DNA of 48,272 nucleotides from an uncultured Peptococcaceae bacterium. Its GTDB lineage: Bacteria > Bacillota > Dehalobacteriia > UBA4068 > UBA4997. Below are positions 1 through 48,272 of this stretch, in pieces. Both the position numbers and the translations under genes were made by a program. The DNA is taken from assembly GCA_947626615.1 (NCBI GenBank), contig CANQSW010000001.1:1-48272 (forward strand), given 5' to 3'. Positions within the stretch are counted from its first letter, which is position 1. Each line of letters starts with the position of its first letter. Below the pieces are notes generated by a model, which saw only the letters and a program-made list of their open reading frames with translations, was not told the origin of the DNA and did not search any database.

Positions 1-412
1 CGCGCACTGCAACCACGTCGCCCACCTTGACCATAGCCGTGCGGATATTCATCTTTTTGCCGTTCAGAGTGAAATGCGCGTGGGAAACCAACTGCTTGGC
101 CTCGCGTCTGGTGGGAGCCAGCCCCAGGCGGAAAACTACGTTGTCCATGCGCTGTTCCAGCAGCGTCATCAGGTTTTCGCCCACGTTGCCGGACATTTTT
201 TCCGCTCTCTTAAAGGTGTTGCGGAGCTGTTTCTCCAGAATACCGTAAACAAATTTCACCTTCTGCTTCTCAGCCAGCTGCAGGGCGTAGTTGCTCTGCT
301 TTCTTCTGATCTGCTTCGGCTTTCTCTTGGATTTTTTATAAACGCCAACAAAACCCGGCTCGATGCCCAGGGTTCTGGCTCTTTTCAAAACAGGCTGAGT
401 ATTTCTTGCCAT
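1..412 (-). CDS. rpsD: 30S ribosomal protein S4 (uS4), N-terminal part; 3-prime end runs off the left window edge
   Basis: Reverse complement of 1-412 reads MARNTQPVLKRARTLGIEPGFVGVYKKSKRKPKQIRRKQSNYALQLAEKQKVKFVYGILEKQLRNTF..., with ATG at 410-412. Lies downstream of rpsK as in the alpha operon. The plus-strand ORFs 27-248 and 74-487 are antisense shadows. Confidence 0.9.
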   Translation of the reverse strand, partial: MARNTQPVLKRARTLGIEPGFVGVYKKSKRKPKQIRRKQSNYALQLAEKQKVKFVYGILEKQLRNTFKRAEKMSGNVGENLMTLLEQRMDNVVFRLGLAPTRREAKQLVSHAHFTLNGKKMNIRTAMVKVGDVVAVR

Positions 413-434
413 AATACGCTGTATCCCTCCTTCA

Positions 435-821
435 TCAAACTCTTCTTCTCTTCGGAGGACGGCACCCGTTATGCGGAATGGGGGTAACATCCTTGATCAT
501 GCTGATCTCCAAGCCGGCGGCCTGCAAAGCGCGGATAGCCGCCTCACGGCCGGAACCGGGCCCTTTCACCAGGCATTCCACCTGACGCAGGCCATGCACC
601 ATAGCTTCCTTGGCGGCCACGTCGGCAGCCTGCTGCGCCGCGAAAGGCGTGCTCTTACGAGAGCCCTTAAAGCCCTGCGCGCCCGCGCTGCTCCAGGAGA
701 TAGCGTTGCCGGCCTTGTCGGTGATGGTGACGATCGTGTTATTGAAAGTAGACTGAATATGCGCTACACCGAACTCGATGTTTTTCTTTTCTTTTCTCTT
801 ACGGATCTGTCTGCGAGCCAT
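435..821 (-). CDS. rpsK: 30S ribosomal protein S11 (uS11)
   Basis: Translation ...[30 protein letters not shown]...[11 protein letters not shown]... is canonical S11. Sits between rpsM and rpsD. Confidence 0.97.
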
Positions 822-838
822 TTTGTAACCCCCTTTCT

Positions 839-1210
839 TTATTTCTTGCGTTTGCCGCTTACGGTCCGCTTCGGACCTTTACGTGTTCTGGCGTTGTTCT
901 TCGTGTTCTGACCGCGCACAGGCAGGCCGCGGCGATGCCGCTGGCCGCGATAGCAGCCGATCTCCGTCAGTCGCTTGATGTTCAGAGCGATCTCACGGCG
1001 CAGGTCGCCTTCCACCTGGGTGGTCTTATCCAATACGTCGCGGATACGGCCGACTTCTTCGTCCGTCAGGTCCTTCACGCGGGTATCCGGATTCACGCCG
1101 GCTTCCTTCAATACCTTCTGCGAGGTGGGAAGCCCCACGCCGAAGATATAGGTCAGGCCGATCTCAACTCTTTTTTCTCTGGGCAAGTCTACACCAGCAA
1201 TACGAGCCAT
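839..1210 (-). CDS. rpsM: 30S ribosomal protein S13 (uS13)
   Basis: [26 protein letters not shown]... is the canonical S13 N-terminus. Confidence 0.97.
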
Positions 1211-1281
1211 TCTTACACCTCCAAAATTATAGCTGATATCATAAACTTAAAAATAAAATCAAAAACTTATCCTGTTTTGAA

Positions 1282-1395
1282 TTAGCCCTGTTTTTGCTTA
1301 TGCTTGGGGTTAGAGCAGATAACCATTACGGTACCGCGTCTTTTGATCACCTTGCATTTTTCGCAAATGGGCTTGGCAGAAGCACGAACCTTCAT
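1282..1395 (-). CDS. rpmJ: 50S ribosomal protein L36 (bL36), 37 aa, Cys-containing form
   Basis: Below the ORF-track size cutoff. Reverse complement reads [37 protein letters not shown]-stop. Lies between infA and rpsM as expected. Confidence 0.93.
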
Positions 1396-1433
1396 CGCTT
1401 TACCTCCTAATAAAAACCGGGTTTTCCCAAACT

Positions 1434-1652
1434 CTACTTATACCGATAAACAATGCGTCCGCGCTGCAGATCATACGGACTAAGCGCCACAGTCACCTTA
1501 TCGCCGGGCAGAATACGAATATAATTCATCCTGATCTTACCGGAAACGTGAGCAAGCACAACGTGGCCGTTTTCCAATTCCACCTTAAACATCGCGTTGG
1601 GCAGCGGGTCAATGACCGTGCCGCTGACTTCGATCTCATCAACCTTAGACAT
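1434..1652 (-). CDS. infA: translation initiation factor IF-1
   Basis: 72 aa ...[43 protein letters not shown]... is canonical IF-1 (S1-like fold). Confidence 0.97.
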
Positions 1653-1656
1653 TAGC

Positions 1657-1950
1657 TTACGCCTCCTCGTCAGGGTCTTCTCTTAAAAGCGCCGCCAGAT
1701 CGGCCCGGATATCCTCCGGCGTCAGCTTGCCGGCGGCCGCTTTGGCGCGGAAATCCACCGAGACCAGCTTCACCGGCTGCAAATGCCGGGGATTTTTGGC
1801 TTTGGGGTGGGCGGGCAGGCGTTTTCTGCCGTCCACCAGCAGCGCCGCGTTATCCCGCAGCTGCCAGACCAGATAATATTTGCCGCGGTCGCGCCCGGCA
1901 AGGGAACGCACCAGCTGGCCGGGCTGCAGGGGAGTTGCTTTTTCAGTCAT
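1657..1950 (-). CDS. KOW-domain RNA-binding protein (small conserved protein between map and infA in Clostridia)
   Basis: 97 aa with an L24/KOW-like segment [21 protein letters not shown]. The position between map and infA is typical for this family in Clostridia (recalled from memory). Confidence 0.7.
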
Positions 1951-1961
1951 GGCTCGTCACC

Positions 1962-2708
1962 TCACAGCACCGTCAATATCTGCGGCCCGTCGGCGGTAAT
2001 CGCCACGGTGTTCTCAAAGTGCGCCGAGGGTTTGCCGTCCAGCGTCACCACCGTCCAGCCGTCCGGCAGCGTCCGCACGGCGCCCGTGCCCAGATTCAGC
2101 ATCGGCTCAATGGCCAGCGCCATGCCCTCCGCCAATCTAAGCCCGCGTCCGGGGCGGCCGTAATTCGGCACGTCTGGCGCTTCGTGCATCTCGCGGCCGA
2201 TACCGTGGCCCACGTAATCCTGCACAATGCCAAGGCCCGCGGCCTCCGCCACCGTCTGGATACTGTGGCCGATATCGCCCAGACGGTTGCCGATCACCGC
2301 CATTTCGATGCCAGCGTAAAGGCTGGCCTCCGTCGCCCGCAGCAGCTCCGCCACCTCCGGCGTCACCTCACCCACCGGGAAAGTGCGCGCCGCGTCGCCG
2401 CAGAAGCCGTAAATTTCCGCCCCCACGTCGACGCTCAAGATATCGCCAGGCTTGAGCTCCCGCTTGCCGGGTATGCCGTGGATCACTTCGTCGTTCACCG
2501 ACATACAGCAGGCGGCCGGGAAGCCCTCATACCCCTTAAAAAGCGGTTTGGCGTGATGATGCAGGATCAGCCGCTCCGCCGCCAGATCCAGCTCGCCGGT
2601 GGTGACACCGGGGCGGATCTTCTCGCGCATCAGTTCAAAAACCTCCGCCACGATCTTGCCGGCCTCGCGCATTTTTCTGATCTCCGCCGCATTTTTAATG
2701 GTGATCAT
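1962..2708 (-). CDS. map: type I methionine aminopeptidase
   Basis: 248 aa with the MAP metal-ligand context (...SVDVGAEIYGFCGDAARTF..., ...GHGIGREMHE..., ...LAIEPM...). Follows adk. Confidence 0.95.
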   Translation of the reverse strand: MITIKNAAEIRKMREAGKIVAEVFELMREKIRPGVTTGELDLAAERLILHHHAKPLFKGYEGFPAACCMSVNDEVIHGIPGKRELKPGDILSVDVGAEIYGFCGDAARTFPVGEVTPEVAELLRATEASLYAGIEMAVIGNRLGDIGHSIQTVAEAAGLGIVQDYVGHGIGREMHEAPDVPNYGRPGRGLRLAEGMALAIEPMLNLGTGAVRTLPDGWTVVTLDGKPSAHFENTVAITADGPQILTVL

Positions 2709-2723
2709 CGCAGCCTACCCGCT

Positions 2724-3377
2724 TTACCAGTTCAGCCCCAGCCCGCGGCCCACGTCGGCCAGCACGCTGTTGATAGACTGGTCGCCGTTGATAGAGAGCA
2801 GCAGCCCCCGCGCCGCGTAATATTCGATCAGGGGCGCGGACTGCGCCTGATAAACGTCGAGCCGGTTCTGGATCGTTTCCACGGTATCGTCGGCCCGTTG
2901 ATACAGCTCGCCGCCACATTCGTCGCAACGGCCGGGCTCCGTCGGCGGGTTGTTCACCAGATGATAGGTCTGCGAGCAGTTGCGGCAGACCCGGCGGCCC
3001 GAAAGCCGCTCGATCAGTTTGTCTTTCGGCACGTCGATGTTGACGACCTTATCCAGCTTTTTGCCCTGCTCGGTCAGAATTTCCGCCAGAGCGTCCGCCT
3101 GGCCGATAGTGCGCGGCAGGCCGTCCAGAATAAAGCCGTCTTTGCAGTCGTCCTCGGCCAGCCTTTCCCGGATCATGCCCATAGTCACCTCGTCAGGCAC
3201 CAGATCGCCCTTGGAGATATACTGATTGGCCAGTTGACCCAGCTCCGTGCCGGCCTTGATATTGGCGCGGAAGATATCGCCGGTGGAGATATGCGGCACG
3301 AACAGCTTGCGCGCCATCACATCAGCCTGCGTGCCTTTGCCTGCGCCGGGAGGTCCCATCAAAACAATATTCATCAT
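2724..3377 (-). CDS. adk: adenylate kinase (Cys4 lid form)
   Basis: P-loop GPPGAGKGTQ and lid CRNC...CDECGG. The ORF track starts at a TTG (3380). An ATG at 3377 or 3374 follows the RBS GGAGG, so the exact start is uncertain by 3-6 nt. Confidence 0.95.
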   Translation of the reverse strand: MMNIVLMGPPGAGKGTQADVMARKLFVPHISTGDIFRANIKAGTELGQLANQYISKGDLVPDEVTMGMIRERLAEDDCKDGFILDGLPRTIGQADALAEILTEQGKKLDKVVNIDVPKDKLIERLSGRRVCRNCSQTYHLVNNPPTEPGRCDECGGELYQRADDTVETIQNRLDVYQAQSAPLIEYYAARGLLLSINGDQSINSVLADVGRGLGLNW

Positions 3378-3399
3378 CAAAACCTCCTAGATGACCGGC

Positions 3400-4653
3400 T
3401 TATTTCATAAAGCCGGAATACTGACGTTCCATGACCTGAGCGTCCAGCTGCTTCATGGTGTCGAGCGCCACGCCGACAACGATCAGCAGCGAAGTGCCGC
3501 CGAAGTAAATATCCAGCCCGGAGAACTTGCTGGCGATAAAAGGCAGCACGGCGATAGCCCCCAGGAAGATGCCGCCGGCCAAAGTGATCCTGGTCAGCAC
3601 CCTGTCCAGATATTCCGAGGTGGGCTCGCCGGGACGCAGGCCCGGGATAAAGCCGCCGTTCTTCTGCATATTTTCCGCCACCTCGCGGCAGTTGAACGTG
3701 ACCGCGGTGTAGAAATAAGTGAAGAAGATGATCAGCAGCACGTACATGAACATATAGAACCAGGAGCCCTGCGAGAACATACCCTGGATAAAGACAGCCA
3801 CGCTGTTGGTCGGGAACAGGCCCGCGATATAGGCCGGCAGCATCAGGATACACATCGCGAAGATGATCGGGATAACGCCGGTCTGGTTCACCTTGATCGG
3901 GATAAAGTTGCCCTGCCCGCCGTAAACGCGGCGGCCCACCACACGCTTGGCGTACTGCACCGGGATACGGCGCTGCGCCTCTTGAATGAACACCACGCCG
4001 GCGATGATCAGCACCGCCAGAATGATGAACAGAATGACCGTGATGATATTGGTCTGGCCGCCTCGAAGCGAAGTGACGATCGTGTTCAGACCGCCCGGCA
4101 GCGAGGCCAGGATACCGATAAAGATGATCAGCGAAGTGCCGTTGCCGATACCGTGTTCGGTGATTAGCTCGCCCAACCACATCAAAAAGCAAGTGCCGGC
4201 GGTCATGGTAACGGCCACCACCAGGCAGTTGAAAAGGCTGGGGACTTCCAGCGCGCGCCGCATATAAAGGGCCATGCCGATGGCCTGGATAAACGCCAGA
4301 CCGACGGCGGCATAGCGGGTGATAGTGGCCATTTTTTTGCGGCCTTCCATGCCCTCGCGGGCCAGATTTTCAAAATACGGGATCGCGATAGTCAACAGGT
4401 TCATAATAATGGACGCGTTGATATAAGGCATGATGCCCATCGCGCAAACGGTGAACGTCTTGAGCGCGCCGCCGGAGAACGTATCCACCAGCGTCCAGAT
4501 ATCCGCGGTGAACATCTGCTCCAGCGCGTCCTTGCTGATACCGGGCACGGGGATATGCGCCGCCAGACGGAAAACTACCAGCATCAACAGGGTGAAGATA
4601 ATTTTTTTCCTGACTTCCGCTATATTCCAAGCGTTTTTCAAAGTAGTCAACAA
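3400..4653 (-). CDS. secY: preprotein translocase subunit SecY
   Basis: 417 aa polytopic membrane protein with a conserved SecY N-terminus (...FRLAAHIPVPGI...) and expected position between rplO and adk. Confidence 0.96.
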   Translation of the reverse strand: MLTTLKNAWNIAEVRKKIIFTLLMLVVFRLAAHIPVPGISKDALEQMFTADIWTLVDTFSGGALKTFTVCAMGIMPYINASIIMNLLTIAIPYFENLAREGMEGRKKMATITRYAAVGLAFIQAIGMALYMRRALEVPSLFNCLVVAVTMTAGTCFLMWLGELITEHGIGNGTSLIIFIGILASLPGGLNTIVTSLRGGQTNIITVILFIILAVLIIAGVVFIQEAQRRIPVQYAKRVVGRRVYGGQGNFIPIKVNQTGVIPIIFAMCILMLPAYIAGLFPTNSVAVFIQGMFSQGSWFYMFMYVLLIIFFTYFYTAVTFNCREVAENMQKNGGFIPGLRPGEPTSEYLDRVLTRITLAGGIFLGAIAVLPFIASKFSGLDIYFGGTSLLIVVGVALDTMKQLDAQVMERQYSGFMK

Positions 4654-4654
4654 A

Positions 4655-5098
4655 TTACTTCACCTCTACTTTGCCGCCCACCGCCTCAATTTTTTCAGCA
4701 GCCGCTTTAGAGCAAGCAATCTGTACGGTCAACTGCTTGGTCAACTCGCCGTCAGCCAAAATTTTCAGGCCGTCGCGCTTCTTATTAACAATACCGGTCT
4801 GATACAAAAGCTCTTCCGTAACCACAGTGCCGTTATCGAAGCACTCCAATTTGCCCAGCGCCACGGGAATGATCTCCTTGCCGAACACGTTTTTGAAGCC
4901 GCGCTTCGGCAGACGCCGGAAGATAGGCATCTGGCCGCCTTCAAAGCCGGGACGCACGCCGCCGCCGGATCTGGCCTTCTGGCCCTTGTGGCCGCGGCCG
5001 GAGGTCTTGCCCAGCGTGGAGCCGATACCTCTGCCCTTGCGCACCTTCTTCTGACGCGAACCCGCGTTGGGACGCAATTCATTCAGTTGCATATTCAC
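4655..5098 (-). CDS. rplO: 50S ribosomal protein L15 (uL15)
   Basis: [56 protein letters not shown] is canonical L15. Confidence 0.96.
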
Positions 5099-5108
5099 AC
5101 CTCCCTAA

Positions 5109-5294
5109 TTATGCTTCTTCCACTTTAACCAGATGGGCAATTTTATGGACCTTGCCCATAATATCGGGAGTATCTTCCTGCACCACGCTGCTGTTAGTCT
5201 TCTTCAAGCCCAGCGAAACAGCGATGGCTCTTTGCTTCTTGTTATAGCCAATCGGGCTTTTGACCAGCGTAATTTTAACTTTAGCCATTGTCAT
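5109..5294 (-). CDS. rpmD: 50S ribosomal protein L30 (uL30)
   Basis: 61 aa, [28 protein letters not shown]. Lies between rpsE and rplO. Confidence 0.95.
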
Positions 5295-5300
5295 TCCCTC

Positions 5301-5807
5301 CTAGCCCAAAATTTCTTCCACGGTCTTGCCGCGCAGACGCGCCACCTGTTCCGCCGTCTTCATGCTCTTCAAGCCCTCCATAGTTGCGCGCACCATGTTG
5401 ATCGGGTTGTTGGAGCCCAAAGATTTCGTCAGAATATTGGCATAACCGGCAGCCTCCAGAACGGCACGCACCGGGCCGCCGGCGATAACGCCAGTACCGG
5501 GGGCGGCGGGCTTCAGCAGCACTCTGCCAGAGCCGAATTCGCCGACCACTTCATGCGGCACGGTGGTGTTCAGGATCGGCACGGTGATCATATCCTTTTT
5601 AGCCGCCTCGACGCCCTTGCGGATAGCTTCGGGCACCTCGGCCGCCTTGCCGATACCAAAGCCCACGTTGCCTTTGCCGTCGCCCACCACCATCAAGGCG
5701 GCGAAGCGGGCGCGTCTGCCGCCCTTAACGGTTTTGGCGACGCGGTTGATATGCACGGTGGTTTCGATCATCTCCGGCGCGGTATCTTTAACCTCAAATC
5801 TAGCCAT
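5301..5807 (-). CDS. rpsE: 30S ribosomal protein S5 (uS5)
   Basis: ...[48 protein letters not shown]... is canonical S5. Confidence 0.97.
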
Positions 5808-5824
5808 TGTATTTCCTCCTCCTC

Positions 5825-6196
5825 TTAGAATTCCAGGCCGCCTTCTCTGGCGCCCTCCGCCAAAGCGGCAACCCGGCCATGATACAGGAGACCGCCCCGA
5901 TCAAAAACGACACCCTTTATGCCCTTTTCCAGAGCTCTTTCCGCCAGCAGCTTGCCGACGGCCTTGGCGGCCTCTTTGTTGCCGCCGTAGTTCTCGCGCA
6001 GCGACGCGTCCAGAGTGGAGGCGGCGCAAAGGGTCTTACCTACGGTATCGTCGATGATCTGAGCGTACATATGCTTGGCGCTGCGATATACAGCCAACCT
6101 CGGATATTCCGGAGTCCCGCTGATATTGCGGCGAATACGATAATGCTTCTTTTGGCGTTTAGCCTTGCGATCTACCTTCTTAAACAAGGTTTTCAC
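5825..6196 (-). CDS. rplR: 50S ribosomal protein L18 (uL18)
   Basis: ...[31 protein letters not shown]... is canonical L18. Confidence 0.96.
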
Positions 6197-6296
6197 TTCC
6201 TTTACAATCTTTCAATCGCCGTTGATACTCCCAAGGTACGCAGCCTTGAGTAATCAAGCGGCCAAAGACCTGCAAACGACCGTGCCGGTCGCCTTA

Positions 6297-6839
6297 TCAC
6301 TTCTTGGCGCCGGTTTTGCCGGCTTTTTTAGCCACATACTCGCCCTCGTAGCGGATACCCTTGCCTTTGTAGGGTTCCGGCGGACGCTGCGCGCGGATCT
6401 TCGCCGCAAAGCCGCCCAAAACCTCTTTGTCCGGGCCGCTGATCACGATCTGAGTGGGCGCGGGGACTTGTATCTCCACGCCGGCCGGAGCAGCCAGCTC
6501 CACCGGGTGAGATTTGCCGACGGAGAGCGAAAGCACGTTGTTCTGCACCGCCGCGCGATAGCCCACGCCGATAATGGTGAGTTTTCTTTCAAAGCCGGTG
6601 GAAACGCCGGTCACCATGTTGGCAAGCAGCGCTCTGGTCAGCCCGTGATAAGCGCGGTTCTGCGCCGCGTCGCTGTCGCGGGTCACGACGATATGGCCGT
6701 CTTCCACCTTCACGTTGACCTCCGGGCGCACGTTGCGGCTCATTTCGCCTTTGGGGCCCTTAACAGTCACCAAACAGCCGTCCACGGTCACGTCCACCCC
6801 AGCCGGGATAGCGATAGGCAGTTTACCAATTCTGGACAT
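6297..6839 (-). CDS. rplF: 50S ribosomal protein L6 (uL6)
   Basis: [21 protein letters not shown]...VTVKGPKGE is canonical L6. Confidence 0.97.
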
Positions 6840-6875
6840 TTCTCAAAAACACCTCTTTCTTATGGTCGGCGTGCC

Positions 6876-7274
6876 TTACCACACGTAGCAGAGAACCTCG
6901 CCGCCAAGGCCCTGTTTGCGGGCCTCTCTGTCAACCATCAACCCATGCGAAGTGGAGATGACGGCAATACCCAGGCCGCCCATAACGCGGGGCAGCTCTT
7001 CCTTGCCGACGTACACTCGCAGACCGGGTTTGGAGATTCTCTTCAATCCATTGATAATTCTTTCGCGGCCGGCGCCGTATTTCAGATAGATTCTGATAAC
7101 GCCCTGCTTGCCGTCTTCGATATATTCCACGTCGTTGACGAAGCCCTCGGCCTTAAGTATCTCGGCCAGCTTCATTTTGGTCTTGGACGCGGGGATTTCC
7201 ACCTTATCCATCAATACCATATTGGCATTTCTGATTCTCGTCAAAAAATCAGCGATAGGATCAGTAACAACCAT
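6876..7274 (-). CDS. rpsH: 30S ribosomal protein S8 (uS8)
   Basis: [18 protein letters not shown]... with C-terminal ...GGEVLCYVW is canonical S8. Confidence 0.97.
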
Positions 7275-7307
7275 TAGGATCTACCTCCTTCCTTCAAGGT
7301 CGGCGCT

Positions 7308-7493
7308 CTACCAACTGGATTTGGTAACGCCGGGGATTTCGCCTTTATAAGCCAGCTCTCGGAAACAAATACGGCAGATGCCGAATTTACGCATATAAGC
7401 ATGAGGACGGCCGCAGATCTTGCAGCGATTATAGCCTCTCACCTGAAATTTCGGCTTCCGTTGCTGCTTGGCAATCATAGATTTCTTCGCCAT
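7308..7493 (-). CDS. rpsZ: 30S ribosomal protein S14, short type-Z zinc form
   Basis: 61 aa with [21 protein letters not shown] (CxxC...CxxC). Lies between rplE and rpsH. Confidence 0.96.
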
Positions 7494-7504
7494 TATTTTT
7501 CCTC

Positions 7505-8050
7505 CTAATTATTAGCGTAAGGCATACCCATCTGAGCAAGCAGTTCCTTACATTCAGCGTCGGTTTTGGCGCTGGTCACAAAACAAACCTCCAGGCCGCG
7601 CAGGCGGTCGATCTTCTCGTAGTCGATCTCCGGGAAGATCAGCTGCTCCTTCAGGCCCAGCGTATAGTTGCCGCGGCCGTCGAAAGCCTTGTCGGAAACG
7701 CCCTTGAAATCGCGGACGCGAGGCAGGGATACCGAAATCAGCTTATCCACAAATTCGTACATACGCTGGCCGCGCAGAGTCACCTTGCAGCCGATCGCCA
7801 TGCCCTCGCGGATCTTGAAGGAAGCGATGGACTTCTTGGCGCGGGTCACCACCGGTTTCTGGCCGGAGATGGTCGCCAGGTCGTTCACCGCGGCGTCCAG
7901 CGCCTTCGGGTTCTGCACCGCCTCGCCCAGACCCATATTGATGACCACCTTTTCCAGCTTGGGGATCTCCATTACGTTCTTGTAGGCGAATTTTTCTTGG
8001 AGAGAAGGTCTGATCTCGCTGTCATAGCGTTCTTTTAATCTGTTTGCCAT
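7505..8050 (-). CDS. rplE: 50S ribosomal protein L5 (uL5)
   Basis: [44 protein letters not shown] is canonical L5. Confidence 0.97.
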
Positions 8051-8073
8051 TTTAACAGTTCCTCCTTTCTCCC

Positions 8074-8397
8074 TTATTTATCGAATTTAGTGCCGCACTT
8101 TACGCAAGCGCGTACGGTCTTGCCGTTTTCCACCACACGAGCGATGCGAACGCCCTTTTTGCACTTGGGGCAATAGGGCATAACGTTGGAAGCGTCGATG
8201 AACGATTCCTTCTCCATGATGCCGCCCTGGGGGTCTTTCTTGCTGGGCTTGGTATGGCGTTTGATCTTAGCCACGCCGGCCACCACGACCTTGCCCTTGC
8301 TGGGGCTGGCCGCCAGCACCTTGCCGGTGGTCCCGGCGTCCTTGCCGGCGATGACCACGACCGTATCGCCTTTTTTAACGTGTAATTTGTTAGCCAT
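8074..8397 (-). CDS. rplX: 50S ribosomal protein L24 (uL24) with C-terminal CxxC...CxxC ribbon
   Basis: KOW motif [17 protein letters not shown]-terminal [27 protein letters not shown]. Confidence 0.95.
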
Positions 8398-8413
8398 TTC
8401 TACACCTCCCAGC

Positions 8414-8782
8414 CTAAAGCACTTCCGGCGCCAGAGAAACGATCTTCATAAAATCCTTATCTCTGAGCTCGCGGGCCACAGGGCCAAAAATTCTTGTGCC
8501 CCGGGGCTGGTTCTGATCGTTGATGATAACGCCGGTGTTCTCGTCGAAGCGGATATAAGAACCGTCCGGGCGTTTGATCTCTTTCTTGGTACGAACAACA
8601 ACGGCGCGCACAACGTCGCCTTTTTTGACCACGCCGCCGGGCGTTGCAACCTTAACGGAGCAGATAATGACATCGCCCACGGTCGCGTAACGACGGCGGG
8701 AACCGCCCAAAACCTTAATGCAGAGCAGTTCTTTGGCACCGGTATTGTCACCGACTTTTAATCTGGTTTCAGCCTGAATCAT
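8414..8782 (-). CDS. rplN: 50S ribosomal protein L14 (uL14)
   Basis: [28 protein letters not shown] is canonical L14. Confidence 0.97.
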
Positions 8783-8815
8783 TAGAGGCCGCCCCCTTTC
8801 TTAAACTAAATCTGC

Positions 8816-9091
8816 TTAGATGATCGGAGCCTTTTCTACGATCGCAAGCAAGTTCCAGCGCTTATCCTTGGAAAGCGGTCTGGTCTCGACGATCTGCACT
8901 CTGTCTCCGATATGGGCTTCGTTGTTCTCATCGTGCGCTTTGTATTTTTTGCTGGCCAGCATGGTCTTACCATAAAGAGGATGAGCTACGCGAGTTTCCA
9001 CTTTAACCACGATGGTCTTATCCATTTTGTCCGAAACCACGACGCCGATCTGCGTCTTGCGGGTTTTTCTTGCAGTGTTGGTCACTTTCAT
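8816..9091 (-). CDS. rpsQ: 30S ribosomal protein S17 (uS17)
   Basis: ...[27 protein letters not shown]...[16 protein letters not shown]... is canonical S17. Confidence 0.95.
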
Positions 9092-9104
9092 GCTCCTCCT
9101 TTCC

Positions 9105-9308
9105 TTATGCTTCGGCCTGCTTCAGCTCTCTTTCACGGATAATGGTCTTCACCCGTGCCATGTCTTTCTTAACGTCTTTGATGCTGGAGGGGTTTTCCAG
9201 CTGACCGGTCGCGGCGCGGAAGCGCAGGTTGAAAAGCTCAACCTTCAGATCGGCGACCTTCTTCTGCAATTCGTCGTTGGACAAATCGCGGATCTCCTGT
9301 GCTTTCAT
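9105..9308 (-). CDS. rpmC: 50S ribosomal protein L29 (uL29)
   Basis: [30 protein letters not shown] is canonical L29. Overlaps the rplP stop by 1 nt. Confidence 0.95.
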
Positions 9309-9736
9309 TATGCCTCAGCCTCCCCTGCGTTTTCTCTCGCCACAAACTTGCACTTGATCGGCAGCTTGTGGGCGGCCAGGCGCATAGCTTCTCTGGCCAC
9401 TTCTTCGCTCACCCCGGCGATCTCGAACATGACCTTGCCGGGCTTCACCACCGCCACCCAGAACTCCGGAGCGCCTTTACCAGAACCCATACGGGTATCG
9501 GCCGGCTTTTTGGTCACGGGCTTATGCGGGAAAATTTTGATCCAAACCTGACCGCCACGCTTGATGTAACGGGTCATGGCGACACGGGCCGCCTCGATCT
9601 GACGGCTGGTGATCCAGCTGGCTTCCAGAGCCTGCAAGCCATATTCGCCATAAGCGACGTAATTGCCCTTGTGCGCCTCGCCGTTCATACGACCGCGGTG
9701 CTGGCGGCGGTATTTAACTCTCTTCGGCAATAACAT
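9308..9736 (-). CDS. rplP: 50S ribosomal protein L16 (uL16)
   Basis: [19 protein letters not shown]... is canonical L16. Confidence 0.97.
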
Positions 9737-10462
9737 TTATGCGCCCTCCTCCGTACCTCTTCTTCTGTTACGCGGGCGGGAAGGCCGGCGGTTGGGCCGC
9801 GCTTCCTCTTTCTTCTCCTCGGTCGGCAGCGGACGCCCGCCCAGGATCTCGCCCTTATAGATCCAGACCTTGATACCGATCTTGCCATAAGTGGTATCAG
9901 CCTCGGCAGTTGCGTAATCGATATCCGCACGCAGCGTGTGCAGCGGCACCTTGCCGTCGGACACCCACTCGGTGCGGGCGATCTCGGCGCCGCCCAGACG
10001 GCCGGAACACATGATCTTCACGCCCTCGGCGCCCATGCGCATGGTGCGGCCCATGGCCTGCTTCATAGCGCGGCGGAAGGCGATACGCTTCTCCAGCTGG
10101 GCGGCGATGTTCTCCGCCACCAGCTGAGCGTCCAGCTCGGGGCGTTTCACCTCGATGATGTTGAGGAAAACGTTCTTGCCGGTCATTTCTTTCAGCTGCA
10201 CGCGCAGCGCTTCCACGTCGGCGCCGTTGCGGCCGATCACCAAGCCGGGCTTGGCGGTGTGGATATTGATCTTGACGCGGTTAGCCGCCCGCTCGATCTC
10301 CAGGCAGGAGATACCGGTGTCATATAATTTTTTCTTCAGGAACTGGCGGATCTTGTGATCCTCCAGCAGATATTCGGAAAACTGCTTGTCAGCGTACCAA
10401 CGGGAATCCCAGTTTTTGATAACGCCGACGCGAAGTCCCTTGGGATTGACTTTCTGTCCCAC
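9737..10462 (-). CDS. rpsC: 30S ribosomal protein S3 (uS3), with basic C-terminal tail
   Basis: [24 protein letters not shown] is canonical S3. The tail is ...[27 protein letters not shown]. Confidence 0.97.
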
Positions 10463-10465
10463 AGC

Positions 10466-10807
10466 TTAAGCCTCCTCTCTTTCCGCCACCACCACGGTAA
10501 CGTGGCTGGTGCGATGTACCATACGGTCCGCACGACCCTGCGCTCTCGGCTTGATGCGCTTGATCGACGGCCCCTGGTCAATGATCGCGCCCTTAACGAT
10601 GAGCTTTTCTCTATCCAGCCCCAGATTGTTTTCAGCGTTGGCTGCTGCTGAGAGCATCACTTTACTGATAACGCCGGCGGCCTTGTTGGGTGTGTAACGG
10701 AGAATGGCTTGTGCTTCCTGTATATCCTTACCCTTGATCAGATCGGCCACCAAACGGGCCTTTCTGGGGGACATACGAACATATTTGGCAATGGCTTTTG
10801 CCTCCAT
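10466..10807 (-). CDS. rplV: 50S ribosomal protein L22 (uL22)
   Basis: ...KYVRMSPRKARLVADLIKGKDIQEAQAILRYTPNKAA... is canonical L22. Confidence 0.96.
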   Translation of the reverse strand: MEAKAIAKYVRMSPRKARLVADLIKGKDIQEAQAILRYTPNKAAGVISKVMLSAAANAENNLGLDREKLIVKGAIIDQGPSIKRIKPRAQGRADRMVHRTSHVTVVVAEREEA

Positions 10808-10839
10808 TAAAAACTACCCCCTCTCGGTGTCAATATCGC

Positions 10840-11124
10840 TTATTTCGCCTTGGAACCTTTTTCCACCAGAGAGCCGTGGCCGCGGTAACGGCGGGTCAAA
10901 ACGAACTCGCCCAGCTTATGGCCAACCATATCTTCGGTGATATATACGGGAACGTGCTTTCTGCCGTCATGCAGCGCAATAGTGTGCCCGACCATCTGCG
11001 GGAAAATTGTGGAACGGCGGCTCCAGCTTTTGATGACCTTTTTATCGCCGCTTTCGTTCATGGCTTCGATTCTCGCCAGCAGTCTTTCTTCACAATAAGG
11101 TCCTTTTTTCAACGATCTGCCCAT
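10840..11124 (-). CDS. rpsS: 30S ribosomal protein S19 (uS19)
   Basis: [16 protein letters not shown]...[23 protein letters not shown] is canonical S19. Confidence 0.97.
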
Positions 11125-11148
11125 GAAGCATATCCTCCTTCCACAATA

Positions 11149-11976
11149 TTACTTCGTGCGACGACGAACGATCAGCTTGTTGGAATTCTTCTTCTTGTCC
11201 CTCGTCTTCACGCCCAAAGCGGGTTTGCCCCAAGGAGTGACGGGGTTGCGGCCCACCGGGGAGCGGCCTTCGCCGCCGCCGTGCGGGTGATCGCAGGGGT
11301 TCATCACGACGCCGCGGTTGGCGGGGCGAACGCCCAGCCAGCGGTTGCGGCCGGCCTTACCCAGGTTGATGTTCACCTGGTCGGCGTTGCCGATGACGCC
11401 GATGGTGGCTTTGCAGCCGATCGGCACCTGACGCATCTCGCCGGAAGGCAGACGCAGCGTGGCGTATTTTTCCAACTTAGCCATCAGCTGTACGGAAGAA
11501 CCGGCGGAACGCGCGATCCTGGCGCCGCAGCCGGGCAGCATTTCCACGTTGTGCACCACAGTGCCGACCGGGATATTGGCCAGCGGCAGCGCGTTGCCGG
11601 TCTTGATATCGACGTCCGTGCCGGAGAACAGCACGTCGCCCACCTTCAAGCCCTGCGGCGCGATGATGTAGCGCTTCTCGCCGTCGGCGTAGTGCAGCAG
11701 AGCGATATTGGCGGTGCGGTTCGGGTCGTATTCGATCGTGGCGACCTTGGCCGGGATACCGTCCTTATCACGCTTAAAATCAATAATGCGGTACATTCTC
11801 TTATGCCCGCCGCCCTTATGCCGGGTGGTCAGACGCCCCTGGTTGTTGCGGCCGCCGGTTTTGGTCAGCGGGGCCAGCAGAGAGCGCTCCGGCGTGGCGC
11901 AGGTGATCTCCTCAAAGGCAGATACCGTCATGCCGCGGCGACCGGGCGAAGTGGGCTTATAAACCTTAATAGCCAT
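11149..11976 (-). CDS. rplB: 50S ribosomal protein L2 (uL2)
   Basis: [15 protein letters not shown]... The ORF track starts 6 nt upstream at a TTG. The ATG at 11976 follows RBS GGGAGGT by 7 nt. Confidence 0.96.
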
Positions 11977-11994
11977 TTGCAATACCTCCCTTTA

Positions 11995-12282
11995 TCAAAG
12001 ACCGGAGAACATTTCGATGGAGTCGCCCTCACGGAGGGTCACCACTGCTTTTTTCACATCGGGTCTTTTGCCGGTGTAACGGCCCATCGTCTTGGTCTTT
12101 CCCTTGACTATCCGGGTAGTTACATCTACGACCTTCACCTTAAAGGCTTCTTCTACTGCGTGCGCGATCTCGATCTTGTTCGCGTCTTTCGCCACGATGA
12201 AGGTGTATTTATTCTCCTCGATCATTGCGATAGTTTTTTCCGAAATCATAGGTTTAACTAAAACGTCACAATAATTACGCAT
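11995..12282 (-). CDS. rplW: 50S ribosomal protein L23 (uL23)
   Basis: ...DVLVKPMISEKTIAMIEENKYTFIVAKDANKIEI... is canonical L23. The start overlaps the rplD stop (ATGCGTAA). Confidence 0.95.
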   Translation of the reverse strand: MRNYCDVLVKPMISEKTIAMIEENKYTFIVAKDANKIEIAHAVEEAFKVKVVDVTTRIVKGKTKTMGRYTGKRPDVKKAVVTLREGDSIEMFSGL

Positions 12283-12901
12283 TAGTCAGCACCTCCTCCA
12301 GGCGAGCCACAGCATCCTTTGTAAGGATCAGCTTTTTGTGGTTCAGCACATTATAAGTGTTGACGCCAGTCACGTTTATCGCCTCAACACCCACGATATT
12401 GCGAGCGGATTTGATCACGTTCTCATGTTCGCCGGCAAAAACTACCAGCGCATTTGCTGCGTCGAAATGGCCCAAAACGTTCAGCATATCCTTGGTCTTG
12501 GGAGCGGCGAAATCGATCTTATCCAAAACGATCAACTCACCAGCCTGCTGCTTCGCCGTCAATGCCGAAGCCAGCGCGATGCGGCGTTGTTTGCGCGGCA
12601 TCTTGAACCCATAGGATCGGGGGGTCGGCGCAAAGATCACGCCGCCGTGACGCCAAATCGGGCTACGGCTGCTACCGCTTCTGGCATGGCCGGTACCCTT
12701 CTGACGCCAGGGTTTTCTGCCGCCGCCGGAAACTTCGCTTCTGGTTTTAGCTTTCTGCGTGCCTTGTCTGCAGCTAGCCAGATACAACACGACTGCCTGA
12801 TGCATCAGACCTTCGTTGATCTCGCGGTCAAACACAGCAGAGTTCAGTTCCAGAGTTTCTACCGCGTCGCCTTCCATGTTATAAACTTGCACGTTAGTCA
12901 T
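12275..12901 (-). CDS. rplD: 50S ribosomal protein L4 (uL4)
   Basis: ...GTQKAKTRSEVSGGGRKPWRQKGTGHARSGSSRSPIWRHGG... is canonical L4. Confidence 0.97.
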   Translation of the reverse strand: MTNVQVYNMEGDAVETLELNSAVFDREINEGLMHQAVVLYLASCRQGTQKAKTRSEVSGGGRKPWRQKGTGHARSGSSRSPIWRHGGVIFAPTPRSYGFKMPRKQRRIALASALTAKQQAGELIVLDKIDFAAPKTKDMLNVLGHFDAANALVVFAGEHENVIKSARNIVGVEAINVTGVNTYNVLNHKKLILTKDAVARLEEVLTNA

Positions 12902-12922
12902 CTTTTGCCCTCCTCTCTTGCC

Positions 12923-13549
12923 TTACTGGGCAGATTTAACGGCAGACTTGACATAAACCAGGCCTTTCTTCGGACCGGGTATAGCACCCTTTACGAGCAG
13001 CAGGTTCTTGTCAGCGTCTACACGCACGATTTCCAGATTTTGTACAGTCACACGACCACCGCCCAACTGACCGGGAGCACGTTTGCCCTTAAAAGTACGG
13101 GCAGGGCCTTTAGCGCCGGAAGAAGCCGGACGACGATGGTTTTTACTGCCGTGGCTCATAGGCCCGCGGCTGAAATGCCACCGTTTGATCGCACCGGCGA
13201 AACCTTTGCCTTTGGAAGTACCTTCGACATCGATCTTTTCACCGGCGGTGAATATATCAACCTTAAATTCCTGTCCCGGCTGATATTCGGCAGCGTTTTC
13301 CACACGCATTTCCTTGAGATAACGCAGCGGAGTAACACCGCTTTTGGTAAAGTGGCCAACCTGAGGCTTGGTGCCTTTTTTCAGTTCGCCATAGCCGATC
13401 TGTACGGCCTCATAGCCATCAGTAGCAGCAGTCTTGATCTGTGTGACCACGCAAGGACCTGCTTCGATGACCGTAACAGGAATCAGTCTACCATCTTCAG
13501 TAAAAATCTGGCTCATCGCCAATTTTTTACCAATAAGCATTTTTGGCAT
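12923..13549 (-). CDS. rplC: 50S ribosomal protein L3 (uL3)
   Basis: ...[27 protein letters not shown]... is canonical L3. RBS GGAGGTG lies 5 nt upstream. Confidence 0.97.
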
Positions 13550-13679
13550 TTTAACACCTCCAAATATTCAAAATCGAGTTACGGCCATGCCAGAGCCGCA
13601 TTGCTCGAAGCCTTGCAAGAAGCGCATTTGTCATTAACACGATTCCGTGTGTTTCATTTTTAGCAAGGCTTATTACCCA

Positions 13680-13988
13680 TCAAAGTTTGATGTCGATCTC
13701 AATGCCGGCGGGAAGATCCAGGTGCATAAAAGAATCGACCGTCTTCTGTGTGGGCTCAAGAATGTCAATCAGGCGCTTGTGCGTGCGCATTTCGAACTGT
13801 TCACGCGAATCCTTATTGACATGGGGAGAGCGCAAAATGGTGTAGATGTTTTTCTCAGTGGGCAACGGGATCGGCCCGGACACCTTTGCGCCAGTCCGTT
13901 TGGCTGTTTCCACGATCTGAGCTGCAGATACATCCAACAGCTTGTGGTCATAAGCCTTCAGACGGATACGGATTTTTTGTTGCGACAT
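13680..13988 (-). CDS. rpsJ: 30S ribosomal protein S10 (uS10)
   Basis: [44 protein letters not shown]... is canonical S10. The true ATG at 13986-13988 is preceded by GGAGGTAAAAC. The track ORF extends spuriously to 14066. Confidence 0.96.
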
Positions 13989-14126
13989 TGTTTTACCTCC
14001 TTTTCGCTCGTATTGCTTACGAACTGGCTCGGCGAGAAAACCCCCATGGAGCAGGCATACCTCCACGCGGCAACCTCTCGCGTCATCGCTTGTTACTTGC
14101 TTGGTTCACAAGCTGAACCAAAATAT

Positions 14127-14156
14127 ATGATACCACAATACCAGTAGCTATTGCAA
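14127..14156 (-). promoter_or_regulatory. sigma-A type promoter of the S10 operon
   Basis: On the minus strand: TTGCAA (14151-14156), 18-nt spacer, TGgTATCAT extended -10 (14127-14132). Lies about 135 nt upstream of the rpsJ ATG. Confidence 0.6.
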
Positions 14157-14159
14157 GAC

Positions 14160-14196
14160 TTTTTTATAGATTTTTTACCCTTTTTTACGATTTTTT
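14160..14196 (-). promoter_or_regulatory. phased A-tract (UP-element-like / curved DNA) directly upstream of the -35 box
   Basis: Four T6 runs on the plus strand start at 14160, 14171, 14181 and 14191 (10-11 bp period). On the transcribed strand these read AAAAAA x4, ending 3 nt before the -35 box. Confidence 0.5.
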
Positions 14197-14243
14197 AGCA
14201 GCCTCATTTGCAAGAGTAAATTCCACCTTAAACCTTAACAGTA

Positions 14244-14711
14244 TCAAACAGCATGTCTTTGCCCAATATGGTTCTTTGTCATCCAACTGACCAAAAAACG
14301 TACTGCCGGTCCGGCAGCTAAGATCTGCCATGATAAAGCCATCGGAGCATTCATAAGCACAGTCAGGCCCCAGACCTGTAAAAACTGTGTCTGCAGGCCG
14401 CCTTTGAAAACAAATACCGCAACTAGGCTCATGGCCGGGCACATGAACAGCACCGTACAAAGTTGACGTAACAATATCATGCTATGCGGTGGATACTCCC
14501 TGCCATGTGTCAACTTGTTTTGTAACCAGCCGGCTGCCGGCCCGCCAAAGCAGGTTTGCAAGACTATAACTGTAGGCACCAAATAAATTACTTCCCACGT
14601 AGGCAACAACAGATCAGCTGTTAGAGAGCCTTGACGCAGCGCCCCATTATAGACCTCCATGCCGTAAACCATAAAGATCGCCATCAACACAACAAATACT
14701 TTTTTTTGCAT
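14244..14711 (-). CDS. DUF2798-like small polytopic membrane protein
   Basis: 155 aa with two similar halves (...FMVYGMEVYNGAL... and ...VLMNAPMALSWQILAAGPAVRFLV...), recalled as the DUF2798 pattern. RBS GGAGGTAAAAA. GC is intermediate by eye. Lies outside the 75-bp repeats, between the island and the rpsJ promoter. Confidence 0.55.
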   Translation of the reverse strand: MQKKVFVVLMAIFMVYGMEVYNGALRQGSLTADLLLPTWEVIYLVPTVIVLQTCFGGPAAGWLQNKLTHGREYPPHSMILLRQLCTVLFMCPAMSLVAVFVFKGGLQTQFLQVWGLTVLMNAPMALSWQILAAGPAVRFLVSWMTKNHIGQRHAV

Positions 14712-14837
14712 TTTTTACCTCCGTTTTGCCGCAAAAAAAGCGCAGCCCGGTTTTGAACCCGGACTTACGCTCTAGCTGCACAGTTCGTTATTAATTTGCA
14801 TTACATATTATAGGTAGAAAAATTGTAAAAGTCAAGA

Positions 14838-14912
14838 AAAAAAGAGAGAAGTATCAGCCTGATCCCTCGGCGACACAGGCATTCTCTTCTCTCTTAAATA
14901 CTTAAAGGTTAC
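14838..14912. repeat. 75-bp direct repeat, copy 1 (left boundary of the island)
   Basis: aaaaaagagagaagtatcagcctgatccctcggcgacacaggcattctcttctctcttaaatacttaaaggttac is identical base for base to 30085-30159. The flanks outside the 75 nt are unrelated. Confidence 0.95.
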
Positions 14913-15061
14913 CTTATGTTGTTTATGGCAATTAATTCTAAGAGTATTATCATAGGTTCATCAAGTGCTGTTTTGCCGTGCTTTTGCTTTGTCCGTCAAC
15001 GGAATAATTGCACCTGCAGAATCTAGCATAACACCTAGCCGTTGATTTAAACGACTCTAAA

Positions 15062-15104
15062 AGCATAAGCCCTCAGAAAAGGGTTTATTCCTTTTTCGAG
15101 GGCT
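15062..15104 (-). terminator. hairpin terminator after the SLH/CAP gene
   Basis: 15-bp stem with one mismatch (15068-15082 pairing with 15090-15104) and a 7-nt loop. On the minus strand it is followed by TATGCTTTTAG. Confidence 0.5.
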
Positions 15105-15189
15105 ATACTGATATTAGCAGATATCGAACTATTTTGCAAAAAAACAACGTTCAGCATGCTTCGATAGCAGCTTTTCTGTATCTTTAGAT

Positions 15190-16308
15190 CTACTCTGCAG
15201 TCGCGTCCGGGTCAGTCGTGAATATCATGACCCACCAGACATATCCATCTGCATCCACGGAAACATCTATACCTGCTCTTGTATGAGTGGGATCCATGAC
15301 ATTGTCACGATGCGGCGGCGAAGCCATACAATCACTTACTAACAGATCCATATCAGCATAATGGATGCCGTAAGCAACGTTTTCGCCGCCCAGGACGTTA
15401 TCGTAGCCGACCTCCGGCAGGATCGTGCTCCAATCCCTGCCGTCTGGCCGCATATGCGGTGTTGGAGACCATTTCCATGCCACATCCTCGTCGATACGGA
15501 TTGCGGCGGCACGACATAATTCACCGTCCAGGATCGCTGGTTCCAGACCCTCCTTCGCTCGTTCAGCATTGAACTTCTCCAGCAATTGTTCGGGCAAAGT
15601 GCTTTGGTCAAAATAATACCAGCCTGCTTTCACCGGCGTTTCGCTGCGGCCATGCTCGTCAACAAAATTTGCTATCCTAACATATACGGAAGCAGCCTCG
15701 GCACGTGTCATATAGCCATAAGGATTGAACGTCATATCAGTGTTACCGGAGAAAATACCTAACTTGCAAGCCAACGTAACACGAGCTGGCCAGCCGCGAG
15801 TAAACTCCATATCATCATAAAGAGGTATAACGTTTTGATATTCCTCTGCAGGCGGTAAAGAACCTAACGAATCCAGAATGCTGTAAGAGATAGCTGCCGC
15901 CTTACAACGGAATATCGGGTCGGAGCTTTGCATGTTCCAAATATAGTTCAGACCATATTTTATGCAGACGTAATCGGTCGCGGTATACCATTCGTCACCC
16001 AAATTCAGGTCAGAATCGGCTTCAGCAGCCGCCACCTCGTTTGGGTAGAAGGCTCGCATCATTATCGCGATATATTCCCGTTTGGTGAGCTGGGCACCGG
16101 GGTCGAAAAGACGCTGCCCATTTACATCGGTGCCAACTCCCTCAATGGCACCATCGGCATAAGCGCGCTCTATATCACTATATGCCCAGTGTGTTTTAGG
16201 TACGTCCTTAAAAGTAGTCGGCGCTGCAAAAGCAGAAGTTGCCATAGTAATCACGAGCACCACTGTCAACAGCGTACAGATGAGGATCTTTGTGTTTTTA
16301 CTATGCAT
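15190..16308 (-). CDS. secreted SLH-domain protein with C-terminal CAP/SCP (PR-1-like) domain
   Basis: Signal peptide MHSKNTKILICTLLTVVLVITMATSAFA. SLH motif FKDVPKTHWAYSDIERAYADGAIEG. C-terminal ...ELCRAAAIRIDED...GENVAYG...HRDNVMDPTHTRAGIDV resembles CAP/YkwD-like domains. RBS AGGAGG. Confidence 0.7.
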   Translation of the reverse strand: MHSKNTKILICTLLTVVLVITMATSAFAAPTTFKDVPKTHWAYSDIERAYADGAIEGVGTDVNGQRLFDPGAQLTKREYIAIMMRAFYPNEVAAAEADSDLNLGDEWYTATDYVCIKYGLNYIWNMQSSDPIFRCKAAAISYSILDSLGSLPPAEEYQNVIPLYDDMEFTRGWPARVTLACKLGIFSGNTDMTFNPYGYMTRAEAASVYVRIANFVDEHGRSETPVKAGWYYFDQSTLPEQLLEKFNAERAKEGLEPAILDGELCRAAAIRIDEDVAWKWSPTPHMRPDGRDWSTILPEVGYDNVLGGENVAYGIHYADMDLLVSDCMASPPHRDNVMDPTHTRAGIDVSVDADGYVWWVMIFTTDPDATAE

Positions 16309-16390
16309 GATTTGAGTGCCTCCTTTTTAGGAATTTTTTCTTGAAATGTCTTTGATCAAAACAGTATCTGTCAATAGTAAGACGACCATC

Positions 16391-16419
16391 CACCGTTCTT
16401 GTGTATCACAAGAACGGTG
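16391..16419. other. perfect 13-bp stem / 3-nt loop hairpin between the two SLH genes
   Basis: CACCGTTCTTGTG-TAT-CACAAGAACGGTG. There is no U-tract on either strand, so it may be a processing or stability element rather than a classical terminator. Confidence 0.5.
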
Positions 16420-16508
16420 AGATTATCCATTCTTTAGATCAAGTTATCGTTTGTTGTATCCCATCCTACTATATGCGGTATTATAGCAGCAGCTGTTTTG
16501 CAGGAGGT

Positions 16509-19490
16509 TTATTGGTTGTTTTGTACGAAGCGCATCATGATCGTTGCGATCTCGGCACGGGTCGCTTTACCGCCGGGATTCAGCGTACCGTCAGAGTTAC
16601 CGGCGATCAATCCTTTGGTATTAGCCCAAAGGATAGCGTCTTCAGCCCAGCCGCTTACCTTATTGTAATCTTTGAAACTGCTGCAAACGTTTCTGGCCTG
16701 AGCCTGATCGAATTCGGTATCGTAGCCGGCCTGCTCAGCATAGCGATAAAGTATCGCCGCCAATTCCTGACGGGTAATATCGCTGTTAGGAGCAAACTTG
16801 TTCTCACCGACACCGTTCACGACATTGCCGTTTGCCGCCCAATCGACTGCCTGAGCATACCATTGGTTCCTGGATACATCGCTGAAACCGACCGCCGTGG
16901 TGCTGGGCTGTCCGGCCATGCGATACATCACGGTAACGATCATAGCACGGCTGGCGTTATCGTTGGGACCAAAGATACCATTGGAAACTGCGCCCATCAG
17001 GTTCTCTTCAGAAGCCCACTTTACTGCACCGGCATACCATGATGTGACTTTTACATCGCGGAAGTCGCCTACATAGGAAACGCTGTTGTTAACAGCAGTA
17101 TTGTTGGCGGCAGCCTTTTCGGCAGCAGCTTTTTCCGCAGCAGCCTTTTCGGCAGCAGCAGCTTTTCTTTCTGCAGCCAAATCGCGCTCCACCTTGAAAT
17201 TTCCGTTACCATCAACGGAACAGAACACGGGAAGATCACCACCACCGTAATACCATACCGCTTTGCCGTCGATCTCAATAGGCTGACAGTCAGAGAGGAA
17301 AGCATCAGCGGTATAGATCTTGCCGCATCGACCGTCTCCGTCAACAATGGTATATTTGAGGGTTCCGGTGGTATTACCTTTAGCGTGCTCATTCCACAGG
17401 AGAACGAACTTGTTATTAGCGATCTTCACCAGCTGCGGGTTGCCTGCTGCGGCGATCTGACCGTTGGTATAAGAAGATACCTGATATTTCTTCACACCGC
17501 TCTTGGTCAAGTTATCTTTGTCCACCGCATAGATCACGATGTTATAGGCATTACTGCTGTCAAAGTTGCCGCTCTGTTCATCGATTGCACCGGCGATAAG
17601 ATAATTGGAACTGCTTTCCTCAAAACCGCCCAGTTTGAAGCCGGTAGTACTTTCGCCGATACCGCCGACAAACTCCTGTACGTTCAAGATCTCACTGTTT
17701 TCGCCGAGGAACTTCTCCTTGCCGGCGGCACCGTTAAAGCGTACTATGACAGCAGCCCGCGGATAACCGTCGCCGTGGTCCAATGTTACGATATTAGCGT
17801 TACTGTCAGCCAATATAAACTGGTTGAAGGAATGGGATACGTAGCCGTATCTGAACTGAACCACCTCATAGAACTTGTCAGTCAACTTCATATCGCTTTG
17901 ACGCAACACCAATGTCATGTTGGCCTGGTGGCAAAGACCGTCTGAGCTTCTGTACATTTTATGGCAGGTATGGATCAAAAGTTGGTCGCCGGCCTCGGTC
18001 ATACGCAGACTGCCAAAATCAAAGGGAACAGAGGTATTGGCGCCCATAAGACTGAACTGATCCAGTCTCCGCCAGTTTTTGTCATATTTTACGACACGAA
18101 TAACTTCCACACTGTCAGAGAAGGAAGGATTGCTCTGTCCAAATACCATAAAGTTATACATCTGACCGCTATAGAAGCCACCAAAGATAGGTAATTCCTG
18201 GTCGATCTTCTGAGATGTCAACAGATTAAATTTAGGATCGTAGTTTTCTATTAATACCTTTTTGCCATTACCTTCGTTAATAGCTTCAACACGAGTAAGA
18301 TTATCGTCTGCTCTTTGATACAGATAAGACCACACCGTCTTGCTGGGGAAGCGATAATACTCATTCTCTATAGTGCTGTAAGAATTGTTGGCGACAGCAT
18401 TAGGATCAGCCACTATAGGATCTTCTTCCGGGGCATCCAGCCGCGGTATCGTCTTAGTATAGGTATCGCCGCAGGTTTTACAAGTATAGGTCAGTTCGCC
18501 GTCATGGGTCGTAGTGGCGATCCTAGTCACCTTTTCCTCATATTTATGGCCCAGAGCGTTATAGGTCGAAATGACCTCACGTTCACCGCACTTTGTGCAC
18601 ACGCGGCTATAACTGCCCTCTTCCGTACAAGTGGGCTGGGTCGTCTCATATTTCCAGCTGTGATAGGTGCATTTAGGCGTCTCGGTCTTTTCGGTATAGG
18701 TATCACCGCAGACCGTGCAGGTATAGGTAGTGATACCATCTGCTACAGTCTTTCTATACTTGTGGCCGGTAGCTTTATAAGTCGTAATGACTTCACGTTC
18801 ACCACACTTTAAGCACACACGGCTATAACTGCCTTCTTCAGTGCAAGTGGCCCGGGTCGTTTCATATTTCCAGCTATGGGTACATTTAGGTGTCACGCCC
18901 TGTTCGATTTCGGCTTCGGTTTTAAGGCAGTTAGCACAGACACGGGTAATGACACCATTTACCTCAGCCTCTACAAATCTGTGGCCAAAGGGTGTGTAAG
19001 TCTCGACGACTTCATACTCACCGCAGACCAAACACGTACGTGTATAATTGCCGCCTTCCGTGCAGGTGGGATAATTCTTCTTATATTTCCAGGAGTGTTC
19101 TATGACGGGAAGCGTCTCAATTTTCTCCACAGTGCCGCAGACGCTGCACTTGCGCTGAACATAGCCCTCCTTAGTACAAGTCGCTTCTACTCTTTCTTCC
19201 TCCCAGACATGCTCACAGACAGTAGGCTGCTCCTGTTCCAATGGAGGTGTAGTTTCTGGTGCAGTCTCTGTCGTGTTTCCGCCCTGCGTTCCGGTATCGC
19301 CGCCTCCCTGAGGATCTCCCTGTTCAGAGGGCGTTCCCTCCTCGGGGCCGTTTTGCGGAGCTGTATTAACAGACGGCTCTGTTGTTGTGCTGCCGTTAGT
19401 CCCATCGGATTCTTCAGCCAGCGCTATCGAAGAAAACAGTATAAACATCATACCGACCAGCAAAATAACAGCAAATGTTCTCTTTCTCAT
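16509..19490 (-). CDS. large S-layer-anchored surface protein: signal peptide, Cys-rich repeat modules, beta-rich central domain, AEKAA linker, three SLH domains
   Basis: 993 aa. MRKRTFAVILLVGMMFILFSSIALA signal peptide. Repeated HSWKYETT.ATCTEEGSYSRVC.KCGEREVI..Y...GHKY modules (residues about 92-347). C-terminal FRDVKVTSWYAGAVKWA, FSDVSRNQWYAQAVDWA and FKDYNKVSGWAEDAILWA SLH motifs. Confidence 0.8.
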   Translation of the reverse strand: MRKRTFAVILLVGMMFILFSSIALAEESDGTNGSTTTEPSVNTAPQNGPEEGTPSEQGDPQGGGDTGTQGGNTTETAPETTPPLEQEQPTVCEHVWEEERVEATCTKEGYVQRKCSVCGTVEKIETLPVIEHSWKYKKNYPTCTEGGNYTRTCLVCGEYEVVETYTPFGHRFVEAEVNGVITRVCANCLKTEAEIEQGVTPKCTHSWKYETTRATCTEEGSYSRVCLKCGEREVITTYKATGHKYRKTVADGITTYTCTVCGDTYTEKTETPKCTYHSWKYETTQPTCTEEGSYSRVCTKCGEREVISTYNALGHKYEEKVTRIATTTHDGELTYTCKTCGDTYTKTIPRLDAPEEDPIVADPNAVANNSYSTIENEYYRFPSKTVWSYLYQRADDNLTRVEAINEGNGKKVLIENYDPKFNLLTSQKIDQELPIFGGFYSGQMYNFMVFGQSNPSFSDSVEVIRVVKYDKNWRRLDQFSLMGANTSVPFDFGSLRMTEAGDQLLIHTCHKMYRSSDGLCHQANMTLVLRQSDMKLTDKFYEVVQFRYGYVSHSFNQFILADSNANIVTLDHGDGYPRAAVIVRFNGAAGKEKFLGENSEILNVQEFVGGIGESTTGFKLGGFEESSSNYLIAGAIDEQSGNFDSSNAYNIVIYAVDKDNLTKSGVKKYQVSSYTNGQIAAAGNPQLVKIANNKFVLLWNEHAKGNTTGTLKYTIVDGDGRCGKIYTADAFLSDCQPIEIDGKAVWYYGGGDLPVFCSVDGNGNFKVERDLAAERKAAAAEKAAAEKAAAEKAAANNTAVNNSVSYVGDFRDVKVTSWYAGAVKWASEENLMGAVSNGIFGPNDNASRAMIVTVMYRMAGQPSTTAVGFSDVSRNQWYAQAVDWAANGNVVNGVGENKFAPNSDITRQELAAILYRYAEQAGYDTEFDQAQARNVCSSFKDYNKVSGWAEDAILWANTKGLIAGNSDGTLNPGGKATRAEIATIMMRFVQNNQ
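17108..17178 (-). repeat. in-frame 15-nt tandem repeat encoding the (AEKAA)n linker
   Basis: gcagccttttcggca / gcagctttttccgca units. Translation is AAERKAAAAEKAAAEKAAAEKAAA, just upstream of the SLH triplet. Confidence 0.8.
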
Positions 19491-19625
19491 AATGTTTTTC
19501 CCTGCCTCCCCTGTAATAATATTTTTATTTTGTTTTGTTTTTCAAACAAAAACAAAACGCAAACGATAATTTAATACCAATATTTGTTATCGTCTAACTT
19601 ATCAGGTTGACAAACTTAAAAAGCT

Positions 19626-21767
19626 TCAATAGTCATAACTTCTGTATTTAGCCTCGTATACAGGGACTACATTATAAACATCATCATCAATTTTTCTTGT
19701 CTCGCCGTTTTCCCACATATAAAGCTCACCCTTGTGATAGTTAAGGTTATAATCATACAGATACAGAATACGTCCGCCGGGTATACTATAGAACTCGTAG
19801 ACATCATCTAAGGTCTCTACAATTTTACCATCCTGGTAGATCTTCAATGTACCATAAGCCTTATCGGCATTCCGATCTGTAAAATAAATCACTCTGTCGA
19901 AGTCACCACTCACTCCAACGTAATAGATATCTACACCGTGATCAATTTTTGTCTTGTTAATATAAAGTTCACCAATGTAATCTTTACAATCCTTGTAGTA
20001 TTGAAAATTGTCGCCACCTACAAAACAACAAAAACCAGTGTATACATTATTGTCATACAGCTCAGCTTTTCCAACAACGCCATTAGAAATAGAAATACGA
20101 TATAGATCACCGTAGTCTTTTTCGTCCGGAATATTGTCTAAATAGTAAACTACTGTGCCAGAAGAATTAATTTGAAATTTTTTGGCTTCCTTTACTTGTT
20201 CAATAAGCGTTGCGTTGTCTTTTACTGCAATATATTTATCTGACGAGGAGACTAAAGCAGCTTCAACCATTCCCTCAAGATCATAAATGTTTTTAACTTC
20301 GGAGAGTTTTACTTTTTCAAGATTGGATTGATTGTAAACTTCGTAAATAATAACAGGCTCATCGGATGCATAAGTACACTTATAAGTATAGCCATAAGAA
20401 TATTTATAGGCGCCACCCAATGCATCGGTGATTACGGTTGTCTCTGTGCCATTATAAAAGCAAAGAGAACTCCTAGGCCTCTCCATTTTTTTCCCTTCAA
20501 GGGAAGTTCTCAATTCGTCACGAGTTGCTTTTGCCCAATATGTCTCTAAGGCTGTAGAGTATTCCGTTTCCATACGATCATACTCGTTCTTCCAAGCCTC
20601 ATATGCATCTTCATATGCTTCATAAGCCGCATTATACTCAACATCAGAGCCATAGTCCCACCAGGAAGGAGCAATCGGAGCTTTAGGATAGTTAGGATAG
20701 CTCGGCTGTATCATAGAGTCATCAGCATCCTTCATGTCGTCTATTACATAATCCATCAGAGAAATCTCGTCGTCTTCACTGGTCAAGTAATAAATCTCTC
20801 CGGTTTCATAAATCTTAATCACATCATAAACGTTAGATGCGATTTTTACACTATCCTCACCTTCAACCTGCTTATATAAAGAATCTTCTTTAATGTAATA
20901 TGCAGTCTTTAAGTCGTTACTTAAGTATTCAAGAGAAGATACCTCACTTGCAATTTTTTCTTTGTCGTTATCTGCAGATTTACGATAAAAACTCCCCTCA
21001 GAATTGATATAAGCGATTTTTGTTCCGTCATCAGAAACGTTAAATTCTTTAACTTCACTGGCAATCTTATCCTTAGAGTCATCCGCAAGTTTATATTGAT
21101 ACAAACTTCCTTCTTCACCCTTGAGATAAGTAACAATACTTGTAGAAGTGTTTACGGTATAAGACTGAACATCAGAGTCGATCATAATTGCTTCGGATTC
21201 GGGTTTTCCAATCTCTCTGTAATAAAGATCGAACCTATACTCTTGACCGATCGTCCAGTAATTATCAATAATCTTATTGGGGAAAAAGATGTACTTACCA
21301 TCCTCACTCATATAAATACAGGCCCCTAAAGGTATATTTACTAAAGTTGTATTTCCCAAACCGCTATCATCGAGTCCAGAAGTCAACTGCAAAGCTTCGC
21401 TATCTTTCTTCAAATCAGAAAAGAAGATTTCGCCATCTTTTAAATAGAGCGCAAAGTCATTTTTAGCTTTACTTCCACTGGGCATCAGAGAGATCACGAG
21501 GATCAAAACTACTGCCAATGCTACGCCGATCCCACCAAATATAATTGTTTTTTTAGGAAACTTCTTCTTCTCGGCGAGAGCTGCAGGTCTTGCCTCGACA
21601 GGAACATCAGTTATTGATGCTCCACAACTTTGACAGAAAGCAAATTCGGTGCTTGTCTGCTTACCGCATTTAGGACAAAAAATAGTTTTATAAATCTTAG
21701 CACCGCAACCGTCACAGAACTTTACATCATCATTCAATTCCTTGTTGCATTTAGGGCACGTTATCAT
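19626..21767 (-). CDS. double zinc-ribbon / single-TM protein with large repeat-containing (propeller-like) ectodomain
   Basis: 713 aa. N-terminus CPKCNKELNDDVKFCDGCG then CPKCGKQTSTEFAFCQSCG. TM IIFGGIGVALAVVLILVISLM. Three 37-aa repeats each contain KIAS(E/N)V, and the C-terminal half is Tyr-rich. RBS GGAGGA. Confidence 0.8.
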   Translation of the reverse strand: MITCPKCNKELNDDVKFCDGCGAKIYKTIFCPKCGKQTSTEFAFCQSCGASITDVPVEARPAALAEKKKFPKKTIIFGGIGVALAVVLILVISLMPSGSKAKNDFALYLKDGEIFFSDLKKDSEALQLTSGLDDSGLGNTTLVNIPLGACIYMSEDGKYIFFPNKIIDNYWTIGQEYRFDLYYREIGKPESEAIMIDSDVQSYTVNTSTSIVTYLKGEEGSLYQYKLADDSKDKIASEVKEFNVSDDGTKIAYINSEGSFYRKSADNDKEKIASEVSSLEYLSNDLKTAYYIKEDSLYKQVEGEDSVKIASNVYDVIKIYETGEIYYLTSEDDEISLMDYVIDDMKDADDSMIQPSYPNYPKAPIAPSWWDYGSDVEYNAAYEAYEDAYEAWKNEYDRMETEYSTALETYWAKATRDELRTSLEGKKMERPRSSLCFYNGTETTVITDALGGAYKYSYGYTYKCTYASDEPVIIYEVYNQSNLEKVKLSEVKNIYDLEGMVEAALVSSSDKYIAVKDNATLIEQVKEAKKFQINSSGTVVYYLDNIPDEKDYGDLYRISISNGVVGKAELYDNNVYTGFCCFVGGDNFQYYKDCKDYIGELYINKTKIDHGVDIYYVGVSGDFDRVIYFTDRNADKAYGTLKIYQDGKIVETLDDVYEFYSIPGGRILYLYDYNLNYHKGELYMWENGETRKIDDDVYNVVPVYEAKYRSYDY

Positions 21768-21825
21768 TGCGTCATCCTCCTACATACAAATTATAAAACT
21801 GCTTTGATTTGTGTAAAGATATCTC

Positions 21826-22446
21826 TTATTCTATAAGCAGAAGTTTCCATTTTCCATTTTCTTTTGTCATCGTAATTTGAACCAGCATATCAACAGATTC
21901 CTCTCCTTTTTTTGCAGTAATCTCTATATCTGCACCCTTAACTTGCGATATAGTACTAATATCAAAGTCCGGATAACTTGATTCTATTTCATATAATAAA
22001 CTATCTAACTTTCTTCCGGAGATCGTATAAATCTCCTGTATATCATAGCTCAGCTTGTAGTTGTGCCCTACAGATGATTCAAAGAAATCCAAATCATCCC
22101 CTACATTATTCTCGAAATAATACTCGACCCTGTCTACACTGTCATAATAAAATATATCGCTTGACAGATCAACCAGCGTATCAATATCATACTTCTCATA
22201 TGCAGTCATCACTTGCCGCAGCAGTCCATTGTACCCCATGTATTTTGGAACGATATTAAGTGCAATCACAACAACTACGATTAAAGCAATCGCCCCAACG
22301 AAAAGCTTAATTTTTGTTTTGGTTTTTTTCTGCTTTTTCTGATCTTGAATATCTGTTGATACTCTGTCAACCGGCGTTCCGCATTGATCGCATACATTGG
22401 CATCATCTGTCAATTCAGCACCACAATTACCACAAAATTTCGACAT
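21826..22446 (-). CDS. zinc-ribbon / single-TM protein with small ectodomain (NTF2/DUF4878-like guess)
   Basis: 206 aa. MSKFCGNCGAELTDDANVCDQCGTPV, Lys-rich linker, TM LFVGAIALIVVVVIALNIV. The ectodomain ends ...ITMTKENGKWKLLLIE. RBS GGGGAGGT lies inside the 3-prime end of the upstream gene. Confidence 0.75.
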   Translation of the reverse strand: MSKFCGNCGAELTDDANVCDQCGTPVDRVSTDIQDQKKQKKTKTKIKLFVGAIALIVVVVIALNIVPKYMGYNGLLRQVMTAYEKYDIDTLVDLSSDIFYYDSVDRVEYYFENNVGDDLDFFESSVGHNYKLSYDIQEIYTISGRKLDSLLYEIESSYPDFDISTISQVKGADIEITAKKGEESVDMLVQITMTKENGKWKLLLIE

Positions 22447-22453
22447 AAGTAAT

Positions 22454-25258
22454 TTACCTCCCCGCGTTTCTTCTTTTTACTTTATGCACAGTTATTACAA
22501 CAAACAGCAAGCATAGCAAACTGCAGCCGCCTATAACAAAATAAGTAAGCTTGCTTTGCTTAATCTCCTCACCATAACTATTTTCCCCTGCACGTAGTCG
22601 CACATCATACTTCCCATCGCCATTCTCATCTATGTTTAGAGTACTTTGATCAGAAACAGCTGCTTTTGTATCAATGACAGTCTTTTTTGTAATCTTGACA
22701 TTTTCAAACCGTCTAAGATCACTATAATTGCCATTATCATCCATAAAACCGATAGTATAGTCCATAATTCCATGTCCTGTACCGATAAGTTTTAAATCGT
22801 AATCAGCGCCTTCTTTTAATCTTAGAACTTTTACCCTGTCATCAATACCGTTTGCTAAATCTTCTTCGTCTTGTTCAAAAGAAAGTGTGCCGAAATCTGT
22901 TCTAAGATTCAGATCTTTTTCAGAAGAGCTAAGTGTTTGCCCTTCATAAGTAACAGATACATCTACAGGACAAGCGATCCGTACATAGATATATTTCTGC
23001 CCGTTGATCTGATCTGCCATATCCCCAAAGAAGAACATTAAATCATCTGCATTTGCCACTTCATAGTGGCAACCATCACTGGCAATCCGCTCCATTAGTT
23101 GTTGAGCAAATGATTTATAGCCTCCCAGATTTTCAAAAAACCCTAATGTGTAAATAAGAACTCCATCTTTTTTTATCTCATCCGCATAATCAACGAGATC
23201 GTCACCCACTTTACCGTTGTTTGGCTCTCCATCGCTCATAAGCACAATAATTTTCTTTTTGGCAGTACTGGCACTAAGCATAGAATGCGCTTCCTTTAAA
23301 CCCGCTTCAATATTTGTCCCTCCACCAGAATGAATATCAGATACGATACTTTCAAGAGATTCTTTGTTCAAAGAAAAGTCTGAATTGCGATTGGCGTAAT
23401 TGTCATATGTGACTACGCCTATACTTGCATTCTCCTCAAGAATTGTATCAATAAAGTTTACGGAAGCCTTGCGAGTCTCCTCAATTGGCCTCCCTGACAT
23501 ACTGCCGGAAACATCAAGGACAAGTACAATATCTCTTTCATCATTATTAAAAACAAAATTTTCTGCACCTTTTTCTCCAAATATTAGAGGGGTAGCAACT
23601 TCTTCTTTGTTTCCATATTTACTATCGTTTTCACCATATTTCTTTTTGGCCATTGCAAGCGCTTCTCCTAATGTGTAAAGCCTCCCAGTTTTCTCATTAT
23701 AATGTGTCATATTTTCTAAGGTTGCATTTTGAACTAGTAAATTATAATCGGTACATATTGTTTCCGAATTAGCAACTACTGCTTTGGCTCCTTTTCTCAA
23801 AAAAGAATCTGCTAATACGTTATCTTTTCCACTCTGACAAGCAGCAAGATAAAGAAATGTACCGTTTAAATTGTTACAATATTTATCGATGTATTTTGAT
23901 GTAAATGCCACATTGCCATTAAGACATTCTACAATTCGATTTTCCATATTATCAAGACGGTAATTCGAATCCGACTGAAATGCATCATAATCAAATTCTT
24001 CACCTGTTAAAAGATACGAATGTAACGAATCGGAATATCCGCCATGCCCGTGCCAAATTATTACCTGATTTTCAGATAATGCTTTTATCTTATTTAATGT
24101 AACTTCTTGATTGTCATAATTATTTTCTGCATTAAACTTATACAATGACAATTTTTCGCTTATCTTTTCCGCTGATAAGTCAGGCAAGATCATGTACTCA
24201 TTCATTTCTGATGAATATGTGTTTAAACATGGTTGAAACGTGAATACAGAAATATTGACATTTTCACCTATAGCATCTATGCCATAACGCTTTGGCAAAT
24301 ATATATATGTCAGTCCATTCTTAAATTTAAGTAGGATTGAATTATCTGACACTTCATAATACAATACATCTCCGTTTTTATATAGATTTTCTGCATACCC
24401 TTCGACTTCTTCCATTACAGCAGAAAGATCACTTTCTTTGACATAACCATCGTCACCACAAAATGTTTCTTCTATTGCTATAATATTTGCTTGAATTTTT
24501 TGAATTTCCGATACAGATTCTTCAGTTGGCCTCTCAAAAAAATATAAGTACACCATTTCTGAAATATATTCTTCAGTTTTACAATAATAGCTTTTAGAAC
24601 CCAACTCTGATACAACGGATATCGTGTTAGCATAGATTCCGTCTCCAGCAAACGAATCTCCATTTTTGCCATTATCAAACATTTTGCACACTATTTTATC
24701 ATCTGAATATTCATACAAATCTACATAATCTGGTTTTTTACCTTGTACAGAAACTGAAAAAACAACATTTACCTGCTCATTTTCCCAGAAACAATTTTCA
24801 TTTGATGTAAAATTCTCCAGCAAACTATCATCATCAGTTTCTATATCACGTTCATTATTATTTGGCAACAGTTCAACACGATCGATTATTTTTTCTATTT
24901 CAGGTATATCAACTATGTCAAAATACACAAGTGCACCAAGTGCAGCTATTACAAGCACAGCAATCAACAGAATAATCAAAATTAACTTAAAGAGAAATCG
25001 AAGAATCTTTTTGCTAATAGACAATCCGGCTCGTTCTTCTTTCTTTTCAGTTTTAATTTCTTCCTTACGTTGTTTTCTAGCTTCTCTCTTGCTAAACCGT
25101 TCTTCAGTAGATGCTGACCGATGATTGTTTGTTTCACCTTCATTAGATGCTACAGGCCCTGGCTTCTGTACCTTCTTTAATTCATCTGCGTTGCAGTTTG
25201 GACAAAAGCCCGTATTTTCATCCAACTTTGCGCCACACTTCCCACAAAATTTTACCAT
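22454..25258 (-). CDS. zinc-ribbon / TM / clan-CD-like His-Cys peptidase-like domain / vWA (MIDAS) domain / beta-sandwich / C-terminal TM anchor protein
   Basis: 934 aa from the ATG at 25256-25258 (RBS GGAGGAGG; the track ORF extends spuriously to 25384).
- MVKFCGKCGAKLDENTGFCPNCN zinc ribbon
- TM LFKLILIILLIAVLVIAALGALVYF
- VIIWHGHGGY (DNA about 24041-24060) and FLYLAACQSGKD (about 23830-23850) resemble a caspase/gingipain His and Cys pair
- DIVLVLDVSGSMSG...GGGTNIEAGL...IIVLMSDGEPN is a vWA MIDAS pattern (about 23000-23533)
- C-terminal LTYFVIGGCSLLCLLFVVITV followed by HKVKRRNAGR. Confidence 0.8.
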   Translation of the reverse strand: MVKFCGKCGAKLDENTGFCPNCNADELKKVQKPGPVASNEGETNNHRSASTEERFSKREARKQRKEEIKTEKKEERAGLSISKKILRFLFKLILIILLIAVLVIAALGALVYFDIVDIPEIEKIIDRVELLPNNNERDIETDDDSLLENFTSNENCFWENEQVNVVFSVSVQGKKPDYVDLYEYSDDKIVCKMFDNGKNGDSFAGDGIYANTISVVSELGSKSYYCKTEEYISEMVYLYFFERPTEESVSEIQKIQANIIAIEETFCGDDGYVKESDLSAVMEEVEGYAENLYKNGDVLYYEVSDNSILLKFKNGLTYIYLPKRYGIDAIGENVNISVFTFQPCLNTYSSEMNEYMILPDLSAEKISEKLSLYKFNAENNYDNQEVTLNKIKALSENQVIIWHGHGGYSDSLHSYLLTGEEFDYDAFQSDSNYRLDNMENRIVECLNGNVAFTSKYIDKYCNNLNGTFLYLAACQSGKDNVLADSFLRKGAKAVVANSETICTDYNLLVQNATLENMTHYNEKTGRLYTLGEALAMAKKKYGENDSKYGNKEEVATPLIFGEKGAENFVFNNDERDIVLVLDVSGSMSGRPIEETRKASVNFIDTILEENASIGVVTYDNYANRNSDFSLNKESLESIVSDIHSGGGTNIEAGLKEAHSMLSASTAKKKIIVLMSDGEPNNGKVGDDLVDYADEIKKDGVLIYTLGFFENLGGYKSFAQQLMERIASDGCHYEVANADDLMFFFGDMADQINGQKYIYVRIACPVDVSVTYEGQTLSSSEKDLNLRTDFGTLSFEQDEEDLANGIDDRVKVLRLKEGADYDLKLIGTGHGIMDYTIGFMDDNGNYSDLRRFENVKITKKTVIDTKAAVSDQSTLNIDENGDGKYDVRLRAGENSYGEEIKQSKLTYFVIGGCSLLCLLFVVITVHKVKRRNAGR

Positions 25259-25346
25259 GGTACTCCTCCTCCCATGCATAACATTTTGAATCACAAAAAA
25301 GTAAAGACAGTGGTGTATTAATGCTATCCACTGCCTCTGCTCGTCC

Positions 25347-25631
25347 TTATCCCATATATTTATCGATAAGTTTGTCACCAACAAGGAAGGAGATCATCCC
25401 CAAGTTGATTGCTTCGGCACCAAGAAGGATAAAGATAATATTTTCAATGATGTCAATAACGCTGACTATCAAAGTGACAACACAGAACCATACAATCGTG
25501 CTAAACATTTTATCAACTACAACTATAAGATTATTGATAAAACCGATTGTATCAAAAATCAAGTCGTTACTATTAGCAAAGAAAAGAATAGTAACGGTAC
25601 TACTGACTTCCCAGCAGCCTTGTTCAACCAT
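25347..25631 (-). CDS. possible small hydrophobic protein (hypothetical)
   Basis: 94-aa ORF co-directional with the cluster, with hydrophobic stretches (STIVWFCVVTLIVSVIDII, IFILLGAEAINLGMISFLV). No convincing RBS. A plus-strand ORF of similar size overlaps it. Confidence 0.3.
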   Translation of the reverse strand: MVEQGCWEVSSTVTILFFANSNDLIFDTIGFINNLIVVVDKMFSTIVWFCVVTLIVSVIDIIENIIFILLGAEAINLGMISFLVGDKLIDKYMG

Positions 25632-25764
25632 TCATTTGTCGCAAACATAAAATGGATCCTGCCAAAATGACTATGTTCGCTAAGAAAACACATTAACCAA
25701 ATCACTACATCCAACAGACCAACATAAATTCTCAGACTCTCCCTTTTCCTCGGTTCATTATAAC

Positions 25765-26346
25765 TTATAACTTATTTCCACACTCAGTGCAGAAAATAGA
25801 GCTATCATCTACTTTTGCACCACATTTTGAACATACACGATCAAGCGTTTCAGGCTCATCCTCAGCTACAGTGACAACAGATGAAACAGGTTCCAACGGT
25901 TTTCCACAAGCCGTACAGAATCGCATTCCTTTTTTCACCATGGCACCACAATTACCGCACTTTACATAGTCAGCAGGATCGACCGTTTCGATCTTAGGTA
26001 TAGGTGCACCACATGAGCTGCAAAAAGCAGCATCCTTAGATAACTCTGCTCCGCACTTTTCGCAACATTGCACCCCTTTAATATCTTGAAGCTGCTTTTT
26101 ACAGTCATTTATCTTCGCTTCAGCATCAGCGATTGCCTTAATCATTTCTACGAATTCTTCTTTGCAGTCCTCTTTATGAATAGAAAAATACAATTTGCCA
26201 AGTTGACAGTATAGACTTGAAAGATTTTTCTCTTCTTCGTTAATTAATGAGTTAAGCCTTGAGGTATCTGCAATTTCTTTTGTTTTAGCAATAGTCTTTT
26301 GTCCCGTTTCAGTAACAGCTTTACTAATTTTATCAAAGAAAGCCAT
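25765..26346 (-). CDS. soluble coiled-coil protein with three C-terminal zinc ribbons
   Basis: 193 aa. N-terminal MAFFDKISKAVTETGQKTIAKTKEIADTSRLNSLINEEEKNL... is helical or coiled-coil by composition. Then CEKCGAELSKDAAFCSSCG, KCGNCGAMVKKGMRFCTACG and CSKCGAKVDDSSIFCTECG. No TM. RBS GGGAGGG. Confidence 0.8.
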   Translation of the reverse strand: MAFFDKISKAVTETGQKTIAKTKEIADTSRLNSLINEEEKNLSSLYCQLGKLYFSIHKEDCKEEFVEMIKAIADAEAKINDCKKQLQDIKGVQCCEKCGAELSKDAAFCSSCGAPIPKIETVDPADYVKCGNCGAMVKKGMRFCTACGKPLEPVSSVVTVAEDEPETLDRVCSKCGAKVDDSSIFCTECGNKL

Positions 26347-26370
26347 CGTATTACCCTCCCGTTTATGTAT

Positions 26371-26652
26371 TTACGAATTTAGCTCTTGGATCCCTTTATA
26401 ACAATCGTCGCAAACAAAAACTATTATTCCAAGACCAGAAGTATAGTGCTTTGTAGCTTTTCCGGAACAAAAGAAACATTCCGAAGAACAGTCTGCACAA
26501 TAGTACTCGTTTTCGCCTGTATATTCGTTTTTATACGCCTTTGTCGGAGTTTGACCACAGGACACACACGGTTCAGATGAACCACACGCTGAAAGAGTAA
26601 AGATCAACGCAATAAAAACCAACATAGCAATAGTTCGTTTAAGATAAATCAT
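26371..26652 (-). CDS. small Cys-rich lipoprotein
   Basis: 93 aa. Signal peptide with lipobox LSAC (…IFTLSACGSS). The mature part has 10 further Cys, including CVSC, CADC, CFFC and CDDC pairs. RBS GGGAGGA. Confidence 0.75.
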   Translation of the reverse strand: MIYLKRTIAMLVFIALIFTLSACGSSEPCVSCGQTPTKAYKNEYTGENEYYCADCSSECFFCSGKATKHYTSGLGIIVFVCDDCYKGIQELNS

Positions 26653-27705
26653 TCTTTTTTCCTCCCTTGATCACTACATTTTCTGACTGTGCATATAACG
26701 ATTTGTGTTTTAAAGGACTTGACATTTTCTTAATGAATATTCCGGTATGACAAGAGACGCTTTTTCAGACACCTCTCTTGTTTATATGTTTTGCCTAAAC
26801 CGATAATCTTTCGCGAAAATTTGAATCACAGCTCTTGGTGCATGCGCCGCTCGAAAACTACACCTGTCGCGTCGAATTTCTACATCATAGCCGCTGAAAT
26901 CCTACAGTTTCATGGCAGACCATATAGTTACAAGATTTGAAATATTTTATGCACCATATACTGCAGTCACCATGCACCATTTCGTCCAGCCAGAACGCAC
27001 CAAGGAATGCGGTCTAGCTTGCAGCACCAAGGCAGTGGACTTCAATGGCATTGTCCTGCTTGAGTGACGCGGCTGTTCAATCAAGCGACGAAGATGTTCA
27101 ATTACAGCGTCGCAATTGTTCATTTTAAACAACACAGAGGTTTGATATCGCTGTCTTACTCAGCAGAAGTGGCTCTCAAGTTCCGGAATGCTGGCTCTCA
27201 TCTACCGGACAGACAGCTCAATGACCTCCAAAATATTCATCCCGATATTGGAACGTAGAAAGTGCCATATTGTACTTTTTCACTGTCGCTAAGACAGTGA
27301 TCATCTTTGTATTTCCGAACTGCCAGATGCGGCAAAAGTACTATGACAAAGAATATGGCAACCATCATAGACACATTCTATAGGTTTTCGCCGCCACGAT
27401 GTTTACGCTTGATAATGTCTAATGTTGACGCGGATATAATCATAAATCGCTATCTCAGTCCCTTTTTCCAACACATACTATTAGTTTTGTTTTGTTCATT
27501 AATCAGATAAGACCATCCAAAACATCTCGCTTTGTAATTATGTTGTCCTTATGCAATAGAAAATCATGAGAAGCAATTTGATTATTTGTGCGATCATATT
27601 AAGCAGTTAGTTACCTACATTACTTCTTTCTTCAATGCGCCGTGGCTCTTCGATTACGGCGGCAAGTTCGTTCTACAGATCCATTACTGAATATAAAATT
27701 GTTCT

Positions 27706-27744
27706 AAACCAGAAAACCACTGGCTGGAAAGCCCAACCAATGGT
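27706..27744 (-). terminator. possible terminator after lgt
   Basis: ACCA(C)TGG 27716-23 pairs with CCAATGGT 27737-44, 13-nt loop. On the minus strand it is followed by TTTTCTGGTTT. Lies 16 nt after the lgt stop. Confidence 0.4.
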
Positions 27745-27759
27745 CTTGCAATATACACC

Positions 27760-28572
27760 TTATTTTCGGCTGGCGCTACGATTTTGATTGTCTAAAGTCG
27801 CACCACACTTATACGCTATTAATTTGCGAGACATACAGATAAAAGCAACTGCTAACAAAATAAAAATGCTAAGCCATTGCGAAACGGAAAACAACCCTAT
27901 TATCCCCCGCTCTTTATCATCATAGCGTAAAAATTCCAACAAAAACCGCAATATGGCATAGGTACCAAGATATATGTAAGGCATTTCTCGCAATCTTTTG
28001 CCTCTTAATACCATATACAAAAATATAGCTGCCAGGGAAAAATTAATAAATGCCTCTAAAAGCTGCACCGGAAATAGCGGCACACCGATCGGAGCATACG
28101 CCGGCGCATGATAAACAATACTGCCGATCCCGTCATAAGGTATACCATAGCAGCATCCAGCAATATGACAACCAATACGACCAAAACCATGTGCAAGAGG
28201 CACACAAGGAACGATTATCTCGGCATATTTTCTAGCGTTTATTTTATGTATTTTACCAGCGGCAAAAAAGGCTGTCAGACCACAAAGCAAGCCACCGTAA
28301 AACACATAACCACTTGCTAACAGTTGCTTCAGATAGCTCAAAGATGTCAAATGATCCCATTCTATCTGGTCTCTCAAAAGAAAAATACTTAAAGCTTTTG
28401 CACCCAAAAGCCCTCCGCATATTGCATATGCCCCTAGAATCAGCAGCTCATCGTCTGACAAAGCATATTTCTTTACCAGACAATAAGCTACTGCCGTTGA
28501 GACTATCAAACCTAATGCAACCAAACAGCCATAAAATGGAATAAACCTGCCAAACAGATAAACACCTGCCAT
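27760..28572 (-). CDS. lgt: prolipoprotein diacylglyceryl transferase (island-borne copy)
   Basis: 270 aa polytopic protein. Lgt signature motifs YGGLLCG, HGFGRIGCHIAGCCYG, FPVQLLEA and RFLLEFLRYDD. Its ATG directly abuts the TAA of the upstream gene. Confidence 0.88.
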   Translation of the reverse strand: MAGVYLFGRFIPFYGCLVALGLIVSTAVAYCLVKKYALSDDELLILGAYAICGGLLGAKALSIFLLRDQIEWDHLTSLSYLKQLLASGYVFYGGLLCGLTAFFAAGKIHKINARKYAEIIVPCVPLAHGFGRIGCHIAGCCYGIPYDGIGSIVYHAPAYAPIGVPLFPVQLLEAFINFSLAAIFLYMVLRGKRLREMPYIYLGTYAILRFLLEFLRYDDKERGIIGLFSVSQWLSIFILLAVAFICMSRKLIAYKCGATLDNQNRSASRK

Positions 28573-28830
28573 TTAGGGAGCAACTGCACCAAATGCAGCC
28601 AAGCCTCCCACACAGGAAGCACAGGCAACAACAAACAAAACGGAAAGTATCAAGCCAATGATAGAACAGACCAAGCCGGCTTTAGCCAGCGATGCACGTT
28701 CCGGCACTTTTTTCCCCAAAACGCCAAGAATGATACCAACAACACCACATATGGCACCAATAGGCAGACCAAAACCAAATACCGCTGCTACGATCGAAAC
28801 GATACCTAAAACCAACGATGCAATAGCCAT
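28573..28830 (-). CDS. DUF4190-like small Gly/Ile-rich membrane protein
   Basis: 85 aa, MAIASLVLGIVSIVAAVFGFGLPIGAICGVVGIILGVLG...LVCSIIGLILSVLFVV. RBS GGGAGA. Translationally coupled to lgt. Confidence 0.65.
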   Translation of the reverse strand: MAIASLVLGIVSIVAAVFGFGLPIGAICGVVGIILGVLGKKVPERASLAKAGLVCSIIGLILSVLFVVACASCVGGLAAFGAVAP

Positions 28831-28854
28831 TTTTATTCTCCCTTCAAATTAAAG

Positions 28855-29043
28855 TTACATTCTAGCAACACAATCATTCTTATCCAAAGTCAGAGCATAA
28901 TGTTCATTACCGGGCATAATCGATTGTATAAACCCTAAAGAACGCAGATACGTCAAAACCCTCTGTTGTTCTTTGAAATTTAATTGTAAAAACAATTCAA
29001 TAAATTCTTCTTCTTTGTTGTTCTGATTCGATTTTTGCCGCAT
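28855..29043 (-). CDS. hypothetical 62-aa protein, first gene of the DUF4190-lgt operon
   Basis: Good RBS (GGAGGTG, 5-nt spacer). Divergent from the XRE gene. No family recognised. Confidence 0.5.
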   Translation of the reverse strand: MRQKSNQNNKEEEFIELFLQLNFKEQQRVLTYLRSLGFIQSIMPGNEHYALTLDKNDCVARM

Positions 29044-29080
29044 AAAAACACCTCCACTTTAGGCAATGTGTTGCAAACAC

Positions 29081-29109
29081 AATATAACACAATTTGTTTG
29101 TGCCGTCAA
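29081..29109 (-). promoter_or_regulatory. promoter of the 62-aa/DUF4190/lgt operon
   Basis: On the minus strand: TTGACG (29104-29109), 17-nt spacer, TGtTATATT (-10 hexamer at 29081-29086). Confidence 0.55.
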
Positions 29110-29133
29110 CACTCTTCGACGATTTCTTTTGTG

Positions 29134-29162
29134 TTGACGAACCTTTTTTAATGTTGTATGAT
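29134..29162 (+). promoter_or_regulatory. promoter of the XRE regulator gene
   Basis: TTGACG (29134-29139), 17-nt spacer, TATGAT (29157-29162). Its -35 box is one arm of the 9-bp inverted repeat CGTCAACAC (29104-29112) / GTGTTGACG (29131-29139). Confidence 0.55.
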
Positions 29163-29209
29163 ATACTTGAAAAATATAAGTTGTAACTGGTTGGGGAGGA
29201 ACTGACAAG

Positions 29210-29566
29210 TTGAAAAATCGTGTTCGCATAATAAGAAACCAGCTAAATTTATCACAACGAGAATTTGGAGAGAAACTGGGCGTCAGCCGCGATGTTATCA
29301 GTAACATAGAATATGGACGAGTACAGCCTAAGGAGTTGTTACTGAAGCATATGTGCCAGCTTTTTAACGTTAATCCCGTTTGGTTGCATACAGGTAATGG
29401 CAAAATATTCTTAGACGAGCCCATCTACAACGAAAATCTTAAAGAGGCTATAAACATCTTCTCCCAATTGCGACCAGAGTTTCAAGCATACGCCTTGGAG
29501 CAGATACGCAATTTAGTCGAGTTGCAGGAAAAATACCCGCCGGATACCATGATAGCAAACAAGTAA
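29210..29566 (+). CDS. XRE-family helix-turn-helix transcriptional regulator
   Basis: 118 aa, TTG start after GGGGAGGAA. IRNQLNLSQREFGEKLGVSRDVISNIEYGRVQP is a classic HTH_3 motif. Confidence 0.85.
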   Translation: MKNRVRIIRNQLNLSQREFGEKLGVSRDVISNIEYGRVQPKELLLKHMCQLFNVNPVWLHTGNGKIFLDEPIYNENLKEAINIFSQLRPEFQAYALEQIRNLVELQEKYPPDTMIANK

Positions 29567-30024
29567 AATAGAAGAGCCAAATCATCACTCCCATATAATC
29601 AAACCAACTCCTTCCGTAGCTCAATTGCTTTTTTACCGCAACTTGCAAATGAGGTGCAAATCTTTTAAATTTACAACATTTAAAAAGTCTTTTAAAATGC
29701 AAAAAAAACATTGATTTGGTTTATATTATAGTTTAAAACTATATTTTAGGATCAGTAGATACAGAATGATTTTATTATCCATTCAAAACTTTCAGGATCA
29801 AAATTTTGCATCGCCTATCAAATGACAAGATTTGGTTTTTTACAGAATACCATTCTCTATCATGGCGATTTTTCAAACGGACATGAAAGAACGACAAATC
29901 ATTTTTAAAGCATCTGCATTTACTCCTACTATATATAAAAGGTAAAGAAAATGGATTTTCGGAAAAGTTTTTCCAAAAATTTTTATTTTTTAGTAATTCT
30001 TTTCGCCGACCTTATTCTTACCGC

Positions 30025-30076
30025 AAAAAATCAGCATATCTTTATGATCGGATTCATAAGGATACGCTGATTTTTT
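30025..30076. terminator. bidirectional intrinsic terminator at the right inner edge of the island
   Basis: A6-TCAGCATATCTTTATGA-loop-TCATAAGGATACGCTGA-T6. The core stem is 17 bp (1 mismatch, 1 wobble), flanked by A6 and T6 runs. Confidence 0.6.
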
Positions 30077-30084
30077 AAACCAAT

Positions 30085-30159
30085 AAAAAAGAGAGAAGTA
30101 TCAGCCTGATCCCTCGGCGACACAGGCATTCTCTTCTCTCTTAAATACTTAAAGGTTAC
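30085..30159. repeat. 75-bp direct repeat, copy 2 (right boundary; terminator-like element downstream of tuf)
   Basis: Identical to 14838-14912. On the minus (tuf) strand it folds as AAGAGAGAAG...CTTCTCTCTT (10 bp), enclosing an inner GCCTG/CAGGC stem, and is followed by T6. Confidence 0.95.
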
Positions 30160-30264
30160 TGTCGGCTGTCCAATAGGATACGACCCTCGGCATGAGCCAC
30201 ACCCTCACAACAGACCTTTATAAGCCAAACTTTTTTAACTGTTTTGATACTTTTGCTCCTACGA

Positions 30265-31467
30265 TCATTCGTTGATCGCAGTAACAACACCGGCGCCTAC
30301 TGTACGGCCACCCTCACGAATTGCAAAACGCAGACCTTCCTCGATAGCGATCGGGGTGATCAGCTCGATGTTCATGCGGATGTTATCGCCGGGCATTACC
30401 ATCTCTACTCCTTCCGGCAGCAGAGCTACACCAGTAACGTCGGTGGTACGGAAATAGAACTGCGGACGATAGCCGTTGAAGAACGGAGTATGACGTCCAC
30501 CCTCTTCTTTGGTCAGTACATAGACCTCACCGCTGAATTTGGTATGCGGATGAATGCTGCCGGGTTTAGCCAAAACCTGACCACGTTCGACCTCTTTACG
30601 ATCGATACCACGCAGCAGTGTACCGATGTTATCGCCTGCTTCGGCAAAATCGAGCAACTTGCGGAACATCTCTACACCGGTAACTACGGTGTTCTTCGGC
30701 TCATCCATCAAACCTACGATAGATACTGCATCGCCCACTTTGACCTGACCACGTTCAACACGGCCGGTTACTACGGTGCCGCGGCCGGTGATGGTGAATA
30801 CATCCTCGATCGGCATCAGGAACGGTTTGTCGATATCACGCTCAGGCGTAGGAATGTAAGAGTCAACTGCATCCATCAATTCCCATACCGGGCCGCAGTC
30901 CGGGCAATCACGTTTGCCGCAGCCGCATTCCAGAGCTTTCAGAGCAGAACCCTTGATGATCGGAATATCGTCGCCCGGGAAATCATACTCGGAGAGCAGT
31001 TCGCGTACTTCCATCTCTACCAATTCCATCAGTTCGTCGTCATCGACCTGGTCAGCCTTGTTCAGGAAAACTACGATGTAAGGTACACCTACCTGACGGG
31101 ACAGCAGGATGTGTTCTCTGGTCTGGGGCATCGGACCGTCAGCTGCCGATACTACCAGGATAGCACCGTCCATCTGGGCTGCGCCGGTGATCATGTTCTT
31201 TACATAGTCGGCGTGTCCGGGGCAGTCAACGTGAGCATAGTGACGAGTTGCCGTCTCATACTCTACGTGAGCAGTGTTGATCGTGATACCACGAGCTTTT
31301 TCCTCAGGAGCCGAGTCGATCTGATCATAGGCCTTGGCTTCTGCGCCGCCGGCAGTTGCCAGACAACGAGTGATCGCTGCAGTCAGCGTCGTCTTGCCAT
31401 GGTCAACGTGACCGATCGTGCCGATGTTTACATGCGGCTTGGTGCGTTCAAATTTCTGTTTTGCCAT
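30265..31467 (-). CDS. tuf: elongation factor Tu
   Basis: [33 protein letters not shown]... is canonical EF-Tu, 400 aa. Confidence 0.98.
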
Positions 31468-31519
31468 TTTTCTTCCTCCATAAAAATAACTTTTATATCA
31501 AATCTAAAATAAGTGCGAT

Positions 31520-33598
31520 TTAATAACCCTTACGTTTCTCGATGATCGTATCGGCCACGTTCTTCGGCACTTCTTCAAAATGCGAGAACTGCATAGTGTA
31601 AGTACCGCGTCCCTGTGTGCGCGAACGCAGGTCGGTGGCATAGCCGAACATCTCTGCCAACGGTACTAACGCACGAATAGCCTGCAGACCGTTGCGGCCC
31701 TCCATGCCTTCGATACGGCCGCGTCGTGAGCTGACATTGCCCATGACCTCGCCCATATAATCTTCCGGTACCACGACCTCAACTTTGAAGATGGGCTCCA
31801 GCAACACAGGATCAGCCTTAGCACAACCATCTTTGAAGGCCAATGAGCCGGCGATCTTGAAAGCCACCTCAGAAGAGTCTACCTCATGGTAAGAACCATC
31901 TATCAGTGTAGCCTTGATATCGACCACCTCATAACCGGCCAGCAGACCGGAAAGCATAGCCTCTTTGATACCGGACTCGATCGGAGCGATAAATTCTTTC
32001 GGAACTACGCCGCCAACGATCTTGTTTTCGAAAACAAAACCCTGTCCGGGTTCAGCCGGTTCAAATTCCACCACGCAATGGCCGTATTGACCGTGACCAC
32101 CCGACTGTTTGACATGCTTGCCGATACCGGTGACCTTTTTGCGGATAGTCTCTTTATAAGCCACCTGCGGCTGGCCCACGTTGGCCTCCACCTTAAATTC
32201 GCGCAGCAGACGGTCCACGATGATCTCCAGGTGCAGCTCGCCCATGCCGGCGATAATGGTCTGGCCGGTCTCGGCGTCGGTATGCACCTTGAAGGTCGGG
32301 TCTTCCTCGGCCAGCTTGGCCAGAGCGATGCCCATTTTTTCCTGATCCGCCACGGTCTTGGGCTCGATAGCCACGTCGATGACGGGTTCCGGGAATTCCA
32401 TAGATTCCAGAATGATCTCGTGCGCCTCGTCGCAGAGAGTGTCGCCGGTGGTGGTATCCTTGAAGCCGATGCCGGCCACGATATCGCCGGCGTGGATCTC
32501 CTGCACCTCCTCGCGGGCGTTGGCGTGCATCTGCAACAGGCGGCCGACGCGCTCCTTCTTGCCCTTGGTGGAGTTATAAACGTAGGAGCCGGCCTTCAGC
32601 GTGCCGGAATATACGCGGAAATACGTCAGCTTGCCCACAAAGGGGTCGGTCATCACCTTGAAGGCCAAAGCCGCGAACGGAGCGTCGTCGGAGCTGGGGC
32701 GGGAATCCTCCGCGCCGGTCTCCGGGTCGACGCCGGTGATATCGGGCACGTCCACCGGAGAGGGCAGATAATCGACGACCGCGTCCAGCAGCATCTGCAC
32801 GCCCTTGTTCTTGAAGGACGAGCCGCACAGCACGGGGGTCAGCGTCACGGCGATAGCGCCTTTTCTCAGGCCCTGTTTGATCTCGTCGTTGGTGAGCTCC
32901 TCGCCCTCCAGATACTTCATCATCAGTTCTTCGTCGCTTTCAGCGGCGGCTTCCACCATTTTTTCGCGGTATTCCAGCGCCATATCCAGCATATCGGCCG
33001 GCACTTCGGAATCCTCAATGATCTTGCCCATGTCGTCCTTATAGATCTCGGCGCGCATGGTGATAAGGTCTACGATACCGACGAATTTATCCTCCGAACC
33101 GATCGGCAGCTGGATAGGCACGGGGTTTGCGCCCAGCCTGTCGTGGATCATGCCGACGACGCGCATAAAATCCGCGCCGGTGCGGTCCATTTTATTGACA
33201 TACGCGATACGCGGCACGCCGTAATGGTCAGCCTGCCGCCAAACAGTTTCAGACTGCGGTTCAACGCCGCCAACAGAGCAGAACACCGCCACCGCGCCGT
33301 CCAGCACTCTAAGCGAGCGTTCCACCTCGACTGTGAAATCGACGTGGCCGGGCGTGTCGATGATGTTGATACGGTTATTCTTCCAGAAACAGGTGGTGGT
33401 GGCAGAAGTGATGGTGATACCGCGCTCCTGCTCCTGCACCATCCAGTCCATCGTCGCGCCGCCGTCATGCACCTCGCCGATCTTGTGTACCTTGTTGGTA
33501 TAATACAAGATACGCTCGGTCGTGGTGGTCTTGCCGGCGTCGATATGGGCCATGATGCCGATATTTCTGGTGTTTTCCAAAGAATTCTGTCTTGGCAT
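31520..33598 (-). CDS. fusA: elongation factor G
   Basis: [34 protein letters not shown]. The ATG at 33598 follows GGAGGAG. The track ORF starts 12 nt upstream at a TTG. Confidence 0.97.
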
Positions 33599-33622
33599 TT
33601 TCTCCTCCAATTTGTGCCCGGC

Positions 33623-34105
<483 letters not shown>

Positions 34106-34129
34106 TTATATATTTTCCCGTATTCGGTC

Positions 34130-34516
34130 TTATTTCTTGGCGCTGCCCTTCGGGCGCTTGGCGCCGTACTTGGAGCGAGCCTGCATACGGCCCGTCACGC
34201 CGGCTGCGTCCAGCGCGCCGCGCACGACGTGATAACGCACGCCGGGCAGGTCCTTGACACGGCCGCCGCGGACCAGCACCACGCTGTGCTCCTGCAGGTT
34301 ATGGCCGATACCGGGAATATACGCGGTAACTTCGATGTTGTTCGTCAGGCGGACACGAGCCACCTTACGCAAAGCGGAGTTCGGCTTCTTCGGCGTCGTG
34401 GTATAAACTCTGGTGCAAACGCCCCTCTTCTGAGGACATTCCTTCAATGCCGGCGCGGTAGACTTTTTATCCACACTCTGGCGACCTTTTCTAACTAACT
34501 GACTGATTGTAGGCAA
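34130..34516 (-). CDS. rpsL: 30S ribosomal protein S12 (uS12)
   Basis: (M)[50 protein letters not shown] is canonical S12. TTG start at 34514-34516, 6 nt after GGAGGTG. The track ORF is over-extended to 34576. Confidence 0.95.
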
Positions 34517-34672
34517 AACCGCCACCTCCTTCCCCATTAAACAAGCCTGTGTTGGCAAGCTCTGCCTTTCGCACAAGCCTATCCAACGGATAATGAAATA
34601 AGATATTTTGAAAAAGCAACCCGCGGCATTTCAGCCCGTTCCTGACCGATCTGCCAAAAAACTTCCGCACGC

Positions 34673-34921
34673 TCAATCCTTTAAGACGGCCGCCACGGCC
34701 GCCCCGACGTCAATGCCGCAGGCGCTGCCAAGCTCCGCCATCGTATCGACGCGGCGTATCTCTACGTCTTTGACGATACAAAGCGCGATGACCTCGGCGG
34801 TCACTTGCCGGTCAGCATCTCCGGCAAGAAAGACCAACGCCACAGAATTAGCTTCCAAGGCTCTAAGAGTCTGCTTTACGCCCACGCATTTCTTCGCGGC
34901 GCGCAAGCCAGCCAGTTCCAT
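34673..34921 (-). CDS. L7Ae-family ribosome-associated protein (YbxF/RplGB-like)
   Basis: 82 aa, ...KKCVGVKQTLRALEANSVALVFLAGDAD...ELGSACGIDVGAAVAAVL. Its position immediately upstream of rpsL matches that of Firmicutes ybxF. Confidence 0.8.
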   Translation of the reverse strand: MELAGLRAAKKCVGVKQTLRALEANSVALVFLAGDADRQVTAEVIALCIVKDVEIRRVDTMAELGSACGIDVGAAVAAVLKD

Positions 34922-34956
34922 TTCCGCATTAACCCCCCAGAATAGCGTACTTTATA

Positions 34957-34985
34957 ATTTTACCAAGCGGATCCCGCGTTGTCAA
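34957..34985 (-). promoter_or_regulatory. near-consensus sigma-A promoter of the str operon
   Basis: On the minus strand: TTGACA (34980-34985), 17-nt spacer, TGgTAAAAT (-10 at 34957-34962). Confidence 0.65.
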
Positions 34986-35039
34986 CATTTTTTCAGGCGA
35001 TTTTGTCCGGTTTTCCCAAAAAATTTTGCCCAAAAGCCG

Positions 35040-35080
35040 CGCAAAACATACGGGCGGCGGGGCTTTGCCCCATTCCGCCC
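35040..35080 (-). terminator. GC-rich hairpin terminator after the lipoprotein pair
   Basis: On the minus strand: GGGCGG-aat-GGGGC-AAA-GCCCC-g-CCGCCC, followed by GTATGTTTTG. Confidence 0.55.
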
Positions 35081-35116
35081 GCTGCGTTTTTCACTTTTTG
35101 GCCAAGCAGCCGTTTT

Positions 35117-35983
35117 TTAAGAAGCGTGTTTCTCCCAATAATGCTCCGTCGGCTCGTAGCCTGCCGCCAGATACACCGTCTCGCCGCTCTCGTCGATATA
35201 GAACGTCACCTTGAGCTGGCCGTCCACCGGAAAGTCCGCGGTCTGGCCGTCCAGCACCATTTGGGTCGCCGCCTGATCGAACGTCAGCTCGTTATTTGCA
35301 ATCTGCTCGCCGTAGGCCGCCTCGACCGCCGCTTCGCCCTCGTCGTAGCCGATAACGTAATCGTTCAGCACGGCGGTATAGACCAGCCGACCGTCCTCGC
35401 GCCGCTCGGCCGCAAGCTCCGTCAAGCCGTAATACCCCACCGGGAAAGAGCCCTCCGGTGTGTCGTAATAATTCTCGCCGTCGAAGTCGAACATTTTATG
35501 CTCGCTGCCGGAATGTTCCAGCTGCACGTCGCCAAAATGCGTGTGGACGAATTTATCCACTTCTTCTTTTGGTATCACTGCCGCGCCGGGCATACCGTAG
35601 GTATCGCTGGTGTTCTCCTCCCAGCGCTGCTCTCTCACCCAATAACCGTACTCGTCCAGCCCCGTCACGTCGTCCGTCAGCACCAAAAACCAATAGGACG
35701 CCACGTCGGTGGGCTGCTCGCCCTCCGCGAATTCCGGCAGATGGAACCACAGATCCATACGCGCCGTATCCCAAAACGCCTTGATCAGCTCCGGCGTCAC
35801 GTCCAGCGCCGTGCTCTCGCCGGGCTGCAGGTCCGCGCAGGCCGCCGCCGTGAGTTCGCTCACCGCCGCCAACGGGTTGGCCGCCGCCGACTCCGCCGAA
35901 CTGCCCTCCTGCTCGCAGCCGCAGTCAAAGCAGCACAGCAGCGCCGCCAGCAACACCGCCAATATCAGTTTTCCTGTCCGCAT
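35117..35983 (-). CDS. hypothetical secreted protein or lipoprotein (paralog 1)
   Basis: 288 aa from the ATG at 35983 (RBS GGAGGTG). MRTGKLILAVLLAALLCCFDCGCEQEG is a signal peptide followed by a Cys cluster, not a textbook lipobox. GC-rich like the backbone. Confidence 0.7.
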   Translation of the reverse strand: MRTGKLILAVLLAALLCCFDCGCEQEGSSAESAAANPLAAVSELTAAACADLQPGESTALDVTPELIKAFWDTARMDLWFHLPEFAEGEQPTDVASYWFLVLTDDVTGLDEYGYWVREQRWEENTSDTYGMPGAAVIPKEEVDKFVHTHFGDVQLEHSGSEHKMFDFDGENYYDTPEGSFPVGYYGLTELAAERREDGRLVYTAVLNDYVIGYDEGEAAVEAAYGEQIANNELTFDQAATQMVLDGQTADFPVDGQLKVTFYIDESGETVYLAAGYEPTEHYWEKHAS

Positions 35984-36017
35984 ACTAAGCACCTCCACTT
36001 ATTTACTGGCCCCACGC

Positions 36018-36770
36018 TCACTTGACGCCCGCAAATATCGCCGGGTCGTTATATTCGGTCAGGTCGAAGCGATACAGCTGCTCGATCGTATCCTGCAGCG
36101 TCTCGCCGCCCGCGCCGTTTTCGTCCGCGCCCACCGTCTGCGTCACGCTGTCGCGGCTCTCATAATCCATGCGCACCAGCAGCCCGTCCTCGTTCAGCCA
36201 ATAATCCACGTAGCCGGAAAGCATGATGCCGTCCGCGCCGTCCTTGTCGCGGCTGCTGTTCACCCGGTCGATGTATTTCGCGTTCTTAACGACGCGGAAG
36301 CCCTGCCAATCCGGCTGTTCGGCGTCGGCAAGCGGCTGCACCTCGGCCACGTAGCCGGCCTTCAGACCCGCGCCGAAGAAGAACGGCAGCAGGTCGGGGA
36401 AGTCGCCGATCTTGCCCGTATACGTTTCGTCCTCCTCGCCCGTCTCCAGATCGTATTTATGCGCGTCGATCACCTTATAGGGGCGCTCCAGCAGGTCGCC
36501 GTCCGTATCGCGCCGCGTGACGGTATAATTGAACGTCCGCACGTCGATCTCATAGCGGTAGTCGGACACATACTCGCTGTCATAGATAGAGATATTGCCC
36601 TCCTCCGAATGTACGTCCGTCGTCACCAGTATATGCCCGCTGGTGAGGGCGCTCAGCGCGTCCACGCCCGCGTTGATCTGCTCTATCTGGTCGGCATATT
36701 CGCCGCCGCAGCCAAAAAGCCCCAGCAGCGCCGCCAGCAGCGCCGCCAATATCAGTTTTCTCGTCCGCAT
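36018..36770 (-). CDS. hypothetical lipoprotein (paralog 2)
   Basis: 250 aa from the ATG at 36770 (RBS GGAGGTG). MRTRKLILAALLAALLGLFGCGGEY has lipobox LFGC. Confidence 0.72.
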   Translation of the reverse strand: MRTRKLILAALLAALLGLFGCGGEYADQIEQINAGVDALSALTSGHILVTTDVHSEEGNISIYDSEYVSDYRYEIDVRTFNYTVTRRDTDGDLLERPYKVIDAHKYDLETGEEDETYTGKIGDFPDLLPFFFGAGLKAGYVAEVQPLADAEQPDWQGFRVVKNAKYIDRVNSSRDKDGADGIMLSGYVDYWLNEDGLLVRMDYESRDSVTQTVGADENGAGGETLQDTIEQLYRFDLTEYNDPAIFAGVK

Positions 36771-36820
36771 ACCAAACACCTCCGCCGTTTACCGGTCTGT
36801 TTTACCATGATTTCAACGTA

Positions 36821-36849
36821 ATTTTAACATATTCCGCCGCAATAGGCAA
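36821..36849 (-). promoter_or_regulatory. promoter for the lipoprotein pair
   Basis: On the minus strand: TTGCCT (36844-36849), 17-nt spacer, TAAAAT (36821-36826). Confidence 0.5.
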
Positions 36850-36888
36850 GCCGCGCCCGCGTTTTCCCGGCCGGAGGGGCTCGCGGCC

Positions 36889-36930
36889 AAAATAAAACCG
36901 ACGCCAGGACGAAATGCGTCCCAGCGCCGG
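36889..36930 (-). terminator. intrinsic terminator of rpoBC
   Basis: On the minus strand: CCGGCGCTGGGACG-CATTT-CGTCCTGGCGTCGG (14-bp stem including G-U pairs), followed by TTTTATTTTGG. Lies 18 nt after the rpoC stop. Confidence 0.7.
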
Positions 36931-36947
36931 GTTTTATTATGCGATCG

Positions 36948-40652
<3,705 letters not shown>

Positions 40653-40709
40653 GCAGGGTTCTCCCCCTCTCAAAATTATCACGTCGACCCATTTCAGCTA
40701 CCGGCCGGC

Positions 40710-43700
40710 TCATTCGTCGTCGTCCAGATCCAGATCATAGTCGTCTCTGGCTTCCGCCTCGCGGATATCCTCCAGACTTTCCATGCTTTCGGCGTCCAGC
40801 TTGAACTGGTCGAACTCTCTTTCCAGCTCGTCGGGGTTCAGACTGTCGAAATCCACCTCGTCGGCGTAATCGTCGTCGTCGCCCAGCGCCTCGTCGTCGA
40901 AATCGCCGTCGTCCGCGGGCTCGGGCAGCCCCGCGCCCAGGCTGAGCTGACGGTCAACGTCGCGCTCGTCCTCCGGCACGTTCACGTCATAATCGTCGTC
41001 GTCCTTGATATCCACCGTTTCGCCGTTTTTGTCCAGAATACTCACGTCCAGACACAGGCTTTGCAGCTCGCGCATCAGCACCTTAAAGGATTCGGGGATA
41101 CCCGGCTCCGGCACGTTCTCGCCCTTCACGATAGCCTCGTAGGTGCGTACGCGCCCGGCGATATCGTCGGATTTCACCGTCAATATCTCCTGCAGGGTGT
41201 AGGCGGCGCCGTAAGCCTCCAGCGCCCAAACCTCCATTTCGCCGAAGCGCTGGCCGCCAAACTGCGCCTTGCCGCCCAGCGGCTGCTGCGTCACCAGCGA
41301 ATACGGGCCGGTGGAGCGGGCGTGGATCTTGTCGTCCACCAGATGATGCAGCTTCAGATAATACATATAACCGACAGTCACCGGACTGTCGAAAGGCTCG
41401 CCGGTGCGGCCGTCATAAAGCACGGTCTTAGCGTCCTCGCGCATACCGGCTTCCGCCAGAGCGTTCGCGATATCCTCATCGTTAGCGCCGTCAAAAACGG
41501 GTGTGGCCACGTGCAGGCCCAATATCTTGGCGGCCATGCCCAGGTGCGTTTCCAATATCTGCCCGATATTCATACGTGAAGGCACGCCCAACGGGTTCAG
41601 CACGATCTGCACCGGCGTGCCGTCCGGCAGGAAGGGCATATCCTCCACCGGCAGAACGCGGGAAACAACGCCCTTGTTGCCGTGACGGCCGGCCATTTTA
41701 TCGCCGACGGAGATTTTCCGCTTCTGCGCGATGTAAATGCAGACCTTATGGTGTTCGCCGGGCTGCAGCTCGTCGCCCTTGGAAGCGTCCAGTATCTTGA
41801 TATCGACGATCTTGCCGCCCTCGCCATGCTTAACGCGGAGCGAGGTGTCGCGCACCTCTCTGGCCTTTTCGCCGAAGATAGCGCGCAGCAGGCGTTCCTC
41901 GGCCGTAAGCTCCGTTTCGCCCTTGGGCGTCACCTTGCCCACCAGAATATCGCCGGGGCGCACTTCCGCGCCGATACGGATAATGCCGTTTTCGTCCAGA
42001 TCCTTCAGAATGTCCTCGCCGACGTTGGGAATATCGCGGGTTATCTCCTCCGGCCCCAGCTTGGTGTCGCGCGCGGCACATTCGTGCTCCTCGATATGGA
42101 TAGAGGTGTAAATGTCGTTCTTCACCAGCTCCTCGCTCAGCAGAACGGCGTCCTCATAGTTATAGCCTTCCCAGGTCATGAAGGCCACCAGAGCGTTCCG
42201 CCCCAGCGACAGCTCGCCGTGGCAGGTGGAGGGGCCGTCCGCGATCGGATCGCCCTTATAAACGCGCTGGCCCAGGCTCACGATAGGCTTCTGGTTCACG
42301 CAGGTGCCCTGATTGGAGCGTTTGAATTTTTGCAGCTTGTGCACTTCGATCTCGCCGTCGTCGCGCTGCAGCACGATCTCGTCGCCGCAGACGCGGGTGA
42401 CCGTGCCGTCGCCGCCGGCCAGCTCGCAGACGCCGGAATCCAGACCGGCCTTGATCTCCATGCCCGTGCCGACGAACGGGGCTTCCGTCACCATCAGCGG
42501 CACGGCCTGGCGCTGCATATTCGCGCCCATCAGAGCGCGGTTTGCGTCGTCATGCTCCAGGAAAGGTATCAGCGCCGTCGCCACCGAGATCAGCTGCTGG
42601 GCGGAAACGTCCATATAGTTCACGTCGGCGGCCGCGGCCACGTAGATATCGTCGGCGTGGCGCGCGCTCACGCGCGTATTGATCAGACGGCCGTTAGCGT
42701 CCACCGGCTCGTTGGCCTGCGCGATAACGTAGTTATCCTCTTCGTCAGCCGTCATATAATCGATATCGTCCAGCACCTGACAATCCTTTACGCGGCGGTA
42801 CGGCGTCTCGATGAAGCCATACTCGTTGATGCGCGCGTAGGTGGCCAGAGAGCCGATCAGACCGATGTTCGGGCCTTCGGGCGTCTCGATCGGGCACATA
42901 CGGCCATAGTGGCTGTGGTGTACGTCGCGCACCTCAAAGCCCGCGCGCTCACGCGAGAGGCCGCCCGGGCCAAGAGCCGAAAGACGGCGCTTATGCGTCA
43001 GCTCGGAAAGCGGGTTGTGCTGATCCATAAACTGCGAAAGCTGGGAAGAACCGAAAAATTCCTTGATCGCGGCCTGCACCGGGCGGATATTCACCAGCAT
43101 CTGCGGGGTGATGACCTCGGTGTCCTGAATGGTCATGCGCTCTTTAACGGTGCGCTCCATGCGGGCCAGGCCGATGCGGAACTGGTTCTGCAGCAGCTCG
43201 CCCACCGAACGCAGGCGGCGGTTGCCCAAATGGTCGATGTCGTCCGGCTCATGCTTGCCGTCCATGACCTCCAGAAAATAGCGCAGGAAGCTCACGATGT
43301 CGATCTTGGTCAGATGACGGATAAAATGGTCGGCCTGCTTGGCGTTAGCCAGCTCGCCCTCGACGTAGGCCTGCTCCTCGTCGCTCCAGATCTTGCCGTC
43401 CTCGCGGGCAAACTTCCAGATACCGTTCTGCAGCTTTTTATGCACCTTATAGCGGCCCACGTTGCCAAGATCATAGCGTTTGGGGTCGAAATAATAGTTG
43501 TGCAGCTGGCTGTACGCGGAATCCACCGTCGGCGGCTCGCCCGGCCGCAGGCGTTTATATATCTCCAGCAGGGCCTGGCTGGAATTTTCCGTGCCGTCCT
43601 TTTCAAACGTCCGCTTGATCGCCTCGTGGTCGTCGAACAGCCCCAGAATATCCTCGTCGCTGTCATAACCGAGCGCGCGGATAAATATCGTCGCCGGGAT

Positions 43701-44270
43701 CTTGCGCATACGGTCGATACGCACGTAAACGTAACCGTTGGCGTCGCTTTCAAATTCCAGCCAGGCGCCGCGGTTGGGTATCAGCGTGCTGGTGAACAGC
43801 TTCGCGCCGTTCACGTCCGTTTCCGCATTGAAATACGCGCCGGGCGAGCGCACCAGCTGGCTCACCACCACGCGCTTGGCGCCGTTGATGACGAAAGAAC
43901 CGTTGGCGGTCATCAGCGGAAAATCGCCCATAAAAATTTCCTGCTCTTTGAGCTCGCCCGTCTCCTTGTTGATCAGGCGCACGCTCACCTTAAGCGGCGC
44001 GGCATAGCTGACGCCGCGCTCCTCGCACTCGTCCAGTTGATACTTCGGCTTCCCCAGGGAATAGCCAACGTAATCCAACACCAGACTGCCGATAGAATTT
44101 TGGATAGGGAAAACGTCCTCAAAAATCTCGTGCAGGCCGGTGTCCAAAAACCATTGATAAGAGTTGCGCTGCACGTCGATCAGATTGGGCATCTCCATGA
44201 TCTGATGATTGCGGGCGTAGCTGCGTCTTTCAATGATCGTACCGGTTGCGGCTTTTTCCAAAATATTCAC
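40710..44270 (-). CDS. rpoB: DNA-directed RNA polymerase subunit beta
   Basis: 1186 aa with conserved beta-subunit blocks (...[29 protein letters not shown]..., ...[16 protein letters not shown]...). The C-terminal roughly 100 aa are very acidic. Confidence 0.98.
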
Positions 44271-44668
44271 CCCTCAAAACAGAAAAATACGACGTTGTGC
44301 CACGCGCAGAGCCGGGCCGCGCCGGCGTTTGGGCAAGCCAAAATTGGTGCAGCGAATGTTCCGCCCACCAATATGCAGCAAAAATTATTTATTTTTGGCC
44401 CAACCGCCAAGCAAGAGCATAGTGCAAAAGGAACACCTCAAGCGTCGCCAATGCGCGTACTGAATTGCCGAAGCCCCTCAAAAAATTTCTCGGGACGGGC
44501 CGCGCGGAGGCCGGGCCGAAAGCCCCGCCGCTCAGGTCGAACCGCACCCAAAGCCGATTTTTACGTCGCTTACCCGCGGTTTTCCCCGATTCCGCCGCCC
44601 AAAAGCGGTATTTTGTCAGAAGAAAATGCTATAGGAGGAGATAATTCAAGCAATTTTATCAGATATAT

Positions 44669-44697
44669 ATCATACCATTTATTTAGCAGATAGTCAA
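44669..44697 (-). promoter_or_regulatory. near-consensus sigma-A promoter upstream of rpoB
   Basis: On the minus strand: TTGACT (44692-44697), 17-nt spacer, TGgTATGAT (-10 at 44669-44674). Lies about 400 nt upstream of the rpoB ATG. Confidence 0.55.
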
Positions 44698-44788
44698 TAA
44701 CTTCCGGGGATATTTTTTGCAATATTGGGCAGGTTTTTTGCCGCCCTTCGGCCAATATATGCAAAAACGCCGCCCGAAGGAGCAAAAT

Positions 44789-45292
44789 ATGAGCAAAACC
44801 ACCGTCTTTCACAACATCGCGCCGGTTTTCGCCGCTGATTCGCGCGTGCTGCTGCTCGGCACCATGCCCTCGCCGCAGAGCCGCCGGCAGGGCTTTTATT
44901 ACGGCCACCCGCAGAACCGCTTCTGGCCCACTCTGGCCGCGGTCTTTGACGCGCCCGCCCCGGCTCTGGACGATATCCCCGCCAAACGCCGCCTGCTGCT
45001 GGATAACCGTTTGGCGCTCTGGGACGTTCTGGCCGCCTGCGAGATCGCGGGCGCGGCGGACGGCTCTATCGCCGACCCTCGGCCCAACGATATCGCGGGC
45101 CTGCTTCGCCAGACCGAGATTTCGCGCGTTTTCTGCACCGGGCGGAAGGCCTGGCAGCTCTACCAAAAATTCTGCGCCGCCGCCTGCGGCATAGAAGCAG
45201 TCTGCCTCCCCTCCACCAGCCCGGCCAACCGCCGCGTCAGCGACGCCGAGCTGCTGGCGGCCTACCGGCAGATCAAGCAGGCGCTGCTTTGA
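44789..45292 (+). CDS. DNA-deoxyinosine (hypoxanthine) glycosylase-like, UDG superfamily
   Basis: 167 aa from the ATG at 44789 (RBS AAGGAG, 6-nt spacer). ...LLLGTMPSPQSRRQGFYYGHPQNRFW... matches my recollection of the deoxyinosine glycosylase family. The track ORF is extended to a TTG at 44717. Confidence 0.7.
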   Translation: MSKTTVFHNIAPVFAADSRVLLLGTMPSPQSRRQGFYYGHPQNRFWPTLAAVFDAPAPALDDIPAKRRLLLDNRLALWDVLAACEIAGAADGSIADPRPNDIAGLLRQTEISRVFCTGRKAWQLYQKFCAAACGIEAVCLPSTSPANRRVSDAELLAAYRQIKQALL

Positions 45293-45319
45293 AGCATATT
45301 TCCCCAAAAGGTGCACAAT

Positions 45320-47128
45320 ATGAAAAAACTTTTCTATCTTACGACTATGCTCGCGCTGCTGTTGGCGCTGCCGGCGCAGACACTGGCCTACGCCTTCTAC
45401 CCCGTGGCGCAGGATATAATCCTCACCGCCCCTGCGGACGGTACTGCGACCACGGCCGCAGCTATCAGCCTGCTCGGCGCGGCAGACCCCGCCAAGCCGC
45501 TCTATCTGGACGGCCGGCCCGTCGCCCTGACGGCGCACGGCTTTTTCACCGCCCGCGTCGAGCTTGCCCTTGGCGAGAACACGTTCACGCTCACGCAGGG
45601 CGATAACAGCAAAACTCTGCGCGTGATCCGCCGCGAACCCCGGCCCCAGCCGCCGGCCAGCCCGGAACGCTTCGTCAGTTTTGACGCGCCCCTCTGGGGC
45701 ACGGTCACGGCGGACAATATCACGCACCGCAGCCGCCCCGATTCGTCGCAGACGCTGCTGAACGCGCTCGCCCAAGGCACGCTCTGCCGCGCCGTCGGCG
45801 CTTACGGCGACTATTACTGCCTGGCCGACGGCACGTTCATCTTCCAGAATAATCTGGCGGAATGTGAACCCCCGGCGGAGGCGGTCGCCACGCTGCAAGA
45901 AGTGACGCTGACGGCGCAGACCGCCGCCCGCTGCACGGAGGTGAACCTGCTGCTCTCGCGCCCGACGCTATACGCGCTGACAGACGGCACGGACGCTTTC
46001 ACTATAACGCTCTATGACTGCACGGGCGAGATCGCGCCGGAATTGCCCGCCAACCCGCTGTTCGACGCGGCCACGGTGACAGCGGGCGAAGATAACGTCC
46101 TAACGCTGCAGCTGCAGAAAAAAAGCGCCGCAGAGATCTGCGGCTGGGCGGCCGAATGGCGCGGCGATTATCTGGTCGTCAGCCTAAAGCTGCGGCCCGC
46201 TGTAAAAGGCGGCGAGCTGCTCGCCCCCGACCTCACCGGCGCGGTCGTCCTGCTGGACGCCGGCCACGGCGGCAGCGACGGCGGCGCGCTTGGCCCCGGC
46301 GGCACGCTCGGCCCGCAGGAGAAGCACATCAACCTCGCTATCGCTAAATATACCAAAGCCCGGCTGGAGCAGCTCGGCGCCGCCGTCATCATGACGCGGA
46401 GCGATGACAAAGCCGTTTCCCTAAACGACCGCGTGACGCAGATATTGGACGCCAAGCCGGATCTCAGCATCTCCATACACAGCAACTCGCTGGAGGCCAC
46501 GGCCGATTATGCCGCCGCCAGCGGCAGCTTCGTTTATTACACCTACGATACTTCGTTTGAGGCGGCCCGGCAGGTCGCCGCGGCGCTCGCCCGGCTGGAC
46601 GCGGCCAACCACGCAAACCCCGTCCGCTCCAATCTGGCGCTGACACGGATAGAGAGCTGCCCCGCCATTTTGGTGGAAAACGCTTTTATGTCCAACCCGG
46701 CGGATTATGAGCAAATGCTGCAAACGGATTACCAGCAACGCTTCGGAGTGGCGCTGGCCGACACCGCCGCGGCTTATCTTCTGCAAAAATCTATTATCAG
46801 CACCAATATCGCCGCCAGCAGGCCGATAAACAGCGTGTCGAACGGCAGCGAGAGCAGATTGCCGCACAGCATAACGGCCACGCCGAGGCAGCTGGACGAC
46901 ACGGCCGCGCCCGGGCGTATCCGCCCCGGCCAGAACAGAGCCGTGGTCATCGGGGCGAGCAGCACCACGGCGCGCAGCCCCATAGACATCGAACCCCAGC
47001 CCAGTATCGCCGAGCCGGCGTTGCCCAGCGTGAAGGCCGCCGAGATGATAAGCGAGGCCAGAATGATCCCGCGCGAGACGGCCAGCAGCTTTTTGCCGTC
47101 CGCCTTGGGGTCGATGAACTCGCGATAG
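45320..47128 (+). CDS. secreted N-acetylmuramoyl-L-alanine amidase (Amidase_3 type) with N-terminal SH3-like region; 3-prime end questionable
   Basis: MKKLFYLTTMLALLLALPAQTLA signal peptide. The amidase core is VVLLDAGHGGSDGGALGP...DLSISIHSNS...PAILVENAFMSNP (about 46240-46785). The frame stays open to 47128, antisense to the SSS gene. Confidence 0.75.
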   Translation: MKKLFYLTTMLALLLALPAQTLAYAFYPVAQDIILTAPADGTATTAAAISLLGAADPAKPLYLDGRPVALTAHGFFTARVELALGENTFTLTQGDNSKTLRVIRREPRPQPPASPERFVSFDAPLWGTVTADNITHRSRPDSSQTLLNALAQGTLCRAVGAYGDYYCLADGTFIFQNNLAECEPPAEAVATLQEVTLTAQTAARCTEVNLLLSRPTLYALTDGTDAFTITLYDCTGEIAPELPANPLFDAATVTAGEDNVLTLQLQKKSAAEICGWAAEWRGDYLVVSLKLRPAVKGGELLAPDLTGAVVLLDAGHGGSDGGALGPGGTLGPQEKHINLAIAKYTKARLEQLGAAVIMTRSDDKAVSLNDRVTQILDAKPDLSISIHSNSLEATADYAAASGSFVYYTYDTSFEAARQVAAALARLDAANHANPVRSNLALTRIESCPAILVENAFMSNPADYEQMLQTDYQQRFGVALADTAAAYLLQKSIISTNIAASRPINSVSNGSESRLPHSITATPRQLDDTAAPGRIRPGQNRAVVIGASSTTARSPIDIEPQPSIAEPALPSVKAAEMISEARMIPRETASSFLPSALGSMNSR

Positions 47129-48141
47129 ATATCGCTGCTGATGATCGTGCCAAAGCCCAGCGCCATGCCGCTGCCCGTGCCGGCCACGGTGATCAGCAGC
47201 GTAGCCAGCGCCACCCCGGCCAAGGGCGCGGGCAAATATTGCAGGATAAAATCGGGGAACGCCCCGGCCGCCGCCATAGCCGGGAAATTCGCGCGCATAT
47301 AAAGCCCCACCAGCACGCTGAAGAAGCCCACCGGCAGAGCCAGCGCCGCCGCCAGCAGGCAGCCGCGCACGGCCGCCCGGTTGCTTTTGCCGATCATCAC
47401 GGCCTGCACGTACGTCTGGGTGGAGATGATGCCGAGCGCCACATTGAAGCACATACCAAGGTCCGTACCGACGCCGCGCGAAAGCAGGTTAAAATACTGC
47501 TCGGCCGGCAGAGCCCGCCAAAAGCCGCCGAAGCCTCCCTGCATCATCAGCGCCAACACGCCGCAGACGATAGCCGTCAGATACAGCAGCGTCAGCTTCA
47601 CCATGCCGAGCAGGCCGCTGCCCTTGATGCCGCCGAACAGGCCGTAGCAGACCATGATGACGACGCTGACCAGCGAGCAGGTAAGCGGCGAGAAGCCGAA
47701 CATCGAGCCCAAAAGCGCGTTGGCCGCCAATATCTGCGCCACGATGTTCAGCACGATGCCGATACCGGTCAGAACCGAGGTCACCAGCCCCGCCGTCCGG
47801 CCGTATTCCGCGCTGATTATCTCCTGTATCGTCATGCAGTCGCTCTGCCGCACGGGCTTAGCGTAGATCCAGGCCAAAAGCAGGCAGCCCAGGGCCGAGC
47901 CCAGCGTGAACCACCAGGCCGAAAAGCCGTGGGAAAACGCGCCCTCCGCCGTGCCGATGGTGGAGCTGCCGCCGATCATCGTGCCGGTTATGGTGGCGGC
48001 CACCAGCACCGCCCCGGCGCTTTTGCCGCCGGTGTTGAAATCCGCCGCGTTTTTCACCTTGCGGCCGGAAAGCACCCCCAGCGTCATGATCACGGCCAAA
48101 GTCGCCACGATGCTCACGATATGCCCCGCAGTCAAGGCCAT
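46774..48141 (-). CDS. sodium:solute symporter (SSS) family transporter
   Basis: 455 aa polytopic protein. N-terminus ...LGVLSGRKVKNAADFNTGGKSAGAVLVAATITGTMIGGSSTIG is typical of SSS carriers. Confidence 0.8.
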   Translation of the reverse strand: MALTAGHIVSIVATLAVIMTLGVLSGRKVKNAADFNTGGKSAGAVLVAATITGTMIGGSSTIGTAEGAFSHGFSAWWFTLGSALGCLLLAWIYAKPVRQSDCMTIQEIISAEYGRTAGLVTSVLTGIGIVLNIVAQILAANALLGSMFGFSPLTCSLVSVVIMVCYGLFGGIKGSGLLGMVKLTLLYLTAIVCGVLALMMQGGFGGFWRALPAEQYFNLLSRGVGTDLGMCFNVALGIISTQTYVQAVMIGKSNRAAVRGCLLAAALALPVGFFSVLVGLYMRANFPAMAAAGAFPDFILQYLPAPLAGVALATLLITVAGTGSGMALGFGTIISSDIYREFIDPKADGKKLLAVSRGIILASLIISAAFTLGNAGSAILGWGSMSMGLRAVVLLAPMTTALFWPGRIRPGAAVSSSCLGVAVMLCGNLLSLPFDTLFIGLLAAILVLIIDFCRR

Positions 48142-48144
48142 AGC

Positions 48145-48272
48145 TCAAACCTCCTCCATCTGCCGGGCGCGCCGGTATTCCTCGTATTGGCTGAAGATCA
48201 TCTTCACGGCCGAGCCGAGCGCCTTTTTCAGCGGGCCGAAATATACCCCCTCCAGCAGCCGCAGCAGCTCGT
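48145..48272 (-). CDS. 3-prime end of an unidentified gene (partial, continues beyond the right edge)
   Basis: Reverse complement reads ...ELLRLLEGVYFGPLKKALGSAVKMIFSQYEEYRRARQMEEV-stop. Its TGA lies 3 nt before the ATG of the SSS gene. Confidence 0.5.
   Translation of the reverse strand, partial: ELLRLLEGVYFGPLKKALGSAVKMIFSQYEEYRRARQMEEV

Follow-up and report, generated by a model that had tools for sequence, protein, structure and literature searches.

The window analyzed here, a single complete contig of 48,272 nt that apparently derives from a metagenome assembly, contains an island of 15,172 nt between tuf and the S10 operon, bordered by a perfect 75-nt direct repeat. The explanation that we favor, with about as much doubt as confidence, is that the island is a horizontally acquired mosaic at the tuf terminator, representing a decayed, non-autonomous CIME-like integrative element for which the terminator served as the att site. 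As a decayed mobile island it would be fairly ordinary. The locus is of interest since it shows that, in a lineage of gut Firmicutes represented by metagenomes alone, the tuf/S10 junction in the core of the translation-gene cluster can take up 15 kb of foreign DNA coding for surface proteins, and the duplication of the terminator would render this insertion harmless, with the str operon terminated and the S10 promoter insulated. The features of the island and its surroundings are listed in Table 1.

Table 1. Features of the island, its borders and the adjacent host genes in the window.
Feature	Position	Strand	Evidence or remark
rpsJ (ribosomal protein S10), start of S10 operon proper	13680..13991	-	Pfam Ribosomal_S10, E = 1.5e-39
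DUF2798 membrane-protein gene, first after promoter	14244..14711	-	Pfam DUF2798
Predicted sigma-70-like promoter TTGACT-17-TATAAT of DUF2798-S10 operon	14807..14835	-	abuts left repeat copy
75-nt repeat, S10-proximal copy	14838..14912	-	predicted second tuf terminator copy; att-like left border
SLH + CAP-domain protein, 372 aa	15190..16308	-	Pfam SLH and CAP
SLH-domain cell-wall-anchored protein, 993 aa, three tandem Cys-rich repeats	16509..19490	-	Pfam SLH x3, E = 7e-31; repeat family D1
Double-zinc-ribbon protein, 713 aa, large C-terminal region	19626..21767	-	Pfam; synteny
Zinc-ribbon membrane protein, 206 aa	21826..22446	-	Pfam; 55-57% identical to L008/L020 210-aa proteins
Zinc-ribbon/VWA surface protein, 934 aa	22454..25258	-	Pfam VWA, E = 9e-23
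Frameshifted remnant of 137-aa membrane-protein gene	25353..25747	-	two tblastn pieces in different frames vs L020 137-aa protein
Triple zinc-ribbon protein, 193 aa	25765..26346	-	Pfam Zn_Ribbon_1 and DZR; 51-52% identical to L008/L020 homologues
Lipoprotein, 93 aa	26371..26652	-	49-52% identical to 91-92-aa genes of L008/L020
ORF-poor 1.1-kb stretch	26653..27759	.	relaxase + resolvase hold this position in related cassettes
Extra lgt (prolipoprotein diacylglyceryl transferase)	27760..28572	-	Pfam LGT, E = 2.4e-36
Small membrane protein, DUF4190-like	28573..28830	-	Pfam DUF4190, E = 2.5e-5, under gathering score
62-aa ORF, divergent partner of XRE gene	28855..29043	-	called as gene in independent contig L022
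XRE-family HTH regulator	29210..29566	+	Pfam HTH_3, E = 9e-13; PHROG transcriptional regulators
23-nt inverted repeat, A and T runs either side	30025..30076	.	91% complementary (I2)
75-nt repeat, tuf-proximal copy	30085..30159	-	predicted tuf / str operon terminator; att-like right border
tuf 3' untranslated spacer	30160..30264	-	conserved hairpin, the base of which pairs with first 6 nt of 75-mer
tuf (EF-Tu), last gene of rpsL-rpsG-fusA-tuf	30265..31467	-	homologues 94-96% identical with GTP_EFTU domains

The repeat search of the window showed that the two copies (family D3, 100%) are identical at 75 of 75 nt, as the original prediction had reported, and the flank alignment bore out its observation that unrelated sequences lie directly outside each copy. 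The check for further copies that it had proposed was run within the 48-kb window and returned these two only. When the 52-nt core was searched with at most 3 mismatches, it matched just these two places and none of 100 shuffles, and low-stringency BLAST revealed no degenerate third copy in the window; inside the island, no third att copy documenting accretion was found. The 75-mer gave zero matches in JGI metagenomes, IMG/VR, and phage or plasmid collections, while 11 kb of the nearest relative that we found, Ca. Avidehalobacter gallistercoris (L002), contains one diverged copy.

The genes are transcribed from the minus strand, and the 75-mer is hence to be considered in reverse complement. 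On this coding strand it forms a hairpin (AAGAGAGAAG ... CTTCTCTCTT) followed by a U-run, and the left copy, to which the right copy is identical, folds at -28.4 kcal/mol (z = -3.4) with a U7 tail. The hairpin comprises a 10-bp outer stem, which is conserved in L002, and an inner stem, which shows compensatory changes in the same comparison. With this fold, the 75-mer is predicted to act as the intrinsic (Rho-independent) terminator that ends the str operon after tuf. It begins 105 nt past the tuf stop codon, and the 25 nt upstream of its hairpin are part of the conserved tuf 3' UTR. Its upstream edge cuts the base of the conserved spacer hairpin together with a 31-nt block that straddles the repeat boundary and is perfectly conserved in L002. 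The spacer itself is 87% identical to that of L002, and the consensus fold has 4 compensatory pairs. The 75-mer is a lineage-specific, predicted intergenic terminator and no conserved gene end. Since it is lineage-specific (approximately 82% identical in L002), either the incoming DNA already had the 75-mer of this very species or the second copy arose in situ.

At the other end of the island, the S10-proximal copy is separated by 2 nt from the -35 box of the S10-operon promoter, which matches the consensus at 11 of 12 positions and is conserved in L002. Because the distal copy stops short of this box and the proximal copy is kept at tuf, both essential operons retain their native signals. The anatomy of the site shows that the tuf-proximal copy would still terminate the str operon and that the distal copy would end transcription of the island before the S10 promoter. 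The SLH+CAP gene has a terminator-like hairpin of its own at about 15070-15088, and the 23-nt inverted repeat just inside the right end of the island is a putative bidirectional terminator-like hairpin closing the XRE gene.

Comparison with L002, whose S10 operon is 86.6% identical at the nucleotide level across 10.6 kb, revealed the order tuf, spacer, single terminator homologue, promoter, DUF2798, and rpsJ, without the island. The single-copy empty site that the original prediction had anticipated is thus present in a different species and not in a strain of the same species. In contrast, its premise that tuf is directly followed by rpsJ in most bacteria is not uniform in this lineage, and DUF2798 homologues with 58-62% identity lie upstream of rpsJ in both L002 and L003. 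The alignment showed that the outer flank of the right copy is homologous to the tuf 3' side of L002, as expected for attR, and that the outer flank of the left copy is homologous to the promoter side of L002 from position 482 on, as expected for attL. L002 differs at the site by an unrelated 297-nt insert at the U-tract/-35 junction. As L002 lacks the island and has a single terminator, the stretch of 15,172 nt enclosed by the repeats represents an insertion accompanied by duplication of the terminator. The host DNA flanking the island recurs in another sample (contig L001), and no independent contig spanning either island junction was found.

The island is a mosaic. The region from 19.5 to 30 kb has 32-41% GC, and the GC3 values of its genes at 19.6-29.0 kb are 0.27-0.37, while the region from 14.9 to 19.5 kb, which holds the two SLH genes, has 46-50% GC and GC3 values of 0.50-0.53. 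Ordinary host genes have GC3 values of 0.78-0.86; the SLH genes are below these, yet near the adjacent host genes tuf, DUF2798, and rplC. The AT-richness described in the original prediction therefore holds insofar as the island is lower in GC than ordinary host genes, but the change comes in two steps and the SLH part is near its host neighbors. Composition supports the view that at least 19.5-30 kb is foreign. The predicted cargo is a surface and envelope set composed of two SLH-anchored proteins, a VWA/zinc-ribbon cassette, a lipoprotein, an extra lgt, and a small operon under putative XRE control. The earlier claim that all genes of the island code for envelope proteins does not hold throughout, the exceptions being the XRE regulator and the small divergent ORF.

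Three contigs, L008, L020, and L021, share synteny with the VWA cassette at 59-72% amino acid identity. The 934-aa VWA protein of the island shows 71-72% amino acid identity to P0122 and P0123, and the gene reaches up to 84% nucleotide identity to L008 over 1.4 kb. The 713-aa protein fills the variable slot of the cassette, which is occupied by an LRR_5 protein in L008 and L021. In L008 and L020, which are other metagenomic contigs, genes for a MobA/MobL relaxase and a resolvase immediately precede the cassette. These contigs resemble Firmicutes IMEs or mobilizable elements that encode a MobA/MobL relaxase along with a small serine resolvase, and they are incomplete and do not show the borders and target sites of the elements. 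The island shares with them the same cargo at the identities given above, namely a zinc-ribbon protein, a small lipoprotein, the 137-aa membrane protein, the VWA protein, a zinc-ribbon protein, and a variable large surface protein. Unlike them, it has no relaxase or resolvase and carries a 1.1-kb ORF-poor stretch in their place, the first two cassette genes are swapped in order, and its VWA protein has no Lectin_C segment. It seems that the VWA/zinc-ribbon surface cassette travels among gut bacteria on relaxase- and resolvase-bearing elements.

The right module of the island is almost identical in the independent sample L022. The XRE gene is divergent from the ORF62-DUF4190-lgt operon, and its relatives, 56-63% identical, occur on 23 IMG/VR viral contigs. 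The pair of XRE gene and small ORF is syntenic with IMG/VR viral contigs, and the region of the 62-aa ORF with the viral contigs L023 and L024. The 62-aa ORF itself had no family match in Pfam or PHROGs.

The original prediction had reported no integrase, transposase, relaxase, or phage structural gene in the island, and Pfam and PHROGs scans of the ORFs agreed with this; the same collections gave no conjugation or virion genes. Pfam scans of six-frame pieces from every non-coding stretch detected no recombinase or relaxase, and tblastn and tblastx with the relaxases and resolvases of the related cassettes found no remnant of either in the island; the L008 and L020 relaxases, used as tblastn queries against the window, produced matches with E > 0.5 only. 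No oriT-like or excisionase signal, mobility pseudogene, or replication gene was found anywhere in the island. A decayed recombinase had been proposed for the ORF-poor stretch, and the six-frame Pfam and tblastn/tblastx searches gave this no support: its pieces had no Pfam match and no Rfam match at E <= 1. Positions 27198-27759 of this stretch are 99.8% conserved in L022. A transposon or insertion sequence was considered and rejected, as there is no transposase, no terminal inverted repeats were found between the island ends, and the duplication is 75 nt long.

Under the explanation that we favor, an integrative element would have entered the cell as a circle, carrying the same 75-mer in its attachment site, and a site-specific recombinase, presumably of the tyrosine type, would have joined it to the chromosomal terminator. 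The recombinase may have been encoded elsewhere, or may have been lost later along with the transfer genes, leaving what would be a CIME-like island with both att sites kept and the mobility genes gone. Recombination between the two 75-mers, whether site-specific or RecA-mediated, would be expected to excise the island precisely and restore the single-terminator site. Several observations weigh against a site-specific origin. The island has no recombinase, relaxase, oriT-like or excisionase signal, or pseudogene remnant, no relative of the element that carries an integrase and occupies a tuf terminator was found, a third internal att copy is absent, and neither junction was seen in an independent assembly. 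In addition, a foreign element is not expected to carry a non-conserved 75-mer unless it had previously been resident in the species. Thus, of the earlier proposal of horizontal acquisition at the tuf terminator, the insertion stands, given the islandless L002, the foreign composition of 19.5-30 kb, and the mobility linkage of the cassette, but the att origin of the repeat does not stand equally, because neither a recombinase nor its remnant is there and no excised or alternative form of the island was found. Att integration has a serious rival in RecA-mediated integration through the 75-mer, a route that we rate as possible rather than probable. Here circular DNA, either an excised copy from a conspecific cell or a mobilizable plasmid with the terminator, would integrate by a single Campbell-type crossover in the 75-mer, or the whole terminator-island-terminator segment would be imported by transformation or conjugation with a double crossover in the tuf and S10 flanks, so that the repeat is a patch of homology and no recombinase site. 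The full-length perfect repeat is the lineage's own sequence, as within-species homologous exchange predicts, the lack of a recombinase or remnants is consistent with such a route, and the flanks, which belong to the best conserved genes of the chromosome, are therefore good anchors for allelic replacement. A length of 75 bp is about the minimum for efficient RecA-dependent recombination. However, a substrate of 75 bp is marginal, this route leaves the origin of the first terminator-island-terminator arrangement unexplained, and ancestry in a dedicated mobile element is indicated by the mobility genes that accompany the cargo on other contigs and by the phage-like XRE module. A long perfect repeat with no recombinase between its copies cannot alone separate site-specific from homology-driven integration.

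The duplication could also have been made at insertion by an illegitimate or replicative event, in which foreign DNA was ligated in after breaks staggered by about 75 nt had been filled in, or through template switching, with no att site involved. We consider this unlikely. The repeat edges match no functional unit, the upstream one splitting the hairpin base and the conserved 31-nt block, terminal inverted repeats and a recombinase are absent, and the unrelated insert at the same junction in L002 suggests that the site is insertion-prone; however, single events of this type are far less common than att-mediated integration, and the island is a mosaic with mobile-element relatives. To our knowledge, a 75-nt target duplication is far longer than those of known transposition systems, which also speaks against it. 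That the assembler threaded a separate circle with one terminator, an excised form or a plasmid, into a chromosome reading tuf, terminator, and promoter is a still weaker candidate. The window is one complete contig in an NCBI assembly of an uncultured organism, a shared 75-nt node yields the identical assembly graph for both configurations, the relatives' assemblies have inconsistent joins around repeated tuf genes, and independent contigs across the junctions were not found. On the other hand, reads of ordinary length span 75 nt, so that current assemblers can usually resolve a node of this kind, the island lacks a replication gene and hence cannot be a plasmid, and an element with an exact copy of the host terminator would be real even so, as the excised form of the same island. 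Least probable of all, and very improbable, is that the 75-mer belongs to a dispersed multi-copy terminator or REP-like family whose two copies end neighboring units of an old native block. Although the 75-mer is a predicted terminator and the SLH genes are near neighboring host genes in composition, the identity is complete with sharp edges and includes the conserved 25 nt before the hairpin, there are two copies in 48 kb, one in the relative's 11 kb, and zero in JGI metagenomes and IMG/VR, the SLH+CAP gene already has its own terminator-like hairpin, and the block is absent at this site in L002. We see a slim chance that the island represents an undescribed class of recombinase-less elements with a complete intrinsic-terminator hairpin as attachment site, inserted through a hairpin-recognizing recombinase in trans or a mechanism that copies the entire 75-nt terminator; if true, such an element would automatically insulate itself between two essential operons.

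Among known systems, the CIME-like integrative element that we favor is best compared with the CIMEs described in streptococci, which are without integration and transfer genes and keep attL and attR (PMC5704250). The island likewise lies between two direct att-like repeats with the integration and transfer genes gone, is inserted directly after a highly expressed translation gene whose 3' signals the repeat preserves, and has a mosaic cargo, consistent with accretion and decay. It differs in that its repeat is a lineage-specific intergenic terminator instead of a conserved coding or tRNA 3' end, in that a perfect 75-nt repeat is on the long side, and in having no known partner ICE or IME with a matching integrase and no visible decayed mobility gene. 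As to integrative elements in general, border repeats and a single-copy empty site are found here, while an integrase, a relaxase or oriT, and conjugation or virion genes are not. The repeat and target can be compared with Tn7, which inserts in the glmS terminator (attTn7) with a 5-bp duplication, terminal repeats, and TnsABCD; both insertions leave unharmed an essential, conserved gene in whose downstream terminator region they lie, but the island has none of these three hallmarks. The 3' ends of housekeeping genes, ribosomal-protein genes among them, are common targets of integrative elements, and the direct repeat preserves the gene end (PMC5704250). Like the elements at rplL, rpmG, rpmE, rpsI, and guaA (Table 1 of PMC5704250), the island occupies a site that ends a translation-apparatus operon and its repeat keeps the target intact, but those elements have their own tyrosine integrase and a repeat overlapping the coding 3' end, whereas the island has no integrase and its repeat lies beyond the tuf stop codon. 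Were a partner integrase to be discovered, the tuf terminator would join the attachment sites that lie outside coding sequence as a new example.

One cassette gene, that of the 137-aa membrane protein, is frameshifted in the island. The best non-self homologues of the extra lgt are at most 55% identical, the named ones being from Roseburia and Wujia, and the lgt gene in the independent sample L022 has a 28-nt frameshifting deletion.

The perfect direct repeat of the original prediction was borne out by a repeat search of the window and by direct reading of both copies: positions 14838-14912 (left, S10-proximal copy) and 30085-30159 (right, tuf-proximal copy) share 75 nt in direct orientation with 100% identity, and comparison of the flanks revealed unrelated sequence outside the copies. 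When we searched the window for the 52-nt core of this 75-mer with up to 3 mismatches, only these two sites were found and 0 of 100 shuffles matched; low-stringency BLAST found no degenerate third copy in the window. The 30-nt core had 0 matches in JGI metagenomes and 0 in IMG/VR, a degenerate terminator pattern based on the 75-mer had 0 in JGI metagenomes, and the 205-nt tuf 3' region had 0 among phages and plasmids. A dispersed terminator family, of which the two copies would simply be members, is disfavoured and very improbable.

On the transcribed strand the 75-mer forms a hairpin with a 10-bp outer stem (AAGAGAGAAG/CTTCTCTCTT) and an inner stem, followed by a U-run, and starts 105 nt past the tuf stop codon. 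The fold has a calculated energy of -28.4 kcal/mol, with z = -3.4 relative to shuffles; the 75-mer is the predicted intrinsic terminator of tuf and with it of the str operon. Beyond the left copy, the near-consensus promoter of the S10 operon is followed by a leader hairpin, the DUF2798 gene and rpsJ. The coordinates of the features are collected in the table; the window itself is an entire contig, 48,272 nt long, from an NCBI assembly.

Coordinates of features in the island and its surroundings (window positions)
Feature	Position	Strand	Remark
rpoB	44270-40710	-	
rpoC	40682-36948	-	
Two unannotated lipoprotein-like genes, then L7Ae-family gene	between rpoC and rpsL	-	
rpsL, rpsG, fusA, tuf	fusA 31520-33610; tuf 30265-31467	-	immediately before island
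Bidirectional terminator-like hairpin	30025-30076		tuf-side end of island
XRE regulator	29210-29566	+	divergent from small operon
Small operon	29043-27760	-	62-aa ORF, DUF4190-like membrane protein, extra lgt
ORF-poor stretch	27759-26653		1.1 kb
VWA cassette	26652-19626	-	small lipoprotein, triple zinc-ribbon, frameshifted 137-aa remnant, 934-aa zinc-ribbon/VWA, 206-aa and 713-aa zinc-ribbon
Two SLH-domain wall-anchored proteins	19490-15190	-	
S10-operon promoter, near-consensus TTGACT-17-TATAAT	14835-14807	-	2 nt beyond end of left 75-mer copy
DUF2798 gene	14711-14244	-	first gene past island
rpsJ	13991-13680	-	then S10/spc operons to secY, adk, map

A protein search with DUF2798 against species-representative genomes returned four loci only, and the informative one was L002, the end of a contig from Ca. 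Avidehalobacter gallistercoris (Peptococcaceae incertae sedis, from chicken-gut metagenomes), whose S10 operon is 86.6% identical to that of the window across 10.6 kb. The first 184 nt of L002 comprise the last tuf codons (...AINE*), the homologous counterpart of the window's spacer (30264-30160) and a single 75-mer homologue, in which 65 of 79 aligned columns are identical, the outer stem is kept and the inner stem shows a compensatory change. Beyond a 297-nt insert, L002 continues with the promoter, leader, DUF2798 and rpsJ that the window also has. It follows from this arrangement that the sequence outside the right copy corresponds to the tuf side of a single-copy site and the sequence outside the left copy to its promoter side, and therefore that 15,172 nt plus one terminator copy are extra in the window. 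The kind of empty site that the original prediction asked to look for was thus found, but in a different species and not in a sister strain. The comparison shows an insertion with duplication of the 75-nt terminator.

The 297-nt insert of L002 (185-481) sits where the terminator U-tract would otherwise meet the -35 box, is flanked by TTTTTTG at both ends and includes an ORF of 60 aa that matches no family; it has no similarity to the island of the window, which rules it out as a remnant of that island. The junction of U-tract and -35 box appears to be insertion-prone. In the tuf 3' UTR (window 30085-30264, minus strand; L002 18-185), two hairpins are conserved with Ca. Avidehalobacter, supported by 4 compensatory pairs, with a GCCGAGG motif in the loops of both, and a 31-nt block (CTATTGGACAGCCGACAGTAACCTTTAAGTA) that is identical in the window and L002 straddles the edge of the 75-mer; the region may represent an RNA element derived from the 3' UTR. 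A terminator-like hairpin followed by a U-run (14735-14765, minus strand) separates the S10-operon promoter from the DUF2798 start codon; it is kept in L002 at ~573-610, may be an attenuator or leader, and matched no Rfam family.

Other relatives did not uniformly follow the expected arrangement in which the str operon leads directly into rpsJ. While rpsJ directly follows tuf in the distant locus L006, the order is mtnN, DUF2798, rpsJ in L003 and rpmG-secE-nusG follows tuf in another group, so that within this lineage rpsJ need not lie next to tuf. The top protein-level tuf matches, P0001 and P0002, are uninformative because their DNA identity is only 72-76%. In the relatives L009-L018 (94% tuf identity at the protein level), a single tuf protein is found in three junction contexts, fusA-tuf-rpmG, pyrD-tuf-hydrolase and pyrD-tuf-rpmG, which implies the presence of two identical tuf genes that have either recombined with each other or been joined as chimeras during assembly; 4-6 kb downstream of one copy there is a large serine recombinase in fragments. 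The ENA samples ERZ27249389 and ERZ27249684 represent the same species as the window. Neither of the two same-species contigs that we found, the independent L001 and L022, reaches an island junction, and the exact tuf and SLH+CAP proteins of the window have no database record.

The claim that the island is more AT-rich than its flanks was confirmed by both GC and GC3, with the fall taking two steps. GC is 52-62% in the flanks, 46-50% at 14.9-19.5 kb and 32-41% at 19.5-30 kb. Correspondingly, GC3 is 0.50-0.53 in the two SLH genes and 0.27-0.37 in all called minus-strand island genes from 19.6 to 29.0 kb, with 0.48 in the plus-strand XRE gene; ordinary host genes (secY, adk, map, amidase, symporter, lipoproteins) have 0.78-0.86, most ribosomal-protein genes 0.61-0.81, and the island-adjacent host genes tuf, DUF2798 and rplC 0.48-0.56. 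When rpsJ is included, the host genes bordering the island (12923-14711 and 30265-31467) show 0.48-0.61, clearly below the 0.61-0.86 of the remaining genes in these operons and of host genes elsewhere.

The island genes encode mostly accessory envelope proteins as originally described, and the word "all" does not hold, since a regulatory pair is also present. Homologues of the VWA protein are 59-72% identical, and the cassette order is kept in all three of their contigs that we retrieved (metagenomic contigs L008, L020 and L021). In L008 and L020 the cassette comes directly after genes for a small resolvase and a MobA/MobL relaxase. At its end, L008 also carries the N-terminal part of a large serine recombinase, and the DNA of the window is up to 84% identical to L008 across 1.4 kb. 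The 137-aa membrane-protein gene, a frameshifted remnant at 25353-25747 (minus strand), is intact in all three contigs, and the VWA protein (22454-25258; L008 4421-7708) lacks ~157 residues, including the Lectin_C domain, of its closest homologues. The annotated 976-aa VWA ORF is too long at its start; homologues and the database call agree on a Met that yields 934 aa. In the 993-aa SLH protein (gene 16509-19490, minus strand), three tandem repeats of 216-219 nt (18540-19097; 64-100% identical) encode Cys-rich modules (C..C....C..CG).

Relatives of the XRE gene, 56-63% identical, occur on 23 IMG/VR viral contigs, and in two of these (L023 and L024, ~9720-10330) the similarity to window 28855-29566 runs from XRE across the divergent promoters as far as the first part of the 62-aa ORF. 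Back-to-back promoter-like sites lie between the two genes at 29081-29162, and the layout is reminiscent of the repressor/antirepressor switches of phages. Viral contigs held no relatives of the VWA, Lgt or 713-aa proteins, and VWA and Lgt had distant matches only among plasmids by tblastn. The island lgt is at most 55% identical to any other, its few named matches being Lachnospiraceae. The right-hand island module was also found in an independent ENA sample (L022), with two mismatches and a 28-nt deletion over 2.2 kb; since this deletion (L022 1441-1500, window 27901-27928) frameshifts lgt and cuts the protein to 215 aa, the island lgt is dispensable.

No integrase, transposase, relaxase, replication or virion protein was detected among the island ORFs with Pfam and PHROGs. 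Six-frame pieces of 26653-27759, 29567-30084 and 14913-15189 gave only noise against Pfam at E <= 1, and tblastn/tblastx searches of the island with the L008 and L020 relaxases and resolvases had no match below E = 0.2. The reported lack of mobility and phage structural genes therefore stands. The place of the ORF-poor stretch, where a decayed recombinase had been proposed, is taken in the related cassettes by the relaxase and resolvase; as these searches found no trace of them there, that proposal is a positional guess without sequence support. Rfam gave nothing at gathering score over the window and nothing at E <= 1 over 26.3-30.3 kb, and no tRNA or tmRNA was found, ruling out a known ncRNA or group II intron. 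We also rejected a prophage or plasmid (no megablast match of 19.5-30 kb to phages and plasmids), an anti-phage defence island (generic HTH matches only in PADLOC), a transposon (no terminal inverted repeats) and, as a lead, an integron cassette (no IntI gene). By eye, the 75-mer is unlike the Firmicute dif sequence, and an Xer-dependent (IMEX) element was likewise dropped as a lead. The cargo is mosaic and compositionally foreign, with mobile-element relatives and no mobility genes. Based on the terminator-duplicating insertion seen by comparison with L002, the foreign composition and these relatives, the original prediction of horizontal insertion is supported.

How the insertion arose is less settled, and a site-specific att mechanism is plausible but unproven. 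The reading we prefer, with about even chances, is a decayed integrative element that entered via a site-specific recombinase. A circular element bearing the same 75-mer would have recombined with the chromosomal terminator, driven by a recombinase since lost or acting in trans. Cis-mobilizable elements (CIMEs) are a described class that retains attL and attR and has lost integration and transfer genes, and Firmicute integrative elements target the ends of translation genes, keeping the genes intact (PMC5704250). The island likewise has both repeat borders without integration or transfer genes, and lies at a translation-gene end with the target preserved. Unlike conserved gene-end targets, however, the repeat of the window is a fast-evolving, lineage-specific intergenic sequence, so that a 75/75 match is possible only if the element had previously resided in this species.

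Such residence fits within-species cycling of an att-flanked island. It would be accounted for just as well by RecA-mediated Campbell integration, or by allelic import by way of the conserved flanks in tuf and S10, a less probable rival that we nevertheless take seriously. A one-off illegitimate duplication is unlikely, although one detail speaks for it: the upstream edge of the repeat splits a conserved tuf 3' UTR hairpin and the 31-nt block identical in both species. A mis-threaded assembly graph, which would have joined the island to this site artificially, is disfavoured and decidedly unlikely. Returning to the integrative element, the object is a non-autonomous, att-flanked genomic island beside a translation operon, a known kind, here with an unusual sequence as its attachment site and in a poorly known lineage. 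The right copy would still terminate the str operon, and the left copy would end island transcription immediately before the S10 promoter; as far as the anatomy tells, both essential operons would keep their signals despite the island. Recombination between the copies would excise the island cleanly.

Some observations concern the host genes. The paralogous lipoprotein-like genes (35117-35998 and 36018-36779, minus strand) match no Pfam family and are an odd intrusion into the rpoBC-str cluster; their N-terminal signal regions share 85% identity across 84 nt (repeat D2), and the composition of the genes is host-like (GC3 ~0.8). Upstream of rpoB (44570-48272), an Amidase_3 gene (plus strand) and a sodium:solute symporter gene stand in place of rplJ-rplL, and this lineage has a rearranged ribosomal superoperon.

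Follow-up and report, generated by a model that had tools for sequence, protein, structure and literature searches.

Zinc-ribbon-anchored membrane proteins in a Peptococcaceae genome and a possible mobile surface-display cassette of Clostridia

A run of same-strand genes in the genome of an uncultured Peptococcaceae bacterium encodes proteins with N-terminal zinc ribbons joined to quite different ectodomains, and raises the question of whether these genes form a system of their own and, if so, what it does and how it came to lie among ribosomal-operon genes. The window referred to below is the whole 48,272-nucleotide stretch of DNA that was analysed. An earlier note had proposed an undescribed membrane system in which the shared ribbon is a docking handle linking several surface modules, with a triple-ribbon protein (B below) as a cytoplasmic scaffold; its observation is confirmed here, and its interpretation is partly supported. 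We lean, by a modest measure, towards a reading in which an accessory cassette, found widely among Clostridia of gut and rumen, acts as a mobile, phase-variable surface-display module, and the cluster is a copy of it that arrived by horizontal transfer and has partly decayed. We could not find this cassette described in the literature, and it is apparently undescribed.

The genes of the window cluster

The six genes named in the earlier note are open reading frames where it had placed them, all on the minus strand (Table 1), and a GGAGG-type ribosome binding site precedes every gene of the cluster, that of E (ggggagg) falling within the last codons of D. The junctions are tight, as claimed, between A and B (24 nt), D and E (7 nt) and E and F (58 nt), but B and D are 506 nt apart. 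The possible small hydrophobic gene seen in this gap (25347-25631) exists as sequence but not as an intact gene, being the 3′ part of the remnant of a gene, M, that we recognised by six-frame translation against homologues in loci L001-L003. Intact M proteins are conserved, with 133–141 residues (typically 138), 3–4 TM segments and the C-terminus ...DKLIDKYMG; the window version is frameshifted across two frames, lacks a proper start, has a degraded second TM segment and is diverged. With tblastn it gives two HSPs in different frames at ~34% identity, and it is the sole match weaker than 1e-20 in the M-family HMM search.

Table 1. Features of the window, with coordinates, strand and basis of assignment
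Feature	Position	Strand	Basis
Low-GC interval between rpsJ and tuf, with the cassette	14067..30264	.	composition profile, Pfam
Two SLH proteins, island, locus-specific	15190-19490		
F, 713 aa: N-terminal double C4 ribbon, TM helix, ~640-aa ectodomain	19626..21767	-	Pfam
E, 206 aa: C4 ribbon, Lys-rich linker, TM helix, NTF2-like ectodomain	21826..22446	-	Pfam, AF2, Foldseek
D, 934 aa	22454..25258	-	Pfam VWA, AF2, Foldseek, family alignment
M pseudogene, remnant of polytopic membrane protein	25350..25747 (about)	-	six-frame translation, tblastn, HMM
B, soluble, 193 aa: N-terminal ~92-aa domain (Bn), three C4 zinc ribbons	25765..26346	-	Pfam
A, lipoprotein, 93 aa: signal peptide, lipobox LSAC	26371..26652	-	ORF and sequence
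Second Lgt, island, locus-specific	27760-28572		
XRE HTH gene, island, locus-specific	29210-29566	+	Pfam
orf62 and DUF4190 gene, island, locus-specific			

The lipobox and the triple ribbon noted earlier for A and B are both present. The mature part of A holds four CxxC pairs and has no match in Pfam, NCBIfam or PADLOC; homologues with 53–70% identity adjoin B in 15 other loci, and A is a recurrent member of the cassette. The ribbons of B (CxxC-x10-CxxC) score above the Pfam cut-offs for both Zn_Ribbon_1 (79.8 bits) and DZR (74.4 bits), while Bn matches no curated family and a PDB sequence search with B finds no relative. B has at least 752 close homologues, and a Bn profile search retrieves 3,301 clusters at 50% identity; within this family Bn is always N-terminal, followed by 0–7 ribbons (mode 3), and a TM segment occurs in only three of 150 Bn proteins. 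Bn defines an unannotated family, and B is the hallmark gene of the cassette.

D, E and F share the plan described for them, in which a C4 ribbon is followed by a Lys-rich linker and a TM helix. A single TM helix had been proposed for each, which stands for the N-terminal helix of all three, but D has a second, C-terminal one. Along D we find the C4 ribbon, linker and TM helix, an Ig-like 'choice-of-anchor X' domain, a helical region, a CHAT/caspase-like domain, a vWA domain, a stalk of ~165 residues and the second TM helix with a basic tail, so that the ectodomain is predicted to be held at both ends. The ribbon of D scores 22.9 bits, just below the Pfam cut-off of 25, although all four of its cysteines are invariant among the 119 array proteins compared. 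The protease-like and vWA assignments of the earlier note are borne out: residues 576–736 match Pfam VWA at 81.9 bits with an intact MIDAS motif (DVSGS), D matches NF041940 at 25.6 bits, and residues 150–572 are predicted to form an Ig-like and a clan-CD caspase/CHAT-like domain (AF2 pLDDT 89.6), with Foldseek matches of this head to Craspase TPR-CHAT, DdvA, separase and gingipain. The family alignment places a His/Cys dyad (H403/H405 and C474) in the near-invariant motifs WHGHGG and ACxSG. A CHAT-like head is also found in an RHS protein, P0014.

The ribbon of E matches Zn_Ribbon_1 at 32.6 bits, and at least 305 homologues, nearly all of 210–211 residues, were found. Its ectodomain, predicted with pLDDT above 90, has the NTF2-like fold that had been suspected, with Foldseek matches to the N-terminal NTF2-like domain of PBP2a, the NTF2 domain of RsgI9 and KSI. 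In F, the ribbons are recognised by DZR (38.3 bits) and Zn_Ribbon_1 (45.5 bits), and only this region matches other loci; a sub-threshold beta-propeller match (E = 0.011) is the sole lead on the fold of the ectodomain, which the earlier note had called repeat- or propeller-like, and self-BLAST detects no internal repeats. F is a locus-specific, variable member of the array.

Recurrence of the cassette in Clostridia

The neighbourhood comparison that the earlier note called for finds many independent genomes and metagenome contigs in which B occurs together with the zinc-ribbon-TM (ZnR-TM) vWA protein, the Cys-rich lipoprotein and the NTF2-like protein. ZnR-TM genes with diverse ectodomains follow B on the same strand in 48 of 56 Clostridia loci (118 genes), at a density of 0.28 per kb, as against 0.022 per kb upstream and zero on the opposite strand. 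This ~13-fold enrichment over the upstream flanks of the same loci holds at B identities from ~30% to 65%, and is seen across Oscillospiraceae, Lachnospiraceae, Ruminococcus, Acutalibacteraceae and Peptococcaceae. The order A, B, M, D-slot, E is conserved in independent, unrelated contigs; E follows the D-slot gene in L001, L003, L007 and others, and wherever D and E are both present they lie only 1–10 nt apart (L001, L003, L007 and L002, as well as the window).

These data contradict the notion that common Firmicutes ZnR-TM genes have come to lie side by side with no functional link. ZnR-TM, Zn_Ribbon_1 and DZR N-termini are indeed widespread in Firmicutes, also without B, and we too see ribbon-only matches; moreover, the window locus alone has F and the island genes that flank the cassette. 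Given the kept gene order, the one-sided enrichment and the tight D-E junction, however, a chance pile-up is very improbable. The core beyond B and the ZnR-TM genes is a sub-type rather than universal, since of 56 loci only 25 have M next to B and 10 have A, and the small recombinase occurs in 12 of 57.

Among the 119 array proteins the ectodomains include VWA (11), Lectin_C (7), DUF5050 (5), Peptidase_M4 (5) and Peptidase_S8 (4), along with YARHG, RHS, LRR and NPCBM, a repertoire typical of extracellular binding and hydrolytic modules. The D slot itself is mosaic: many nucleotide alignments stop at about 23542, the boundary between the CHAT-like and vWA domains, and the vWA domain, the stalk and E share 62–78% protein identity in 20 loci whatever the head, which is a CHAT-like cysteine peptidase in the window and a subtilase or a C-type lectin in other loci.

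Mobile flanks, an invertible segment and the window copy

Intact copies are flanked by MobA/MobL relaxase, primase, large serine recombinase, integrase and PemK genes, and the cassette is cargo of mobilisable elements. In front of them lie a gene for a small serine recombinase and then an invertible segment of ~150 bp, with crossover sites in inverted orientation (core AAAGGT-GT/AC-ACCTTT) at its two ends; in eight loci the paired sites begin 12–21 bp past the recombinase stop codon, and their central dinucleotides are always opposite. One metagenome contig of low coverage, L098, matches L004 with 99.5% identity on the downstream side of the site, yet its inner segment is flipped, and the junction is exactly the hybrid site that had been predicted; the four loci whose palindromic sites are long all show the un-inverted state. 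A promoter scan singles out neither orientation of the segment as ON.

This arrangement resembles the inverton-controlled surface operons of C. difficile (cwpV) and B. fragilis (Mpi-controlled loci) and the PhaseFinder invertons, in which a recombinase gene lies beside short inverted repeats, a ~150-bp segment lies upstream of a surface-protein operon, and both orientations occur in nature; invertons of gut bacteria cluster near cell-surface genes (PMC11892184). It departs from them in that the controlled genes are an undescribed set (B, M, A and the ZnR-TM arrays), that each crossover site is a long perfect palindrome, and that mobilisable elements carry the cassette.

Recombinase and inverton are both missing from the window copy, and a scan of the window finds no tRNA, Rfam match or recombinase. 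The copy sits between tuf and rpsJ within an insertion of 16 kb; in a relative with an EF-Tu of the same 90%-identity cluster these two genes are only 1.3 kb apart. The GC content of the copy is 35–39%, as against 51–57% in the flanking ribosomal-operon genes; the window cluster is horizontally acquired DNA. Because the switch is missing and M is pseudogenised, this copy may be inactive; if expressed at all, it would be a 'locked' version on a local promoter.

Carriage on mobilisable elements, inverton control of intact copies and the rapid turnover of the variable modules would also suit a mobile-element conflict system, in which the surface array blocks phage adsorption or conjugative entry or delivers toxins to neighbours, phase variation limiting the cost. 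RHS repeats and an NADase-translocation domain in a few array proteins hint that some arrays are antagonistic rather than adhesive, one RHS protein carries the CHAT-like head, and CHAT and caspase-like proteases occur in known defence systems such as Craspase. PADLOC models, however, match no cassette protein, a search of viral contigs turned up no copy with Bn, the window holds no nuclease, NTPase or toxin-immunity pair, and the protease domains are predicted to lie outside the membrane, whereas the CHAT proteases of defence are cytoplasmic. We regard a conflict function as improbable.

Known relatives and proposed working

The closest known proteins bear on whether the array signals or displays. 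As noted before, the cluster has no ATPase, nuclease, kinase or sigma factor and no match to known defence families. In the RsgI/SigI arrays of Clostridium thermocellum, many paralogous type-II receptors share one cytoplasmic N-terminal module and differ in their ectodomains, which include NTF2-like and peptidase-like ones; the ZnR-TM array resembles this plan, and the fold of E is like that of the NTF2 domain in RsgI9, an anti-sigma factor. The cassette nevertheless has no RsgI_N domain or SigI gene, its common module is a zinc ribbon, and it is one operon on a mobile element where RsgI/SigI are dispersed sigma/anti-sigma pairs. The D head in turn matches (Foldseek 9.5e-5) the periplasmic clan-CD CHAT domain, with its His/Cys dyad, of DdvA, a transmembrane anti-sigma factor of Myxococcus xanthus (PDB 8rw5, 8rot). 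DdvA, too, combines a zinc-bound N-terminal domain in the cytoplasm with one TM helix, and its proposed mode of signalling is autoproteolysis followed by RIP (PMC11506125). Its zinc domain, a CHCC three-helix ZAS, traps an ECF sigma factor, and the counterpart in the cassette is a C4 ribbon; DdvA has TPR repeats and no vWA domain, and D has its second TM helix.

By analogy with DdvA/DdvS or RsgI/SigI, the ZnR-TM proteins could be receptors that sense a ligand or undergo cleavage, with the CHAT-like or subtilase head as one candidate protease, the ribbon being freed or re-arranged and B acting as a cytoplasmic transducer or sink. A divergent XRE HTH gene lies upstream of the cassette in the window and in L002, but is not conserved beside it; the window contains no sigma factor, kinase or other output domain, and none recurs in the loci, B has no DNA-binding domain, and the ribbons are of the C4 Zn_Ribbon_1 type rather than ZAS (HxxxCxxC) or RsgI_N. 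The lectin, vWA, M4/S8 protease and LRR ectodomains look like effectors or adhesins more than sensors, and a sensory pathway is rarely an inverton-controlled operon on a mobile element. A signalling array is therefore unlikely, though less so than a conflict system.

Display at the surface has its own parallels. TcaA/YvbJ-type proteins of Staphylococcus and Bacillus have the same type-II topology, with an N-terminal C4 zinc finger, a TM helix and a large extracellular domain, and the ribbon and TM helix of E align with residues 1–65 of the TcaA model (NF053815); E is not a TcaA member, since it scores 22 bits against a cut-off of 550, and the ectodomains are unrelated. To our knowledge TcaA is encoded by one chromosomal gene that has neither a B-like partner nor an array. 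D shares with vWA adhesins of Gram-positive bacteria and Bat-type membrane proteins an intact MIDAS vWA domain predicted to lie outside the membrane, but it scores far below the cut-offs of the BatA and sortase-target vWA models (36 against 380, and 33 against 552), and it lacks an LPXTG signal and operon partners of the pilin or Bat kind.

The full cassette runs from the serine recombinase through the ~150-bp inverted-site segment, A, B (Bn with 1–7 zinc ribbons) and M to an array of type-II membrane proteins, each of which has a basic linker and a TM helix between its cytoplasmic C4 ribbon and its ectodomain. The most constant members of the array are the 'head-vWA-stalk-TM' protein and the NTF2-like E. 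Topology rules, with the basic linker and basic C-terminal tail both assumed to be inside, predict that the ectodomains are exposed. In the surface-display reading, B, possibly with M and A, may act on the ribbons as cytoplasmic handles and assemble, cluster or stabilise the array. Ribbon number in B and ZnR-TM gene number are, however, uncorrelated (rho = -0.14, p = 0.38, n = 44), against a simple expectation from such docking. Through the ribbon-TM anchor the operon would place adhesive modules (vWA-MIDAS, lectin, LRR, NPCBM) and proteolytic ones (clan CD, S8, M4) on the cell surface, inversion of the promoter would turn expression ON or OFF in intact copies, and swapping of heads and arrays between mobile elements would generate variety.

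Inserted DNA between tuf and rpsJ

The window, which makes up an entire NCBI contig of 48,272 bp, carries an rpoBC–str–S10 ribosomal region on the minus strand, and the cassette lies within it between tuf and rpsJ. The composition profile shows the interval between these two genes to be 16.2 kb of lower-GC DNA. In a relative (L100) with an EF-Tu of the same cluster at 90% identity, only 1.3 kb and a single small DUF2798 gene separate tuf from rpsJ; the entire 16.2-kb interval is therefore extra DNA. Cassette genes A to F are its most AT-rich part, with 35–39% GC as compared with 51–57% for tuf, fusA, rpsJ and rplC. The GC content of the interval is stepped, at about 48–50% over 14.2–19.5 kb and 35–41% over 19.6–29 kb, suggesting that this spot between the str and S10 operons received at least two separate acquisitions. 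No tRNA, Rfam match or recombinase was found in the window.

Coordinates of the inserted interval, its genes and selected features of related loci
Sequence	Feature	Position	Strand	Remark
Window	rpsJ	13680-14066	minus	one border of low-GC interval
Window	tuf–rpsJ interval	14067-30264		16.2 kb
Window	155-aa ORF	14244-14711		after the SLH-CAP gene
Window	SLH-CAP gene	15190-16308		CAP domain C-terminal
Window	993-aa SLH protein gene	16509-19490		three SLH domains
Window	cassette	19626-26652	minus
Window	A	26371-26652		Cys-rich lipoprotein
Window	DUF4190 and Lgt genes	27760-28830		DUF4190 stop directly abuts Lgt start
Window	XRE-type HTH gene	29210-29566		divergently transcribed
Window	tuf	30265-31467	minus	other border of low-GC interval
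L003	crossover sites	2819-2856/2955-2992		palindromic
L004	crossover sites	7467-7504/7621-7660		palindromic
L016	run of N	4513-4873		between crossover sites
L019	tandem B paralogues	7663-10591		Agathobaculum sp.

Several other genes of the interval deserve mention. The 993-aa protein has a signal peptide, five Cys-rich repeats of about 37 aa (C..W...C.....C..CG) and a large central domain ahead of its SLH domains; a 31%-identical relative is present inside the array of L030, and similar Cys-rich repeats occur in the ribbon-plus-TM protein at the end of L002, so that this gene may be an additional array member anchored by SLH domains. The neighboring SLH-domain protein carries a CAP (cysteine-rich secretory protein/PR-1) domain, and the 155-aa ORF after it matches no family. 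The gene for Lgt, the prolipoprotein diacylglyceryl transferase, follows that of a DUF4190 membrane protein and lies 1.1 kb upstream of lipoprotein A, and Lgt-like genes, 27–31% identical, are found within the arrays of L016, L017 and L045; it may represent a dedicated lipoprotein-maturation function, or the position may be coincidence. Upstream of the island operon (orf62-DUF4190-Lgt), and divergent from it, is the XRE-type HTH gene; B in L002 is likewise directly preceded by a divergent HTH gene, but tblastn shows no homology between the two HTH genes.

Composition of the cassette

The open reading frames, junctions and ribosome-binding sites described in the earlier note are borne out, the gap between D and E being 7 nt with the ribosome-binding site of E inside D. 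The product of A has a lipobox of the form [LVI][ASTVI][GAS]C (...IFTLSAC-GSS) preceded by a signal peptide, and is thus predicted to be lipidated; its mature part contains four CxxC pairs. These are predicted to lie outside the membrane, which would place ribbon-like modules on both membrane faces. The mature domain of A and its homologues resembles two zinc knuckles, and its cysteines may either bind metal or be paired in disulfides.

The soluble protein B contains three CxxC-x10-CxxC ribbons, with scores of 79.8 bits for Zn_Ribbon_1 and 74.4 bits for DZR, above the gathering threshold. The four cysteines of these families (Zn_Ribbon_1/DZR; PF13240, PF12773) are present in B, E and F, and zinc binding is predicted from sequence. 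There are at least 752 close homologues of B, and a profile of its ribbon-less N-terminal 92 residues (Bn) recovers 3,301 clusters at 50% identity. Bn is always N-terminal and is followed by 0–7 ribbons (mode 3), with a TM segment in 3 of the best 150; it has no match in the Pfam, NCBIfam or PADLOC copies searched, nor by PDB sequence-profile search. For one B variant the assembly collection lists 622 blocks, and in L019 two tandem B paralogues are interleaved with genes for ribbon-plus-TM proteins, followed by that of a CHAT-like protein with a signal peptide.

What the earlier note had listed as a possible small hydrophobic ORF proves to be the remnant of a conserved 138-aa polytopic membrane protein, M. 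In the window it is split over two frames and has no start codon, its second TM segment is degraded, and identity to its homologues is about 34%; elsewhere these are about 75% identical to each other (sequences compared by eye). We also considered whether the proteins with a ribbon and three or four TM segments that replace M in distant loci are M-ribbon fusions of the 'Rosetta stone' kind, and rejected this, as the M HMM finds no homology with filters off.

The N-termini of proteins D, E and F are C4 ribbons, which a Lys-rich linker joins to a TM helix (the ZnR-TM plan). The E ribbon scores 32.6 bits for Zn_Ribbon_1, that of F 45.5 bits (DZR 38.3 bits), and that of D 22.9 bits, under the cut-off of 25, with its four cysteines invariant. 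The F ectodomain is confined to the window locus and has no internal repeats by self-BLAST. The E ectodomain had been proposed to be NTF2-like, and its model agrees, residues 70–206 (pLDDT >90) forming an alpha+beta cone; Foldseek matches include the N-terminal NTF2-like domain of PBP2a (5e-4), the NTF2 domain of RsgI9, the NTF2-like SO_0125, KSI and the CaMKII hub. At the sequence level this ectodomain matches no family, and a PDB sequence-profile search gave no meaningful match. E is not a member of the TcaA family (NF053815), scoring 22.4 bits against a cut-off of 550 and covering residues 3–63 only.

Residues 576–736 of D are a vWA domain (PF00092, 81.9 bits against a cut-off of 23.8) with DVSGS at residue 582 corresponding to the MIDAS motif DxSxS; the Thr and Asp further along were assigned by visual inspection only. 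The vWA domain stands as originally described, and its MIDAS motif is intact, but the single TM helix does not, as there is a further TM helix, with a basic tail, at the C-terminus of D. No LPXTG-like motif precedes this C-terminal helix, so that D lacks the motif of a sortase substrate, and it is not a BatA-type vWA protein (NF047508; 36.1 bits against 380, in the vWA region only). An exact look-up of D gave no record, although the window's own protein was recovered in the search for homologues.

The head of D, residues 150–572, has only about 25 homologues among 5.8 billion proteins, and WHGHGG and ACxSG motifs are near-invariant among them; in D these correspond to W402-H403-G404-H405-G406 and A473-C474-x-S476-G477, which are invariant or near-invariant in 21 and 12 sequences. 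The AlphaFold model of this region (pLDDT 89.6) comprises helices, an Ig-like domain that scores high enough for 'choice-of-anchor X', and an alpha/beta domain in which the His/Cys dyad sits, as it does in enzymes of the caspase fold, at the ends of consecutive beta-strands (E249–255 and E319–324 of the AF2 model). The top Foldseek PDB matches of the alpha/beta domain are Craspase TPR-CHAT (1e-5), DdvA CHAT (9.5e-5), separase and gingipain RgpB, with a probability of ~1.0; TM-scores are low (~0.26–0.31) because the model and targets are multi-domain. Residues 220–572 match no Pfam or NCBIfam family, including CHAT and Peptidase_C11, C13, C14 and C25, and the CHAT-like region has no match by PDB sequence-profile search. 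In view of this and of the modeled fold, the D head is a new sequence family with a predicted caspase-hemoglobinase (clan CD) fold and putative catalysis.

The resemblances of D and E to DdvA and RsgI raise the question of whether the cassette is a signaling system working in the manner of either. We think this unlikely: neither the ZAS motif (HxxxCxxC) nor RsgI_N is present, zf-HC2, RsgI_N and sigma factors have no match in the cluster and the DNA on either side of it, and none is a recurrent feature of related loci. The cassette shares a common plan with DdvA, TcaA/YvbJ, RsgI and the Bat-type vWA proteins, but not family membership. A role in defence, exclusion or antagonism is a still less probable reading, as PADLOC-DB 2.0 component models gave zero matches to all ten island proteins at E values up to 0.01.

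Recurrence, head exchange and mobility

A scan of species-representative genomes yielded ~56 true B loci, almost all from Clostridia of the gut or rumen; candidate cultivable carriers are Ruminococcus bromii ATCC 27255, Lawsonibacter faecis NSJ-52, Pseudoflavonifractor phocaeensis An901 and Bariatricus massiliensis AT12. The loci were annotated by means of home-made HMMs and a rule requiring a ribbon plus a TM helix. Descent and horizontal transfer connect them, so that the counts are not independent events. Around both D homologues and B homologues the order is the same, (A)–B–M–large D-slot protein–E–further ZnR-TM proteins, the D-slot being the position of a large head-vWA-stalk-TM protein. 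In 48 of these 56, B is followed on its own strand by at least one ZnR-TM gene. M adjoins B in 25 loci, 23 have a strong E homologue, 10–15 have A, and 6 a CHAT-like head. The genes are therefore clearly co-conserved, contrary to the outcome on which the original proposal was to have been abandoned. It is extremely improbable that the cluster is a chance pile-up of common ribbon proteins, since the 118 same-strand ZnR-TM genes downstream of B correspond to 0.28 per kb, as compared with 0.022 per kb in the upstream flanks and none on the opposite strand.

Of the 119 ZnR-TM proteins in the arrays (array proteins), 73 have their ribbon confirmed by Pfam; the ectodomains of the 119 include vWA, C-type lectin, DUF5050 propellers, M4 and S8 proteases, YARHG, RHS, LRR and NPCBM. 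A few (alignment A6) have RHS repeats or an NADase-translocation F5/8 domain, and a CHAT-like head is also found in the RHS-repeat protein P0014, a hint that toxin delivery, and not adhesion, is the role of some arrays.

Nucleotide alignments of the window with other loci stop at about 23,542, where the CHAT-like head of D meets its vWA domain, and the vWA domain, the stalk and E have 62–78% protein identity in 20 loci. The heads are CHAT-like in the window, L002, L003 and L023, a subtilase with its prodomain in L006, and a C-type lectin in L004 and L007. The base (vWA–stalk–TM together with E) is thus conserved while the head is exchanged.

Intact cassettes are flanked by genes for MobA/MobL relaxase, primase/DUF5906, large serine recombinases, integrases or PemK; no Bn-bearing copies were found in plasmid and viral collections, where the matches were ribbon-only or weak. 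In 12 of 57 loci a serine recombinase of about 200 aa is encoded directly upstream, and in 8 of these there are paired sites with the core AAAGGT-GT/AC-ACCTTT, starting 12–21 bp after the recombinase stop codon. The spacing of the two sites is 126–155 bp in seven loci and 383 bp in the eighth, L016. As the central dinucleotides (GT and AC) are always opposite in the eight loci, the paired sites are in inverted orientation.

Inversion was not found by comparing loci, the inner segments being too diverged for comparison, and by half-site symmetry all four informative loci are un-inverted. We therefore predicted the hybrid site expected after inversion in the abundant L004-type element and searched for it in a metagenome collection. 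One human-gut contig, L098, contains the predicted site X-GT-Y'. Its identity to L004 is 99.5% over the stretch that runs from this site to the end of M and includes A and B, but upstream of the site the inner segment is reversed, the junction falling exactly at the central dinucleotide. L098 thus carries the flipped segment, which shows, from one low-coverage contig, that inversion happens, and both orientations are seen for the L004-type element only. Consensus promoter scans assigned neither orientation as ON or OFF, and a hand-picked candidate promoter, TTGCTT-17-TAGAAT, fails their criteria.

We note that in the un-inverted loci L003, L004, L023 and L027 each crossover site is a perfect palindrome of 30–40 bp, with outer arms that differ between the paired sites; this symmetry exceeds the needs of recombination, and the sites may also be hairpins, terminators or operators. 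In L016 the run of N between the sites is a gap or masked sequence, and might be an assembler trace of a segment present in both orientations.

In the window, tblastn with four cassette resolvases finds no serine recombinase, including in the 1.1-kb gap upstream of A, and the crossover-site motif is absent from the island within three mismatches. The window copy is thus switch-less and, with its M remnant, partly decayed.

Proposed working and significance

The feature is real, and is best regarded as a type of mobile, phase-variable surface-protein locus with uncharacterised core proteins, namely the Bn-ribbon protein, M, A and the head of predicted clan-CD fold. Literature text searches did not find the cassette described; the closest in working are the inverton-controlled surface-protein operons of gut bacteria. 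We propose that array proteins would be type-II surface proteins, D being anchored as a hairpin, that present adhesive and proteolytic modules, that intact copies would be phase-variable, and that B, perhaps with M and A, may assemble or stabilise the array by way of the cytoplasmic ribbons. A fuller scheme, which we offer as a tentative and somewhat doubtful possibility, is that the Bn-multi-ribbon protein and the ribbon-TM module constitute an unrecognised assembly or anchoring system of Clostridia, in which B would be a multivalent cytoplasmic scaffold, with M and A as membrane partners, binding the ribbon handles of interchangeable type-II proteins into a surface complex, spread by mobile elements and switched by the inverton. 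Such a scaffold would be the inside-the-cell counterpart of the cohesin–dockerin logic. The number of ribbons in B does not correlate with the number of ZnR-TM genes, and the scaffold idea gains no support from this comparison.

To our knowledge, no function has been assigned to the N-terminal zinc ribbons of bacterial membrane proteins, extremely common though they are. Arrays of ribbon-anchored ectodomains now gain a concrete genomic partner in the soluble multi-ribbon B family, which is almost always encoded directly upstream, and the question of what the ribbon is for becomes directly testable. The D head adds a new sequence family of predicted CHAT/caspase fold that is expected to face outward. 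The cassette is a mobile source of surface variation in abundant gut Clostridia, probably phase-variable in some copies, and since its arrays display lectins, vWA domains and three protease classes it could plausibly determine adhesion, the processing of mucus or matrix, recognition by the immune system or susceptibility to phage.

Follow-up and report, generated by a model that had tools for sequence, protein, structure and literature searches.

The locus and its cassette

The window, a stretch of 48,272 nucleotides from an uncultured Peptococcaceae bacterium, carries on its minus strand an intact open reading frame of 934 codons plus stop (22454-25258), the translation of which is identical to protein P0001. 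The ATG at 25258 is preceded by a strong Shine-Dalgarno site, GGGAGGAGGAG, at 25263-25273 on the same strand, and the orthologues share this start in the form MxKFCGKCG. The gene lies within a conserved cassette inside an island of 37% GC (19500-30200), while the flanks and the genome are at 56-60% GC. Judged by this foreign base composition, the cassette is horizontally acquired. Orthologous cassettes come after relaxase and resolvase genes, with which the cassette travels, and here it has landed between tuf on one side and, on the other, SLH-protein genes adjoining the S10 ribosomal operon.

The other cassette genes are also on the minus strand. Only 7 nt past the stop codon of the target starts the gene of a 206-aa protein that combines a zinc ribbon (Pfam Zn_Ribbon_1) and a TM helix with a small ectodomain (21826-22446). 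It matches the N-terminus of TcaA weakly, and at five loci (L037, L001, L039, L040 and L041) an orthologue with 52-55% identity lies immediately next to the target orthologue on its downstream side. On the other side of the target, a conserved 138-aa multi-TM protein is represented by a frameshifted copy (25350-25747), recognised by tblastn matches in two frames; the gene is intact at L001, L037, L039, L040, L041 and L042, and with this gene frameshifted the locus may be in decay in the present genome. This is followed by the genes of a 193-aa protein that has a coiled coil, carries three zinc ribbons according to Pfam and lacks a TM helix (25765-26346), whose orthologues are 51-52% identical and also lie upstream of the target orthologues, and of a 93-aa Cys-rich lipoprotein with the lipobox LSAC (26371-26652; orthologues at L001 and L039 48-52% identical). 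Beyond the gene of the 206-aa protein, a 713-aa surface protein in which Pfam detects a double zinc ribbon, with a TM helix (19626-21767), shows only weak similarity to the occupant of the same position at L001; elsewhere this position is taken by different large surface proteins, including RCC1 and LRR_5 proteins. No defence-system proteins were found near the target.

Domain architecture of the 934-residue protein

From the N- to the C-terminus, the target consists of a zinc ribbon, a first TM helix (TM1), an Ig-like domain, a linker of helices and β-strands, the His/Cys domain, a VWA domain, a β-rich region and a second TM helix (TM2) with a basic tail. An earlier note, made from the letters alone, had listed the zinc ribbon, the TM helix, the Ig-like segment, the His and Cys motifs, the vWA pattern, the β-rich region and the terminal helix, and all of these were recovered on the minus strand where it had placed them.

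The zinc ribbon (aa 3-24; 25187-25252) has the pattern C5xxC8-x10-C19xxC22 with all four cysteines kept in the orthologues, and is predicted to be cytoplasmic; the Pfam model Zn_Ribbon_1 (PF13240) scores 22.9 bits against a cutoff of 25. TM1 (aa 93-111; 24926-24982) has a mean Kyte-Doolittle hydropathy of 3.41 and comes after a Lys/Arg-rich linker, with a net charge of +6 in the 32 residues before the helix and -6 after it. The Ig-like domain (aa 146-241; 24536-24823) was modelled by AF2 as a β-sandwich of eight strands with a pLDDT of about 90 or more. The motif DNGKNGDSFAGDGIY (aa 195-209) lies within this sandwich, Foldseek matches of the segment are Ig-like, and the NCBIfam model choice_anch_X (choice-of-anchor X; NF041940) passes marginally at aa 193-215, with 25.6 bits at a cutoff of 25. 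Between this domain and the peptidase-like core, aa 246-320 (24299-24523) form a helical hairpin and a three-stranded β-meander in the AF2 secondary structure, and this linker is conserved together with the core, the family profile extending over it in most relatives.

The VWA domain (aa 576-736; 23051-23533) is followed by the β-rich region (aa 755-895; 22574-22996), which has no match in Pfam or NCBIfam but is always joined to the VWA subtype of the target and is co-conserved with VWA and TM2 in 174 relatives. TM2 (aa 906-924; 22487-22543; mean Kyte-Doolittle hydropathy 2.53) leads into the basic tail HKVKRRNAGR (aa 925-934; 22457-22486), which is predicted to be cytoplasmic. With two strongly hydrophobic helices and positive-inside flanks, the target is probably a cell-surface protein with both ends in the membrane, which agrees with the first of the two alternatives raised earlier, an ectodomain held at both ends.

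The His/Cys domain and its family

In clan CD peptidases such as caspases, gingipains (C25), clostripain (C11) and legumain, the catalytic dyad is formed by a His-Gly and then an Ala-Cys on successive strands. The same His-then-Cys order exists in the core of the target (aa 336-560; 23579-24253), where QVIIW-H-G-H405-G406 and TFLYLAA-C474 each come after a hydrophobic strand. In the AF2 models H405 ends one core strand and C474 lies directly after the next. The checked codons are at 24044-24046 for H405, the predicted catalytic His, and at 23837-23839 for C474, the predicted catalytic Cys, which is part of YLAAC-x-SG. The two residues are 69 positions apart, a longer spacing than in gingipain (about 33 residues in RgpB) or in caspases, and an additional hairpin and helices lie within the spacer. 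The His-Cys motif pair of the earlier note, placed here at WHGHG (aa 402-406) and AAC (aa 472-474), holds for H405 and C474; H403 is not the conserved histidine of its motif.

Clan CD membership of the domain was read from its modelled fold. The AlphaFold model of the domain only (aa 297-575) reached a pLDDT of 91.5 and a pTM of 0.84, and another AF2 model that included the Ig domain a pLDDT of 89.8. Foldseek with the domain-only model, the comparison that had been proposed for this region, returned clan CD structures in all of the top 37 ranks; the first structure from outside the clan is at rank 38 and nearly all later ones belong to the clan too. Eleven matches with E≤1e-3 and a probability of 1.00 are all clan CD. 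SAVED-CHAT (8tl0; E 2.4e-5, TMq 0.52), the TPR-CHAT of Craspase, DdvA (8rw5 and 8rot), separase, gingipain R (RgpB 1cvr/4ief; TMq 0.45-0.46) and caspases-1, -4 and -6 are among the matches. The TM-scores are moderate (0.45-0.53) and the rmsd is 6-7 Å, which points to a distant kinship to known clan CD structures. No match in Pfam or NCBIfam was obtained for aa 230-570 even at E≤10, which includes Peptidase_C25 (PF01364) and CHAT (PF12770), and profile searches against PDB sequences gave nothing significant.

The relatives provide a bridge in sequence. Among 48 diverse family members, Peptidase_C25 was matched at E≤0.01 by six and CHAT by three; P0143 reaches 26.6 with Peptidase_C25, above the gathering score of 23, while P0149 and P0167 reach 21.3 and 23.7 bits with CHAT, below the cutoff of 24. 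The three located matches (one C25, two CHAT) begin at the Cys strand. Among the 166 informative family representatives, H405 is kept in 165, G406 in every one and C474 in 165, whereas H403 is kept in only 106 of 168. This near-invariance, together with that of the MIDAS residues in relatives, shows that the motifs are not a product of chance. Strand-end positions, model comparison and conservation agree, so the caspase/gingipain-like reading of the earlier note and the assignment to the caspase-hemoglobinase fold are largely supported, as far as a predicted structure can carry them.

The family is large: clustering at 50% identity divides it into about 1,900 groups, and its genomic matches come almost throughout from gut or rumen Clostridia, including cultured species such as Ruminococcus bromii ATCC 27255. 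The family is extracytoplasmic by its N-termini and its partners. A signal-peptide-like sequence stands at the N-terminus of 91 of the 168 members and a zinc ribbon at that of 39, followed in 36 of these by a TM helix, and the partner domains are surface modules (SLH, Big_2, CarboxypepD_reg, LRR_5 and Lectin_C). Targeted literature searches yielded no description of this family. By conservation and modelled fold, the His/Cys domain is a putative cysteine protease domain of the caspase/gingipain type, which had not been annotated before and is common in gut Clostridia.

The VWA module and membrane anchoring

The VWA domain was detected by Pfam at E 8.7e-23 (81.9 bits, threshold 23.8), and its sequence matches in the PDB are the VWA domains of Mfa5 and ITIH4. 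The metal site DxSxS...T...D is complete (D582, S584, S586, T648 and D676), as claimed before, and among 137 relatives its residues are invariant wherever the region is present, except for one D676Q in 124. A clan CD fold, according to the model, and a VWA domain with an intact MIDAS stand in one reading frame, which agrees with the coupling of a protease-like to a metal-dependent binding module that had been suggested.

VWA, β-rich region and TM2 form a separate and widespread anchor module, which in other proteins is fused to subtilase (S8), M23, GDSL or Lipase_3 domains. In P0010, the N-terminal anchor and the VWA-β-TM end of the target enclose a Peptidase_S8 subtilase instead of the His/Cys module. 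The target is put together from three recurrent modules, and its architecture is not a unique invention. In the relatives P0226, P0252, P0250 and P0306, the C-terminal helix is followed by a folded cytoplasmic FHA or zinc-ribbon domain, which argues that TM2 really anchors the protein in the membrane and is not a sorting signal that is cut off. Classification as an LPXTG sortase substrate was considered and rejected: LPXT[GAS] is absent from the last 60 residues of the target and of all 168 family members, in line with the earlier note, which had seen no LPXTG-type motif before the terminal helix. The tail of the target has no match to TIGR01167 either.

Proposed function and alternatives

The reading that we favour, and consider probable, is that of a surface-exposed, membrane-anchored clan CD cysteine endopeptidase built from three modules, in which the VWA domain captures a ligand for cleavage. 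The first module would be an N-terminal anchor of cytoplasmic zinc ribbon, basic linker and TM1, and the second a mobile extracytoplasmic unit of Ig-like domain, helical linker and peptidase domain, in which neighbouring core strands carry the predicted catalytic dyad, H405 (next to G406) and C474, at their C-terminal ends. The third module, consisting of VWA, β-rich region, TM2 and basic tail, would place a MIDAS metal site beside the protease and tie the ectodomain back to the membrane. By analogy with other VWA proteins, the MIDAS may capture an acidic residue of a protein ligand, perhaps a host, dietary or other surface protein, which would thereby be held or oriented near the membrane-proximal protease and cleaved by it; autoprocessing, typical of the family, is possible. 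The subtilase swap in P0010, together with the S8, M23, GDSL and Lipase_3 fusions of the anchor, suggests a protease slot between the anchors and is consistent with an endopeptidase.

The same clan CD domain might have a role other than degradation, either as a transpeptidase or ligase for surface proteins, like the PorU sortase or the GPI transamidase, or as a silent binding module. The sequence bridge to Peptidase_C25, a family that also includes PorU, fits a ligase, as do the membership of transamidases in clan CD and the abundance of surface proteins in the cassette and its surroundings. However, neither an acceptor substrate nor a conserved C-terminal signal was identified in the neighbouring proteins, the subtilase in place of the module in P0010 fits a hydrolytic role, and the near-invariant His, Gly and Cys speak against a silent module. 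A role of this kind is unlikely.

It is very unlikely that the target signals across the membrane by regulated proteolysis, the mode of action proposed for the anti-sigma factor DdvA. In such a scheme, a ligand bound to the ectodomain, for instance at the MIDAS, would switch on the clan CD domain, which would cleave the juxtamembrane linker of its own chain, and intramembrane proteolysis would then free the zinc ribbon to act with the soluble triple-zinc-ribbon protein. DdvA is among the Foldseek matches and has the same layout, in which a TM helix links a zinc-binding domain in the cytoplasm to a CHAT domain outside it (PMC11506125). The triple-zinc-ribbon protein is always in the cassette, along with further zinc ribbon-TM proteins, and the FHA domains of the VWA-β-TM relatives are typical signalling modules. 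On the other hand, the cassette has no conserved sigma factor or other regulator, the zinc ribbon of the target consists of a CxxC pair within 22 residues and is not a ZAS-type domain, most family members (91 of 168) are simply secreted by means of a signal peptide and carry adhesin-type domains, and TM2 would retain the ectodomain after a single cut.

A bolder extension combines this with the mobility of the cassette: the triple-zinc-ribbon protein, the lipoprotein, the 138-aa protein, the protease-VWA protein and the 206-aa protein might form one surface machine borne by a mobile element, in which capture at the MIDAS leads to clan CD autoproteolysis of the doubly tethered ectodomain and to a signal across the membrane via the zinc ribbons. 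The machine would be a Gram-positive equivalent of self-cleaving sensors of the DdvA type, or else a device for mating or colonisation that mobilisable elements spread; such cooperation of the cassette partners is a speculation to which we give little credence.

It is equally doubtful that the C-terminal helix and tail are a cleavable sorting signal giving a released or wall-attached protein, for although the tail generally resembles Gram-positive sorting signals in shape, that of the orthologue P0004 matches NF041738 (GG_III-CTERM; 26.2 bits, cutoff 22) and the orthologues share NGYGEE just before the helix and GG near its start, the target lacks LPXTG and any CTERM-model match even at E≤10, no sortase-like gene is in the cassette, and the folded domains after the helix in the four relatives named above are incompatible with such cleavage.

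Gingipains and other secreted clan CD peptidases are major effectors of anaerobes that live with a host, and a large clan CD-like family on the surfaces of gut and rumen Clostridia would, if active, supply the gut with cysteine protease activity that has so far gone unrecognised; the domain would then deserve a family model of its own in the databases of proteases and domains. The target provides a defined test case, with a putative protease joined to a VWA MIDAS domain and anchored, by prediction, at both ends.

Comparison with known systems

The best structural matches, the CHAT peptidases (SAVED-CHAT, the Csx29/TPR-CHAT of Craspase and DdvA) and separase, share with the target the fold and the His-then-Cys order. 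Two relatives match Pfam CHAT at the Cys strand but the target itself does not, and it lacks a sensor domain of the TPR or SAVED type. Characterised CHAT enzymes are mostly cytoplasmic defence effectors, whereas the target family is secreted or surface-anchored and without defence genes nearby; some CHAT domains, such as that of DdvA, are resting or incomplete enzymes (PMC11506125). Assignment to the DdvA-like TPR-CHAT anti-sigma factors was rejected, with neither a sigma factor gene nor TPR present and with an Ig-like domain and a helical hairpin before the core. In the vWA-MoxR (VMAP) ternary systems, vWA is joined to a caspase-like peptidase in one cytoplasmic polypeptide (PMC7159879). These systems require a VMAP protein as well as a MoxR AAA+ partner and are found chiefly in multicellular bacteria, in contrast to the target, which is predicted to be extracytoplasmic, has the protease before the vWA and comes from gut Clostridia. 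Membership was rejected: there is no AAA+/MoxR gene in the cassette or the six orthologous loci, and the vWA lies between two TM helices. The earlier note did not recognise the fusion with a cytoplasmic zinc ribbon as a described architecture; vWA-caspase fusions are described (PMC7159879), and the layout of DdvA is a precedent (PMC11506125).

The gingipains RgpB and Kgp (C25) of Bacteroidota are likewise extracellular clan CD peptidases of host-associated anaerobes with an adjoining Ig-like domain and share the GHG...AC motif pattern. The target is below detection by PF01364, however, its Ig-like domain is N-terminal and not C-terminal as in gingipain, it has no type IX secretion C-terminal domain, and its hosts are Gram-positive Clostridia. 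TcaA has the same short cytoplasmic CxxC...CxxC ribbon, one TM helix and an extracellular part, an anchor used by the 39 family members with a zinc ribbon, but lacks a protease, a VWA domain and a second TM helix. In the eukaryotic complement factor B/C2 and CLCA proteins, a MIDAS VWA domain docks the ligand and the linked protease acts on the ligand or on itself. Their proteases belong to other classes (serine and zinc), the domain order differs, there are no such membrane anchors and only the VWA fold is homologous, so that factor B/C2 and CLCA serve as a working analogy for how the target may bring a ligand to its putative protease.

Reading frame and motifs of the target protein

The target protein is encoded on the minus strand at window positions 22454-25258, which gives 934 residues and a stop codon. 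A longer, TTG-initiated frame is also present; the ATG at 25258 is the likely start because GGGAGGAGGAG precedes it and because the orthologues begin with the same MxKFCGKCG. All motifs that the earlier note had listed from the DNA alone are found in this frame: a zinc ribbon (C5xxC8-x10-C19xxC22), a strongly hydrophobic first transmembrane (TM) helix at aa 93-111 whose flanks carry net charges of +6 (the 32 residues ahead of it) and -6 (behind it), the Ig-like motif DNGKNGDSFAGDGIY at aa 195-209, the His motif WHGHG at aa 402-406, the Cys motif AAC at aa 472-474, the motifs of the VWA metal site or MIDAS (DVSGS at 582-586, GGGT ending at T648, and SDG at 675-677), and a second hydrophobic TM helix at aa 906-924, followed by HKVKRRNAGR. 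The VWA domain is matched by Pfam VWA (E 8.7e-23), the zinc ribbon scores slightly below the cutoff of Zn_Ribbon_1 (22.9 against 25 bits), and the NCBIfam model choice-of-anchor X matches aa 193-215 (25.6 bits, cutoff 25). For aa 230-570 and for the beta-rich tail, Pfam and NCBIfam gave nothing useful at E≤10.

Fold of the His/Cys module

A database search returned 25 homologues of the target, and local alignments with them identify aa 147-570 as a unit that shifts among proteins of differing architecture. AlphaFold modelling of aa 140-575 from an alignment of 17 sequences gave a pLDDT of 89.8; the model begins with an Ig-like sandwich of eight strands, continues with a helical hairpin and a small beta meander, and ends in an alpha/beta domain. 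The model of the domain only (aa 297-575; pLDDT 91.5, pTM 0.84) found its best Foldseek match in the PDB in SAVED-CHAT (8tl0; E 2.4e-5, TMq 0.52), followed by the Craspase TPR-CHAT, the periplasmic CHAT domain of the anti-sigma factor DdvA, separase, then gingipain R (1cvr and 4ief, TMq 0.45-0.46) and caspases-1, -4 and -6. The first match outside clan CD stands at rank 38; ranks 1-37 all belong to the clan, which supports the caspase- or gingipain-like reading proposed from the motifs. The same families, together with Ig-like matches, came up with the model of the whole module. In both models the strand QVIIW runs into the HGHG turn, and C474 lies directly past the strand FLYLAA. This predicted order of a hydrophobic strand ending in His-Gly and a second one ending in Ala-Cys, with the His before the Cys, is the arrangement of clan CD.

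At the level of sequence the relationship is distant. A phmmer search of the whole target against PDB sequences returned VWA matches only, and two module profiles (A1 and A3) had no significant clan CD match in the same database, just a stretch of DdvA at E 3.8. Among 48 diverse members of the module family, six are matched by Pfam Peptidase_C25 (best E 4e-6) and three by Pfam CHAT, while the target itself fails the Pfam criteria for both. The C25 match of one of these homologues, P0143, scores 26.6 bits and exceeds the 23-bit threshold; this match and two located CHAT matches (P0149 and P0167) all start at the strand that bears the equivalent of C474. Taken together, profile matches and models place the region in clan CD, as a distant family that evolves separately and has C25 and CHAT as its nearest known families.

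Size, conservation and placement of the module family

Searched with a module profile, 1.84 billion cluster representatives yielded 1,904 proteins at E≤1e-3, of which 636 reach E≤1e-30. Conservation was assessed in an alignment of 168 proteins, comprising the best 150 of these matches and further homologues from the database search. The His/Cys pair noticed earlier is almost invariant (H405 in 165/166, C474 in 165/166), as is G406 (166/166). H403 is kept in just 106 of the 168 and H405 is therefore the catalytic candidate. Strong conservation also extends to Q342-P343, where the first core strand ends, and to S476-G477, D479, K489-G490-A491 and N497.

A signal-peptide-like N-terminal segment is present in 91 of the 168 members and an N-terminal zinc ribbon in 39, 36 of which continue with a TM helix; LPXTG motifs are found in none. 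The partner domains are surface modules, namely CarboxypepD_reg, SLH, Big_2, SdrD_B, LRR_5, Flg_new, Lectin_C and NPCBM. A scan seeded with the motif and covering a single genome for each species yielded 36 module loci. Nearly all belong to Clostridia of the gut or rumen (Oscillospiraceae, Ruminococcus, Lachnospiraceae and Christensenellaceae), the exceptions being one Erysipelotrichaceae bin and one bin labelled Bacteroidaceae. Cultured carriers of the module include R. bromii ATCC 27255 (locus L013) and Ruminococcus sp. zg-924 (L016). Signal-peptide-like segments and TM anchors, surface partners and genome distribution all indicate that the module is an extracytoplasmic domain of gut Firmicutes.

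The VWA unit and the second membrane anchor

Module, VWA domain and C-terminal TM helix are combined only in the eight closest relatives among the 168 members. When aa 571-934 were used as the sole query, 174 proteins were matched, in which the VWA/beta-rich/TM unit follows other ectodomains (Peptidase_S8, Peptidase_M23, GDSL lipase, Lipase_3, Lectin_C and TPR). The unit, located at window positions 22457-23548 (-) and in relatives P0196-P0315, is thus a widespread stand-alone C-terminal module. One protein, P0010, has the zinc ribbon-TM start and the end of the target, but a subtilase replaces the clan CD module; this swap gives the best contextual support for regarding the position as a hydrolase slot.

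MIDAS residues were counted in 137 aligned relatives wherever the region is present. D582, S584 and S586 are each conserved in 84/84, T648 in 109/109 and D676 in 123/124, so that the complete MIDAS recognised at the outset is invariant apart from a single exception at D676.

The earlier note had left open whether the ectodomain is held at both ends or released by a sorting or cleavage step. In several relatives of the VWA unit (P0226, P0252, P0250 and P0306) the TM helix leads into an FHA domain or a zinc ribbon on the cytoplasmic side, which argues that the second helix truly spans the membrane and does not serve as a sorting signal that is cut off. Anchoring at both ends is favoured by this comparison and release by a sorting step is not. 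The hydrophobic helix and basic tail could still be read as a signal of that kind, and the tail of one orthologue alone matches NCBIfam GG_III-CTERM, for which a literature search found nothing relevant; with domains beyond the homologous helix, we consider such cleavage improbable. A known C-terminal sorting signal was rejected, as the target lacks LPXTG and its tail is matched by no CTERM model, GG_III-CTERM included.

A conserved cassette in a low-GC island

The target lies in a low-GC island of 10.7 kb (37% GC, window 19.5-30.2 kb; flanks 56-60%), which abruptly interrupts a ribosomal gene region (rpoBC-str-S10) of otherwise canonical make-up. One edge is formed by tuf, after rpoB, rpoC, rpsL, rpsG and fusA, the other by the side with SLH-protein genes and rplC/rplD. 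A chimeric assembly was rejected as the source of the GC shift because both flanks are of high GC and their str- and S10-operon genes are those expected, in the expected order. Direct repeats that convincingly flank the island were not found in a search across it, and the window contains no tRNA genes, Rfam matches, integrase or relaxase; nor did tblastn detect remnants of the relaxase and resolvase of locus L039.

Several features of the island and its borders deserve mention in their own right. An XRE-type helix-turn-helix regulator (29210-29566, +) occupies the edge nearest tuf, and locus L042 likewise has a divergent HTH gene upstream of its own cassette. About 1.1 kb within the island (26650-27760) has no ORF of at least 70 aa and no Rfam match, and may be decayed coding sequence. 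Between rpsJ and the island lie two genes of intermediate GC content (44-53%) for cell-wall proteins with SLH domains (15190-16308 and 16509-19490, both -), one of which also has a CAP/SCP domain. EF-Tu (30265-31467, -) carries in domain 1 a four-Cys segment of 16 residues, a possible zinc-binding insertion; the E. coli EF-Tu sequence at this place is GDAEWEAKILEL.

Six orthologous loci share a gene order: a triple-zinc-ribbon protein, a Cys-rich lipoprotein of ~92 aa (encoded in the majority of the loci, and in the window placed ahead of the triple-zinc-ribbon gene), a 138-aa multi-TM membrane protein, the target, a zinc ribbon-TM protein of 206-211 aa, and a large, variable surface protein. 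A MobA/MobL relaxase and a resolvase precede the cassette in L039 and L041, and a resolvase in L001. In six other loci an intact 138-aa gene immediately precedes that of the target orthologue; the window copy (25350-25747, -) is frameshifted into two reading frames and has no start codon. Downstream of the 206-aa gene each locus encodes a different large surface protein: a 713-aa double-zinc-ribbon protein in the window (19626-21767, -), RCC1-repeat propellers in L001 (10890-12932) and L040 (6499-8505), and a BspA-type LRR protein in L041 (8356-10404). This position looks like a variable cargo slot. Pfam detected only zinc ribbons in the cassette partners. A defence system was rejected, as PADLOC had no matches for the cassette proteins and neither MoxR nor a sigma factor is nearby.

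Proposed function

Given its clan CD fold class, the conservation of dyad and metal site, a placement outside the cytoplasm, the exchange of its module for other hydrolases and its two anchors, the target is best regarded as a predicted membrane-anchored extracellular cysteine endopeptidase. The dyad would catalyse cleavage, and the MIDAS of the VWA domain would bind a protein ligand and keep it near the protease, a form of substrate capture for which complement factor B/C2 and CLCA offer an analogy. The cassette proteins may cooperate. The same clan CD domain could instead be a transpeptidase or a silent module; this is compatible with the fold, yet we find it unlikely for a near-invariant dyad in a position that a subtilase can fill.

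Comparison with known systems

The layout of a zinc domain, a TM helix and an extracytoplasmic CHAT domain has a precedent in DdvA (PMC11506125), and zinc ribbon-TM anchors like that of the target are common. This likeness would also suit a self-cleaving transmembrane sensor of the DdvA type, to which we assign a low probability beside the endopeptidase reading. Fusions of vWA and caspase-like domains are known from vWA-MoxR systems (PMC7159879), which in contrast to the target are cytoplasmic. A literature search for the module family or the target architecture returned only these two partial precedents; the view that the fusion had not been described holds for the literature searched, and is qualified by them. 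What is new is the module family itself, which is large, almost wholly clostridial among the sampled genomes, not represented by any Pfam or NCBIfam model able to detect the target and without a name in cluster look-ups, and the combination of a predicted protease and a VWA domain between two membrane anchors on a mobile cassette.
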